This document shows positions 1-64,000 of a stretch of 64,000 bases of DNA, piece by piece. Each line of letters begins with the position of its first letter. The first letter of the stretch is position 1. The notes beneath the pieces are model-generated. The model saw nothing but the letters and a program-made list of their open reading frames with translations, was not told where the DNA came from and ran no database searches. Location of the stretch: NCBI GenBank assembly GCA_022793875.1, contig JAAWDR010000002.1:2399-66398 (forward strand). Reading direction: 5' to 3'. The position numbers and the translations under genes are program-made. The stretch comes from Clostridia bacterium (lineage in GTDB: Bacteria; Bacillota; Clostridia; TANB77; CAG-508).

Positions 1-415
1 TTCTCTTTGCCATTTCTAATAATCCATATAAATGTCTTATATGGCTGTGAACTCCACCATCTGATACTAATCCTAAAATATGCAATTTTGAATTATTTTT
101 CTTACAATTTTCTATTGCTGCTATAAATTCTGGATTGCTAAAAAATTCACCATCTTCTATTGATTTTGTTATTCTTGTTAATTCTTGGTATACTATTCTT
201 CCTGCTCCTATATTTGTATGTCCTACTTCTGAATTTCCCATTTGCCCTTCTGGTAATCCTACATGTAATCCGCTTGTAAATATATCTGTATTAGGATACT
301 TTTTCATTAGTCTATCTATATTAGGTGTATTTGCTAATTTTATTGCATTTCCATCTTTATTTTGATTGTCTCCAAATCCATCTAATATCATTAGCATTGT
401 TACTTTGTTATTCAT
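1..415 (-). CDS. gpmI: 2,3-bisphosphoglycerate-independent phosphoglycerate mutase, 5' part (gene runs off window start)
   Basis: Own minus-strand translation from ATG 415-413: [37 protein letters not shown]...[25 protein letters not shown], typical iPGM N-terminus. Lies downstream of tpiA, as in gap-pgk-tpi-gpmI clusters. Absent from the ORF track because it is truncated. Confidence 0.85.
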
Positions 416-430
416 TATTATGCTCCCCTT

Positions 431-1183
431 CTATTTATTATAATTTACTATTTTAGCAAATTCATCTGGCTTTAAGCTAGCTCCACCTACTAATCCTCCA
501 TCAATATCTGACATTTCAAACAATTCTTTAGCATTCGAAGATTTCACGCTACCACCATATTGTATTATAACTCCATTTGCTATCATTTGTCCATAGATTT
601 GACAAATTTTGTCACGAATTGCCTTTATACTATTATTTGCATCTTCTGCTGTTGCCGTTTTTCCTGTACCTATTGCCCATATTGGTTCATATGCTATTAT
701 TGTCCTTTCTACTTGCTCTGCTGTTAGCCCTTGTAATGCTAATTCTGTTTGTGTTGTAATTATTTCTTCTGTTCTATTTGCTTCTCTCTCCTCTAGAGTT
801 TCTCCCACACATACTATTGGCTTTAAATCATTTGCAAATGCTGCTTTTATCTTTTTATTTACAGTTTCATCTGTTTCATTATAATATTGTCTTCTCTCAG
901 AATGTCCTATTATAACATATTCAACTCCTATTGACTTTAACATTTTTCCTGATACTTCACCAGTATATGCTCCACTTTCTTCAAAGTGCATGTTTTGTGC
1001 TCCTATTTTTATATTTGTTTCTTGTGCTGTTAAAAGTGCATAAAATAAATCTGTATATGGTACACATAGTATTACTTCATTATTTGTATTTTTTACTTCT
1101 GGTTCTAATTTTTCTATAAAATCTATTGCTTCATTTGGAAGCATATTCATTTTCCAGTTTCCTGCAATTACTTTTTTTCTCAT
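431..1183 (-). CDS. tpiA: triosephosphate isomerase
   Basis: ORF 431..1240 trimmed to ATG 1183 (MRKKVIAGNWKMN) with a GGAGGA RBS just upstream. Motifs AGNWKMN, IIGHSERR, AYEPIWAIGTG. The 19 upstream ORF codons are repeat-encoded. Confidence 0.95.
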   Translation of the reverse strand: MRKKVIAGNWKMNMLPNEAIDFIEKLEPEVKNTNNEVILCVPYTDLFYALLTAQETNIKIGAQNMHFEESGAYTGEVSGKMLKSIGVEYVIIGHSERRQYYNETDETVNKKIKAAFANDLKPIVCVGETLEEREANRTEEIITTQTELALQGLTAEQVERTIIAYEPIWAIGTGKTATAEDANNSIKAIRDKICQIYGQMIANGVIIQYGGSVKSSNAKELFEMSDIDGGLVGGASLKPDEFAKIVNYNK

Positions 1184-1196
1184 AAAATCCTCCTTT

Positions 1197-1324
1197 GAGA
1201 CACTTGGGACAGTCCAAAAATGTCTCACTTTTTTTGTCACATTTTGTCATGCTTTAATCACTTTTTATTTTCGATTTTTTTCTACATATTATGTGAGACA
1301 TTTTTGGACTGTCCCAAGTGTCTC
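1197..1324. repeat. inverted-repeat pair (32-nt arms GAGACACTTGGGACAGTCCAAAAATGTCTCAC, about 64-nt spacer), REP-like subfamily
   Basis: 1197-1228 is the exact reverse complement of 1293-1324. Contains the GGGAC/GTCC core shared with the other GC-rich intergenic repeats. Sits between the tpiA start and the NUDIX stop. Confidence 0.85.
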
Positions 1325-1839
1325 ATTTTTTTAAGCATAGAAATTTTTTCATCAAATGTATCCCATTTTACAAAGGTATAATCTTGATTATTTTGTTCTT
1401 TTAATTCTTCCATCTCTTCAATAGAAATATATCTTAAATCACTAACTTCTTCCTCTTGCATTGTATACTCTTCTATTTTATAATCTACATATGCAAAATA
1501 ATTATAGGTAAAATGATGGTTACATTCATTAGCTTTCTTTTTTTCTATACTTATTAGTTTGAATTTGTCTTGTGAAATTTTCACTCCTATTTCTTCTTCA
1601 ATTTCTCTTTGTATCCCTACGATTGGTGTCTCTCCACTGTCTACATGTCCACCTGTACGTGTCCATTTATTAGGATTAAGCTTTTTGCTTGCTGACCTTT
1701 TTTGAAATAGTAATTCTCCTTTTTCATTCATAATCCATGCTCCTACATGAATATGCCATAATCCCTTTTCATGTACTACACTTCTGTCTTCAACTCCTAT
1801 TACATTTCCATCTTCATCTAATACATCTAATAATTCCAT
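1282..1839 (-). CDS. NUDIX hydrolase
   Basis: 185-aa ORF with Nudix box GGHVDSGETPIVGIQREIEEEIGV. The last ~13 codons run into the 1293-1324 repeat arm. Confidence 0.85.
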   Translation of the reverse strand: MELLDVLDEDGNVIGVEDRSVVHEKGLWHIHVGAWIMNEKGELLFQKRSASKKLNPNKWTRTGGHVDSGETPIVGIQREIEEEIGVKISQDKFKLISIEKKKANECNHHFTYNYFAYVDYKIEEYTMQEEEVSDLRYISIEEMEELKEQNNQDYTFVKWDTFDEKISMLKKMRHLGQSKNVSHNM

Positions 1840-1920
1840 AAATTCTTCTCCTTGTATTTGTAGAAAATAACATTACTTTTTTATTATTACTATTAATATA
1901 TACACAATTAAAGTATATTG

Positions 1921-3102
1921 TTATTTGTTTAGTAAACATTCAATTCCAGGTAACTTCTTTCCTTCTAAAAATTCAAGTGAAGCTCCACCACCAGTAGAAA
2001 TATGTGTCATTTTATCTGCCAAACCTGCTTTTTCTACTGCTGCTCCTGAATCTCCTCCACCAATTATTGTTGTTGCATCTAATTCTGACAAAACTTTTGC
2101 TATTGCATTAGTTCCAATTGCAAATTGATCAAATTCGAATAGTCCTAAAGGTCCATTCCAAATTACAGTTTTAGCATTCTCTAATTCTTCTGCAAACATT
2201 TCTATTGTTTTTTCTCCTATGTCAAATCCTTCCCATTCATCTGGTATCTCTGTCCACGCAACTGTTTTACTTTCAGTATCTGGTTTAAATTCTTTTCCTA
2301 TTTTTGTGTCTATTGGTAATAACAATTTTACACCTTTTTGTTTTGCTTTTTCCATAGCTTCTAATGCTAAATTTATTTTATCTACTTCACATAGAGAATT
2401 TCCGACATTATATCCCTGTGCTTTAAAAAATGTATATGCCATTCCTCCTCCAATCATTAATGTGTCTACTTTATCTAATAAACTATCTATTACTCCTATT
2501 TTATCTGATACTTTTGCTCCTCCAAGTATTGCCATAAATGGTCTTTCTGGATTGTTTATTGCATTTCCTAGTACATCCAATTCTTTTTCTATTAAAAATC
2601 CTGATACTGCTGGTATATAGTCTGCTACCCCTGTTGTTGATGCATGTGCTCTGTGTGCTGCTCCAAATGCATCATTTACAAATATCTCTGCTATTGAAGC
2701 TAATTCTTTGGCAAATTCTGGATTGTTATCAGTTTCTTCTCTATGAAATCTTACATTTTCAAGTAATAATATTTCTCCTTCTTTTAAATTTGAAGCTTTT
2801 TCTTTTGCATCTTCTCCTATTACATCATCTGCCATTATAACTTCTCTATCTAGTAATTTTGATAATTCTTTTGCTACTGGTTTTAATGAATATTCTGGTT
2901 TTACTTCTCCTTTTGGTCTTCCTAAGTGTGAGGCTAATACTATTTTGCAGTTTTGTTCTAATAAATATTTTATTGTTGGTAGTGCTGCTACTATTCTTGT
3001 ATTATCTGTTATATTCTTATTGTCATCCATTGGTACATTAAAATCGCATCTTACAAATACTTTTTTTCCTTTCAATTCAATATCTTTTACTGTTTTTTTC
3101 AT
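1921..3102 (-). CDS. pgk: phosphoglycerate kinase
   Basis: ORF 1921..3174 trimmed to ATG 3102 ([24 protein letters not shown]) behind a GAGGAGGA RBS. Pgk-like along the full length ([13 protein letters not shown]). Confidence 0.95.
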
Positions 3103-3501
3103 TTTACATTCCTCCTCTTTTTGGTCACAATTATATATATTCATTGTAACTCTGTTTGATAGAACAAAAGGCATGACTAAAATTTTTTAACTTTTTAGAA
3201 TACTTTTCATACCTCGTCTTTGTTAGTGTGCCTAATTTCTATAAGAAATTTGTGTACATCTAATATTATAAAATGTGAAAATATAACTTTCCTATTTTAT
3301 AATATTTACTTAATTTCTCAAGTCAATACAATTTTATACTAAAAAAAAATACTTTTCAAGTATTATTTCAAGTATTTATTTATAAAAATTTTTTTGAGAC
3401 TAGTTACTAATTCCCTACACTTATAGTGGTAGTTTATAATTTACAGTTTGTGTTGTTTTAAATTTTTTAATTGTAAAATAATGTACAAATGAGGTGTTTA
3501 T

Positions 3502-3825
3502 ATGTACGATTTAAATTATTTAGAAATTGGAAAAAGAATTAAATTAAAAAGGAAAGAAAACAATTTAACACAAGAAAAACTATCTGAAATAATTGATGTG
3601 TCTCCTTCTTATATTAGTGAAATTGAACGTGGATGTAGTATTTGTAGCCTAGCAACTATTACAAATCTTGCTGTAACTTTAAATACAAGCTTAGATTATC
3701 TAATTTTTGGAATTACAGCAGACAATTCTAATCAAACTTTCACAGAAATTTTGAAAACAATACCTAAGAAGAATCATAACCTATTTATAAATCTATGTGA
3801 AAATATCTCAAATAGTTTAAAATGA
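3502..3825 (+). CDS. XRE-family helix-turn-helix transcriptional regulator
   Basis: 107 aa. N-terminal HTH_3-like segment IGKRIKLKRKENNLTQEKLSEIIDVSPSYISEIERG. GAGGTG RBS upstream. Confidence 0.8.
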   Translation: MYDLNYLEIGKRIKLKRKENNLTQEKLSEIIDVSPSYISEIERGCSICSLATITNLAVTLNTSLDYLIFGITADNSNQTFTEILKTIPKKNHNLFINLCENISNSLK

Positions 3826-4086
3826 AATCTCTAGAGTTTGAAAACTATCAAATTTAATTAAAATTGATTTATCTTCTAATTCCTCAATTTTCATAATTTG
3901 ATGATTGTTCAAACTTATTTCTTTATTAAATTTATCATAAAATATCAAATAGTTTTCTTTATTTGATATTTTTTTCACTTCAAATTCAATATTCATTGAA
4001 ATTGTACCTTTGAAAAATAATTCTATTTGTTTATTTTCATAATTTTTTAGTATCTCTACCAAATTATCTATTGTTATTCTTTTCAT
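3817..4086 (-). CDS. hypothetical protein (89 aa)
   Basis: Open frame convergent with the XRE gene and overlapping it by 9 nt. No recognisable motif. Confidence 0.4.
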   Translation of the reverse strand: MKRITIDNLVEILKNYENKQIELFFKGTISMNIEFEVKKISNKENYLIFYDKFNKEISLNNHQIMKIEELEDKSILIKFDSFQTLEISF

Positions 4087-4318
4087 ATTAATATCATTCC
4101 TTTTCTTTTGAATATATTATATGCTATTAAAATTTAATTATGATAATTTTTATATTCATCTTTTAATACTGATTTTTTATTTCACTCATTTTATCTTTCT
4201 CTTTCATAAATATTAATTTATAAGTTTTATTAATTATAATATTTATCATCTCTTTTGTCAATATTAATTTAATAGTTTATTTTAAAAAGAACAAAAATAC
4301 ATGATAAAAATATTTGTA

Positions 4319-4370
4319 TGCAAAGTATTTATATTATAGGAAGTTCGCAGAACTTTCCTATAATATAAAA
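4319..4370. repeat. 52-nt palindromic element, copy 1 (TGCAAAGTATTTATATTATAGGAAGTTCGCAGAACTTTCCTATAATATAAA)
   Basis: Near-identical (1 mismatch by eye) to 52714-52765. Hairpin arms of about 17 bp. Lies 41 nt downstream of the gap stop. Confidence 0.85.
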
Positions 4371-4410
4371 AAGTATTCAAATTACTGAATACTCTTTGTA
4401 TTTTATAAAA

Positions 4411-5427
4411 TTATCCTAATTCTGCAAAATATTTTATAGTTCTTACCATTTGGCTAGTATACGAATTTTCATTATCATACCAAGAAACAACTTGAACTTG
4501 ATATAAATCTTCACCAATTTTTGTAACCATTGTTTGAGTACTATCAAATAATGAACCATATCTCATTCCAATTACATCTGAAGAAACTAAATATTCATCT
4601 GTATATCCAAATGATGCACTTTCTTGTGCTTTCATTGCAGCATTTACTCCTTCTTCTGTAATATCTTTTCCTTTTACAACTGCAACTAATATAGTTGTTG
4701 AACCTGTTGTAACTGGAACTCTTTGTGCTGAACCAATTAATTTTCCATTTAATTCTGGAATTACTAATCCTATTGCTTTTGCAGCTCCTGTTGTATTTGG
4801 TACTATATTTGCAGCAGCTGCTCTAGCTCTTCTTAAATCACCTTTTCTATGTGGTCCATCTAAAAGCATTTGATCTCCTGTATATGCATGAACTGTTGTC
4901 ATTATTCCTGATTGAATTGGTGCATAATCATTTAAAGCTTTTGCCATCGGTGCTAAACAGTTTGTTGTACAAGATGCTGCTGATATAACTTTTTCTTCTG
5001 GTGTTAATATTTTTTCATTTACACCAAAAACTACTGTTGGTAAATCTTTTCCAGCTGGTGCTGAAATAACAACTTTTTTAGCTCCTGCTTGTATATGAGC
5101 TGATGCTTTTTCTTTTGATGTATAGAATCCTGTACATTCAAGAACTACATCTACTCCTATTTCTCCCCATGGTAAGTTTTGTGCTTCTTTTTCTGAATAT
5201 ATTTTTATTGTTTTTCCATCTACTGTTATTGAATCTTCTCCTGCTACTACTGTATCTGCTTTTTCATATTTTCCTTGTGCTGAATCATATTTTAATAAGT
5301 GAGCTAACATATCTGGGCTTGTTAAATCATTTATTGCAACAATTTCATACCCTTCTGCTCCAAACATTTGTCTAAATGCTAGACGTCCTATACGTCCAAA
5401 ACCATTAATGGCTACTTTTACTGACAT
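4411..5427 (-). CDS. gap: type I glyceraldehyde-3-phosphate dehydrogenase
   Basis: [15 protein letters not shown]..., active-site [14 protein letters not shown] near the C-terminus. Confidence 0.96.
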
Positions 5428-5527
5428 AATAATTTCCTCCTTAAATTTTTGTATTTTCTATCTTTAGTATTGCCTTAATTTTATTTGGCAATACTATTTT
5501 ATATCAAAAAAATGCAGTTTTCAAGTA

Positions 5528-7453
5528 TTATTTCTTATTTTTATTTGTTAAATGATAATTTCCATACAACTTCTCAAGAACAATAATAAACATTGCATGA
5601 GACCATCCAAGACCAATAACCCAATTAGGCTTCAAAGTCTCATTATCAACCTGCTCACCTAAGAAATAATGTTTTCCTACAGTCTTAACAACAAAATCGA
5701 AAGTCTCTTTAGCCTTTTTCTTCTCTCCAGTCTCCAAATAATATAAAGTCATCCAAAGAGTTGCAATAGGCCAAGGATTACCATTCATATAATGATCATT
5801 CTCAAACCTTTGATATCCACCAGTATATGTTCTTAAAGATAAATTAATTCTCTCGATAGTATTTTGCACTTTCTTTTCTTTTGGTTTAAACATATTAAAT
5901 GGTGTAACAGCCCCTAAAATACTAATATCCATCTTATTATCTTCTGTATTTCTTAAATATGTTTTTCTTTCATCATCATACATATTATTATTAACATATT
6001 TTTTAACTTCTACTTGTAGTCTTTCAATTTCTTTTTTATTTTTAGATACTTTTTCTTCTTTTAATCTATTATTTTCAAATTCAGAAACATTATTTCTTAA
6101 AACATCATATATTTTTAGCATACAATCAAATGCAGCATATATACTTGCAAAAGAATATAAATGTTTTCCTTCATTCATTTCCCATAAATCATAACTTACA
6201 TGATACTTATTAGTTCCTTCTAATATATCATTTACATATCTTTTCAAGAAATCTATTGCCTTTTCACACATTTGCAAATTATCCTTTAAGAATTTTTCTG
6301 AATTGCAATATTTATAATGTTCATATACCCCATAAACAACACTTGCAGTCTCATCAATTTGATATCCCCAACATGGTGCTAAATTTCCATCTGTATAAAA
6401 TCTCTGCTCAAACATTCCATTTTTACTTTGAACCTTTTTACAAAATACTTTATAAAATCTTTCTGTTTCTTTATCCATTTTTAAAATATCCATTGCTTTA
6501 GTTATAAAAACAGCATCTCTTGGCCAGCAATATGCATATCTTCCACATTTAGTAAAACCTTCATCTATTTCTGGTGATGCAATTATAGCCCCTGTTTCCG
6601 GATTTGTTAATAATGGAAATAATAAAATACTTCTTTTATATATTTCATAAATCCTTTCTTCATAGCTATTATCAGATTCTTTTATTTTTAATCCATTATG
6701 ATTTTTAACATATTTTCTCCAATAAGTTTTTGTATTTATATATTCTTTTTCAAAATCTATTCTTTTAATTCTTTCTATTTCATTTTCTATATCAGATATA
6801 TTTTTATTTTCATCTATTGATATACATATTTGCAATTCTTGTTTTTGTCCAGGTCTTATTATTCCTACTTTATATGCAATTGAAGAATCTTTTGACATGC
6901 CGATATAATCTTTATCATAAATATCTGTTCTTTTTATATTATTTAAACTTCCATTTATTTGATGTTTTATTAAATCTCTACCTTTTGCAAACGTAGAAAA
7001 AGTAAAATCATGTGCATATTGCATCATTCCACCATCAACAATTTTACATCCTACAAAATTGTTTGTATCTGATAATAATTCAGAATGAATATAAAATTCA
7101 GTATCTAAATCTATTGTACCTTCATTTATAAAAACATATTTTTTAGCTAATACATTTTGTTTTATTAAAATATAATCAGTTTGTACAATTTTCAAATTAA
7201 AATATGTATTTGTTATTTCTGTATTTAATATATTTGTGTCTGTGTCATAATATTGTTTATATATATTATTTATATCATCATGCAAATATATTAAATCAGA
7301 TTCATTTACTTTTACTCCTGTATGAAAGTAATTTATGTATTGTTTGTTATCTTTACTTGGAAAATATACTCTTTGTAGTTCCCCCTTTGATGTGTATGTT
7401 GCTATCATTTTCTTATTTCCAATTATTGCTTCATTTAAATATTTGTTTTCCAT
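5528..7453 (-). CDS. glycoside hydrolase family 15 (glucoamylase-like) protein
   Basis: 641 aa. C-terminal (alpha/alpha)6-type segments such as CWPRDA, WGYQIDETA, DLWEMNEG and GYQRFENDHY resemble GH15 glucoamylase/glucodextranase catalytic domains. Confidence 0.7.
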   Translation of the reverse strand: MENKYLNEAIIGNKKMIATYTSKGELQRVYFPSKDNKQYINYFHTGVKVNESDLIYLHDDINNIYKQYYDTDTNILNTEITNTYFNLKIVQTDYILIKQNVLAKKYVFINEGTIDLDTEFYIHSELLSDTNNFVGCKIVDGGMMQYAHDFTFSTFAKGRDLIKHQINGSLNNIKRTDIYDKDYIGMSKDSSIAYKVGIIRPGQKQELQICISIDENKNISDIENEIERIKRIDFEKEYINTKTYWRKYVKNHNGLKIKESDNSYEERIYEIYKRSILLFPLLTNPETGAIIASPEIDEGFTKCGRYAYCWPRDAVFITKAMDILKMDKETERFYKVFCKKVQSKNGMFEQRFYTDGNLAPCWGYQIDETASVVYGVYEHYKYCNSEKFLKDNLQMCEKAIDFLKRYVNDILEGTNKYHVSYDLWEMNEGKHLYSFASIYAAFDCMLKIYDVLRNNVSEFENNRLKEEKVSKNKKEIERLQVEVKKYVNNNMYDDERKTYLRNTEDNKMDISILGAVTPFNMFKPKEKKVQNTIERINLSLRTYTGGYQRFENDHYMNGNPWPIATLWMTLYYLETGEKKKAKETFDFVVKTVGKHYFLGEQVDNETLKPNWVIGLGWSHAMFIIVLEKLYGNYHLTNKNKK

Positions 7454-7468
7454 TTCAATTTCCTTCCT

Positions 7469-7605
7469 GTGTCAATAGGGACGCCCTTTTTTGACACATT
7501 TTTGGACCAAAAGGGACACTCTTATTAAAATTATGTTTTTATATAATACAAAGGGTGTCCCTTTTGGTTTATTTTTGTGTCAAAAAAGGGCGTCCCTATT
7601 GACCC
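7469..7605. repeat. inverted pair of GTGTCAAnAGGGACGCCCTTTTTTGACAC-type hairpin repeats (REP-like subfamily 2)
   Basis: The 7471-7519 arm is a near reverse complement of 7555-7603, with a 35-nt AT loop. Each arm is itself palindromic. Same motif as 48714-48746. Fills the GH15 / beta-CASP intergenic region. Confidence 0.85.
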
Positions 7606-7613
7606 ATTGACAT

Positions 7614-9260
7614 TTATCCTTCAATTACACTTAAAATTTGTCTTTCTAAATCCTTTATTTTTTCATTAATTCTAAAAATATCTTCATCTTTTAAATTTTT
7701 ATTATCCATATCTTCTTTTACACAAGCTTCCATATCAAATATTTCTTCTCTTAATTTTTCAAGTCTATTCAATACTTCTTTTCTCTTATTTACTGGTAAT
7801 TTTCTCTCTGATTTAGCTGTTAGTTTTACTTCTTCTTTATTTAATTCATATGTCTCTCCAAAATCTGCAATCATAACAGGCAATTCAGCTTCTTGCTCTA
7901 TTTTTTCCTTTAAAACTGCTTGTGCATCTTCATCACCATGTACTAGGAATATTTGCTTTGGTTTTTCTCTAAAAGAATATATAAAATTCATTAATCCATC
8001 TTGGTCTGCGTGTCCTGAATATCCCTCTAAGTATTCTATTCTAGCATTTACAGCAATTTCTTCTCCAAATATTTTTACTTTTTTAGCTCCATTAACAATA
8101 CTATATCCTAATGTTCCTGGTGCCTGATATCCTACAAATAATATTGTTGAATTTGGATTCCATAAATTATGTTTTAAATGATGTTTTATTCTTCCAACAT
8201 CACACATACCACTTGCTGATATTATTACACTTGGTGTTGAATCTTCATTTAATGCTTTTGATTCTTCTGCTGTTACTGTAAATTTTAATCCTGGAAATTC
8301 TAATGGATTATCTCCTCTTTGCATTTCAGCTTGTGTTTCTTCATCAAATAAATCCATATTCTCTTTAAATACTTCTGTTGCTGATATTGCAAGAGGACTG
8401 TCTACGTATACTGGTGCTTTCATTAATGTTTCATATTCTCTTAAGAATTTTTCGTCATTTGTAGTTTCTTTTATTTTATTTAATTCATATAATATTTCTT
8501 GTGTTCTTCCTACTGCAAATGATGGAATTACTACAGTACCATTTCTATCAAGTGTTTCTGATACTATATTTAAAAATAGTTCTGCTTTTTCTTCATTTCT
8601 CATATGTTTTCTACTTCCATATGTAGATTCCATTACTAAATAATCTGCATCTTCTATCATTGTTGGTTCACTTAATAATGGAATATCATTGTTTCCTAAG
8701 TCACCTGTAAAAACTGTTTTTGTTTGCTCTCCATCTTCTTTTACCCATACTTCTATAACACTTGACCCTAGCATGTGTCCTGCATCATTAAATCTTACAT
8801 AAATTTCTGGTGTTATTTCTATTATCTCATCATATTTTACTGGTTCAAATATTTCTAAACATCTTGCTGCTTGCTCTGCTGTGTATAAAGGTTCACGTGC
8901 TGGTTCACCTTTTCTCATTCTTTTTCTGTTCTTCCACTCATTTTCCATTTCTTGAATGTGACCACTATCTGGTAACATTAATGCACACAAATCACATGTT
9001 GCTTTTTGAGCATATATTTTATTTCTAAAACCTTCATTATATAGTTTTGGTATTCTTCCTGAATGGTCTATATGTGCATGTGTTAATAATACAAAATCTA
9101 TATCTGTTGGATTAAATTCAAATTCTTGAAAATTCTCCTCTTCTAATTCTCTTTTTCCTTGCCACATTCCACAATCTACTAAAAATTTTTTTCCAGCTGC
9201 TTCTACTAAATAGTTTGAACCTGTTACTGTTTTAGTTGCTCCTAAAAATGTAATTTTCAT
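7614..9260 (-). CDS. MBL-fold beta-CASP ribonuclease-like hydrolase
   Basis: 548 aa. HAHIDHSG metallo-beta-lactamase motif, beta-CASP-like middle part, SGHAD late motif, charged coiled-coil C-terminal tail. Confidence 0.75.
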   Translation of the reverse strand: MKITFLGATKTVTGSNYLVEAAGKKFLVDCGMWQGKRELEEENFQEFEFNPTDIDFVLLTHAHIDHSGRIPKLYNEGFRNKIYAQKATCDLCALMLPDSGHIQEMENEWKNRKRMRKGEPAREPLYTAEQAARCLEIFEPVKYDEIIEITPEIYVRFNDAGHMLGSSVIEVWVKEDGEQTKTVFTGDLGNNDIPLLSEPTMIEDADYLVMESTYGSRKHMRNEEKAELFLNIVSETLDRNGTVVIPSFAVGRTQEILYELNKIKETTNDEKFLREYETLMKAPVYVDSPLAISATEVFKENMDLFDEETQAEMQRGDNPLEFPGLKFTVTAEESKALNEDSTPSVIISASGMCDVGRIKHHLKHNLWNPNSTILFVGYQAPGTLGYSIVNGAKKVKIFGEEIAVNARIEYLEGYSGHADQDGLMNFIYSFREKPKQIFLVHGDEDAQAVLKEKIEQEAELPVMIADFGETYELNKEEVKLTAKSERKLPVNKRKEVLNRLEKLREEIFDMEACVKEDMDNKNLKDEDIFRINEKIKDLERQILSVIEG

Positions 9261-9284
9261 AAATTTTCCTCCTTTTTGTCTATT

Positions 9285-9402
9285 GGGGATTATATTTGAA
9301 CATTTTGTTCAAATATCCCCATTATCAAATTTAAGATATATCCCAATTTAGACATTTTGTCCAAACAGAACCATCCCAAATGTAGATTCCCTAATGGGAC
9401 AT
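9285..9402 (+). repeat. degenerate REP-like copies (GGGGAT...ATCCCC palindrome 9285-9322 plus a decayed full-length copy 9334-9402)
   Basis: 9334-9402 aligns by eye to the 56-nt consensus (AGATATATCCCAATTTAGACATTTTGTCCAAACAGAA...CCCTAATGGGACAT) with substitutions and an insertion. Confidence 0.6.
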
Positions 9403-10962
9403 TATCGCTACTTTTTTATTTGGCTTTATTTCTAAATTCTTTGGCTTTTGTATTTCTACTTTTTCTTCAAATATATTTTCATCAAATATTTGGACAAAAT
9501 ATTTATCTTTTTCCTTTATTATTTTTATATAAGCATCTTCTAATCTTATTATTCTTACAGTAAATATATTCTTTAGTATTTCATAATTTGTTTCTTTATC
9601 TTTTGAAATTTCCTCTAATACTTTTAGTTCTATAGCCTTATCTATTATAAGTTTACTAATCTCATTTACTCTTTCTTGTAGTACTTCTATATTTTGTATT
9701 CTCTTTTCATAATTATATGGTATTAATAAATAATATCTAAAATCATATATTATCTCTTCTATATCTTGTCTTGTCTCTACTTTATTTATATTTATCTTCA
9801 TTACTTCTAAAAATAACTCTTGAAACTCTATCTTTAATTTTTCTAATTCTTTTTCTTTGTCTTGTATATCAATAATTTTTAAATATTTATATTTTTCTTC
9901 TAATTCATTTTTATATTCTACAAAATTTATTGGATTTAGTATTTTATTTACTTCTTGTAAATTTTTTAAATATTGGTCTTTTTCTTCTTGCATTATTTTA
10001 GATAATACTTTCATACTAAATATTTTTTTATTAAGTGGTAATGTTTCATTTCTTTTTTTGTATTCTTCTTCTAATAATTCTTTATTATTTATAATCGTAT
10101 CTATTTCTTTTATTTTATTTGTTATTTCAATTTTCTCTTTTGTTTTTTCTTCTACAAATTTACTTCTATTTTCTATTTTTTTTAATTGCTTTTCTATATC
10201 TTTCTTTTTAGATGAAAATTCCTCTACTTTTGTAGTTTCAAATTTTAATGTTAATAATATTGAAATTTTTGATATTATATCTAGAATTTTCTCTGCATTT
10301 TCTTTATCATATTTATTCTCCAATTTTTCTTTAAAAACATCAAAATAATCAATTATAAACTCATTATTTTTCATCCATTTATTTAAAAATTTATGTCCTA
10401 TAATTATTCTTAAATTTTGATATATTAAATTATGATCTACACTCTCTATTTCATGAGGTATATTTGTCCATGAATATCCATTAAAATCTCTTAATGGTTC
10501 TACAATATTTATATTATTTCCAACATTTATAAGATTTGATAAAGTTTCATCAATAAAGAAATATTCATCTTTTATAATCTTTTCTTTATTACCTAACTTT
10601 GATATTGCATATAATATTTTTCTTTCTATTGGATATGCTACTATTTCTTTATTTTCTTTATTTATAATATAGCTTTTATTTTGAGGTATTTTGCTATCTT
10701 TTTCATTCATTTTTACTATTTTTATTGATTTACAATCATTTTGTATAATCTCTAAAATATTTGATATATATTCATCTTTATCTTCAATATCTTTTTTTAC
10801 TGTTTCTATATCTTTATATGCTGCTTCTATTTTATATAATATACTTAAGAGTGTACTTTTTACATTTTCATCAAATTGCTTTTGTTCTAATATTTTTTCA
10901 AGTTCATTGTTATAATCTTTTTTTACAATTTTCTCTAAAATATTCTTCTTTTTTTGAATCAT
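9391..10962 (-). CDS. hypothetical Lys/Glu-rich coiled-coil protein (523 aa)
   Basis: Long uninterrupted ORF with no motif I can name. The last codons (..IMSH*) and the stop are supplied by the REP-like copy. Confidence 0.5.
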   Translation of the reverse strand: MIQKKKNILEKIVKKDYNNELEKILEQKQFDENVKSTLLSILYKIEAAYKDIETVKKDIEDKDEYISNILEIIQNDCKSIKIVKMNEKDSKIPQNKSYIINKENKEIVAYPIERKILYAISKLGNKEKIIKDEYFFIDETLSNLINVGNNINIVEPLRDFNGYSWTNIPHEIESVDHNLIYQNLRIIIGHKFLNKWMKNNEFIIDYFDVFKEKLENKYDKENAEKILDIISKISILLTLKFETTKVEEFSSKKKDIEKQLKKIENRSKFVEEKTKEKIEITNKIKEIDTIINNKELLEEEYKKRNETLPLNKKIFSMKVLSKIMQEEKDQYLKNLQEVNKILNPINFVEYKNELEEKYKYLKIIDIQDKEKELEKLKIEFQELFLEVMKININKVETRQDIEEIIYDFRYYLLIPYNYEKRIQNIEVLQERVNEISKLIIDKAIELKVLEEISKDKETNYEILKNIFTVRIIRLEDAYIKIIKEKDKYFVQIFDENIFEEKVEIQKPKNLEIKPNKKVAIMSH

Positions 10963-11038
10963 TGTACACCCTCCTTCTATTAATATAAATTTATTATTGA
11001 TACTTTAAATTTAAACGAATGCTATATGTGGGTATAAA

Positions 11039-13489
11039 TTACTCCTCTACAACCCCTTGTGGCTCTGTTCCCATTTTTAATTCATCAAGTCTCTCTTTAG
11101 TAATTAATACTTCTCTAGGCTTACTTCCTTGATAGCCAGAAATAATTCCTCTTTCTTCCATCTGGTCTATAATTCTACCAGCTCTTGCATATCCTACTTT
11201 AAATCTTCTTTGAATAAATGATGTTGACGCTTGTCCTTGTTCTACAACTGCATCTATTGCATCCATTAAAAATGGGTCTGTTTCATCATCTTCTGCCTGC
11301 TCTTGTACTAATTCTTTTTCAGTCTTATTATTATTTTCTATTGTTTCTAAAATATCCTCACTATAATTCGCTGTTCCATTTTGTTTTACAAAGTCCACTA
11401 TTTTTTCTACTTCATCATCTGATACAAATGCTCCTTGTACTCTTACTGGTTTTGGTGCTCCAGATGGGAAAAATAACATATCTCCTTTTCCTAATAACTT
11501 TTCAGCTCCTACTGAATCTAATATTGTTCTAGAGTCTACTTGTGATGATACTGCAAATGCTATTCTTGATGGTACATTTGCTTTAATCAATCCTGTAATT
11601 ACATCAACTGATGGTCTTTGTGTTGCAATTACTAAATGCATTCCTGCTGCTCTTGCTTTTTGAGCTAATCTACATATTGCTTCTTCTACATCTTTCGCTG
11701 CTACCATCATTAAATCTGCTAACTCATCTACTATTATTACTATTTGTGGTAATTTTCCAATACCATTCTCTTTTTCTATAGCATTATTATATCCTTTTAA
11801 ATCTCTTACACCTTTTCCTGCAAATAAGTTATATCTATTATCCATTTCTTGTACAGCCCATGCTAATGCTCCCGCTGCCTTTTTAGGATCAGTAACTACT
11901 GGTATTAATAAATGTGGTATTCCATTATATACTGATAATTCTACTACTTTTGGGTCTACCATTACCATTTTTACTTCACTTGGCTTACTATTGTATATTA
12001 TACTTGTTATTATTGTGTTTATACATACACTTTTTCCTGAACCTGTTGAACCTGCAATTAAAACATGTGGCATTTTTGCTATATCTGCTAATTGTACATT
12101 TCCTGCAACGTCTTTTCCCAACGCAACTGATAATTTCGATTTATTATTTTGAAATTCTTCACTTTCTAATACTTCTCTTAAGTGTACAGCTTCTTTTTCC
12201 TTATTTGGAACTTCTATTCCCACTGCTTGTTTTCCTGGTATTGGAGCTTCTATTCTTATTGTTTCAGCTGCTAAATTTAAAGCTATATCATCTGCTAAAT
12301 TAGCAATTTTACTTACTCTTACTCCCTCTGCTGGTTTTAATTCATATCTAGTTATTGCTGGACCTACTGATACATTTTCGACTTTTGCTGATACCCCAAA
12401 ACTATATAATGTTTTTTGCAATTTTGTAGCTGTATCTGTTAAAGCCTTTGCTCCTCCTTTTAAGGATTTTTTTTCTCCTTTTCCAAGTAATTCAATAGGA
12501 GGATATTCATAATTTTCGTCTTCAACTACCATTGCATGTTCTAATTGTAATACTTCTTTTGTTTTATCTTCTTTCTTTTCTTCTTCTTGCTTAAATAATG
12601 AATTTTCTTCTTTTTTAAATATATTATTTTCTATAACATCTGGTTGAACAACTTTAGCAGTCTTAGTTTCTTTGGTTAATGGTGTTAAATCATCATTTTT
12701 ATGATCATATTTTTTTCTTCCTTTTGTATCTTCTTCATCTAATATTCTTCCACCAAAATTAATTTTTATTTGTTCACCCAATTTTTCATCAGTTGCTAAA
12801 GCTTGTTGTCTAGCTTCTTCCTTCATTATTTCTCTTTCTATTTTTTCTTTTTTTCTTTTTTCAATAGCTTCTTGTCTAATTTTAAGTTGTTCTTCTTTTA
12901 ATTGTTGTTTTCTTTCATATCTTTCTTCTCTGTTTTCTTCTGTCTTTTCCACAAAATTATTTATTATTTCTGACATATTTATTCCAAATGTAAATACTGC
13001 CAGCATTGCAACAACTCCTATACACAATATTGTAGCTCCTATTTGTCCTAAAAGATTTACAAGTGGTGTAGCAAGTATTGCTCCAAGTGCTCCTCCTCCA
13101 TTTCCTTGTGCTCCAATTAGATATGCATCTTTTACTATTTTAGATATGTCTTTATTTACTATTGATAATTCGCCTTTATTTATTTGATATACGCTTATCA
13201 ATACTGAAATACTTATTAGTAATATTGCATATTGTATCAATTTTGATGTTATATATTTATTATCTGCACATGCAATTTTTATTGCTACTGCAAATATTCC
13301 TATTGGAAGAACATATCTTATTATTCCCATCATTCCTCCAAGTATTTCATTTAATTCTACTCCTATTACTCCTGATTTTCCATATATTAATACTGCTAAT
13401 AATATACTTAATACTATTAGTCCTACTACTGTTAAATCTATTTTTGATGCTCCTTTTTTTGTTGTTTTTCTTTTTTTTCTTTTTGCCAT
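11039..13489 (-). CDS. ftsK: DNA translocase FtsK/SpoIIIE
   Basis: N-terminal TM helices, Walker A GSTGSGKS, DELADLM, C-terminal gamma winged helix (ASTSFIQRRFKVGYARAGRIIDQME). Start moved to ATG 13489 (MAKRKKRK), which has a GGAGGA RBS. Confidence 0.93.
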   Translation of the reverse strand: MAKRKKRKTTKKGASKIDLTVVGLIVLSILLAVLIYGKSGVIGVELNEILGGMMGIIRYVLPIGIFAVAIKIACADNKYITSKLIQYAILLISISVLISVYQINKGELSIVNKDISKIVKDAYLIGAQGNGGGALGAILATPLVNLLGQIGATILCIGVVAMLAVFTFGINMSEIINNFVEKTEENREERYERKQQLKEEQLKIRQEAIEKRKKEKIEREIMKEEARQQALATDEKLGEQIKINFGGRILDEEDTKGRKKYDHKNDDLTPLTKETKTAKVVQPDVIENNIFKKEENSLFKQEEEKKEDKTKEVLQLEHAMVVEDENYEYPPIELLGKGEKKSLKGGAKALTDTATKLQKTLYSFGVSAKVENVSVGPAITRYELKPAEGVRVSKIANLADDIALNLAAETIRIEAPIPGKQAVGIEVPNKEKEAVHLREVLESEEFQNNKSKLSVALGKDVAGNVQLADIAKMPHVLIAGSTGSGKSVCINTIITSIIYNSKPSEVKMVMVDPKVVELSVYNGIPHLLIPVVTDPKKAAGALAWAVQEMDNRYNLFAGKGVRDLKGYNNAIEKENGIGKLPQIVIIVDELADLMMVAAKDVEEAICRLAQKARAAGMHLVIATQRPSVDVITGLIKANVPSRIAFAVSSQVDSRTILDSVGAEKLLGKGDMLFFPSGAPKPVRVQGAFVSDDEVEKIVDFVKQNGTANYSEDILETIENNNKTEKELVQEQAEDDETDPFLMDAIDAVVEQGQASTSFIQRRFKVGYARAGRIIDQMEERGIISGYQGSKPREVLITKERLDELKMGTEPQGVVEE

Positions 13490-13534
13490 TTTTTCCTCCA
13501 TTTCTGTCCATGTCTAAAAGGGACGTTTCTGTTT

Positions 13535-13646
13535 TAAGATATCCGTAACTCACTTCGCTTGAACGGCTAATTTTTTTCAATGATTACAAAATTTATTTCA
13601 TAAATTTTGTATAAGATATCCGTAACTCGCTTCGCTCGAACGGCTA
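13535..13646. repeat. two direct 35-nt GC-box repeats (TAAGATATCCGTAACTCRCTTCGCTYGAACGGCTA) spaced 77 bp
   Basis: 13535-13569 and 13612-13646 differ at 2-3 positions. An AT hairpin (TACAAAATTTAT..ATAAATTTTGTA) lies between them. Located in the ftsK 5' leader. Confidence 0.8.
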
Positions 13647-13697
13647 TCTTAAAAGGAGAGAACAGACCGTTCTCCGTTTCCCTCCTTATTTTTATTC

Positions 13698-14201
13698 TTA
13701 TTTTAATTCTCTTCTACTATTTTGAACTGTTTTTATTGTGTCTTCTACTGACATTTCCATTAAGTTTAATGCTTCTCCAATATTTTTTTCTAGATTTTCT
13801 AATGTTTTTGTTAATACTTCTTCTGTATGAGATAATAAACCATCTGCATATTCTTTTGTTCCATTTGAAATTTCTCTAGATCTTTCATTTGCAGATTCAA
13901 TAATTTCTTTTTTCTGTTCATATGCTTTTCTAGTTATTTCATGTTCATCTATCATTGAAATTATTCTATTTTCAGCTTCCTTTACAATTCCATCAGCTTC
14001 TTTTTGTGCTTCTACAATTATACGTTGTCTCTCCTCTTTTACCCATTTAGCTTGTTTCAATTCATCTGGTAATTTTAGTCTAATTTCCTTTATTAAATCT
14101 AGCATTTCATCTTTATCTATTATTCCTTTTGCTGAGAATGGTAAATTTCTACTTCTTTCTATTAAATCTTCTAAAGATTCTAGTAGCTCAAATATCTCCA
14201 T
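13698..14201 (-). CDS. conserved coiled-coil protein (ATP synthase b/E-like repeats), function unknown
   Basis: 167 aa, charged helical sequence (..QRIIVEAQKEADGIVKEAENRI..). Lies between rsmD and ftsK. Confidence 0.4.
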   Translation of the reverse strand: MEIFELLESLEDLIERSRNLPFSAKGIIDKDEMLDLIKEIRLKLPDELKQAKWVKEERQRIIVEAQKEADGIVKEAENRIISMIDEHEITRKAYEQKKEIIESANERSREISNGTKEYADGLLSHTEEVLTKTLENLEKNIGEALNLMEMSVEDTIKTVQNSRRELK

Positions 14202-14220
14202 GGCTTACCCCTTTCTAATT

Positions 14221-14784
14221 TTAAGCATTTTTGTTCTGATATCTTAAAAATATCAATATTGCTCTTCCATACTTTCTTTTATCTATTATTTCTACGTTTA
14301 ATTGTTCTAATTGTTTTAATACTTTTTGCTCATCATCTGTTTCTATAATTATTTTAGTATTTTCATGAATTATATTTTTTTGTATAATCATTTTTATTGA
14401 TTTTATTACAAAATCCGAATCATAAGGTGGATCTATGTATATAATGTCTAATTTATCTTGTATTTTCGTTTTTAATAATTGTTCATAATCTACATTATAT
14501 AGTTCTACTCTTTCTTTCAAATGTGTTTTTTCAATATTTTTGTTTATTATCCTTATTGCCTCTTTTGATTTATCACACAAAATTACTTTTTTAGCTCCTC
14601 TACTTGCTGCCTCTAGTCCTATCGCTCCACTTCCTGAAAATAAGTCCAAAAATATTGCGTTAGCTATTTCATCTTGTATTATATTGAACAATGATTCTTT
14701 TACTCTATCTAATGTTGGTCTTGTTGCTTGTCCTTCTAAAGTATATAGATTCGTTCCTCTTGCTGTTCCACTTATTATTCTCAT
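14221..14784 (-). CDS. rsmD: 16S rRNA (guanine966-N2)-methyltransferase
   Basis: MRIISGTARG..PTLDRVKESLFNII, SAM motif LDLFSGSGAIGLEA, DPPY motif. Confidence 0.9.
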   Translation of the reverse strand: MRIISGTARGTNLYTLEGQATRPTLDRVKESLFNIIQDEIANAIFLDLFSGSGAIGLEAASRGAKKVILCDKSKEAIRIINKNIEKTHLKERVELYNVDYEQLLKTKIQDKLDIIYIDPPYDSDFVIKSIKMIIQKNIIHENTKIIIETDDEQKVLKQLEQLNVEIIDKRKYGRAILIFLRYQNKNA

Positions 14785-14987
14785 TTTGATTTTACTCCTA
14801 TGATACTATTTTATTCTTTTTTTGCTTAAAGTCAATAATATTAACAAAATTGTAATATACATTTAATAGTTCTGTAATATTGTTCCTAAATTGTAATATT
14901 TTTCTTTTATATTTTACATTTTATTGTTTATTATTTGTATAAGTATAATAAAATTAAAAAGAACTACCATATTTCAGGTAGTTTTCT

Positions 14988-15449
14988 TTAGTATAATTTA
15001 TCTTCTTTATTTATATCTTTTAATAACTCTAATTGAGAAATCAATAAAGATTCCATTTTTGCTTTATATATATCAAATTGTTTTTTTATATCATCTAATT
15101 CTTTTTGTTTCATAAGTATTTCATTATTTAATTCATCAACTCTTTGTTGTGCAATTGATTTTGCATCATTTACTATTTGGTCTGCTTTTTGTTTTGCTAC
15201 ATTTTTTACTTCTTCTGCTGTTGTTTGTGCCATTATTAGTGTATTTTGTAATGTTGACTCAATTGTTCTATACTGAACTAAACTATTGTTTAATTCTTCA
15301 ACCTTAGCTCTTAATTCATTAATTTCTTTATAATTTTTAGTATAATCAGCTGTTACTTCATCTAGAAATTCATCAACTTCTTCAACACTATATCCATTCA
15401 TCATTTGTTTTGCAAATCTTTTATTTTCTATATCTAATGGTGTTATCAT
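14988..15449 (-). CDS. divIVA: DivIVA domain cell-division protein
   Basis: MITPLDIENKRFAKQMMNGYSVEEVDEFLDEV is a typical DivIVA N-terminus, followed by a coiled coil. Confidence 0.9.
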   Translation of the reverse strand: MITPLDIENKRFAKQMMNGYSVEEVDEFLDEVTADYTKNYKEINELRAKVEELNNSLVQYRTIESTLQNTLIMAQTTAEEVKNVAKQKADQIVNDAKSIAQQRVDELNNEILMKQKELDDIKKQFDIYKAKMESLLISQLELLKDINKEDKLY

Positions 15450-15502
15450 ATATTCCTCCTAATTTGTAGCGAGCCATACACTTAATAAGTTATTGGCAAA
15501 TA

Positions 15503-15988
15503 CTAATTACTTACATTATTATTTCTTAGCCATGAAACTGATAATTTACTTTTCATTTCTTCTCTAGCCATATCATTTGTTATTTCATAATTTGATGGTG
15601 CTACTAAAAATATTGAATTTGATACTTTTTGAATATATCCATCTAATGCATATACTCCACCGCTAATAAAGTCTACTATTCTTCTAGCAACATCTTTATT
15701 TACATATTCTAAGTTTACTATTACTGATTTTTTCTCTTTTAAAAAGCTACAAATCTCATCTGATTGTTCAAATGTTGTAGGTTGTGAAATAACCATTTTT
15801 ATTGCTTGTCCTTGTGCTTGTGGCATATTTACTACTTTATTATTATTTTTTCTTCCAAATAATTTTCTGTTTTCTTCTTCTATATCTTCGTCTTCATAAT
15901 CATATATGTTTTCTTCTTCATATTCTTCTGGTTCTGCTGAATCCATTCCAAATAAATCCCATACTTTATTCATTAATGCTCCTGACAT
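15503..15988 (-). CDS. sepF: cell division protein SepF
   Basis: Acidic linker then the SepF core (IKMVISQPTTFEQSDEICSFLKEKKSVIVNLEYV..RRIVDFISGGVYALDG..IFLVAP). Confidence 0.9.
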   Translation of the reverse strand: MSGALMNKVWDLFGMDSAEPEEYEEENIYDYEDEDIEEENRKLFGRKNNNKVVNMPQAQGQAIKMVISQPTTFEQSDEICSFLKEKKSVIVNLEYVNKDVARRIVDFISGGVYALDGYIQKVSNSIFLVAPSNYEITNDMAREEMKSKLSVSWLRNNNVSN

Positions 15989-16152
15989 AAAAAAACCTCC
16001 TAAAAACTCTTTTCCATATTATTGTATTTAGTATCTACTTTTTTTGAAATATTGTCAATACTTTTTGCAAATGTAATATATTTTTAATATTTTTGTAATA
16101 TTTTTGTAATATTATATTATTTCAACTCAATTTCTTCATCATTCAAAGAAAG

Positions 16153-16181
16153 CCTACACTCATTTTTAATCTGAGTGTAGG
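16153..16181 (-). terminator. stem-loop downstream of the 16213 ORF (CCTACACTCA / TGAGTGTAGG)
   Basis: 10-bp perfect stem with an 8-9-nt loop. T-rich flank on both strands, so it may act in both directions. Confidence 0.55.
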
Positions 16182-16212
16182 TTTTCTTAAAATACATATT
16201 AATCTGTATTTC

Positions 16213-16551
16213 TCAACTACTTATTTTTTCATTTTGTGATTCTTTTATAAGTGCTTCATTTTCCAAAGTTAGATTTATAATCTCTACAGCTTTACTTATT
16301 ATACTTACACCAAATCCTTCAGATTTATGATGCGTTTCTGCCGCTTCATTTATTAAAAAGTTTATAAATATTTCAGCCTCTTCTCGACTTGTTAAACATA
16401 TATAACGAGCTAGACCTTCTCCTAATCCAGATTCCCATCCTTTAAAATAATTGTTTTCATATATTTTAGCTATCTCTCTTATTCTAGTAAAGGATTTTCC
16501 TCTAAGGCTAGGTCCATATTCCTCATCAAATATTGGAAATATAATAACCAT
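16213..16551 (-). CDS. hypothetical protein (112 aa)
   Basis: ORF overlapping the 3' 73 nt of ORF 16479..16829 in another frame. It may be the distal half of one frameshifted ~205-aa gene. Confidence 0.4.
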   Translation of the reverse strand: MVIIFPIFDEEYGPSLRGKSFTRIREIAKIYENNYFKGWESGLGEGLARYICLTSREEAEIFINFLINEAAETHHKSEGFGVSIISKAVEIINLTLENEALIKESQNEKISS

Positions 16552-16829
16552 TTTCTTTGTTGTGCAGATACTTTTATAAATTGACTATCAATCTTAGTTT
16601 TAGGTATCAGTTGTTTAAATCTAAAATTCGTTTCATATAATCTGTCAAGTTTTTTATCTAAGAACTCATTATATTCTCTTCTTGCATTTAATTCTCCATC
16701 TTCAAGTTTTTTTTCTAATTTTTTCTTATCTTCCTCACACTCTTTCCGCATTTTAATACATTCTTCTTTAAATCCTTTTCGGTTTTCAAATTCTCCACAA
16801 TCTGTCAATCTCATTTCAATAAAAATCAT
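16479..16829 (-). CDS. hypothetical charged protein (116 aa)
   Basis: The start ATG overlaps the HlyD-like stop (ATGA), suggesting translational coupling. Contains an in-frame CGG (ATG CGG AAA, about 16746-16748). Confidence 0.4.
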   Translation of the reverse strand: MIFIEMRLTDCGEFENRKGFKEECIKMRKECEEDKKKLEKKLEDGELNARREYNEFLDKKLDRLYETNFRFKQLIPKTKIDSQFIKVSAQQRKWLLYFQYLMRNMDLALEENPLLE

Positions 16830-18056
16830 TCTACTTTACTCAAATCAGGATTTAATATCAACTCATCATATATTGATATTCTTCTAGAGTAATTCTTAAA
16901 TCCTAACTCATTCAATTCCTCAGTATTATAATTAGAAACAATAGAATATTTTTCATTTTCCTTATTTACTTTAACTAATATTTTGCTTAAATATCCTGCT
17001 CTACTTCTAACTACATATTTCAATCCATTTTCCTCAACAATAGCCTGATTTGGAACTTTTAATCCTGTACTAGTCCACCAAATTAAATCAAATGAAATTT
17101 TTCTATAATTTGTAAGTTCATTTATTTCTCTATCTATTTCTAAAACTATCATTGTCTCTTCTTCATTTTCTTGCGATATATAAGCAACTTTAGCATCAAT
17201 CATTTTATTATTTGATAATCTTATTTTTACTTTATCATCTAACTTTGCACTTTTAGATTTTTCTGAACTACTAATTGTTACAATATAGCAACTAGAACTA
17301 TCTATTATTTTTCCACACTCTTCATTTGTAGCTATTAATTGTCCTGTTTTTAATTTTAAACTTTCTAAAAATTCTTTACTCAATGAAGAAAAATTATTTG
17401 GTGTTAATACTTCTTCTAACCCATCAACTTTATAAGAAACTATTCCACTATTAGGCGCTGTTATATATTCTGCCCCAGAATTAAGTTGTTCCTCATATGT
17501 AGTTCTCTTATTATATAGTTCTTTTAAATGTGTTCCAGCAGCACTTGATTCTCCAGATATCTTTGCTTTTTTTGTAATAATATCACTTATTTGTTTATTA
17601 TATTCTATCATTTTTGATATATCTGTTGTTTTACTTAATAATTCTATTTTTTCATCCAATTGTTTTTCCAATGTTGGTGAAAATATATCTTTTTGTCCTT
17701 TTAATGCTTCTTGTATCTCTCCATCTAATTTAGATATTTCTTTTTTTAATTGTTCCTCATTTTGGCTATAATATCTATATATAGAATCTCCTTTTGATGT
17801 TTTTTCACCTTCATTTTTAATCTGTTCCATTCCATTTTTATAATTATTTCCTTTTACAACTTGTTCATTTCGTATAATATATCCAATATTTGTTTCTTCC
17901 AAATATAGAGTTCCGCTGTTCAACTATAACTTTATTAGTTGGTTCTTTTATAAGTAAATATACTGCATATATTAAATATATTAACACCAATACAAATGTG
18001 ACATATACAATTATTTTCTGCCCATTACTTTTTTTCTCACTTTTTTCTTTTTTCAA
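16826..18056 (-). pseudogene. HlyD-family membrane-fusion/adaptor-like protein, interrupted by a +1 frameshift
   Basis: ORF 17865..18056 (TM anchor ..KEPTNKVIVEQ) continues in ORF 16826..17923 (GTLYLEETNIGYIIRNEQVV.., ITAPNSGIVSYKVDG, FDLIWW..GLKVPNQAI). The frames join at CAG-CGG-AAC (CGG = 17915-17913). Confidence 0.7.
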
Positions 18057-18110
18057 CTTATGTTTCTCCTTTTTACATAATTCAAAATAGTATCTACATT
18101 AATTTGCACA

Positions 18111-18992
18111 TCATTTTCTCCGTTCTAACCAAATTGTCTGCTTATTCTTTCTAAACCATGTTAATTGTCTTTTTGCATATCTTCTTGTTTCCATTTTTAT
18201 TTTTTCTATCATTTCATCTTTTGTACAGTTTCCTTCAATATATTGAACAACTTTTTTATATCCTAACCCTTGCATTGCAGTAGGAAATTTATTGTATTTT
18301 TTCACAATATTTTCAACTTCTTTAATTAATCCTTGTTCAACCATTATATCAACTCTTTTATTTATTCTTTGATATAACTTTTCTCTATCCCAATTAATTG
18401 CAAACACCTTATAATCATATTCTACTGGATTTTTTCTTGATTCTATTTCTTGTTCAGTTTTTGTTTTCCCTGTTGCTTTATATATTTCTAAAATCCTCAT
18501 AATTCTTTTCTTATCATTTTGACTTATTTTTTCCATTGCAACTGGGTCAATTTCTACTGCTTTTTTATATAATTCTTCTAATCCTTTTATATCTATCAAA
18601 TATTCTAGTTCTTTTCTATAATTTTCATCTAATTCTATATCATTATATTCTATTTCATATATTAAACTATCTACATATAAACCCGTTCCACCAACTATTA
18701 TTGGAGTTTTTCCTTTTGTAATTATTTCTTTTATTGCATTTTTTGCATCTTTTTTGTATTGTGCAACACTATATCTTTCATCTGGAGATACAAAATCTAA
18801 TAAATAATGTTTTATGTATTGCATTTCTTCTATAGATGGCTTTGCAGTTCCTATATCCATGTCTTTATATATTTGCATTGAATCTGCTGATACTATTTCT
18901 CCATTTATTTTTTTTGCAAGTTCTATTGAAAGAGCTGTTTTTCCAGATGCAGTTGGTCCACATATTACTATAACTTTAGGTTTTTCGTTCAT
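18111..18992 (-). CDS. miaA: tRNA dimethylallyltransferase
   Basis: P-loop CGPTASGKT, SADSMQIYKDMDIGTAKP, RQLTWFRK. The annotated C-terminus is short and ends 2 codons after an in-frame CGG (see findings). Confidence 0.93.
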   Translation of the reverse strand: MNEKPKVIVICGPTASGKTALSIELAKKINGEIVSADSMQIYKDMDIGTAKPSIEEMQYIKHYLLDFVSPDERYSVAQYKKDAKNAIKEIITKGKTPIIVGGTGLYVDSLIYEIEYNDIELDENYRKELEYLIDIKGLEELYKKAVEIDPVAMEKISQNDKKRIMRILEIYKATGKTKTEQEIESRKNPVEYDYKVFAINWDREKLYQRINKRVDIMVEQGLIKEVENIVKKYNKFPTAMQGLGYKKVVQYIEGNCTKDEMIEKIKMETRRYAKRQLTWFRKNKQTIWLERRK

Positions 18993-19055
18993 TTTGTTTT
19001 CTTTTCACTCCTTTATTGTTATCCTAAAACTCTTGATATTTCGCTTCTATTCATA

Positions 19056-19535
19056 TTAGAGATGTGTCCCCAATGGGACATTTTGTCCCAAACAGAAACG
19101 TCCCCAATGGGACATTTTTAAAATCGCCACTTGTCTACTTCCTAAATAAATGCTCTCAAATATAAACAATATTACAATCATAATTAACAATATGATAATA
19201 CTTTTTATTAATTTGTCCTTTGATAAATTATCATTATTTATTTGTTCTAATTTTCTAAATACATATGGCAATAATACATATCCATTTACTATTGTAAATA
19301 ATAGTACAAAAATGTTACGTATTTGATGCATTACTTCTTTACTTTCATATTCAATTCCAATTTTTGAAATATTATATATTATAAATGTCAATACATATGT
19401 AACTACTAATCCTATAATTATACAAATAATTTTTGTTTTCTTTTCTATACTTCCTAAACTAGTCCACATCCATCCTAGTAAAACTAAAAACATTACTAAC
19501 ATTATTGTTAAAATTACTGCCATATTTATTTTCAT
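19056..19535 (-). CDS. small polytopic membrane protein (159 aa) with REP-encoded C-terminal tail
   Basis: Four hydrophobic helices. The last 19 aa (MSHWGRFCLGQNVPLGTHL) are translated from the REP copy 19059-19115. Confidence 0.55.
   Translation of the reverse strand: MKINMAVILTIMLVMFLVLLGWMWTSLGSIEKKTKIICIIIGLVVTYVLTFIIYNISKIGIEYESKEVMHQIRNIFVLLFTIVNGYVLLPYVFRKLEQINNDNLSKDKLIKSIIILLIMIVILFIFESIYLGSRQVAILKMSHWGRFCLGQNVPLGTHL
19059..19115 (+). repeat. REP-like element, full-length copy
   Basis: GAGATGTGTCCCCAATGGGACATTTTGTCCCAAACAGAAACGTCCCCAATGGGACAT, with five GTCCC/GGGAC half-sites. Confidence 0.9.
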
Positions 19536-19557
19536 CCTTTCCTAAATAATTCCAATT

Positions 19558-21882
19558 CTATTTTCTTGCAAATTTTCTTTCAATATCATATTTTGTCATT
19601 TTTATAGCTGTTGGCCTTCCATGCGGACATGTAAATGGATTTGGCAATTCTAATAATTTTTCCATTAAATTTTCCACTTCTTCTTTTGCAAGTACCATAT
19701 GTGCTTTTACCGCTGCTTTACATGCAACTGTTGCTATAAATTTTTCTTCTTTTTCTTGCTTTGCTGTTCTTGCTACTGTATTTATTTCATCTAATGTTTC
19801 TAAAAATAATTCTTTATTGTCTATGTCTATACATACTGTTGGGACTCCTGTTAATTTTATTGTATTCTCTCCAAACTCTTCTAAACTAAATCCTGCTTTT
19901 TCAAACATATCTATATTTTCTCTTGCTATTTCCATTTCTTTATGCGATAGTGTTATTATATCTGGTAATAATAACATTTGAGAATCTTTTGAACTTTCAC
20001 TATAATAGTTTCTCTTAACTTTTTCATACATTATTCTTTCATGTGCCGCATGTTGATCTATTATATACATTTCTTTATCGATTTCAATTATTATATATGT
20101 ATTAAATACTATTCCTATAAATTTGTATAATGGTTTATTATATTTTTCTTCTGTTTCAAATACTGATACATTATTTTTTACCCAATCTACTGCAACACTT
20201 TTAGTTTTTTCTTCAATATTTTCTTCACTTTCTGTTGATATTGGTCTTGTTCCAAATAATTTTACATACATTTCATTAAAGTCTGCTTTTTCTTCTTCCT
20301 CATATTGTAAGTATTTTACTCTCTTTATTTTTTTATCTAATTGTTCTATTTTTTCTTGTCTTTCTACTTCTTCTACTTTATCATCATTCTTTTCTAGAGT
20401 TTCTATGTCTTTTTGTACATTTTCATTTTCTTCCAAGAATTCTTCCTTGTTTTCTATATTTTCATTATTTTCTATATCTGATTTTATCTCTTCATTTTTT
20501 TCTACTTCTGTTTGTATGCTTTGTTCTTTTAGTTCTTCCTCACTATTTCTTATTCTTTTATCTTCTATTAATTCTTCACTATTTTCTATTTTAGTTTCTT
20601 CTAAAGAATTTTTGTCTTCATTTATTTCTATATTATTATTTTTGATGTCAATTTCTGTATTTTGTACAATACCTGTTTCTTTCTGTAGTTCTTCTTTCAT
20701 CTTTCTTAGTTGTTCTAAAATATCAGCTGTATTTACTGGTCCACCTTGTCCAACATTTACTACATTTGTTTTTATTTTACTTTCTTCTTCATTATAAGTT
20801 TCAATTTTTTGTATTTCATTTTTTCTAAAATCAAATAAACCTTGTGAACCACTTTCTTGATTTTCATCTTGCTCTTCTGTATTTGCAACTAATTCACTTT
20901 TTAACAATGTATCTTTTATAGCATGATATATTGATTGGAATATTTTATTTTCTTCTTCAAATCTTACTTCTAATTTTGCTGGATGAACATTTACATCTAC
21001 TTTTGCTGGATTCATATCTAAATTTAAAACTACAAATCCAAACTTTCCAATTGGTATTAGTCCTTTAAAGGCTTGTTCTGTTGCTGCTGTTAATGTTTTA
21101 TCTTTTATAAATCTTTTATTTACAAAGAATAATTGGTTTGTTCTATTAGATCTTGCAATTTCTGGTTTTCCTATAACTCCTGATATTTGAATATCTTCAT
21201 ATGAATATTCAACTGGTATTATGCCATTAGCTACATCTTTTCCATATATACTATATATTACACTTTTAATATCACCATTTCCATTTGTTTGAATTACTGT
21301 TTTCCCTGTATTTATTAATTTTATTGCAATATTAGGATTAACTAATGCTATTCTTGTTATAACATCTTCTACATATCCTGATTCGGTATAATCTTTTTTT
21401 AAAAATTTGTATCTTACAGGTGTATTGAAAAATAAGTTTCTTACTGTTATTGATGTTCCAGTTTGGCACCCTACTTCTTGTTTATCTATTATATTTCCTG
21501 CTTCAACTACTACTTTGTATCCTGTATCTTGTCTTTCTGTTTTTGATATCATTTCTACATTAGCTATCGCTGCAATACTTGCTAATGCTTCTCCTCTAAA
21601 CCCCATTGATGTTACTAGATTTAAATCATCTGCACTTCTTATTTTACTTGTTGCATGTCTTTCAAATGCTATTTCTAAGTCGTCTGCTGCTATTCCTTTT
21701 CCATTGTCTGTAACTTTTATAAATGATATTCCTCCATTTTTTATTTCTACTGTTATGTTATTCGCCCCTGCGTCTATTGAGTTTTCTACCATTTCTTTTA
21801 TTACTGATGCTGGTCTTTCTATAACTTCTCCTGCTGCTATTTTATTTATTGTTAAGTCGTCTAATAATACTATATTTCCCAT
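19558..21882 (-). CDS. mutL: DNA mismatch repair protein MutL
   Basis: GHKL ATPase N-terminus (LTINKIAAGEVIERPASVIKEMVENSIDAG), long acidic linker, C-terminal dimerisation/endonuclease region (DQHAAHERI, ACKAAVKA, CPHGRP). Start set at ATG 21882, which has a GAAGG RBS. Confidence 0.93.
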   Translation of the reverse strand: MGNIVLLDDLTINKIAAGEVIERPASVIKEMVENSIDAGANNITVEIKNGGISFIKVTDNGKGIAADDLEIAFERHATSKIRSADDLNLVTSMGFRGEALASIAAIANVEMISKTERQDTGYKVVVEAGNIIDKQEVGCQTGTSITVRNLFFNTPVRYKFLKKDYTESGYVEDVITRIALVNPNIAIKLINTGKTVIQTNGNGDIKSVIYSIYGKDVANGIIPVEYSYEDIQISGVIGKPEIARSNRTNQLFFVNKRFIKDKTLTAATEQAFKGLIPIGKFGFVVLNLDMNPAKVDVNVHPAKLEVRFEEENKIFQSIYHAIKDTLLKSELVANTEEQDENQESGSQGLFDFRKNEIQKIETYNEEESKIKTNVVNVGQGGPVNTADILEQLRKMKEELQKETGIVQNTEIDIKNNNIEINEDKNSLEETKIENSEELIEDKRIRNSEEELKEQSIQTEVEKNEEIKSDIENNENIENKEEFLEENENVQKDIETLEKNDDKVEEVERQEKIEQLDKKIKRVKYLQYEEEEKADFNEMYVKLFGTRPISTESEENIEEKTKSVAVDWVKNNVSVFETEEKYNKPLYKFIGIVFNTYIIIEIDKEMYIIDQHAAHERIMYEKVKRNYYSESSKDSQMLLLPDIITLSHKEMEIARENIDMFEKAGFSLEEFGENTIKLTGVPTVCIDIDNKELFLETLDEINTVARTAKQEKEEKFIATVACKAAVKAHMVLAKEEVENLMEKLLELPNPFTCPHGRPTAIKMTKYDIERKFARK

Positions 21883-21983
21883 TTTTTTACCTTCTCTCAT
21901 TCATTGTCTTCCAAAAATTTCTTTGATGCTATTATATCATTACTTTTTTTATTTTGTATAGTAATTTTTGAAAATTTTTTACT

Positions 21984-22014
21984 AAAAAAACTCCTTTAAA
22001 ATTTAAAGAAGTTT
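21984..22014 (-). terminator. rho-independent terminator after the secF-like gene
   Basis: On the minus strand: AAACTTCTTTAAA-TT-TTAAAGGAGTTT followed by TTTTTT. Confidence 0.6.
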
Positions 22015-22022
22015 TTCATTTA

Positions 22023-22673
22023 CTATTTATTTTCCTTTACCATATTTTTCTTTATATCTTGTTCAAATTTGCTAGTAGCAACATAAACTGACAATACATA
22101 AACAATCAAAACTGAAGGTATTGTAAATCTACCAACTGGCATTCTAGTAAAAGCCATTATACATAATAGAACTATTTGAGCAAGAGCTATAATTGCAAAT
22201 GATTGACCTAACACTTTAAAGCAATTTAATTTGTTATATCTTATCATGAAATATGCAATTATAATTATAGCACTGATTATAAAAGGAACTATATATGGTC
22301 TTATTATATCTCTTCCTCTTGTATTTGAAACAGTTTCAATCTCTACACTTTCTATTTTTATTTCAGTTTCATATTTTTCACTTAGCTTTGCAACTAACTC
22401 TTGTCTTTGCTCTTCTGTAATTTCTGTTGTTGTTATACTTAATGCATCTTTGTAGACTTCAATTTCTTGAATTCTTACTGGTTGCTCTCCAAATACTTCA
22501 TTTGTTATTTGTTTTATATCTGTTCTATCAAATTCTTTACCCAAATTTATTTCTACTTTTTTCAAATTTGAATATTTTAGTTCAAAAGCTAGTCCTTTTG
22601 CAAATATTACAATAATTCCTACTACTAATATTATAGCAATCATAGCTACTAAAATTTTCGTTTCTTTTTTCAT
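22023..22673 (-). CDS. SecF-like protein-export membrane protein (short, divergent)
   Basis: N-terminal TM, ~100-aa periplasmic-type loop, then a cluster of TM helices. Only 216 aa, where I would expect about 290 for canonical SecF. Adjacent to the SecD-like gene. Confidence 0.5.
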   Translation of the reverse strand: MKKETKILVAMIAIILVVGIIVIFAKGLAFELKYSNLKKVEINLGKEFDRTDIKQITNEVFGEQPVRIQEIEVYKDALSITTTEITEEQRQELVAKLSEKYETEIKIESVEIETVSNTRGRDIIRPYIVPFIISAIIIIAYFMIRYNKLNCFKVLGQSFAIIALAQIVLLCIMAFTRMPVGRFTIPSVLIVYVLSVYVATSKFEQDIKKNMVKENK

Positions 22674-22726
22674 TTTTTCTTCCTCTCTCTCCGCTTCATT
22701 TTGTCTCTTTAATATACTTTATGAAA

Positions 22727-24214
22727 TTATTTTTCTTCTAAATTTATTTTTAATAAACTTCTTGTAATTATTGCATTATAAATTGCAATTATAACTAATC
22801 CCCAGAATAATATCATTCCAAAACTGCTTATAGTAATCCATCTTACAAAACAGAACACTATTGATAATATGCATATTGGTAATACCATGTTAAAGAACTT
22901 TTTATATGTTTCTATTGTTGCTTTATTTACTGAATTATCTTTATTTTCTATATTTTTTAATAATCTAAGTGTAAATATATAATTTAATACTAACATTATT
23001 TCAATTCCAAATATTGATTCAATTGATAATGTTACATTTGCATATCTTATTAATAGTGTATATATAGCTGCTAATCCAATATATGCAATTCCTGTAAGTA
23101 ATCCATTTAATTTATATTCTGCAATTAAAATTATAATTCCAACTAACATTGCAACTGCCATAACTATTTCTACAATTACTAAATCTGGTTTTGTTATGTC
23201 TGATAAAATATATTGATTTTTTAATACATTATATTTTAATGGTAAGTTGCCATCATTCAAAGATACTGCTACATTTTGTGCTTCTGTAACATATTCTTGT
23301 AATTCTGATGTATCTGTTGCTACTTGTCCTACTGACAATTGAAGTTTTCCTTCTTTCATTTCTTCATCAAAACTTGTTGACATTATCTCTTGACCATCAA
23401 TTTTCATTGTTACTTTTTTTTCTATTGTTTGTTTATTTTCTTCATCAGTATTTTCTGTTGTTGTATTATTTTCTACTGTTTCATTTTCTGTTGTGGAATT
23501 TGCTTCTACATTATTCTCTACTGAATTATTTTCTACTTCTGTTTTTACATATGTTTTACTTATATCTCTTAATTTTTTCTTTCCTTCTTTATTAAATGAG
23601 ATTTCTAGGAATACTCTTGTTCCAGTTTCTGTTCTATTATATAATACATCTGATGATTTTATATTGCTATTATCTAGTAATACTTCTTTTGTTTCAGCAT
23701 CAATTATTTCAAATTTTCCCATTACATTTAGCTTAGATACAATTACATCTGTTCTTGAGTCTTCTGGTATTTCTACTGTAATTTCTCCTGTTTCTTCATT
23801 TAAGCTTACATTATATTCTTGTACTCCTAAATAGTCCAATCTTTTTTCAATTATTTTCTTTGATTTTTTATAGTTTTCTACTGTTTTATCTTCTTCTTTA
23901 TTATTTGGTACTTCTTCTGTTATATATCCTTTTTCTTTTATTTCGTCTTCTGTTGCATTTTCTATAACATTTCCTTCACTATCTTTTACTACTTCTGTTG
24001 TACCTGCACTTACTTGTAAAATTATAGTTCTTGTTCCTTTAAGTGCCATAGAATATGAATAATCTTTTACTTTATTACTCATCTGATTTCTATTTTGAGC
24101 ATATATTCCAAAAAATCCTATCATTGATATTAACACTACTAGTAAACATATTGTTAATATTTTTACTCTTTTTATTGCATTTTTGCTATTTGTTTTTTTA
24201 CTTTCCTTTTTCAT
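22727..24214 (-). CDS. SecD-like protein-export membrane protein (divergent)
   Basis: N-terminal TM, large extracytoplasmic head (..ALKGTRTIILQV.., KRLDYLGVQEYNVSLNEETGEITVEIP), C-terminal TM bundle. Confidence 0.55.
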   Translation of the reverse strand: MKKESKKTNSKNAIKRVKILTICLLVVLISMIGFFGIYAQNRNQMSNKVKDYSYSMALKGTRTIILQVSAGTTEVVKDSEGNVIENATEDEIKEKGYITEEVPNNKEEDKTVENYKKSKKIIEKRLDYLGVQEYNVSLNEETGEITVEIPEDSRTDVIVSKLNVMGKFEIIDAETKEVLLDNSNIKSSDVLYNRTETGTRVFLEISFNKEGKKKLRDISKTYVKTEVENNSVENNVEANSTTENETVENNTTTENTDEENKQTIEKKVTMKIDGQEIMSTSFDEEMKEGKLQLSVGQVATDTSELQEYVTEAQNVAVSLNDGNLPLKYNVLKNQYILSDITKPDLVIVEIVMAVAMLVGIIILIAEYKLNGLLTGIAYIGLAAIYTLLIRYANVTLSIESIFGIEIMLVLNYIFTLRLLKNIENKDNSVNKATIETYKKFFNMVLPICILSIVFCFVRWITISSFGMILFWGLVIIAIYNAIITRSLLKINLEEK

Positions 24215-24228
24215 TTTTTTCCTCCATA

Positions 24229-24888
24229 TTATAATAATTTTGTATCATTAATAATTAATTCAAACCATACTTTTAAAAACTTTGCTGCATATTTATTCAT
24301 CATAGTTCTTTCCATAAATATTTCAAAATAGTCTAATACTGGACATATTTTTGTATCAATTGTTAAGTCTAACATTATTTTTCTTTCATTTTCATTTATA
24401 ATTAAGTTCGCATTTGTTACTGCATAATTAACTCTATCATGTATTCCAAATGTTGATAAGTTTCTGTTTACAACTCTATCTCTGTGCACATCTGATTTGT
24501 CTGCTAATATTAATGCTGCTGATATATCACTTATTGCTGTTCCTGTATTTTCATCATGATTTCCTATTGCCATCATTATTTCTGTTCTTTCCTCAACTGG
24601 CATTCCCATATCTTTCAAAATGTTATATGCCAATATTGCTCCATTATGTGCATGGTCCACTCTATTTATACAATTTCCTAAATCATGCATATATCCTGCT
24701 ATTCTTGCAAGCTCTACTGTTCTTTCTGGATATCCTAATCTTTCTAGTATATCTCCTGCTCTTTTTGATACTATTGATATATGTCTATGTCCATGTTCTG
24801 TATATCCTAGAGCTCTTAATTGTTTTTGTGCTCCTTGTATTAAAGCATCTACCTCTGGATTTTCTCTAACATCTTTTAAAGTTATCAT
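24229..24888 (-). CDS. HD-domain phosphohydrolase
   Basis: H..HD signature (EHGHRHISIV ... GYMHDLGN ... GNHDE). Confidence 0.8.
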   Translation of the reverse strand: MITLKDVRENPEVDALIQGAQKQLRALGYTEHGHRHISIVSKRAGDILERLGYPERTVELARIAGYMHDLGNCINRVDHAHNGAILAYNILKDMGMPVEERTEIMMAIGNHDENTGTAISDISAALILADKSDVHRDRVVNRNLSTFGIHDRVNYAVTNANLIINENERKIMLDLTIDTKICPVLDYFEIFMERTMMNKYAAKFLKVWFELIINDTKLL

Positions 24889-25061
24889 TTGCTTCCTCCT
24901 TTTGTCTTTTTTGATTTTATATTAATTTTTAAAAAATATCAACTGTTTTTTTGATTTTTATTATTATATTAATAACTTTTACTTATTATTCAAACATTTA
25001 TCAAATAAAGTATTTATTTTTCTTTAATTTTATGTTAATATTATATCTAGGAGGAAAAATT

Positions 25062-25649
25062 ATGAAAATAATTGGTATAACAGGAAAATCAGGATGTGGA
25101 AAAAGTACCTTTGCATCACTATTATCTAAAAGATTAAATTGTCAACATATTGATATTGATAAAATAGGGCATCAAGCTATATTACAACCAGAAATAATAA
25201 ATTCTTTATGTAATGAATTTGGAACACAAATACTAAATGAAGATGGTTTTATAGATAGAAAGAAATTGGGATCTATTGTATTTGTACAAAAAGATAAAAT
25301 GAAAATTTTAGAAAATTTAACATATGGATATATGCAAAAATGTTTAGATGAAATATTATCTCAAAATAATGATTTTATAGTATTAGAATATATTTTGTTA
25401 CCACGTACTAAATATTGGGATATGTGTAATTCTAAAATTTTAGTTAAATCTGATGATACTAAAAGAAAAGCTAAGGTAATAGAAAGAGATCATATATCTC
25501 CAGAATATTTTGATAAAAGAGATTCTGCAAGTATAGATTATTCTTCTCTTTCTTTTGATTACATATTTGAAAATGATTATAATACGGAATCTATGAGTCA
25601 AATGTTTGATAAAATATGTGAACAATATATTGGAGATGATGAAAGATAG
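25062..25649 (+). CDS. coaE: dephospho-CoA kinase-like P-loop kinase
   Basis: ORF trimmed to ATG 25062 (AGGAGGA RBS). MKIIGITGKSGCGKST, IDIDKIGHQ, FG..ILNEDGFIDRKKLGSIVF matches the CoaE pattern. Confidence 0.7.
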   Translation: MKIIGITGKSGCGKSTFASLLSKRLNCQHIDIDKIGHQAILQPEIINSLCNEFGTQILNEDGFIDRKKLGSIVFVQKDKMKILENLTYGYMQKCLDEILSQNNDFIVLEYILLPRTKYWDMCNSKILVKSDDTKRKAKVIERDHISPEYFDKRDSASIDYSSLSFDYIFENDYNTESMSQMFDKICEQYIGDDER

Positions 25650-25694
25650 AATCAGAAAAAGACATGAGATAATCTCATGCCTTTTTTATTGGTT

Positions 25695-26165
25695 TTACAT
25701 TTTGATTAATTTGTATATTTCTTCTGGAACATATTTAGATATATCTTTGTTATAGTCTCTTAATTCCATAACCCAGCTTGAACTTACAATCCCTAATTTT
25801 CCAGCTCTAATATATATTGTATCAAGTCCTGATATTTCTTCATTTGTTGCTGCTAAATTTTCTTCACTCTCATAATCCATGCCATTTCTAACACCTCTAA
25901 TTAAAGTGTCACATCCATTTTCAATTGCTGCATCTACTGCAAGGTTATCAAAAATGATAACTTTTACATTCTTTAATCCTTCACTTTCCATTGCTTTTTC
26001 CATAGCTATTCTCATTGCATTCCTATCAAATCTACGATGCTTTTTCTCTTTATTCTTTCCAATTCCTACTACAACTTCATCAAATAGCTCTGCTGATTTT
26101 TTAACTACATGTAAATGTCCATTTGTGAATGGGTCAAAACTTCCTGCATAAAAACCTCTTTTCAT
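25695..26165 (-). CDS. coaD: phosphopantetheine adenylyltransferase
   Basis: MKRGFYAGSFDPFTNGHLHVV (T/HxGH nucleotidyltransferase motif), 156 aa. Confidence 0.88.
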   Translation of the reverse strand: MKRGFYAGSFDPFTNGHLHVVKKSAELFDEVVVGIGKNKEKKHRRFDRNAMRIAMEKAMESEGLKNVKVIIFDNLAVDAAIENGCDTLIRGVRNGMDYESEENLAATNEEISGLDTIYIRAGKLGIVSSSWVMELRDYNKDISKYVPEEIYKLIKM

Positions 26166-26166
26166 A

Positions 26167-26358
26167 TTAAGCCCTCCTTATATGAGAATTTTTCCATGCT
26201 TCAACTTCTTTTACAGCAATTTTTTTCATTTTTCTTTTCAAACTTTTGTCAATTTTTTTAAGTCGTTTTTTAATTTTTCCCTCTTCGATTTTTTCTTGTT
26301 CTTCATCTAACGTACTTTCAGACTTCGGCATGTCAAAGGTTTCAAATTTAATTGCCAT
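26167..26358 (-). CDS. hypothetical Lys-rich small protein (63 aa)
   Basis: ORF ending 1 nt before the coaD start. No motif. Confidence 0.4.
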   Translation of the reverse strand: MAIKFETFDMPKSESTLDEEQEKIEEGKIKKRLKKIDKSLKRKMKKIAVKEVEAWKNSHIRRA

Positions 26359-26494
26359 TGGTTTTCCTCCTTAAAATAATTATTTTATAGTAACTGTTTA
26401 TATATCTAATTGTAAAAATAAGAGTAAAAAAATTTATATAAATATTTTATCATTCTTTTTGCTATTTATCAAGTTTTTTGTTAATTTTATATAT

Positions 26495-26531
26495 AAAAAA
26501 CAACTTACAAACCTTATTAGTTTGTAAGTTG
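26495..26531 (-). terminator. rho-independent terminator downstream of tRNA-Gly
   Basis: On the minus strand: CAACTTACAAAC-TAATAAG-GTTTGTAAGTTG followed by TTTTTT. Confidence 0.8.
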
Positions 26532-26539
26532 CTATAAAT

Positions 26540-26613
<74 letters not shown>

Positions 26614-26692
26614 ATATTGCTCCTGACAGTTATAAATTATAAAGCATTTTTTTATAACTGTCAAGAGTTTTTTTAAAATTTTTCAAAAAATT

Positions 26693-28333
<1,641 letters not shown>

Positions 28334-28356
28334 TCAAACTCCTCTCACTATAAAAG

Positions 28357-28612
28357 GGGGATTAAGGGGACGGGTCTTAAAATCCCTCTAAAAATAAATT
28401 TATTTTATAGTTATATATATTAAAATAAAGTGATGCGCAGTTTGGGAGGGTATAATTCATACAGATAAGATATATTAATATTTCTTATTATGAAAAATTT
28501 AATAACTTGTTTATATGATTAACCCGACCAGCAAAGAACGACATTTTAATATATATAGCTATAAAATTAATAATATATATAAGGGATTTTAAGACCCGTC
28601 CCCTTAATCCCC
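28357..28612. repeat. ~256-nt foldback (MITE-like) element in the groES-groEL spacer
   Basis: Perfect 31-nt terminal inverted repeats GGGGATTAAGGGGACGGGTCTTAAAATCCCT (28357-28387 / 28582-28612). Inner 25-nt arms 28402-28426 / 28543-28567 have 1 mismatch. The centre is also largely self-complementary. Confidence 0.9.
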
Positions 28613-28619
28613 TGTTTTT

Positions 28620-28928
<309 letters not shown>

Positions 28929-28938
28929 CTAAAAGTTT

Positions 28939-28965
28939 TTAGCACTCTTTATTATTAACTGCTAA
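28939..28965. promoter_or_regulatory. CIRCE (HrcA operator) upstream of groES
   Basis: TTAGCACTC-N9-AACTGCTAA versus consensus TTAGCACTC-N9-GAGTGCTAA (2 mismatches in the second arm). Confidence 0.8.
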
Positions 28966-28968
28966 TAA

Positions 28969-29008
28969 TTTATACTTTTTTTTAGCAAATGTCAATAGTG
29001 TTTGCTAA
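28969..29008 (-). promoter_or_regulatory. putative sigmaA promoter of groESL overlapped by a second CIRCE-like inverted repeat
   Basis: On the minus strand: TTGACA (28995-28990), a 15-nt spacer, TATAAA (28974-28969). TTAGCAAAT-N9-GTTTGCTAA (28982-29008) spans the -35. Confidence 0.55.
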
Positions 29009-29200
29009 AATTCACATAGATTTCACATTTATTTTATACTACACCATTTTATTGCATTATAATATATTTCTTATTTATAGTTTTTAGAACAAATTAGAAA
29101 CAAATAAAATATTAATATATCAACATTTTACATTTTTTATTATCTAAGGCTGACTAGTAACAACTAATTTCACTTTTATTCATATTATCTAAAATTGTTG

Positions 29201-29230
29201 TTGACAATTTTACATAATGCATGATATACT
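29201..29230 (+). promoter_or_regulatory. strong sigmaA-type promoter of the plus-strand cassette
   Basis: TTGACA (29201-29206), 18-nt spacer ending in TGA (extended -10), TATACT (29225-29230). Confidence 0.6.
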
Positions 29231-29352
29231 AGTATAGTAAAAAATTAGTACATTGGCAATAAAATAAGGAGGGACAATATGTTTAAAGACACTTAAATCT
29301 AATGCTATTAGTAACTTGTCAACCACGCCACCACTACTTTAGGAGGTAAACT

Positions 29353-29730
29353 ATGAGATTAGACAATGAGTTCAAAAAAGACACTGATAGAGAGTTTAGA
29401 GAAGGTGATTATATTGCCAAGAAACTCTTTACTCGTGGAGTATTAATTGTAGTTCTTTTAGTTGTCATTTTCGGTGCTATCGGCTTTGGATACAAGAAGT
29501 TTGCAGTTAATGCGAACCGAGAAATCTTCAAAGATTCTATCGCTTATACTGAAACCGCCGCTAATTTCCTGGCAAAAGAATATCAGGAATATAACAAGGC
29601 TGAAACTGATGTTGAGAAAACAGCAATTATGCAATATGTTATAAACAGATATCCAAACTTAGACACAGATGATATTAAAAATCGTGACCTTAGGGCTTTT
29701 TATAAAGAATGCTTACGTGGAGGTAACTAA
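29353..29730 (+). CDS. hypothetical single-pass membrane protein (125 aa), foreign-looking composition
   Basis: AGGAGG RBS. One TM helix (VLIVVLLVVIFGAIGFGY). Codons such as GGC, GCC and CTG are unusual for this window. Confidence 0.6.
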   Translation: MRLDNEFKKDTDREFREGDYIAKKLFTRGVLIVVLLVVIFGAIGFGYKKFAVNANREIFKDSIAYTETAANFLAKEYQEYNKAETDVEKTAIMQYVINRYPNLDTDDIKNRDLRAFYKECLRGGN

Positions 29731-29731
29731 T

Positions 29732-30268
29732 ATGAAAATGAAAAAAAGAACAATAGCTCTTATTCTCGTATCAGTTTTATGTATCAGTTGCTTAACTGGG
29801 TGCAATGATGCTTCTGCAAGAAGAGATAAGCAATACTCTGAAGAAATGAAATCACAAATTGCAGAAGCAATTGGATATCCTGATCTTGCTAATTTCTTCG
29901 AGTATGCTCAGCTTAAAGAAATCTATGAGTTACGAGACGACCCAAATCTCATTTGCTACTGGTATACTAAATGTGAATATACTGGTAAATGGGTCTATGA
30001 AGGTCAGTGTATTGGATATGGTATCCCATATTCTGCCAGCATTACTTCCCCTGATATGGTCTATTACAATTCAAGTGGAGCAGTTGTTTCACAGGCTGAA
30101 CCTAATGGTATTTATACCAATGGTCTAAGTACATCTGCTACTTGGATACTTGCAATTGATTCAGAGGGAAATATTACTCCTGATTATGTTGAACAGTCTA
30201 TCCGCGTATCTCAAAATAAAATCCCCGCAAAAAAATGCGAAGATTGGTCTCTCCCAAGTAACTATTAA
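29732..30268 (+). CDS. putative lipoprotein (178 aa)
   Basis: ORF trimmed to ATG 29732 (GGAGGT RBS). Signal peptide plus lipobox MKMKKRTIALILVSVLCISCLTGC. Coupled to the upstream ORF (stop and start 1 nt apart). Confidence 0.65.
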   Translation: MKMKKRTIALILVSVLCISCLTGCNDASARRDKQYSEEMKSQIAEAIGYPDLANFFEYAQLKEIYELRDDPNLICYWYTKCEYTGKWVYEGQCIGYGIPYSASITSPDMVYYNSSGAVVSQAEPNGIYTNGLSTSATWILAIDSEGNITPDYVEQSIRVSQNKIPAKKCEDWSLPSNY

Positions 30269-30306
30269 AATCAAAATTTGATTTTTTAGTCACATTGCGC
30301 ACATAG

Positions 30307-30336
30307 AACTCCCCTAGTCTAACTAAGGGAGTTTTT
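30307..30336 (+). terminator. rho-independent terminator of the cassette
   Basis: AACTCCC-loop-GGGAGTT followed by TTTT. Confidence 0.75.
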
Positions 30337-30346
30337 GTTATATATT

Positions 30347-31034
30347 TTAATTTTTACATACATCAACAAAATATCTAAAAATATTATTCATTCTCTCATC
30401 TTTTAAATATAAACTTTCTGGATGAAATCTAACACCAATATAAAACTTTTTATCTTTGCTTTCTACCACATCTGGATAACCATCTTCACAAAAAGCTACT
30501 TTATCAAGCATTGGACAATTCTTTATTGTTCTTTTATGTCTAGAATTTACATCCATTTCTTCTGTTTTTACTATATCATAAAATTTTGAATTCTTTTGTA
30601 TTTTTATACTATGTACATATTCATCAAATGATTTATCATGTTTTTCAGGATTTGAAATTTTATAAGTATCTCCTCCGAAGGGCTCTAACTATACAATTCT
30701 GCCCTGCACATATTCCTAATATTGGTATATCTTTTTCATAGCAATATTTTGCAACAATCACTTCATAATTATCTGTTTCAACTCCACCCTGTAATACAAT
30801 TCCATCACATAATTCTATCTGTGATATTAAATTTTCTTTTTCTTCTACTGATAAATTTTCTTTCCAATTGTCTCCACTATAATTTATTTTTGCTTCAGTT
30901 GGCAATATTCCAATCGCAATTCCGCCATTACTAAATACTGCTTGCTTAACCTCATCTCTTATAAAAATATCAACTTTATTTGATTTATATTCTGCATAAT
31001 GCTTTGAAACTATTCCTATAATTGGCTTCTTCAT
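30347..31034 (-). pseudogene. class I glutamine amidotransferase / peptidase C26 (PuuD-like gamma-glutamyl hydrolase), +1 frameshifted
   Basis: N part MKKPIIGIV...DIPILGICAGQN (nucleophile Cys). C part ..GVRFHPE.. (His/Glu). Deleting the C of CTT-CGG-AGG (CGG = 30677-30675) gives a continuous ..VRALGGDTYKISNPEKH.. Confidence 0.8.
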
Positions 31035-31059
31035 ATTAAATTCTCCTAACATTTTATTA

Positions 31060-40556: not shown

Positions 40557-41024
40557 ATGTATATGAAAAATTTTATTTTTAAATCATATTCTGAAAATGA
40601 TACTAAGCAATTTGCAAAAAGCTTTGCTTCTAAATTAAATAATGGAGATATCATAGTTCTTTCTGGTGATTTAGGTTCTGGTAAAACTAAATTCACAGAA
40701 GGTTTTTTGTCTTACTTTGATTTAGAAGACGAAATTTCAAGTCCTACATTTACAATTGTTAATGAATATAAAAAAAATGATACAAATATTTATCATTTTG
40801 ATGTATATAGATTAGAAGATTCATCAGAATTCTATGCAATCGGTGGTGAAGAGTATTTTGAAAATGGAATTTGTATTATTGAATGGGGCGAATTAATTGA
40901 AGATGCTCTACCCAAAAATTATATAAAAATTAGTTTCTCTAGAAACTATGAGAATGAAAATTCTAGAATTTTAGATATTCAATCTATTGGAAATAAATAT
41001 GATGAATTAGTTGATTCATTATAA
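40557..41024 (+). CDS. tsaE: tRNA t6A37 biosynthesis ATPase TsaE
   Basis: LSGDLGSGKTKFTEG P-loop, SPTFTIVNEY, HFDVYRL. The true start may be ATG 40563, 6 nt after AGGTGA. Confidence 0.88.
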   Translation: MYMKNFIFKSYSENDTKQFAKSFASKLNNGDIIVLSGDLGSGKTKFTEGFLSYFDLEDEISSPTFTIVNEYKKNDTNIYHFDVYRLEDSSEFYAIGGEEYFENGICIIEWGELIEDALPKNYIKISFSRNYENENSRILDIQSIGNKYDELVDSL

Positions 41025-41050
41025 ATTTTAATGAAAGAAGGAAAATTATT

Positions 41051-41710
41051 TTGAAAATTTTATGTATTGATACTTCAAGCAATTTATGTAGTGTAGCAAT
41101 TTTAGAAGACACTACTTTAATAAAAAAATTAGAATTAAATAATGGTCTAACACATTCTGAAACTTTAATGCCATTAATAAAACAATTATTAGAGGAAAGC
41201 AATTTAACACTAAAAGATATTGATTTACTTGTTTCTGATATAGGTCCTGGTTCTTTTACTGGAATTCGTATTGGAGTTTCAACTTGTAAAGCTTTTTCTG
41301 ATAGTTTAAATATACCTTGTATTGGAATTAGTAGTTTAGATGTTTTAGCTTATAATATAAAAAATGATGGAATTATTTGCAGTACAATTGATTGCAAAAA
41401 TGCTAATTGTTACTTTGCATTATATGAATGTAAAAATGGAGCTTATTTTACTTTAGAAGAACCTTGTGCAAAAACTGTTCAAGAAGTTTCTGATTTATTA
41501 AATTCTAAGTACTCAAATGAACAAATTGAATTTGTTGGAAATAGCATTACTTCTAATTCCACAGATTATTACTTAAATGTTGAAAATTTAGGTATTGCAG
41601 GACTTAGAAAATTCACTTCTAATAATAATGTTGGTGAAGAAATTTTACCTTTGTATTTGAAAAAGCCTCAGGCCCAAAGACAATTAGAAGAAAAAGAGCT
41701 TTTAAAATAA
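41051..41710 (+). CDS. tsaB: tRNA t6A37 biosynthesis protein TsaB
   Basis: TTG start. MKILCIDTSSNLCSVAILED.., GPGSFTGIRIGVST. Confidence 0.88.
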   Translation: MKILCIDTSSNLCSVAILEDTTLIKKLELNNGLTHSETLMPLIKQLLEESNLTLKDIDLLVSDIGPGSFTGIRIGVSTCKAFSDSLNIPCIGISSLDVLAYNIKNDGIICSTIDCKNANCYFALYECKNGAYFTLEEPCAKTVQEVSDLLNSKYSNEQIEFVGNSITSNSTDYYLNVENLGIAGLRKFTSNNNVGEEILPLYLKKPQAQRQLEEKELLK

Positions 41711-41732
41711 TTTTATTGATTGGAGATTTGTT

Positions 41733-42177
41733 ATGGATTTAAAAATTGCCACAATGACTTTAACTGATTTAAATGAAATTAGTGATATTTTAATTTCTGA
41801 TTTTGATGATTTTTGGACTTTTAATACTTTAGAGGAAGAATTGAATTGTGATAATTCTTTCTTTTTAGTTGCTAAAAATCATTATGATGAAATTGTTGGT
41901 TTTGCTGGTTTTAAATCAATTTTTGATGAAGCTGATATTATGAATATTGTTGTTAAAAAAAGTTATAGAAATAATGGTATTCGGTTCCTTTCTATTAGAA
42001 AATTTGATTTCATTTGCAAAAAAACTTAATATAAAAGTCATTACTTTAGAGGTTAATGAATGTAATCTATCTGCTATTAAACTTTATAATAAATTTAATT
42101 TTAATAAAGTTGGTGTTAGAAAAAAATATTATGATGGCAAAAATGATGCTATTATAATGACTTGTAATGTTATATAA
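41733..42177 (+). pseudogene. rimI: ribosomal-protein-alanine N-acetyltransferase RimI, +1 frameshifted
   Basis: ORFs 41733..42029 and 41947..42177 join as ..IVVKKSYRNNGI|GSFLLENLISFAKKLN.. (GNAT R-x-x-G-x-G motif) if the C of ATT-CGG-TTC (CGG 41982-41984) is skipped. Confidence 0.82.
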
Positions 42178-42248
42178 AATATTTGTAAAGAAAACGAATA
42201 AAATGTCAAAGAAAGAAGCATCTGAATTTCAGGTGCTTCTCTTTAGCA

Positions 42249-43052
42249 TTACACATATTTCTCAACTTTAACAACAGTTCTTCCACTTCTGGTAGTTCCA
42301 GAAAACTCCTTCACAACAAATCTCCCCTTACCTCTAATTGTAATAACATCATTCAATTTAATTTGTTTAGAAGCTTTAGTTTCACTTTGACCATTAATAA
42401 AAACTCTTTCACTGTCAATTATTTGGACAGCTTTACTCCTAGAAGTCTTAGCTAAATCTGAAACAAAATTATCAAGCCTCATAGAAGGAACTATTATACT
42501 CACCTCTTCTACTTTTATCTCTTGCTCTCTTAAATTTTCTAATTCTACTAAGTCAATTTTTGAATTCTCAAATCTTGTAAGAGTGCCTAATTCCTGCTTT
42601 AGAGTTTCTGCTGTTTCTTCTTTTACTAAAATATCAGCTCCATCATCTGAAACTAAAATATCTCCAACCTTTTCCCTTCTCATTCCAAGTTTAACTATTC
42701 CACCCAAATAATTTCTATGAGCATAATTCCCTTTTTCTTCATCATTTAGAGTAATCCTAATAACCTTAATAATTTTAGAAAAATTTTTCTCTACCATATT
42801 CATATTGTATTTATGAGGATATATTATAAGTACTTTTCTTTCAGCATTTTCAAATCCTCCATATAATACACAATTTTCAAATTCTATCTTTTTCAGAAAA
42901 GTTTTAACCAATGCAACTTGATACATATCTAAAAAATCTGTATATTCTAATTTTTCTCTTTGCTTAGAAAATTCTATTTTATCTAAAATTTGTGCTAATA
43001 AAATTTTGTCCTCTTGTTTTTTGTAATCACTTAAAATTTTCTGTTTATCCAT
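42249..43052 (-). CDS. YlmH-like S4-domain RNA-binding protein
   Basis: 267 aa. C-terminal S4 motif (MRLDNFVSDLAKTSRSKAVQIIDSERVFINGQ). Confidence 0.7.
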   Translation of the reverse strand: MDKQKILSDYKKQEDKILLAQILDKIEFSKQREKLEYTDFLDMYQVALVKTFLKKIEFENCVLYGGFENAERKVLIIYPHKYNMNMVEKNFSKIIKVIRITLNDEEKGNYAHRNYLGGIVKLGMRREKVGDILVSDDGADILVKEETAETLKQELGTLTRFENSKIDLVELENLREQEIKVEEVSIIVPSMRLDNFVSDLAKTSRSKAVQIIDSERVFINGQSETKASKQIKLNDVITIRGKGRFVVKEFSGTTRSGRTVVKVEKYV

Positions 43053-43157
43053 CTCTATTTCCTTTCACTTCTTTCGACCATTTTATCTTGAAGCTATTCT
43101 AAATTTTTAAGTTTGCAATTACCATGCTATATTTCTAACTTAATTTCTTGTTATTTA

Positions 43158-45035
43158 TTATTTAGATTTGCAAGATGTGTCCCCGATGGGACAAAATGTC
43201 CCAGAAAGAAACGTCCCCAATGGGACATAAATCCCCTCAAGTTCTTCTACTGTCCCATGTCTAATGAATTCATCTGGCAATGACAATTCTTGAATTTCAA
43301 CATCCTTCAAATTTTCATCTATTATCAACTCTTTTATAGCAGTTCCTAACCCATTTATTTTTGTTCCATCCTCTATTGTAATAACTTTTTTTGTCTTTTC
43401 AATTGATTTTTTTATTGTCTCAACATCTAATGGCTTTAAAAATCTTGCGTTAATAACTTCCGCATCTAATCCTTCTATTTCATAATGCTTTGCCATTTTC
43501 ATTGCCTTTGCAACTTTATTTCCAATTGCTATTATACTTACATCTTTTCCTTCTTTTAAAATCTGTGCCTTTCCTAATTCTATTTTTTCTTGATTTTCAA
43601 ATTTTATACTAGTATCTTCTCCACCTCTTGGATATCTAATAACTACTGGCCTTTTTAAGGTTATAGCAAATTCCATCATTTCTTCAAGTTCTTTAAAATC
43701 TTTTGGTGCCATTATTGTTAAATTTGGAACTAATCTAAAAAATGCCATATCTAATAATCCTTGATGAGTTTCACCATCCTGTCCTACTAATCCTGCTCTA
43801 TCTATACACATTATTACTGGTAAATTCTGAATTGCTACATCATGTATCACTTGATCATATGCTCTCTGATAAAATGATGAATATATTGGCACAAATGGTA
43901 TCATTCCCTCTTTTGCCATTCCTGCAGCCATTGTTACTGCATGTTGCTCTGCTATTCCAATATCAAAAAATCTTTCTGGAAATTCTTTTGCAAATTTTGT
44001 AAGTCCTGTTCCATCTTTCATTGAGGCTGTTATAGCAACTATTTTTTCATTATTCTTTGCCAAGTTTACTAGTTTCTCTCCAAATACTTTTGAATAATCA
44101 CTCTTTTTTTCTTTTTTAGTCTTTCCTGTTTCAATATCAAATGGTGATGTTGCATGAAATCTATCAGGATTTTCTTCTGCTATTTTATATCCTTTTCCTT
44201 TTTTAGTTAGTACATGTATCAAAACTGGTCTTTCAACTTGTTTACTTAATTTCAATATATTTTCTAATTGTTCAATATTATGACCATCTACTGGTCCAAG
44301 ATATGTAAAACCTATATCTTCAAAAAACATTTTTGGTATTACTAATTGTTTTATACTTCTCTTTATTCTTTGAACAACTTTAACTATTGGCTTTCCTATA
44401 GCAGGTACATTATTTAAAACTTTTTTAGCTGATATATTAGATTTTTTATATAATTTTTTAGTTCTCAATTTGCTTAAAAATAAATTTAATCCACCTACAT
44501 TTTTTGATATACTCATTTCATTGTCATTCAATATAACCATCATTTTAGTTTGACTATATCCTGCATCATTTAAAGCTTCTAATGCCATTCCTCCTGTCAA
44601 TGCTCCATCTCCTATTATAGCAATTACTTGATTATTATCACCTTTTAAATCTCTTGCTCTTGCCATTCCTAATGCTGCTGATATTGATGTGCTACTATGT
44701 CCTGTGTCAAAATCGTCATATTCTGATTCATTTATTTTTGGAAATCCTGATAATCCATCTAATTTTCTTATTGTTTTAAATTCTTCTCTTCTTCCTGTAA
44801 TTATTTTATGTACATATGATTGATGTCCTACATCCCATATTATTTTATCTTTTGGCATGTTAAATACACTATGTAGTGCAAGTGTAAGTTCTACTACTCC
44901 TAAATTTGATGCTAAATGTCCACCATTTTCTGATACTACTTGTAATACATATTCTCTTATCTCTTGTGCTAGTTTATTTTTTTCTTCTATATTTAATTTT
45001 TTTAAATCTTCTGGTGAATTGATTTTTTCTAACAC
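43158..45035 (-). CDS. dxs: 1-deoxy-D-xylulose-5-phosphate synthase, 3' end replaced by REP-derived codons
   Basis: Start set at GTG 45035 (GGAGGA RBS; VLEKINSPEDLKKL). GHLASNLGVVELT, GDGALTGGMALEALN, PRGG. The last ~23 codons (VPLGTFLSGTFCPIGDTSCKSK) are read through REP 43173-43228. Confidence 0.9.
   Translation of the reverse strand: MLEKINSPEDLKKLNIEEKNKLAQEIREYVLQVVSENGGHLASNLGVVELTLALHSVFNMPKDKIIWDVGHQSYVHKIITGRREEFKTIRKLDGLSGFPKINESEYDDFDTGHSSTSISAALGMARARDLKGDNNQVIAIIGDGALTGGMALEALNDAGYSQTKMMVILNDNEMSISKNVGGLNLFLSKLRTKKLYKKSNISAKKVLNNVPAIGKPIVKVVQRIKRSIKQLVIPKMFFEDIGFTYLGPVDGHNIEQLENILKLSKQVERPVLIHVLTKKGKGYKIAEENPDRFHATSPFDIETGKTKKEKKSDYSKVFGEKLVNLAKNNEKIVAITASMKDGTGLTKFAKEFPERFFDIGIAEQHAVTMAAGMAKEGMIPFVPIYSSFYQRAYDQVIHDVAIQNLPVIMCIDRAGLVGQDGETHQGLLDMAFFRLVPNLTIMAPKDFKELEEMMEFAITLKRPVVIRYPRGGEDTSIKFENQEKIELGKAQILKEGKDVSIIAIGNKVAKAMKMAKHYEIEGLDAEVINARFLKPLDVETIKKSIEKTKKVITIEDGTKINGLGTAIKELIIDENLKDVEIQELSLPDEFIRHGTVEELEGIYVPLGTFLSGTFCPIGDTSCKSK
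43173..43228 (+). repeat. REP-like element, full-length copy (inside the dxs 3' end)
   Basis: AGATGTGTCCCCGATGGGACAAAATGTCCCAGAAAGAAACGTCCCCAATGGGACAT. Confidence 0.9.
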
Positions 45036-45350
45036 TTTTATTCCTCCAACTATTACTTTTTTACTTATTTTATATAATATCACATTTTTAGCTATTTTTT
45101 CAACATATTCTTACATTTTTGTAAGTTTTCCATATTAATTTGTTACAATTTACAACTAATTTACATTCAACATTATAAATATATTATTTATAATTTTTAG
45201 TTTTTAAAGCATAATAGTTACAATTGTAAAATTAATTTATAACAAAATTATTGTATTTTATCTAATTTTATTATAAAATATATACATAGTTTATAAAAAA
45301 TACATAATATAATCTCTTACAAGCCAAACTATAAAATAATAATAAGGAGT

Positions 45351-46742
45351 ATGAAAATGAAAAAAACAAAAATTTTATTAATTTTATTTATACTAATCAC
45401 ATTTATATCAAGCATTTCAAATGCAACATACAATAATGTTACAATGTCTGTTGTAGAAGAACCTATATCTACTATAAAATATGGAGACAACTCATATGTT
45501 GAAAGAAGTGTTATTTCTAAAGATTTAGAAAAAAAAGAAATTACAATTCAATTAAAAGTTACAAATAATGAAGGAATTACTAAGCCAACTGGTGAACTAA
45601 TGTTAGTTATTGATAATTCTAACAGTATGCTTGATTCAGTATATGAAAACGAAAATTTGAAAAGAAAAGATGTAATTATTGATTCTGCAAAATCTTTAAT
45701 AACAAAGCTTTTAGAAGATAATACAAAGCTAAAAATTGGAGCTGTAAGTTTTTCAACAAAAAGTGTTTCTGATGAAGGTAAGGCTACAGATGCTAAAATA
45801 GTATCTGAATTAACCACAGATGCCTCTCATTTAATTGATTCTATATCTAACATTGACTATGATGGTCCAAGAACAAATTTAGATGCTGGTATAAGTTTAG
45901 CAAAACAATACTTTAGTAACGAAACAGATAAATCTCACAAATATATTATTGTTTTATCTGATGGAGTTCCAAATGTAGCTATTGATTTTGATAACTATTA
46001 TTATTCTGATGATGTAGTTTCAAAAACAAAAGCTAGTTTACAATCATTATCAAACATTTCTGATAATGTTATTGTAATGCTTACAGGTATTACAGAAGGT
46101 GATTCTCTTCCAACATATGTACCTGAATATACTGGAACTAAAAGAACATATAATCAAATTATTGCAGAAATTTTTGGAACCCCTGAAAAACCTACTATTG
46201 GTAAATTTTATCCTATACCTGATGCTAAAATTGAAGAAACTATAAAAAATAATATCTATAATGATCTATTACCTATACCAAAAACTTTTACAGATATTAA
46301 AGTAGTAGACTATTTTTCAAAAGAAATTGTTGACAATTTTGATTTTTCTTATGTAAAAGATCCTAATTTTGGTACAATATCATCTGAAATTGATAAAACA
46401 ACAAATTCCATAACATGGACTATTCCAAAATTAAAACCTAATGAAACAGCTATAGTTCAATATAAATTAAAATTAAAAACAGATTATAATGAAGATATTC
46501 TTGATAAAGTTTTAGATACTAACCCAAAACTTGATTTAACTTATACAGATTACTCAAATACAACTGATACAAAAACTTCTGATGTAACTCCTAAAATAAA
46601 ACTTACTGAGCCTAAAGAAGAATTACCTAAAGAATTTCCAAAGGCTGGTAAAACAATTTTCTTTAATGTTATTGGAATAATTACAATTATCTCAATTGTT
46701 TTAGGATTTAAATATTTTTTTCTAAATAATAAAATGAAATAA
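45351..46742 (+). CDS. secreted vWA-domain surface protein with C-terminal membrane anchor / sorting-signal-like tail
   Basis: Signal peptide. MIDAS LVIDNSNSM plus ..LSDGVPN. C-terminal ..FPKAGKT followed by a hydrophobic helix and a basic end (not a canonical LPXTG). Confidence 0.7.
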   Translation: MKMKKTKILLILFILITFISSISNATYNNVTMSVVEEPISTIKYGDNSYVERSVISKDLEKKEITIQLKVTNNEGITKPTGELMLVIDNSNSMLDSVYENENLKRKDVIIDSAKSLITKLLEDNTKLKIGAVSFSTKSVSDEGKATDAKIVSELTTDASHLIDSISNIDYDGPRTNLDAGISLAKQYFSNETDKSHKYIIVLSDGVPNVAIDFDNYYYSDDVVSKTKASLQSLSNISDNVIVMLTGITEGDSLPTYVPEYTGTKRTYNQIIAEIFGTPEKPTIGKFYPIPDAKIEETIKNNIYNDLLPIPKTFTDIKVVDYFSKEIVDNFDFSYVKDPNFGTISSEIDKTTNSITWTIPKLKPNETAIVQYKLKLKTDYNEDILDKVLDTNPKLDLTYTDYSNTTDTKTSDVTPKIKLTEPKEELPKEFPKAGKTIFFNVIGIITIISIVLGFKYFFLNNKMK

Positions 46743-46745
46743 ATT

Positions 46746-46782
46746 ATATGGCAAAAAGGTTTTTCCTATTTGCCATATTTTT
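46746..46782 (+). terminator. rho-independent terminator after the vWA gene
   Basis: ATATGGCAAA-loop-TTTGCCATAT followed by TTTT. Confidence 0.75.
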
Positions 46783-46915
46783 ATATTATATCTTTTATTC
46801 TTTACATAAAAAAGATATTCTTATTGAAAAATAACTAAAATTATGATATAATGCTAACTACTTAGAACTTTGAAAAATAAATATATATGTATTTACATTA
46901 AAAGGAGGATTAAAC

Positions 46916-47632
46916 ATGAAGGTATTGCAACGGATTTATATTATTATAACATCAGTTTTAGTTATGGCTATAACAACATTAATCTTTTCAGTATACCATT
47001 TCAATAACTTACGAAGTTGGGCATTTTTGATACTTGTTTTAGTAATATTGGACATTTTATGTACTATATTTGAAGTTTTAATTGTAAAGATTCAAAAAAA
47101 GCACATTTTAAACAAATCAAAACGTGTTGAAAAAAGAATAATAAAATCAGCAGAACATAAACAAAAGAACTATGAAGCAAAAAAGACAAAGGAAGATATG
47201 AAAAAGGCTTTAAAAAATCCAGATTATAAAAAAGTTCTTGATGCAGAAGCTCTTATAAAAAAAGTACAAAAGCTCTCTGAAAGCTATGACTTTGGTGCTC
47301 ATAAAAAAAACATCACTATTTGTGTTGATAAAATTTCAGAAATTATATCTATTCTGAAAAATGACTGTTCTGGATATAACAGAGTTTCATTCCTTTTTGA
47401 AAAATATCTTCCTGAATTTTATACTACTTTAAAATACTACTCTAATTTTATTATAGCTGATATTGTATCTAATGAGCAAGAAAGAACTTTAAGTAAATGT
47501 ATAAACAAGTTTCTTGATTTTTTACAAAGTCAAAAGATTGAAGCACTTTTTGATAGAACTGAAACTGAAACACAATTTAAAAATGCATCTGAAAACTTAA
47601 ACAAAATGATTGATGGAGGAGAAAATCTATGA
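46916..47632 (+). CDS. XpaC-like (5-bromo-4-chloroindolyl phosphate hydrolysis family) membrane protein
   Basis: AAGGAGG RBS. Two N-terminal TM helices then a helical domain (..FEKYLPEFYTTLKYY..) resembling XpaC/PF10112 from memory. In-frame CGG at codon 6. Confidence 0.45.
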   Translation: MKVLQRIYIIITSVLVMAITTLIFSVYHFNNLRSWAFLILVLVILDILCTIFEVLIVKIQKKHILNKSKRVEKRIIKSAEHKQKNYEAKKTKEDMKKALKNPDYKKVLDAEALIKKVQKLSESYDFGAHKKNITICVDKISEIISILKNDCSGYNRVSFLFEKYLPEFYTTLKYYSNFIIADIVSNEQERTLSKCINKFLDFLQSQKIEALFDRTETETQFKNASENLNKMIDGGENL

Positions 47633-48627
47633 GTATTAGAAAAAAGCGGATTATCAGTTGGGTTATTTGGTTCATTGTTGCATGTATTCTTTTTGTATTT
47701 GACAATTATAATATTATAGATACTTTATTTAAAGAAAAAACTACTATTACGGTATGTGCTCCAGAAGATATGGAAAATGCTTTAAATGCTGCTCTTAAAA
47801 CTTCTGGATTAAAAAGTGATTACAAAATTGAAATTACTTCTAATCCAAATGCCAATATTTGCGTATCTTATGGTAAAGAAAATGACTCTAGTTATACAAA
47901 ATTTGCCTTTTCCCCATTTATAATAGCTTATAATTCTGATGATGCTTACTTCAACGCTCTAAAAAACTCTAATATCTTAATTCCTTCTGAATTTCAAAAG
48001 GATTATTATGAATTAGACTTTTTAAAAGTTATTAATGAAATTTTAAAAGAAGGCAATTGGTCAAATTTGGGTATTGAAGGATTAGACAAAATTAAAATAT
48101 TCTATCCATCAAAGGAAACAATATATTGGAATGATTTCTATGATTTTATGCTTGTAACTGTTAATAATGGAATATATCCTGAGACAGAAAATGAACTAAA
48201 AAATTCCATAAGTACTATTAATAAATTCATAAATAGTCCATATACTGAAGAAGTTTCTGACTTTTATGAAAAAGTTTCAAGAGTTGGCGGTTTTCCTGAA
48301 AGTGCATTTTTTATACTTCCAGAAAAAAGCGTTTTTGATATATATTTCAGTAATACTAATTATACCTTTTCTGTTAATATTCTATATCCAACTGTAACAG
48401 TATATTTCAATTACTATATAAAAGGAGATGATTTAGGAAATAATATTATTTCAGCATTTGAATCATCAAAATTTTATTCAAAATTGAAAAATGAAAGTTA
48501 TAGAAGTACCAAAGACTCTAATATAAATCTTAACAGTAATCGAGACTTTATATATGGAAGAAGAAATGTATATAATGTAATAAAAATACCTGATAATAAG
48601 ATAACTAAATATTTAGAAGCCCAATAA
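47629..48627 (+). CDS. membrane-anchored hypothetical protein (332 aa), possibly a periplasmic-binding-like fold
   Basis: ATGA overlap with the upstream gene. N-terminal TM helix. In-frame CGG at codon 7. No firm motif. Confidence 0.45.
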   Translation: MSIRKKRIISWVIWFIVACILFVFDNYNIIDTLFKEKTTITVCAPEDMENALNAALKTSGLKSDYKIEITSNPNANICVSYGKENDSSYTKFAFSPFIIAYNSDDAYFNALKNSNILIPSEFQKDYYELDFLKVINEILKEGNWSNLGIEGLDKIKIFYPSKETIYWNDFYDFMLVTVNNGIYPETENELKNSISTINKFINSPYTEEVSDFYEKVSRVGGFPESAFFILPEKSVFDIYFSNTNYTFSVNILYPTVTVYFNYYIKGDDLGNNIISAFESSKFYSKLKNESYRSTKDSNINLNSNRDFIYGRRNVYNVIKIPDNKITKYLEAQ

Positions 48628-48670
48628 CTTTTGTATAATATTTTAAAAATGTAAATGCACATAATATTAA

Positions 48671-48707
48671 AGCCACTATATACAATTGTAACATAGTGGC
48701 TTTTTTT
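48671..48707 (+). terminator. rho-independent terminator
   Basis: AGCCACTAT-loop-ATAGTGGCT followed by TTTTTTT. Confidence 0.8.
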
Positions 48708-48713
48708 ATAAAA

Positions 48714-48746
48714 GTGTGTCAAAAAGGGACGTCCCCTTTGACACAC
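48714..48746. repeat. REP-like subfamily-2 palindrome GTGTGTCAAAAAGGGACGTCCCCTTTGACACAC
   Basis: Near-perfect palindrome related to the arms at 7469-7605. Lies between convergent genes. Confidence 0.8.
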
Positions 48747-48757
48747 TTTGTTGTGCT

Positions 48758-49546
48758 TTACCTAAACATATATAATCCAATAATAAATAATCCAAATATA
48801 ATTCTATATATAGCAAAAATTTTAAAACTTCCTTTTTTCAAATACTCAAGTAAAAATTTAATAACAATTATTCCAACTATAAAACTTGCTAAAACTCCAA
48901 CGAAAAATGGTATTTCCAAAACAAAGTCTTTAAATTTGTATAGTGTTGCTCCTAATACAATTGGTGTAGATAATAAAAATGTATATTTAGCAGTTGATTC
49001 TCTATCTACTCCCATTAATCTTCCTGTAGTCATTGTTACCCCAGAACGTGATACACCTGGAATAAATGCTAAAGCTTGTGAACATCCAATTAGAAATGTT
49101 TGTTTAAAATTCATTTTCTTATAATCTGTATTTGAAGGACATTTTTTATCAACTATATATAATATAATTCCCATTACTATTAATGCTATTGCAATTACTA
49201 ATGGCATCTTACCTAAACTATCTCCAATAAAGTGGTCTAATAAAAATCCTATTGCTCCACCTGGTATTGTTGCAATAACTAAATACCAAAACATCTTTCC
49301 TTCAAAACTCTTTTCTTTTTTTACAACTTGTTTATATCCACCTTCTATTAATTTTAACCAATCTTTAAAAAAGAATATTACTATTGCAAGTAATGTTCCA
49401 AAATGTAGTGCTACATCAAAACTTGGTGGCATTTCCCAATTAAATATCCATGGTAATAAATTTAAGTGAGCTGAGCTCGAAATTGGTAATAATTCTGTTA
49501 ATCCTTGAACTATACCTAAAATTAGTGCTTGTAAAATTTCATTCAT
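48758..49546 (-). CDS. uppP: undecaprenyl-diphosphate phosphatase
   Basis: MNEILQALILGIVQGLTELLPISSSAHL (BacA N-terminal motif), GVSRSG. Start set at the second ATG. Confidence 0.92.
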   Translation of the reverse strand: MNEILQALILGIVQGLTELLPISSSAHLNLLPWIFNWEMPPSFDVALHFGTLLAIVIFFFKDWLKLIEGGYKQVVKKEKSFEGKMFWYLVIATIPGGAIGFLLDHFIGDSLGKMPLVIAIALIVMGIILYIVDKKCPSNTDYKKMNFKQTFLIGCSQALAFIPGVSRSGVTMTTGRLMGVDRESTAKYTFLLSTPIVLGATLYKFKDFVLEIPFFVGVLASFIVGIIVIKFLLEYLKKGSFKIFAIYRIIFGLFIIGLYMFR

Positions 49547-49678
49547 TTTCTTTCTTCCCTTCATTCTTTTGTTACTATTATATTTTCTTTTTTTTATTTT
49601 ATGTTTGATATTTGACGTTGAAAATCAAATATTTCATACAGAAACTGATTTTTAGCTTCTACCATATAATCTCTATTT

Positions 49679-50908
49679 CTAATATCCTAATTCTCTATCT
49701 TGTTCATCAATCTCATATCCTATATACTGACTTTTTTCTTCTCTTTTTTTCAAAAGCATTATATCATCATATCCTAAATTTCTAGTAATCTCAAACATCC
49801 CCTCAAGATGTGCCTTTGCTCTTATTTCCTTATTCTTATATTTGCTTTCTATTTCTTCATTTTCTTGTATATTAAATGGTATAGATATTCTTGCAAGTAT
49901 TGGTATAAAAATAGGATCTTTCTTTACTTTTGGCACAATTTTTGCTGAATTTATATCTATTGCTACATTTGCATATTTTATAGCATTGTCTTTATCACCT
50001 TTTATCATAGCTATTTTTGAAAGCTCATAATAACTATCTGCTGCTAATTCATCATCATTAACAGCTTCCATAAAATATCTTTCTGCTTCTTCTAATTCTT
50101 TATAAATTAAAGCAATCTCTGCAAGTGAATATTTTGAATTATATGCAAGTGAATTTATTTGTGCAGCTTTTTCATAACACATTTTAGCATTTTGAAAATC
50201 ATTAAGCATTGTATATGCTATTCCTAAATTGTAATTAATATCAAAACTTAATGGATTATATTTTAATGCATCTTGATATACATTTACAGCTTCTTTATAC
50301 ATTTCTTTATTGATTAGTATATCTCCTAACAATTCAGTTGCTTTATAATAATCTGGCTTTTTATTTAACAAATTAAATAGCATTTCTGCTGCTTCATTCG
50401 ATTTATCTAAATTAGTCAATAATTCAGCTACCTTATAATATGAATCATAATCCTTTTTATTTATATCAATTGCTTGAACATACTCATCTATAGCCTTTCT
50501 CATTCCACCTTCTAGTTCATAAATTTCTGCTAACATTTTATGTCCAATATAATTCTCAGGGTCTTTTGTTACTAAATTTATTAATTGTTCTTTAGCTTTT
50601 TTATTATTTCCCATCTTCAAGTATATTTGAGCCTTAGCTACACTTACAATTTGAATTAATGATATTCCTCTTTTTTCTATAATTATAATAGCAATTGGTA
50701 ATAATATCCCAAATATATATTTTACTATAACCCAAAATGCACCTATCTCTTTTTTCGCTAATACTGTTATAAAATTTAATGTTATGCCTATTGCCTGCAT
50801 TACTAATATTGATATGTAATTAGTATCATTCTTTTGGAACATCCTAAAAAACATATAAACAAATAATCCAAATGCAATTATAGAAAAAATTAATTGTTCT
50901 AATATCAT
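49679..50908 (-). CDS. membrane-anchored tetratricopeptide-repeat protein
   Basis: N-terminal TM helices then repeated TPR-like A..Y..A units. Start set at the ATG behind AAAGGAGAG. Confidence 0.7.
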   Translation of the reverse strand: MILEQLIFSIIAFGLFVYMFFRMFQKNDTNYISILVMQAIGITLNFITVLAKKEIGAFWVIVKYIFGILLPIAIIIIEKRGISLIQIVSVAKAQIYLKMGNNKKAKEQLINLVTKDPENYIGHKMLAEIYELEGGMRKAIDEYVQAIDINKKDYDSYYKVAELLTNLDKSNEAAEMLFNLLNKKPDYYKATELLGDILINKEMYKEAVNVYQDALKYNPLSFDINYNLGIAYTMLNDFQNAKMCYEKAAQINSLAYNSKYSLAEIALIYKELEEAERYFMEAVNDDELAADSYYELSKIAMIKGDKDNAIKYANVAIDINSAKIVPKVKKDPIFIPILARISIPFNIQENEEIESKYKNKEIRAKAHLEGMFEITRNLGYDDIMLLKKREEKSQYIGYEIDEQDRELGY

Positions 50909-50932
50909 ACTGTTCTCTCCTTTTATCAAATG

Positions 50933-50963
50933 TGTCCCATTAGTAATATTTATCCCTGGGACA
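50933..50963. repeat. short REP-like hairpin (TGTCCCA-N17-TGGGACA)
   Basis: 7-bp GC-rich stem sharing the GGGACA core, just upstream of the TPR gene. Confidence 0.5.
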
Positions 50964-51024
50964 GTTTTAATTTCCCTACTATTTTATTGCATTTTTTATT
51001 ATTTGTCTAGTATTTTTTAACTAT

Positions 51025-52086
51025 TTATTTATAAACTCTAGGTACTCTTTTCCCAATAGAACACAAAATTTCATTAGGAACAGTCCTCAAATAATCAGCA
51101 ACATATTTAATATGTTCAACATCTTTTAGAATTTCAACTTCATCATACAATTTCACAGAATCATCTATTTTTACAAACAACATGTCCATACAAACATTTC
51201 CAACAATAGGATATTCTCTTCCATTTATAAATACATTTCTTCCCTTATTTTGACGACTAATACCATCTGCATATCCAATTGCAACAACTGCAATTCTTTC
51301 GTTTTCCTTTGCCTTATAGACACCATCATATCCAACTGTTTCACCTGATTTCAAACTATTAATTTGGATAATTTGACTTTTCAATGAAAAAGTCGATTCT
51401 AATTTCAATTCTTTTTTATTTGTAAATCCATACATTATAAGACCAAGTCTACATCCATTTATATTTTGTGGTTTCTCATAATTACTCATAGCATCACTTG
51501 CTGATGTATGAATAATCTTTATTTTTTCTAATGGAATTGAACTTGTAATCTCATAAAATCTACTAACCTGATTATTATATATTTCTTCCTCACTAGCTTT
51601 ATACATATGTGTATAAATACCCTCTATATTAATTTTTTGTTTTTTTGCAATCTCATATACTTTCTTTAATTGCTCTTTTTCATTTATTCCCAATCTATTC
51701 ATTCCAGTATTAAGTTTTATATGGGCATTTAAACCTTCTATATTCAAATTTTCTAATTCTTTCATGTATTGCAAAGAAGATATTGTAATTGTAATATTCT
51801 GTTCTTTACAAATGTGTATGTAATCAATTGCAATTACTCCCATACACAAAATTGGTATATCTTTTATTTCTTTTCTAATTTCTATCGCTTCATCTAATGT
51901 TGCTACACTTAAATAATTACATCCTCCCCTTATTACTGCTTTTACTGTCTTTAAATCACTATGTCCATAACAATCTGCCTTTACAACTCCAAAATAATAT
52001 TTGTAATCACTATGATTTTCTATAACCTTTTTTACATTATTTTCTATATTTTGTAAATTAACTTCTAAAAAAGTATTTCTATACAT
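51025..52086 (-). CDS. alr: alanine racemase
   Basis: VVKADCYGHS (PLP-Lys region), full-length Alr-like. Start set at ATG 52086, downstream of AAGGAGGA. Confidence 0.9.
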   Translation of the reverse strand: MYRNTFLEVNLQNIENNVKKVIENHSDYKYYFGVVKADCYGHSDLKTVKAVIRGGCNYLSVATLDEAIEIRKEIKDIPILCMGVIAIDYIHICKEQNITITISSLQYMKELENLNIEGLNAHIKLNTGMNRLGINEKEQLKKVYEIAKKQKINIEGIYTHMYKASEEEIYNNQVSRFYEITSSIPLEKIKIIHTSASDAMSNYEKPQNINGCRLGLIMYGFTNKKELKLESTFSLKSQIIQINSLKSGETVGYDGVYKAKENERIAVVAIGYADGISRQNKGRNVFINGREYPIVGNVCMDMLFVKIDDSVKLYDEVEILKDVEHIKYVADYLRTVPNEILCSIGKRVPRVYK

Positions 52087-52124
52087 CTTTTGCTTATCCT
52101 CCTTATACACTCTATCTTATAAAT

Positions 52125-52634
52125 TTACAAATTAGAATATATCTTATAATCTCTAAGAATTTTTCTTACATAATTATTTGTCTCTTTATATGGAATATTT
52201 TCTATATCAGATCCATCTGATTTTATTATTCCTTTTTCTATCCAATTATTTACTGTACCAATACCTGCATTATATGCAGTTACAGCTAATTCTATATTTT
52301 GATATCTATCTATTAAATCAGACAAATATTTTGTTCCTAAATTTATATTTATCTCTACATCAAGTAACTTTTGTTCTATTTTATCATCATCTATTTGTAG
52401 ATTAATTTTTTGACTTACTTCTTTTGCTGTATCTTTCATCAATTGCATTAGTCCCATTGCATCTTTACTTGATTTAGCATCATTTTTAAAATTACTCTCT
52501 GCCTTAATTACTGCATAAATTAAATTTTCATCTATATTATATTCATTAGCATATTTTGTAACATATTCAGAATATTGCTTTTTATATACAATTTTTTGTA
52601 TTTTGGTTGGAATATCAATAAATATTACTATCAT
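52125..52634 (-). CDS. lytic transglycosylase (SLT domain)
   Basis: AVIKAESNF..DAMGLMQLM..AYNAG. The frame stays open upstream through a KKK plus hydrophobic segment with no ATG (see findings). Confidence 0.85.
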   Translation of the reverse strand: MIVIFIDIPTKIQKIVYKKQYSEYVTKYANEYNIDENLIYAVIKAESNFKNDAKSSKDAMGLMQLMKDTAKEVSQKINLQIDDDKIEQKLLDVEININLGTKYLSDLIDRYQNIELAVTAYNAGIGTVNNWIEKGIIKSDGSDIENIPYKETNNYVRKILRDYKIYSNL

Positions 52635-52713
52635 ACTTATAATAAATAATACTAATAGAATAATTAATGTCTTTTTCTTTATAATAACTATTTCAAACTA
52701 CTCCTTTCATATC

Positions 52714-52765
52714 TGCAAAGTATTTATATTATAGGAAGTTCGAAGAACTTTCCTATAATATAAAT
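52714..52765. repeat. 52-nt palindromic element, copy 2
   Basis: TGCAAAGTATTTATATTATAGGAAGTTCGAAGAACTTTCCTATAATATAAA, 22 nt downstream of the polA stop. Confidence 0.85.
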
Positions 52766-52786
52766 AGAACTATCTTTAATAATATA

Positions 52787-55529
52787 CTATTTGCATTCAT
52801 ACCAATTTTCTGCCTCTGAAACATCTGCTATTAGTGGAACTTTTAAACTTATTGCATTTTCCATTTCTGTTTTTATTATTTTTTTAACTTCTTCTATTTC
52901 TTCAATAGGCACTTCAATCATCATTTCATCATGCACCTGTAATACAATCTTAGACTTCAACTGCAAACTCTTTAATTTATTATACACATTTATCATAGCT
53001 ATTTTCATTATATCTGCTGCTGTCCCTTGTATTGGTGTATTCATAGCTGCTCTTGATCCAAATTGTCTTACCATATAATTATTTGATTTTAGTTCTGGTA
53101 TATATCTTCTTCTATTGAATAATGTCTCTACATATCCTATTTCTTTTGCTTTTTCTGTTACATCATCCATAAAGTTTTTAATTCCTTTATATTCAACTAA
53201 ATATTCATCAATATATTGTTTTGCTTTTTTTCTTGATATTCCTAGTTGCTCTCCTAATCCAAAGTCACTTATTCCATATACTATTCCAAAATTTACTGCT
53301 TTTGCATTACTTCTTTGTTCTTTTGTTACTTCATCTATTGGTGTTTTGAAAACTTTTGATGCTGCTTGTTTATGGATATCTTGATTTTCTTTAAATGCTT
53401 GAACCATATGTGTATCTTCTGACATATGTGCCAATACTCTTAATTCTATTTGTGAATAATCTGCATCTATATATACTTTTCCTTGTTCTGGCTTAAATAT
53501 TTTTCTTACTTGTTTCCCTAATTCAAATCTTGTAGGTATGTTTTGTAAGTTTGGCTCTGTTGAACTTATTCTTCCTGTGGCTGTTATCGTTTGATGGAAA
53601 AATGAGTGTATTCTTTTTGTTTTTGGATTTATATATTGTTTTAATCCTTCTACATATGTTGAGTTTAACTTCATTAATTGTCTATAATCTAATATTTCTG
53701 CTATTATTGGATCTTCTGATTTCAATTTTTCTAATACATCTACATCTGTTGAATATCCACTTTTAGTTTTCTTTACAACTGGCAATTTCATTTTTTCAAA
53801 TAAGATTTCTCCTAATTGCTTTGTTGAGTTTATATTGAATTCTTCTCCAGCCATTTCATATATCATTTTTGTTTTTATTTCTAGTTGTTCTTTTAATTTA
53901 TCTCCAAATCTGTTTAATTCTTCTTCATCTGCATACATTCCATTCCATTGCATATCTGCTAATACTGTTACTGTTGGCATATCTATATTATTAAATAAAT
54001 CAATTGCTTTTATTTCTTCTAGTTTTTTTGTTGTTACTTCTTGTAATTTACAAATTAAATATGAATAAAAAGTATATATTTTTTCATCTGACTTATTTTT
54101 CTTTTGCTTTTCTTCTTCATCATTTTTGCTAATTTCATCAAACAAATTAATTTGTTCTGCTTTTTTGTTTTGATTTTCCCCTAAAACTCGACTCACATCT
54201 ATTTCTAAATATTGTTCTGCCAAATTTTCTATTTTCAATTTGTTATCTGTAGGATTTAAAATATATGCAGCTATTGAAGCATCAAATTTTATCCCTTTTA
54301 AATCAATATTTTCCTGTTTTAATAATATATAAGTTTTACTTAAGTCTATTCCTATTTTTGATATTTCTTCATTTTCAAAAATTTCTTTTAGTTCTTGAAT
54401 TCTTTCACTTTCTTTTAACTCTATATAATATGCTTGATTATCTTCTTTATTAAAGATAGCTACTCCATCTATTTTTTCTTTTACTATTTTTTCATCATTT
54501 TCATCTTTTGAAATATTTATATAAAAATTCATTTCTTTTTGTTTTTGTAAAATACTTTTAACTTCTAAAATTGTCTTACTCTCAATCTTATAAGTCTCTT
54601 CTACTTTATTAATTTCCGCCTTACTATTTCCGACCTTCAACATCTAATAAATTAAATCTTTCGATATATCTTTTAAAATTTAATTCTTTAAATATCTCTA
54701 ATACTTTTTGCTTGTCCCATTCTTCTACTTTTAATTCTTCTAATGTATCTTCAATAGGAACTTCTATATTTATTTCTCCTAATGTTCTTGAAAGATATGC
54801 TAATTCTTTATTTTGCTCTAAATTCTCTTTTTGTTTTCCTTTAAAGCTTGAATCACCTTCTTCTAGTTTTTGATATAGCTTGTCTATTGTTTCAAATTTT
54901 TGAATTAGCGAAAGTGCTGTTTTTTCTCCTATTCCTGGTACTCCTGGTATATTGTCTGATGTATCTCCTTGTAGTCCTTTTACTTCTATTAATTGTTTTG
55001 GCTCTATTCCATACACTTCTTTTACTTTTTCTCTATCAAAAATTTCTGTTTCTGTTTTTCCTGCCTTTGTTCTTGGAATGTGTATTTTTACATTATCTGT
55101 TGCTAATTGGAAAGTATCTCTATCTCCTGAAAGTATTATTACTTCTAACCCCTTTTTCTCTCCATATCTTGATAATGTTCCTATTATATCATCACCTTCA
55201 TAACCTTCTTTTTCTATTATATCAATATTCATCGCTCTTAAAACATCTTTAATAATAGGCATTTGCTCTGCAAGTTCATTTGGCATTCCATGTCTATTGG
55301 CTTTATATCCTTCATACATTTCATGTCTTGCTGTTGGTCCCTTTAGGTCAAAGGATACTCCTAAATATTCAGGATTTTCATCTTCCATTAATTTAAATAA
55401 TATAGCTAAAAAACCATATACTGCATTTGTATATTTTCCATCTTTTGTTGTTAGGGCTTTACTTCCCATTATCCCATAAAAGGCTCTATTCATTATGCTA
55501 TTTCCGTCTATTAAAATTAATTTTTTCAT
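52787..55529 (-). pseudogene. polA: DNA polymerase I, split between the 5'-3' exonuclease and polymerase parts by a +1 frameshift
   Basis: ORF 54624..55529 (LILIDGNSIMNRAFY.., 5'-nuclease/H3TH). ORF 52787..54643 (family A motifs DYSQIELRVLAH, RSNAKAVNFGIVYG, QVHDE). 20-nt overlap containing GGT-CGG-AAA (CGG 54632-54630). No RBS before the internal ATG. Confidence 0.85.
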
Positions 55530-55642
55530 TTTTACTCTCTTTCCTTTTTTAAACTTTTATATGTCATAAAGATATATTAACAGATATTAATATTATATAA
55601 TACTTTGTTTTAACTATTTGAAATTACTTATTTTACTTTATA

Positions 55643-57142
55643 CTAATACATATATATTTTTACAAATATAATATCTTCTATGCATTGGTATTCCATATCT
55701 TCTTTTATTTTATCATATAATTCCTGTTTTTCTTCTGTAAGTTCTATTTTTTTTAATTTTCTATTTGTATAAAAATTTATTGCCCCATCTGCTGCCCAAC
55801 TTGTTCTCAATGCATTATGCGTAAAAGATGTTTTGTTTTTAACATTTTCAAAATATGCTTTTTCCATATTATCTAATATTGGCAATATTACTATCTTATC
55901 TACATTTATTCCTGTGCTGTTTTCATATTCCTCAACATATTTTTCTAAGATATTTATTTCTTTCTTTTCTAGAATATTTACTTGTTTATGTTGTATCATT
56001 ATATTTTCATAATTAATTATATTTATTATTACATATGACACAAATGTCAAACATAATATTACATTTATTTTTCCATTTTTCTCAAATAAATCTGTTTCAA
56101 CATATATAAAAATAAATATTATCCCTACTAATGCACCTAATGCATTTCGTAATCTTCCTGTATAAAAGCTTGTTAATGTTAGTATATATGTTACCATACT
56201 ACCAGCTATAACTACCACTACTATAGCTATGTATTTATATAATAAATTTCTTTTCTCTTTTATTTTTTTTATTTGATAAATTATTATAACTGCTGTTAAT
56301 ATACTTATAAATATCAGTAACATATTTTTAGGAAACAAATTGCATGTTTCTTGTAATATATTTGGTAAATTATTAATTATTATTCTTATATTTTTAAAAA
56401 TATCTGTTACATTTCCTAGTCTATTTTGTTGCATTCCAAAAATATTCCCTATTATTTTTACCATTATTATGTTTAATAAAACTGATATAAATGCTATAAT
56501 TCCACATTTTACCATATCAATAATTACTTGTTTAAAATTATTTTTATTTTTCAGAATTGTGAATAATATTACAAATGCAAAAAACATTCCTACTGTTCCT
56601 TGATAACACATTATCCCTGTAATTATTAAAATTAAACTTTTTATAATATAATTTTTATTCCTTTGTACCAATATATTAGCTGATATTAAAAATAACAGAA
56701 TACTTGCTGACATTACAACACTTTCAACAAAATACATATCTTCTAAATACATAAAATTAAATATTGTAATATAACTTATACATAATAAAATAGTCTCCTG
56801 TAATTTATTATTTGGATTTTTATACTTTTTTATTATTTTACTTAGTAATATTACTGTAATATTTGATATTATTAAAGCTATAAATAATGTTATAAAAACA
56901 TAGCTTTCAATTGGTAAATTAATTTTATAAGCTATTAATCCTATTATGGCCATAAAAATTCTTCCATCTTTTAATGACCAATTTATTGCATACTCTCTAT
57001 ATCCTATATTTGCTATATTATATGTATCTGTTGCATAATGTCCTGATAAAAATGGTATAAAAATTATACATGTTATTACAAATATAGCAATAAATATTTT
57101 AGCACTTTGGGCTTGTACTATTTTATCTTCCTTCATAATCAC
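55643..57142 (-). CDS. polytopic membrane protein, GtrC/Glucos_trans_II-like GT-C glycosyltransferase
   Basis: 499 aa, more than 10 hydrophobic helices. N-terminal ..HYATDTYNIA..DGRIF.. pattern and a soluble C-terminal domain. Confidence 0.5.
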   Translation of the reverse strand: MIMKEDKIVQAQSAKIFIAIFVITCIIFIPFLSGHYATDTYNIANIGYREYAINWSLKDGRIFMAIIGLIAYKINLPIESYVFITLFIALIISNITVILLSKIIKKYKNPNNKLQETILLCISYITIFNFMYLEDMYFVESVVMSASILLFLISANILVQRNKNYIIKSLILIITGIMCYQGTVGMFFAFVILFTILKNKNNFKQVIIDMVKCGIIAFISVLLNIIMVKIIGNIFGMQQNRLGNVTDIFKNIRIIINNLPNILQETCNLFPKNMLLIFISILTAVIIIYQIKKIKEKRNLLYKYIAIVVVVIAGSMVTYILTLTSFYTGRLRNALGALVGIIFIFIYVETDLFEKNGKINVILCLTFVSYVIINIINYENIMIQHKQVNILEKKEINILEKYVEEYENSTGINVDKIVILPILDNMEKAYFENVKNKTSFTHNALRTSWAADGAINFYTNRKLKKIELTEEKQELYDKIKEDMEYQCIEDIIFVKIYMY

Positions 57143-57393
57143 AATATTCCTTTTGCTCTACAAATTCATTTCTATTCAATAAATATCCATCCTCTATAAT
57201 TGGCTTTATATTTCCTGAAAAATTTTCTATATAATCATTTTTTTCTTCTACTGTTTCAATCAAATATTCTTCTCCATCAGTATTTTGTATTTCTATAATC
57301 TATTTTCATGGTTATATATATTGTTAATACAATAAAACTCATAATTTTTAGACTCATATTCTATCTTTCCTTCAATTATTTTTTCCACCTTAT

Positions 57394-58344
57394 CTAATTC
57401 TTTTTTTCCATAATTTGCTTATTTTCAAAGAAAACTTCATTAAAAATCACTTTATCTATTCCTTTGTTTTGGTATTCTTTTAATAGGAATATATTATCAA
57501 TTCTAAAAGTATTATTTTCTAAAATCTTACCATCAAAAAATCCTATTTTTTCTTCTTTAAGCATAATTACTTTTATATTCTTTGCATTTTCTTTTATATA
57601 TCTTTCTAATAATTTATTTAGTATTTCTTTGTCCAATTCTTTCTTGTTTTCTTCTTTATATTTTTCCTTTTTAATATTGTATATAAAGTTTATTTCTTCC
57701 TTATTTTCTCTTTTTAGTGGTCTAAAATCGAGATTTGGTATTGTATCTGACAGTCTTATTCTTCGTTCTGTATCCCTGTTAGCTCTAGCACTTTCTTCTT
57801 TATCTTTTTTTTGGTGTGCAGATTTTGACATTTCCTCTGAAAAAATACATCCACAATACTTTTGCATATATAGGCCTAATTCTCTAGCCTTTGCTTGTCC
57901 CTCTCTAAAACCAACTCTAAAATCTCTATACAAAAAATTCAATCCATATTTTTTCGCAATTTCTTCAGCTTGCTTTTTTAATATCTCATGTTTTTGATAT
58001 GGACTTACTAACAAAGTTGTAGTAATTGCATCATATTCATTTTCTTTTGCATATTTTGCAGTTTTCTCTAATCTTACTCTATAGCAATAATTTTGACATC
58101 TATTATTTAAATCTTCTATTACATTTTTGCAAAATTCTTCTAATCCATAGTTTTCTTCAAATATTGCTTCTACATTTATACTTTGTGCATATTCTTTTAA
58201 TGTATCTCTTCTTGCTTTATATTCCATATATGGATGTATATTAGGATTAAACCAATATAATGTAGGTTCAATCCCTTCTTCTCTTAATGAATCTATACAA
58301 TATACACTACATGGAGCACAACATGTATGCATTAATAACTTCAT
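57394..58344 (-). CDS. queH: epoxyqueuosine reductase QueH fused to a C-terminal GNAT-like domain
   Basis: DUF208/QueH N-terminus MKLLMHTCCAPCSVYC..YWFNPNIHPYMEY..KYCGCIFSE. The ~130-aa tail ends with ..IDNIFLLKEYQNKGIDKVI (GNAT-like beta4-alpha3). Confidence 0.8.
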   Translation of the reverse strand: MKLLMHTCCAPCSVYCIDSLREEGIEPTLYWFNPNIHPYMEYKARRDTLKEYAQSINVEAIFEENYGLEEFCKNVIEDLNNRCQNYCYRVRLEKTAKYAKENEYDAITTTLLVSPYQKHEILKKQAEEIAKKYGLNFLYRDFRVGFREGQAKARELGLYMQKYCGCIFSEEMSKSAHQKKDKEESARANRDTERRIRLSDTIPNLDFRPLKRENKEEINFIYNIKKEKYKEENKKELDKEILNKLLERYIKENAKNIKVIMLKEEKIGFFDGKILENNTFRIDNIFLLKEYQNKGIDKVIFNEVFFENKQIMEKKN

Positions 58345-58398
58345 ATTCTTCCTCTTTTCTATTACTTTATTTATTATTATTTTATTTAAATTAATTGT

Positions 58399-58607
58399 TT
58401 TTAGATATGTTTATATAGAAATATTTGTAAAGTATCGAATGTAATTGGAATATATTTAGAAATTCTTTTGAAATATTATGAGGAATGTTCGCGTCGAACG
58501 TTAGTGAGGATTAAGTGAAAGAGGCTCATAATATTTCATTAGAATTTTTTAATATATATAATGATACTGAGATACAAGCAAATATTTCTATATAAACATA
58601 TCTAAAA
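58399..58607. repeat. ~209-nt foldback element upstream of queH
   Basis: Perfect 29-nt terminal inverted repeats TTTTAGATATGTTTATATAGAAATATTTG (58399-58427 / 58579-58607). The inner arms are also complementary. GC-rich centre GTTCGCGTCGAAC. Confidence 0.85.
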
Positions 58608-58621
58608 TTTAAAATTACAAA

Positions 58622-60169
58622 TTATAAGAAATCATAATAATCCATATTTACAACAATAACCTCATCTAGTTCTGTAATCCACTCAGCTCTAATTTCTTCA
58701 TCAGACTCTCTAAGCATTTTATAAACTTCTTTTGCCTGTTCTTCTGTTATATATAAAAACTCATATCCTTGTTCATTTATAAACTTTGTAGTTTCTATTT
58801 GATATTCTTCAAAAGCAAATGCTCCCCATTCCATCACAGAATTACCATTATCAAGATTAATTAAATATCTCTTTTTTACATTTTTGCTATTTGCTATACA
58901 TAGTATAGGCTTATTTTTATAATCACAATTTTTCATTACATTTATTGCAATATCATTTGCAACAAATTTTTCTTTTTCATCTCTTTTATAATCATTATAA
59001 AAATATTGATTCAATGTTCTAGTTTGAATTATTATTAACATTACTGCAACTAATCTTATAATATATTTTAAATACCTTCTACTATTAAAACTTTCATATA
59101 TATATAATCCTAAAAATGCTGTCGTTATAATCCAAGAGAACTGAATTCTATATAAAACTGCTACTAATAAAAATATTAGTATAAAGTTCGAAAATATTGT
59201 TCCTAAAACCATAATCATTCTTGATACTTTATCTGTTTTTATCATTTTTATACATTCTAATACTATTGTTAAAACACTCATTATTGCAAATACCGCTACT
59301 GGTAAATATTCATATATATGCACAAAAATCTCTAATAATGTTTTTTCATAAAATCCTTCTGCTTTTTCTATTAAAGACATTTCTTTAAATTCTTCACTTG
59401 TCCAAAATGATTTACTATATGCAAAATTCTTATTTAATATATCATTTTTCTCTAATATATATATAAGTATTTTTCCTGTTACAAAATATACTGCAATTCC
59501 TATAATTAACACCATAATACTTAAACAAAAATATTTAAATAATTTCTTATTTGATATTTTTTCTTGTGTTATTTTTATAAACATTGTAATAAATAAAAAT
59601 ACAATATATGTTTGTGCACATGATTCATACATAGATATTGGTATTGTAAGTATCAATCCACACACTATATTTATAAATTTCTTATTTTCTCCAAAATAGT
59701 TTTCAAATATTACAATTCCACATATTAATGTAATTAAATTGCTTACAACTATTGTTAAATTTGTAGATTGAAAAATAAAAAATTGATTTATTAATGGATT
59801 TGATATTAATAAACTAGAAAATATTACATATCCCCATATTCCAATTTTATCTTTGTATTGTTTTCTAATAAATGCACACAAAACTACTGCTATTATTACC
59901 ATAAAAATAGCTACAATTGCATCCAACCAAAATGGTGTAAATTCATTAATTTGTAAAACATTATATAAAAGCCAAGTTCCCCATCTTTTAGCTGATAATA
60001 TATATGTTCCATGTACATACCTATCAAAGGCTAAATCATCAATTCCTATTGAATAATGTGTTACTGTAAAACCATAACTTAAAATTGCTACTATTATTAT
60101 TGTTATTAAATATTTTTTGCTATTAATAAAATATTTAATTTCCTCTTTATAATCATTTAATATTTTCAT
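58622..60169 (-). CDS. polytopic membrane protein, GtrC/Glucos_trans_II-like GT-C glycosyltransferase (paralog)
   Basis: 515 aa. N-terminal ..HYSIGIDDLAFDRY..KRWG.. pattern, many TM helices, soluble C-terminal domain. Confidence 0.5.
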   Translation of the reverse strand: MKILNDYKEEIKYFINSKKYLITIIIVAILSYGFTVTHYSIGIDDLAFDRYVHGTYILSAKRWGTWLLYNVLQINEFTPFWLDAIVAIFMVIIAVVLCAFIRKQYKDKIGIWGYVIFSSLLISNPLINQFFIFQSTNLTIVVSNLITLICGIVIFENYFGENKKFINIVCGLILTIPISMYESCAQTYIVFLFITMFIKITQEKISNKKLFKYFCLSIMVLIIGIAVYFVTGKILIYILEKNDILNKNFAYSKSFWTSEEFKEMSLIEKAEGFYEKTLLEIFVHIYEYLPVAVFAIMSVLTIVLECIKMIKTDKVSRMIMVLGTIFSNFILIFLLVAVLYRIQFSWIITTAFLGLYIYESFNSRRYLKYIIRLVAVMLIIIQTRTLNQYFYNDYKRDEKEKFVANDIAINVMKNCDYKNKPILCIANSKNVKKRYLINLDNGNSVMEWGAFAFEEYQIETTKFINEQGYEFLYITEEQAKEVYKMLRESDEEIRAEWITELDEVIVVNMDYYDFL

Positions 60170-61109
60170 GATCTATTTTGTCTCCTAAAATTTCTTCCTT
60201 TATAATATACTGTGGTCTGCCTTTTATTTCTAAATATATTTTTCCTACATATTCTGATAAAATTCCTATTGTTACTAATTGAATTCCTCCTATAAATAAT
60301 ACAGATGTTATTGTTGATGCATATCCAGGCACATCCTTTCCTGATATTAATGTTTGAATAACTATTTGAATTGCCAATATTAATGATACTATAGATATTA
60401 TAATTCCACTAATAGTTGCTATTCTTAATGGTTTTACTGTAAATGATGTTATTCCTTCTATTGCATATTTTGTTAGTCCTTTAAAACTCCACTTCGTTTT
60501 CCCAGCAACTCTTTCTTTATTTTCAACTTCTATATACTTTGTTTTAAAACCTACCCAACTAAAAATTCCTTTTGAAAATCTATTATACTCTTTTAGTTGT
60601 AATATTGCATCAACTACTTGTCTTGTCATCAATCTAAAATCTTGTGAACCTTCTTTTATTTCTATATTGTTTGCACCTTGCATTAATCTATAAAATGTTT
60701 TTGCAAAAAAAGATTTTACTTTTGGTTCTTTTTTTCTATTTCTTATAGTAGTTACTGTATCATATCCTTCTTCTATATATTTTAGCATTTCTATTATAAC
60801 TTTAGGTTCATTTTGCAAATCTGCATCCATAATAACTGCAAAATCCCCATTAGAAGCTGAAAGCCCTGCATAAATTCCAGCTTCCTTTCCAAAATTTCTT
60901 GAAAAACTTATTATATTTATTTTCTCATCTACTTTATGCATATTTTTTAACACATCTAAAGTATTATCTTTACTTCCATCATCTACAAAAATCAATTCAT
61001 AATCATATTTATCTGTTATTTCTTCTAATACTTTTTTAGTTTCTTTATAAAATATTTCTAATACTTCTTCTTCATTATATGCTGGTACAATTATCGATAC
61101 TTTTTTCAT
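60153..61109 (-). CDS. GT2 polyprenyl-phosphate glycosyltransferase (GtrB/CsbB-like)
   Basis: VSIIVPAYNEEE, DDGSKDNT, MDADLQ (DXD), two C-terminal TM helices. Start set at ATG 61109 behind GAGAGGGA. Confidence 0.85.
   Translation of the reverse strand: MKKVSIIVPAYNEEEVLEIFYKETKKVLEEITDKYDYELIFVDDGSKDNTLDVLKNMHKVDEKINIISFSRNFGKEAGIYAGLSASNGDFAVIMDADLQNEPKVIIEMLKYIEEGYDTVTTIRNRKKEPKVKSFFAKTFYRLMQGANNIEIKEGSQDFRLMTRQVVDAILQLKEYNRFSKGIFSWVGFKTKYIEVENKERVAGKTKWSFKGLTKYAIEGITSFTVKPLRIATISGIIISIVSLILAIQIVIQTLISGKDVPGYASTITSVLFIGGIQLVTIGILSEYVGKIYLEIKGRPQYIIKEEILGDKIDHENIK

Positions 61110-64000: not shown

Follow-up and report, generated by a model that had tools for sequence, protein, structure and literature searches.

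The palindromic repeats dispersed through this region are most probably a REP-type non-autonomous family belonging to a single-copy RAYT-type transposase gene at 36480-37259 on the reverse strand. This REP-RAYT assignment is based on the occurrence of a real palindromic repeat family and of a transposase gene flanked by its copies in the same window, by which we mean the whole 64-kb stretch of DNA analysed. The features concerned are listed below by window position.

9334..9402, + strand: decayed composite copy, 69 nt, with an internal insertion of ~13 nt and several substitutions
9391-10962, - strand: ORF ending 3 codons into the decayed copy, at a TAG derived from TGG
19056-19535, - strand: ORF whose last 19 codons are the translated 19059 copy, given as MSHWGRFCLGQNVPLGTHL in the initial annotation
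19059..19115, + strand: full composite copy, antisense to the flanking genes
31060..31115, + strand: full composite copy, its outer base also part of the TGA with which the DUF1846 gene ends
31115-32578, - strand: DUF1846 gene, its TGA stop overlapping the element's outer base at 31115
36417..36473, - strand: inverted composite copy, downstream terminal repeat of the transposase unit
36480..37259, - strand: Y1/HUH tyrosine transposase of RAYT/TIRYT type, 259 aa (Pfam Y1_Tnp, E = 1.5e-17)
37330..37364, - strand: ordinary terminator-like hairpin that belongs to the upstream gene and separates the upstream repeat from the start of the transposase
37402..37457, + strand: full composite copy, upstream terminal repeat of the transposase unit
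37457-37759, - strand: ORF upstream of the transposase unit, its TAA stop overlapping the element's outer base at 37457
43158-45083, - strand: dxs, in which the whole 43173 copy is translated as a 22-residue tail that replaces the native C-terminus
43173..43228, + strand: full composite copy within the 3' end of dxs

The five full copies and one decayed copy had been located by eye in an initial annotation of the same sequence, and all six were confirmed: the window contains 11 matches to the 15-mer GTCCCCAATGGGACA (≤2 mismatches), where chance would give 0.01, none of 100 shuffled windows reached this number, and a scan of the window with a profile HMM built from 140 units returned no copy beyond these six. 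The impression of GC-rich islands in AT-rich DNA also holds, the element having ~50% GC by inspection and the window 22-30%. Homology between copies ends abruptly at AGAT...GGGACAT, with no relation between the flanking sequences (alignment A1, family D1), showing that the copies do not belong to a larger duplicated segment.

A wider census recovered the 31-mer core in 37 stretches and a looser core pattern in at least 112, from ~25 uncultured gut Clostridia/Bacillota MAG species, and the fetched loci contained 237 units with flanks that were always unrelated. Together with a bracketed Y1 transposase of REP-associated type, this census supports the original description of a dispersed REP-like composite. 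Repeat depth was ~75-320x single-copy depth, a figure that co-resident relatives may inflate; roughly 100 repeat copies per genome are suggested. No copies were present in viral contigs. Among unit pairs less than 700 nt apart, 46 of 61 were REPIN/MITE-like inverted doublets ('-+', outer ends outward), the other 15 were tandem and none was '+-'. One 300-bp doublet, spacer included, occurs twice within a single locus (L094) and again at other loci, and several doublet spacer families likewise recur at different loci.

Comparison of orthologous intergenic regions in relatives revealed sites both filled and empty between flanks 85-95% identical, including doublets where relatives have plain terminators (L041 vs L078, L007 vs L104). 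One sequencing run (X13) contained the 37402 copy without one 34-nt period, and no empty alleles were seen at 19059, 36417, 37402 or 43173 in four DNA runs per site. Orthologous copies are 100% identical while the adjoining spacer diverges, and the repeat is conserved as nucleotide sequence, with third positions no exception.

The transposase ORF, which is open from a GTG at 37268, encodes the motifs YCLMDNHVH (HUH), GHLFQNRF, CRYIHQNP (catalytic Tyr) and YKWSSY followed by a helix-turn-helix-like C-terminal tail. HUH (HVH), RYIHQNP, GHLFQNRF and WSS show no variation among 14 homologues (alignment A2), and a C-terminal tail Q(L/I)(S/A)R..GI.RK.IER is conserved among homologues. The protein scores 69.4 bits against NCBIfam REP_Tyr_transpos vs 20.3 bits against IS200; the former score lies below the 80-bit equivalog cut-off, and the protein is a divergent relative rather than an equivalog. 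An AlphaFold2 model resembles the TnpA folds of ISDra2, IS608 and IS200 as well as 4er8 (TnpA-REP), the last giving the longest structural alignment. Residues 200-259 form confident helices in this model, with no fold match reported for that part, and the Pfam HTH matches are weak (HTH_26, E = 0.02; HTH_23, E = 0.044). The finer class that we assign is the long 'TIRYT' or TnpA-Y1 subclass 2.1 type, the tail being a putative C-terminal HTH. That the gene is single-copy follows from the 994-nt transposase contig, which was covered as deeply as its neighbours across several DNA runs. Among ~25 species (1.09 Mb of repeat-bearing loci), the radA site alone contains homologues, and this synteny (gene upstream of radA) is kept down to 43% protein identity.

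The 36417-36473 (-) and 37402-37457 (+) copies bracket this gene in inverted orientation with their outer ends outward, and inverted flanking repeats are likewise found in L006, L036, L141-L148 and most of the 84 homologous loci. An inverted copy, the transposase and the 37402 copy constitute the defining arrangement of a REPtron/TIRtron. The two flanking repeats may nevertheless have inserted separately instead of being the two ends of a single unit, since L036 and L006 have a host terminator that separates the transposase gene from one of the repeats, and since the orthologous site in L017 has neither gene nor repeats. The 37330..37364 hairpin is also present at that L017 site, and the L017 genome retains perfect units elsewhere. 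The location of a transposase between two copies had gone unseen in the initial annotation, and it is the strongest support for a REP-like reading.

Only the 3' 35 nt of the 56-nt composite form the conserved core. The composite itself comprises ~1.6 tandem periods of 34 nt and, among the loci fetched, is confined to the window, CAOKJC and a handful of further MAG loci, which together contain 25 full composites. As originally predicted, the composite can form several alternative hairpins, and it folds better than shuffled sequence (z -2.9 to -5.5 as DNA, -2.5 to -4.4 as RNA). The lone 36-nt unit of most species folds weakly (z -0.5 to -0.95) and forms no stable hairpin alone. Across Bacillota, homologous transposase genes are flanked by hairpins with covarying stems around a constant GGGGACG[GT]TTC loop. 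There are 64 distinct stems in 70 hairpins, with a mean best stem of 5.9 vs 4.0 in a cross-locus control, and paired cells in alignment A3 reach 87.5% vs 47.6% in shuffles (0/500) and 33-49% in slid registers. This covariation backs the outer hairpin, ATGTCCCA / TGGGACAT with loop GGGGACGTTTC, and not the short GTCCC-CAAT-GGGAC hairpin. A GTAG tetranucleotide at the hairpin foot is absent from the unit consensus; CGTC is present and overlaps the stem.

The claim that copies sit on gene boundaries is borne out by overlapping stops at 31115 and 37457 and by read-through at 19059 and 43173. More generally, the GGACA end lies ≤3 nt from a stop codon in 41/70 units, and most copies follow stop codons or lie within gene ends rather than in promoter regions. 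The 36417 copy begins 7 nt past the transposase stop and its GGGACAT end, immediately followed by the RBS GGAGG, lies 11 nt ahead of the radA start codon. A single stop-free frame had been invoked to explain why neighbouring ORFs read through the element; ORFs do pass through it, but the gene-sense strand has three open frames, not one. Composites form ORF tails in 6 of 25 cases, and a sister MAG (L111) has a dxs with the same element-derived tail arrangement. On the gene-sense strand the unit begins with ATG, often as TAATG joined to the upstream stop, and consists of a hairpin followed by GUUUCUGUUU. A terminator scan of that strand selects the copies at 31116, 37458 and 43228, and three class-A copies combine a GC-rich stem with a U-tract at the sequence level. 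The GGACA ends on stop codons and the gene-sense hairpin followed by a U-rich tract suggest that copies probably act as terminator modules. About 40% of units have the opposite orientation, directly upstream of an RBS and without a following U-tract.

We infer both transposition of the repeats and any role at the RNA level. Going by homology to IS608, ISDra2 and E. coli TnpA-REP, the enzyme would bind the hairpin on single-stranded DNA, probably via the constant loop, and its catalytic tyrosine and HUH-bound metal would cut and rejoin DNA such that repeats are spread or maintained, while the transposase itself would now be a vertically inherited host gene beside radA. Copies would probably serve as transcript 3'-end or terminator modules, having replaced ordinary terminators at some sites, and a copy landing inside a gene end would be translated as a short C-terminal tail. 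We know of no property of Y1 enzymes that explains placement exactly on stop codons. A more far-reaching proposal, which we hold to be rather unlikely, is that the transposase and hairpin are an ancient domesticated Bacillota pair, that the hairpin is the standard gene-end module here and that insertion is targeted just past the stop codon, the targets being for example a terminator hairpin exposed as single-stranded DNA, or T-W-W/TAA. Were this true, it would be a mode of targeting undescribed for Y1 transposases, in which a mobile repeat captures transcript punctuation genome-wide and, in some cases, gives an essential protein such as DXS a new C-terminus.

Four rival explanations were weighed. 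The repeats could be conserved intrinsic terminators or mRNA-stabilising hairpins under selection, with no DNA mobility and with the transposase nearby by coincidence; the gene-sense hairpin with its downstream tract, the three copies selected by the terminator scan, the doublets at plain-terminator sites of relatives and the identity of orthologous copies beside diverging spacers are all in keeping with this. Selection on RNA does not, however, explain why every Y1 transposase homologue across Bacillota has a hairpin version of its own on either side, nor does it account for the ~40% of units in opposite orientation, the recurrence of whole 300-bp doublets at different sites or the insertions within dxs, and in most species the lone unit has little folding stability. 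We therefore judge this explanation improbable, and give still less weight to the idea that doublets are ordinary MITEs of a DDE-type IS with 35-nt terminal inverted repeats and that solo units are decayed halves. The predominance of inverted doublets with outward outer ends and the recurring spacer families do have a MITE-like look, but target-site duplication was not above chance (a direct repeat ≥2 nt at 9/43 doublets vs 8.2 in shuffled controls), which speaks against a DDE-type MITE. Neither the window nor the 1.09 Mb of repeat-bearing loci contains a repeat-bounded DDE transposase, the sole bounded gene being Y1, and tandem 34-nt periods and abundant sharp-ended solo units fit REP/BIME better.

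Units might alternatively be operator or chromosome-organising sites of a regulator or nucleoid protein that recognises GTCCC/GGGAC half-sites. These half-sites are repeated at fixed spacing, the sequence is extremely conserved between species and the associated protein has an HTH-like tail; against this, the adjoining genes are functionally unrelated (miaA-type IPP transferase, DUF1846, dxs, radA and a YlmH-like protein), copies are not concentrated in promoter regions, and they are gained and lost between close relatives, such that we find a binding-site function scarcely credible. Least probable of all is that the open frame codes for a functional mini-protein or for a C-terminal peptide module under selection. 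The gene-sense ATG, the three open frames, the tails in a minority of composites and the dxs tail conserved in two species could be cited in favour, but both orientations and all three frames relative to the upstream gene occur, a junction stop separates most copies from the ORF, and third positions are conserved along with the rest.

To our knowledge, nearly all work on REP-RAYT systems has been done in Proteobacteria. Under the preferred reading as a transposase-dependent REP family, the present case adds a clean and dense system in uncultured low-GC gut Clostridia and ties the poorly understood long 'TIRYT' / subclass 2.1 Y1 proteins to a real dispersed repeat family. The constant loop with covarying stems is a directly testable candidate recognition element, and stop-codon placement with read-through tails offers a handle on site choice and on a possible role as a gene-end signal. 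There is also a practical consequence, as short-read assemblies of these genomes break at every repeat copy and spurious ORF extensions arise.

The system resembles the REPtrons of Escherichia coli and Pseudomonas (Nunvar 2010; Bertels and Rainey 2011, PMC3116915; Ton-Hoang 2012; 4ER8; Bertels 2017, PMC5581495), for which single-copy, vertically inherited RAYTs have been described (Bertels 2017). Shared features are a single-copy, vertically inherited Y1/HUH transposase between inverted short palindromic repeats, a repeat scattered ~100 times in extragenic DNA mostly downstream of genes, common inverted doublets and clusters, and the lack of target-site duplication. It differs in having no GTAG tag, the constant part being the hairpin loop GGGGACG[GT]TTC and not the stem foot, in a longer protein (259 aa) with an HTH-like C-terminal tail, in its host, an uncultured Clostridia lineage of 26% GC, and in copies placed exactly on stop codons, some within gene ends.

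TIRtrons and their GGGGWSAS motif (Di Nocera et al. 2013, PMC3733652) and the corresponding TnpA-Y1 subclass 2.1, whose proteins have a C-terminal HTH (Quentin et al. 2018, PMC6006769), are similar in their long RAYT-like protein (here with a putative C-terminal HTH and weak Pfam matches to it) and in a gene located between long terminal inverted repeats (56 nt here) instead of classical REPs. Copies 19059 and 43173, and likewise L146, have GGGGWSAS in the form GGGGACAC at the composite's inner end, while the transposase-flanking copies carry GGGACACA and GGGACAGA at that position, and the commonest core here, GGGGACGT/GGGGACGG, departs from the motif at position 7. A further similarity is that TIRs in some species make up dispersed families of moderate abundance with a dimer or cluster arrangement. 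The present family is abundant, common to ~25 species and has a stem that covaries across Bacillota around a constant loop. No REP-like sequences were reported near subclass 2.1 genes (Quentin et al., PMC6006769); Firmicutes are unmentioned in the main texts of PMC3733652 and PMC6006769, as are Clostridia in that of PMC3733652.

With IS200/IS605 elements (IS608, ISDra2 and hairpin-ended miniature derivatives) the system shares the Y1/HUH fold (best Foldseek matches), hairpin ends and the lack of target-site duplication. Those elements are multi-copy, carry their own transposase, have end hairpins on the same strand and often TnpB, whereas here the gene is single-copy by depth and syntenic, the ends are inverted and only short repeats have multiplied; the copy number and the orientation of the ends do not fit an autonomous IS200/IS605 insertion sequence. 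In-frame palindromes read as extra peptide, as in dxs and ORF 19056-19535, recall Rickettsia palindromic elements (RPEs) and the list of intragenic REPs in Di Nocera et al. Unlike RPEs, the insertions here are limited to extreme 3' ends, where they replace the native C-terminus. We know of no dedicated transposase for RPEs. Set beside these systems, the repeat family and its transposase are best described as a REP-RAYT system of an uncultured mouse-gut Clostridia lineage, unusual mainly for its stop-codon placement.

Eleven matches to the 15-mer GTCCCCAATGGGACA, at up to two mismatches, occur in the window against 0.01 expected by chance. Five full copies of a 56-nt composite can be assembled from them which, together with one decayed copy, establish that the repeat copies reported in the initial annotation are real:

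9334-9402, decayed composite of 69 nt
19060-19115, forward strand, full 56-nt composite
31060-31115, forward strand, full 56-nt composite
36417-36472, reverse strand, full 56-nt composite, inverted
37402-37457, forward strand, full 56-nt composite
43173-43228, forward strand, full 56-nt composite

Searching the window with a profile HMM trained on 140 units added no copies, and Rfam at gathering scores returned nothing at the copies, its sole match in the window being a tRNA elsewhere. Similarity between composites has sharp limits (AGAT...GGGACAT) and their flanks are unrelated; this indicates separate copies and contradicts an origin within a larger duplicated segment. The window is 22-30% GC, with nearly all genes on the reverse strand. 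Compared with shuffled sequence the composite folds more stably, and it can adopt several competing hairpins, in line with the alternative foldings proposed initially. Directly beside the decayed copy lies a long palindrome, GGGGATTATATTTGAACATTTTGTTCAAATATCCCC (9281-9325), resembling GGGAC...GTCCC palindromes at equivalent sites in L011, L081 and L044 (L numbers denote loci fetched from other genomes or MAGs). Other repeats in the window are a 51-nt palindrome, TGCAAAGTATTTATATTATAGGAAGTTCGCAGAACTTTCCTATAATATAAA, which may represent a second small repeat family (two 98% identical copies 48 kb apart, 4319-4369 and 52714-52764), an 88-nt intergenic repeat (3300-3387 and 5465-5552, 75% identical, 2.2 kb apart), and a 77-nt tandem array (33575-33816, 3.1 repeats of 94-97% identity, period not a multiple of three) in the gap between ORFs 32785-33603 and 33843-34889.

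The repeat is dispersed well beyond the window, as a wider census confirmed: the exact 31-mer core was found in 37 stretches and a looser core pattern in more than 112 at least, and all but one of the matches listed come from approximately 25 MAG species of uncultured gut Clostridia/Bacillota, sampled from chicken, goat, mouse and human. The window organism itself occurs in mouse-gut metagenomes. A genome scan with ATGGGACAWWWTGTCCCA proved too permissive, this being a generic palindrome with matches mostly in unrelated genomes, and the three scan matches in viral contigs were due to chance, none comprising the full unit. The part conserved in most species is the 35-nt 3' section AAAATGTCCCAAACAGAAACGTCCCCAAWWGGACA, followed by AAA, TTT or TTA, which we refer to as the unit. 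The 56-nt composite spans some 1.6 periods of a tandem unit of 34 nt and, in the fetched data, was seen only in the window, CAOKJC and a small number of further MAG loci. Pairs of units less than 700 nt apart are predominantly '-+' with GGACA ends outward (46 pairs), the remainder being tandem (15) and none '+-', and some doublets recur with their spacer at other sites, for example twice within L094, indicating REPIN- or MITE-like behaviour. Sequencing depth over the repeats in DNA runs is about 75-320 times that of the transposase contig or single-copy neighbours, giving a genome copy number on the order of 100, a figure that co-resident relatives may inflate. Neither the TTTACATA extension nor the unit was accepted as a promoter, since inspection showed no acceptable -10 element at the right spacing, and CRISPR-like and attC-like readings were rejected given irregular spacing, no cassette variability and the presence of a cognate Y1 transposase.

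This transposase is encoded by an ORF at 36480-37259 on the reverse strand, between the inverted copy and that at 37402 (Y1_Tnp, E = 1.5e-17). It scores 69.4 bits against NCBIfam REP_Tyr_transpos (cut-off 80) versus 20.3 bits on IS200, and carries the HUH motif (YCLMDNHVH), GHLFQNRF, the catalytic-tyrosine motif CRYIHQNP, YKWSSY and a conserved HTH-like tail with weak matches to Pfam HTH families. A PDB sequence search gave no meaningful match, kinship to solved Y1 transposases being visible by fold only: the AlphaFold2 model (pLDDT 71.5) matches ISDra2, IS608, IS200 TnpA and 4er8, a REP-associated transposase that gives the longest alignment. The 994-nt contig carrying the gene has the depth of single-copy neighbours in several DNA runs, homologues in 1.09 Mb of repeat-bearing loci occur only upstream of radA, and radA synteny persists down to 43% identity (L141-L148). 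These traits match the domesticated, vertically inherited RAYTs of PMC5581495. Immediately after the transposase unit comes radA (35039-36405, reverse strand), split into two ORFs by single-base insertions at ~35993 and ~35852 relative to L017, L141 and L006. An Illumina metatranscriptome contig from a different sample is identical to the window at both insertions, and a minority contig in sequencing run X19 lacks the extra base at 35852.

A protein-alignment scan recovered 80 loci with 32-55% identical transposase homologues across Clostridia, Bacilli and Negativicutes, most of them bracketed by inverted repeats sharing GGGGACG[GT]TTC. This motif lies within a hairpin loop on a stem that varies from genome to genome, with 64 distinct stems among 70 hairpins (stems of at least 6 bp). 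In an unselected test the mean best stem was 5.9, versus 4.0 when arms from different loci were combined. An alignment of 40 hairpins pre-chosen for their stems had 87.5% pairing at the six outer pairs versus 47.6% when shuffled (0/500) and 33-49% in slid registers, and the same stem-selected hairpins gave 99 double changes versus 28. The corresponding window hairpin is ATGTCCCA-TTGGGGACGTTTCTGTT-TGGGACAT. Four lineages (window, L143, L144 and L146) share a three-arm terminal repeat plan, L-loop-R-TTTT-L'-GGGGACACATCT, in which the arms differ and the plan is kept; the alternative pairings described in the initial annotation are thus conserved too. A useful generalisation is that across Bacillota the loop stays constant and the stems covary. 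Searching the literature for this loop returned nothing but unrelated primer sequences.

Different palindromes occupy the same kind of site in other species, suggesting lineage-specific repeat types: a doublet with stem AGTTGCCA and loop AAGGGGACGGGTTAAAA in L134 (~5850-5970), and TAGGGACGTGTC...CTGTCCCTA palindromes in L011 (~4440-4500), L081 and L044. Tandem arrays of a 21-nt GGGGACGGTTCTTTTTTGAAA unit flank both sides of the transposase homologue in L150 (Clostridiales UBA3678, 2669-2815), and L207 (Halobacillus locisalis) and L164 (Rossellomorea aquimaris) hold 14-21 GGGAC[GA][GT] cores within 6.7 kb, those of L207 lying in GGGGACGGTTCT-type hairpins, so Bacilli too may commonly carry related repeat families.

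The initial annotation placed the copies at gene boundaries, and this holds. On the gene-sense (reverse) strand the first base of the element falls within a stop codon at two copies, the TGA of the DUF1846 gene and the TAA of ORF 37457-37759. ORF 9391-10962 ends three codons into the decayed copy, and 11 nt separate the end of the inverted copy from the radA start. Read-through of a whole element, also anticipated, occurs in ORF 19056-19535 (19 codons) and dxs (22 codons, reverse strand), but the supposition of a single stop-free frame does not stand, as the unit is open in all three gene-sense frames. The dxs copy is internal to the gene: the product reads ...EL(E)(G/E)IY-VPLGTFL(S/F)GTFCPIGDTSCK... 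in the window and sister MAG L111, and continues ...ELEKIYGLDKDTIVEDI... in the element-free relative L123. ORF 30660-31118 (reverse strand), after the 31060 copy, has a partial glutamine-amidotransferase/peptidase C26 match, nothing fuller, and may be truncated; its listed GTG start falls inside the element and its true start is probably an ATG about 25 nt downstream of the element.

Among 140 non-orthologous units, the GGACA end faces the stop of a convergent ORF in half (70), at 3 nt or less in 41 of these 70 and at exactly 0 in 22, while the AAAAT end typically lies 80-320 nt from the next gene. GGACA ends that point at a start codon lie 10-160 nt from it, and an RBS follows the unit immediately. 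Of 25 full composites, 18 have the GGACA end on a gene boundary or at most 14 nt away, and six of the 25 are translated as ORF tails. Known Y1 enzyme behaviour cannot explain this placement rule; possible causes are a short T-W-W/TAA target, displacement of a post-stop terminator hairpin, and selection that favours a hairpin at this position. REPs of E. coli within about 15 nt of a stop are said, in 2015 work by Liang, Rudd and Deutscher, to affect translation.

Comparison with relatives revealed that occupancy differs at orthologous sites with 85-95% identical flanks:

L041, doublet; plain terminator in L078
L007, L011 and L020, doublet; terminator in L104
L005, L006 and L036, unit present; absent from L017 (CASEIV)
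L022, composite between genes that overlap (TAATG) in L079
L085, four units; in L134 a doublet of another stem type with the same loop

A full-depth DNA contig in run X13 joins 37413 to 37448, so that the repeat upstream of the transposase lacks one 34-nt period in that strain. No target-site duplication was found. The repeats may serve as terminators or 3' ends, as suggested by their sequence and the replaced terminators; RNA-seq contigs covering the region break at every repeat. The repeat feature is real and its REP-like interpretation is supported.

Alongside the protein identity, bracket arrangement, dispersal, turnover, lack of target-site duplication and covariation observed here, homology with IS608, ISDra2 and TnpA-REP suggests that the transposase would bind the hairpin on single-stranded DNA, cut with its tyrosine, and spread or maintain the repeats. 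Several observations count against so simple a picture: one flanking repeat is separated from the transposase gene by a host terminator; L017 retains perfect units despite a radA site without the transposase and both flanking repeats; a single unit folds weakly in most species; and no empty alleles were seen at 19059, 36417/37402 and 43173 in the organism's own population, with four DNA runs examined per site.

No account of the window repeat, its loop motif, or an abundant family tied to a Bacillota subclass 2.1 protein was found in the searchable literature, and Quentin et al. (PMC6006769) state that genes of subclass 2.1 had no REP-like sequences nearby. Unlike classical REP families, the window repeat is missing the GTAG tag and its transposase does not reach the NCBIfam equivalog score; the system also departs from an autonomous IS200/IS605 element in copy number and end orientation, and from a DDE-type MITE in target-site duplication. 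We posit that it works like a REP-RAYT pair, and by membership it is closest to TIRtron/TIRYT (Di Nocera et al., PMC3733652) and TnpA-Y1 subclass 2.1 (Quentin et al., PMC6006769), which it resembles in its long protein with a putative HTH at the C-terminus, in its long TIRs and in carrying the GGGGWSAS motif as GGGGACAC.
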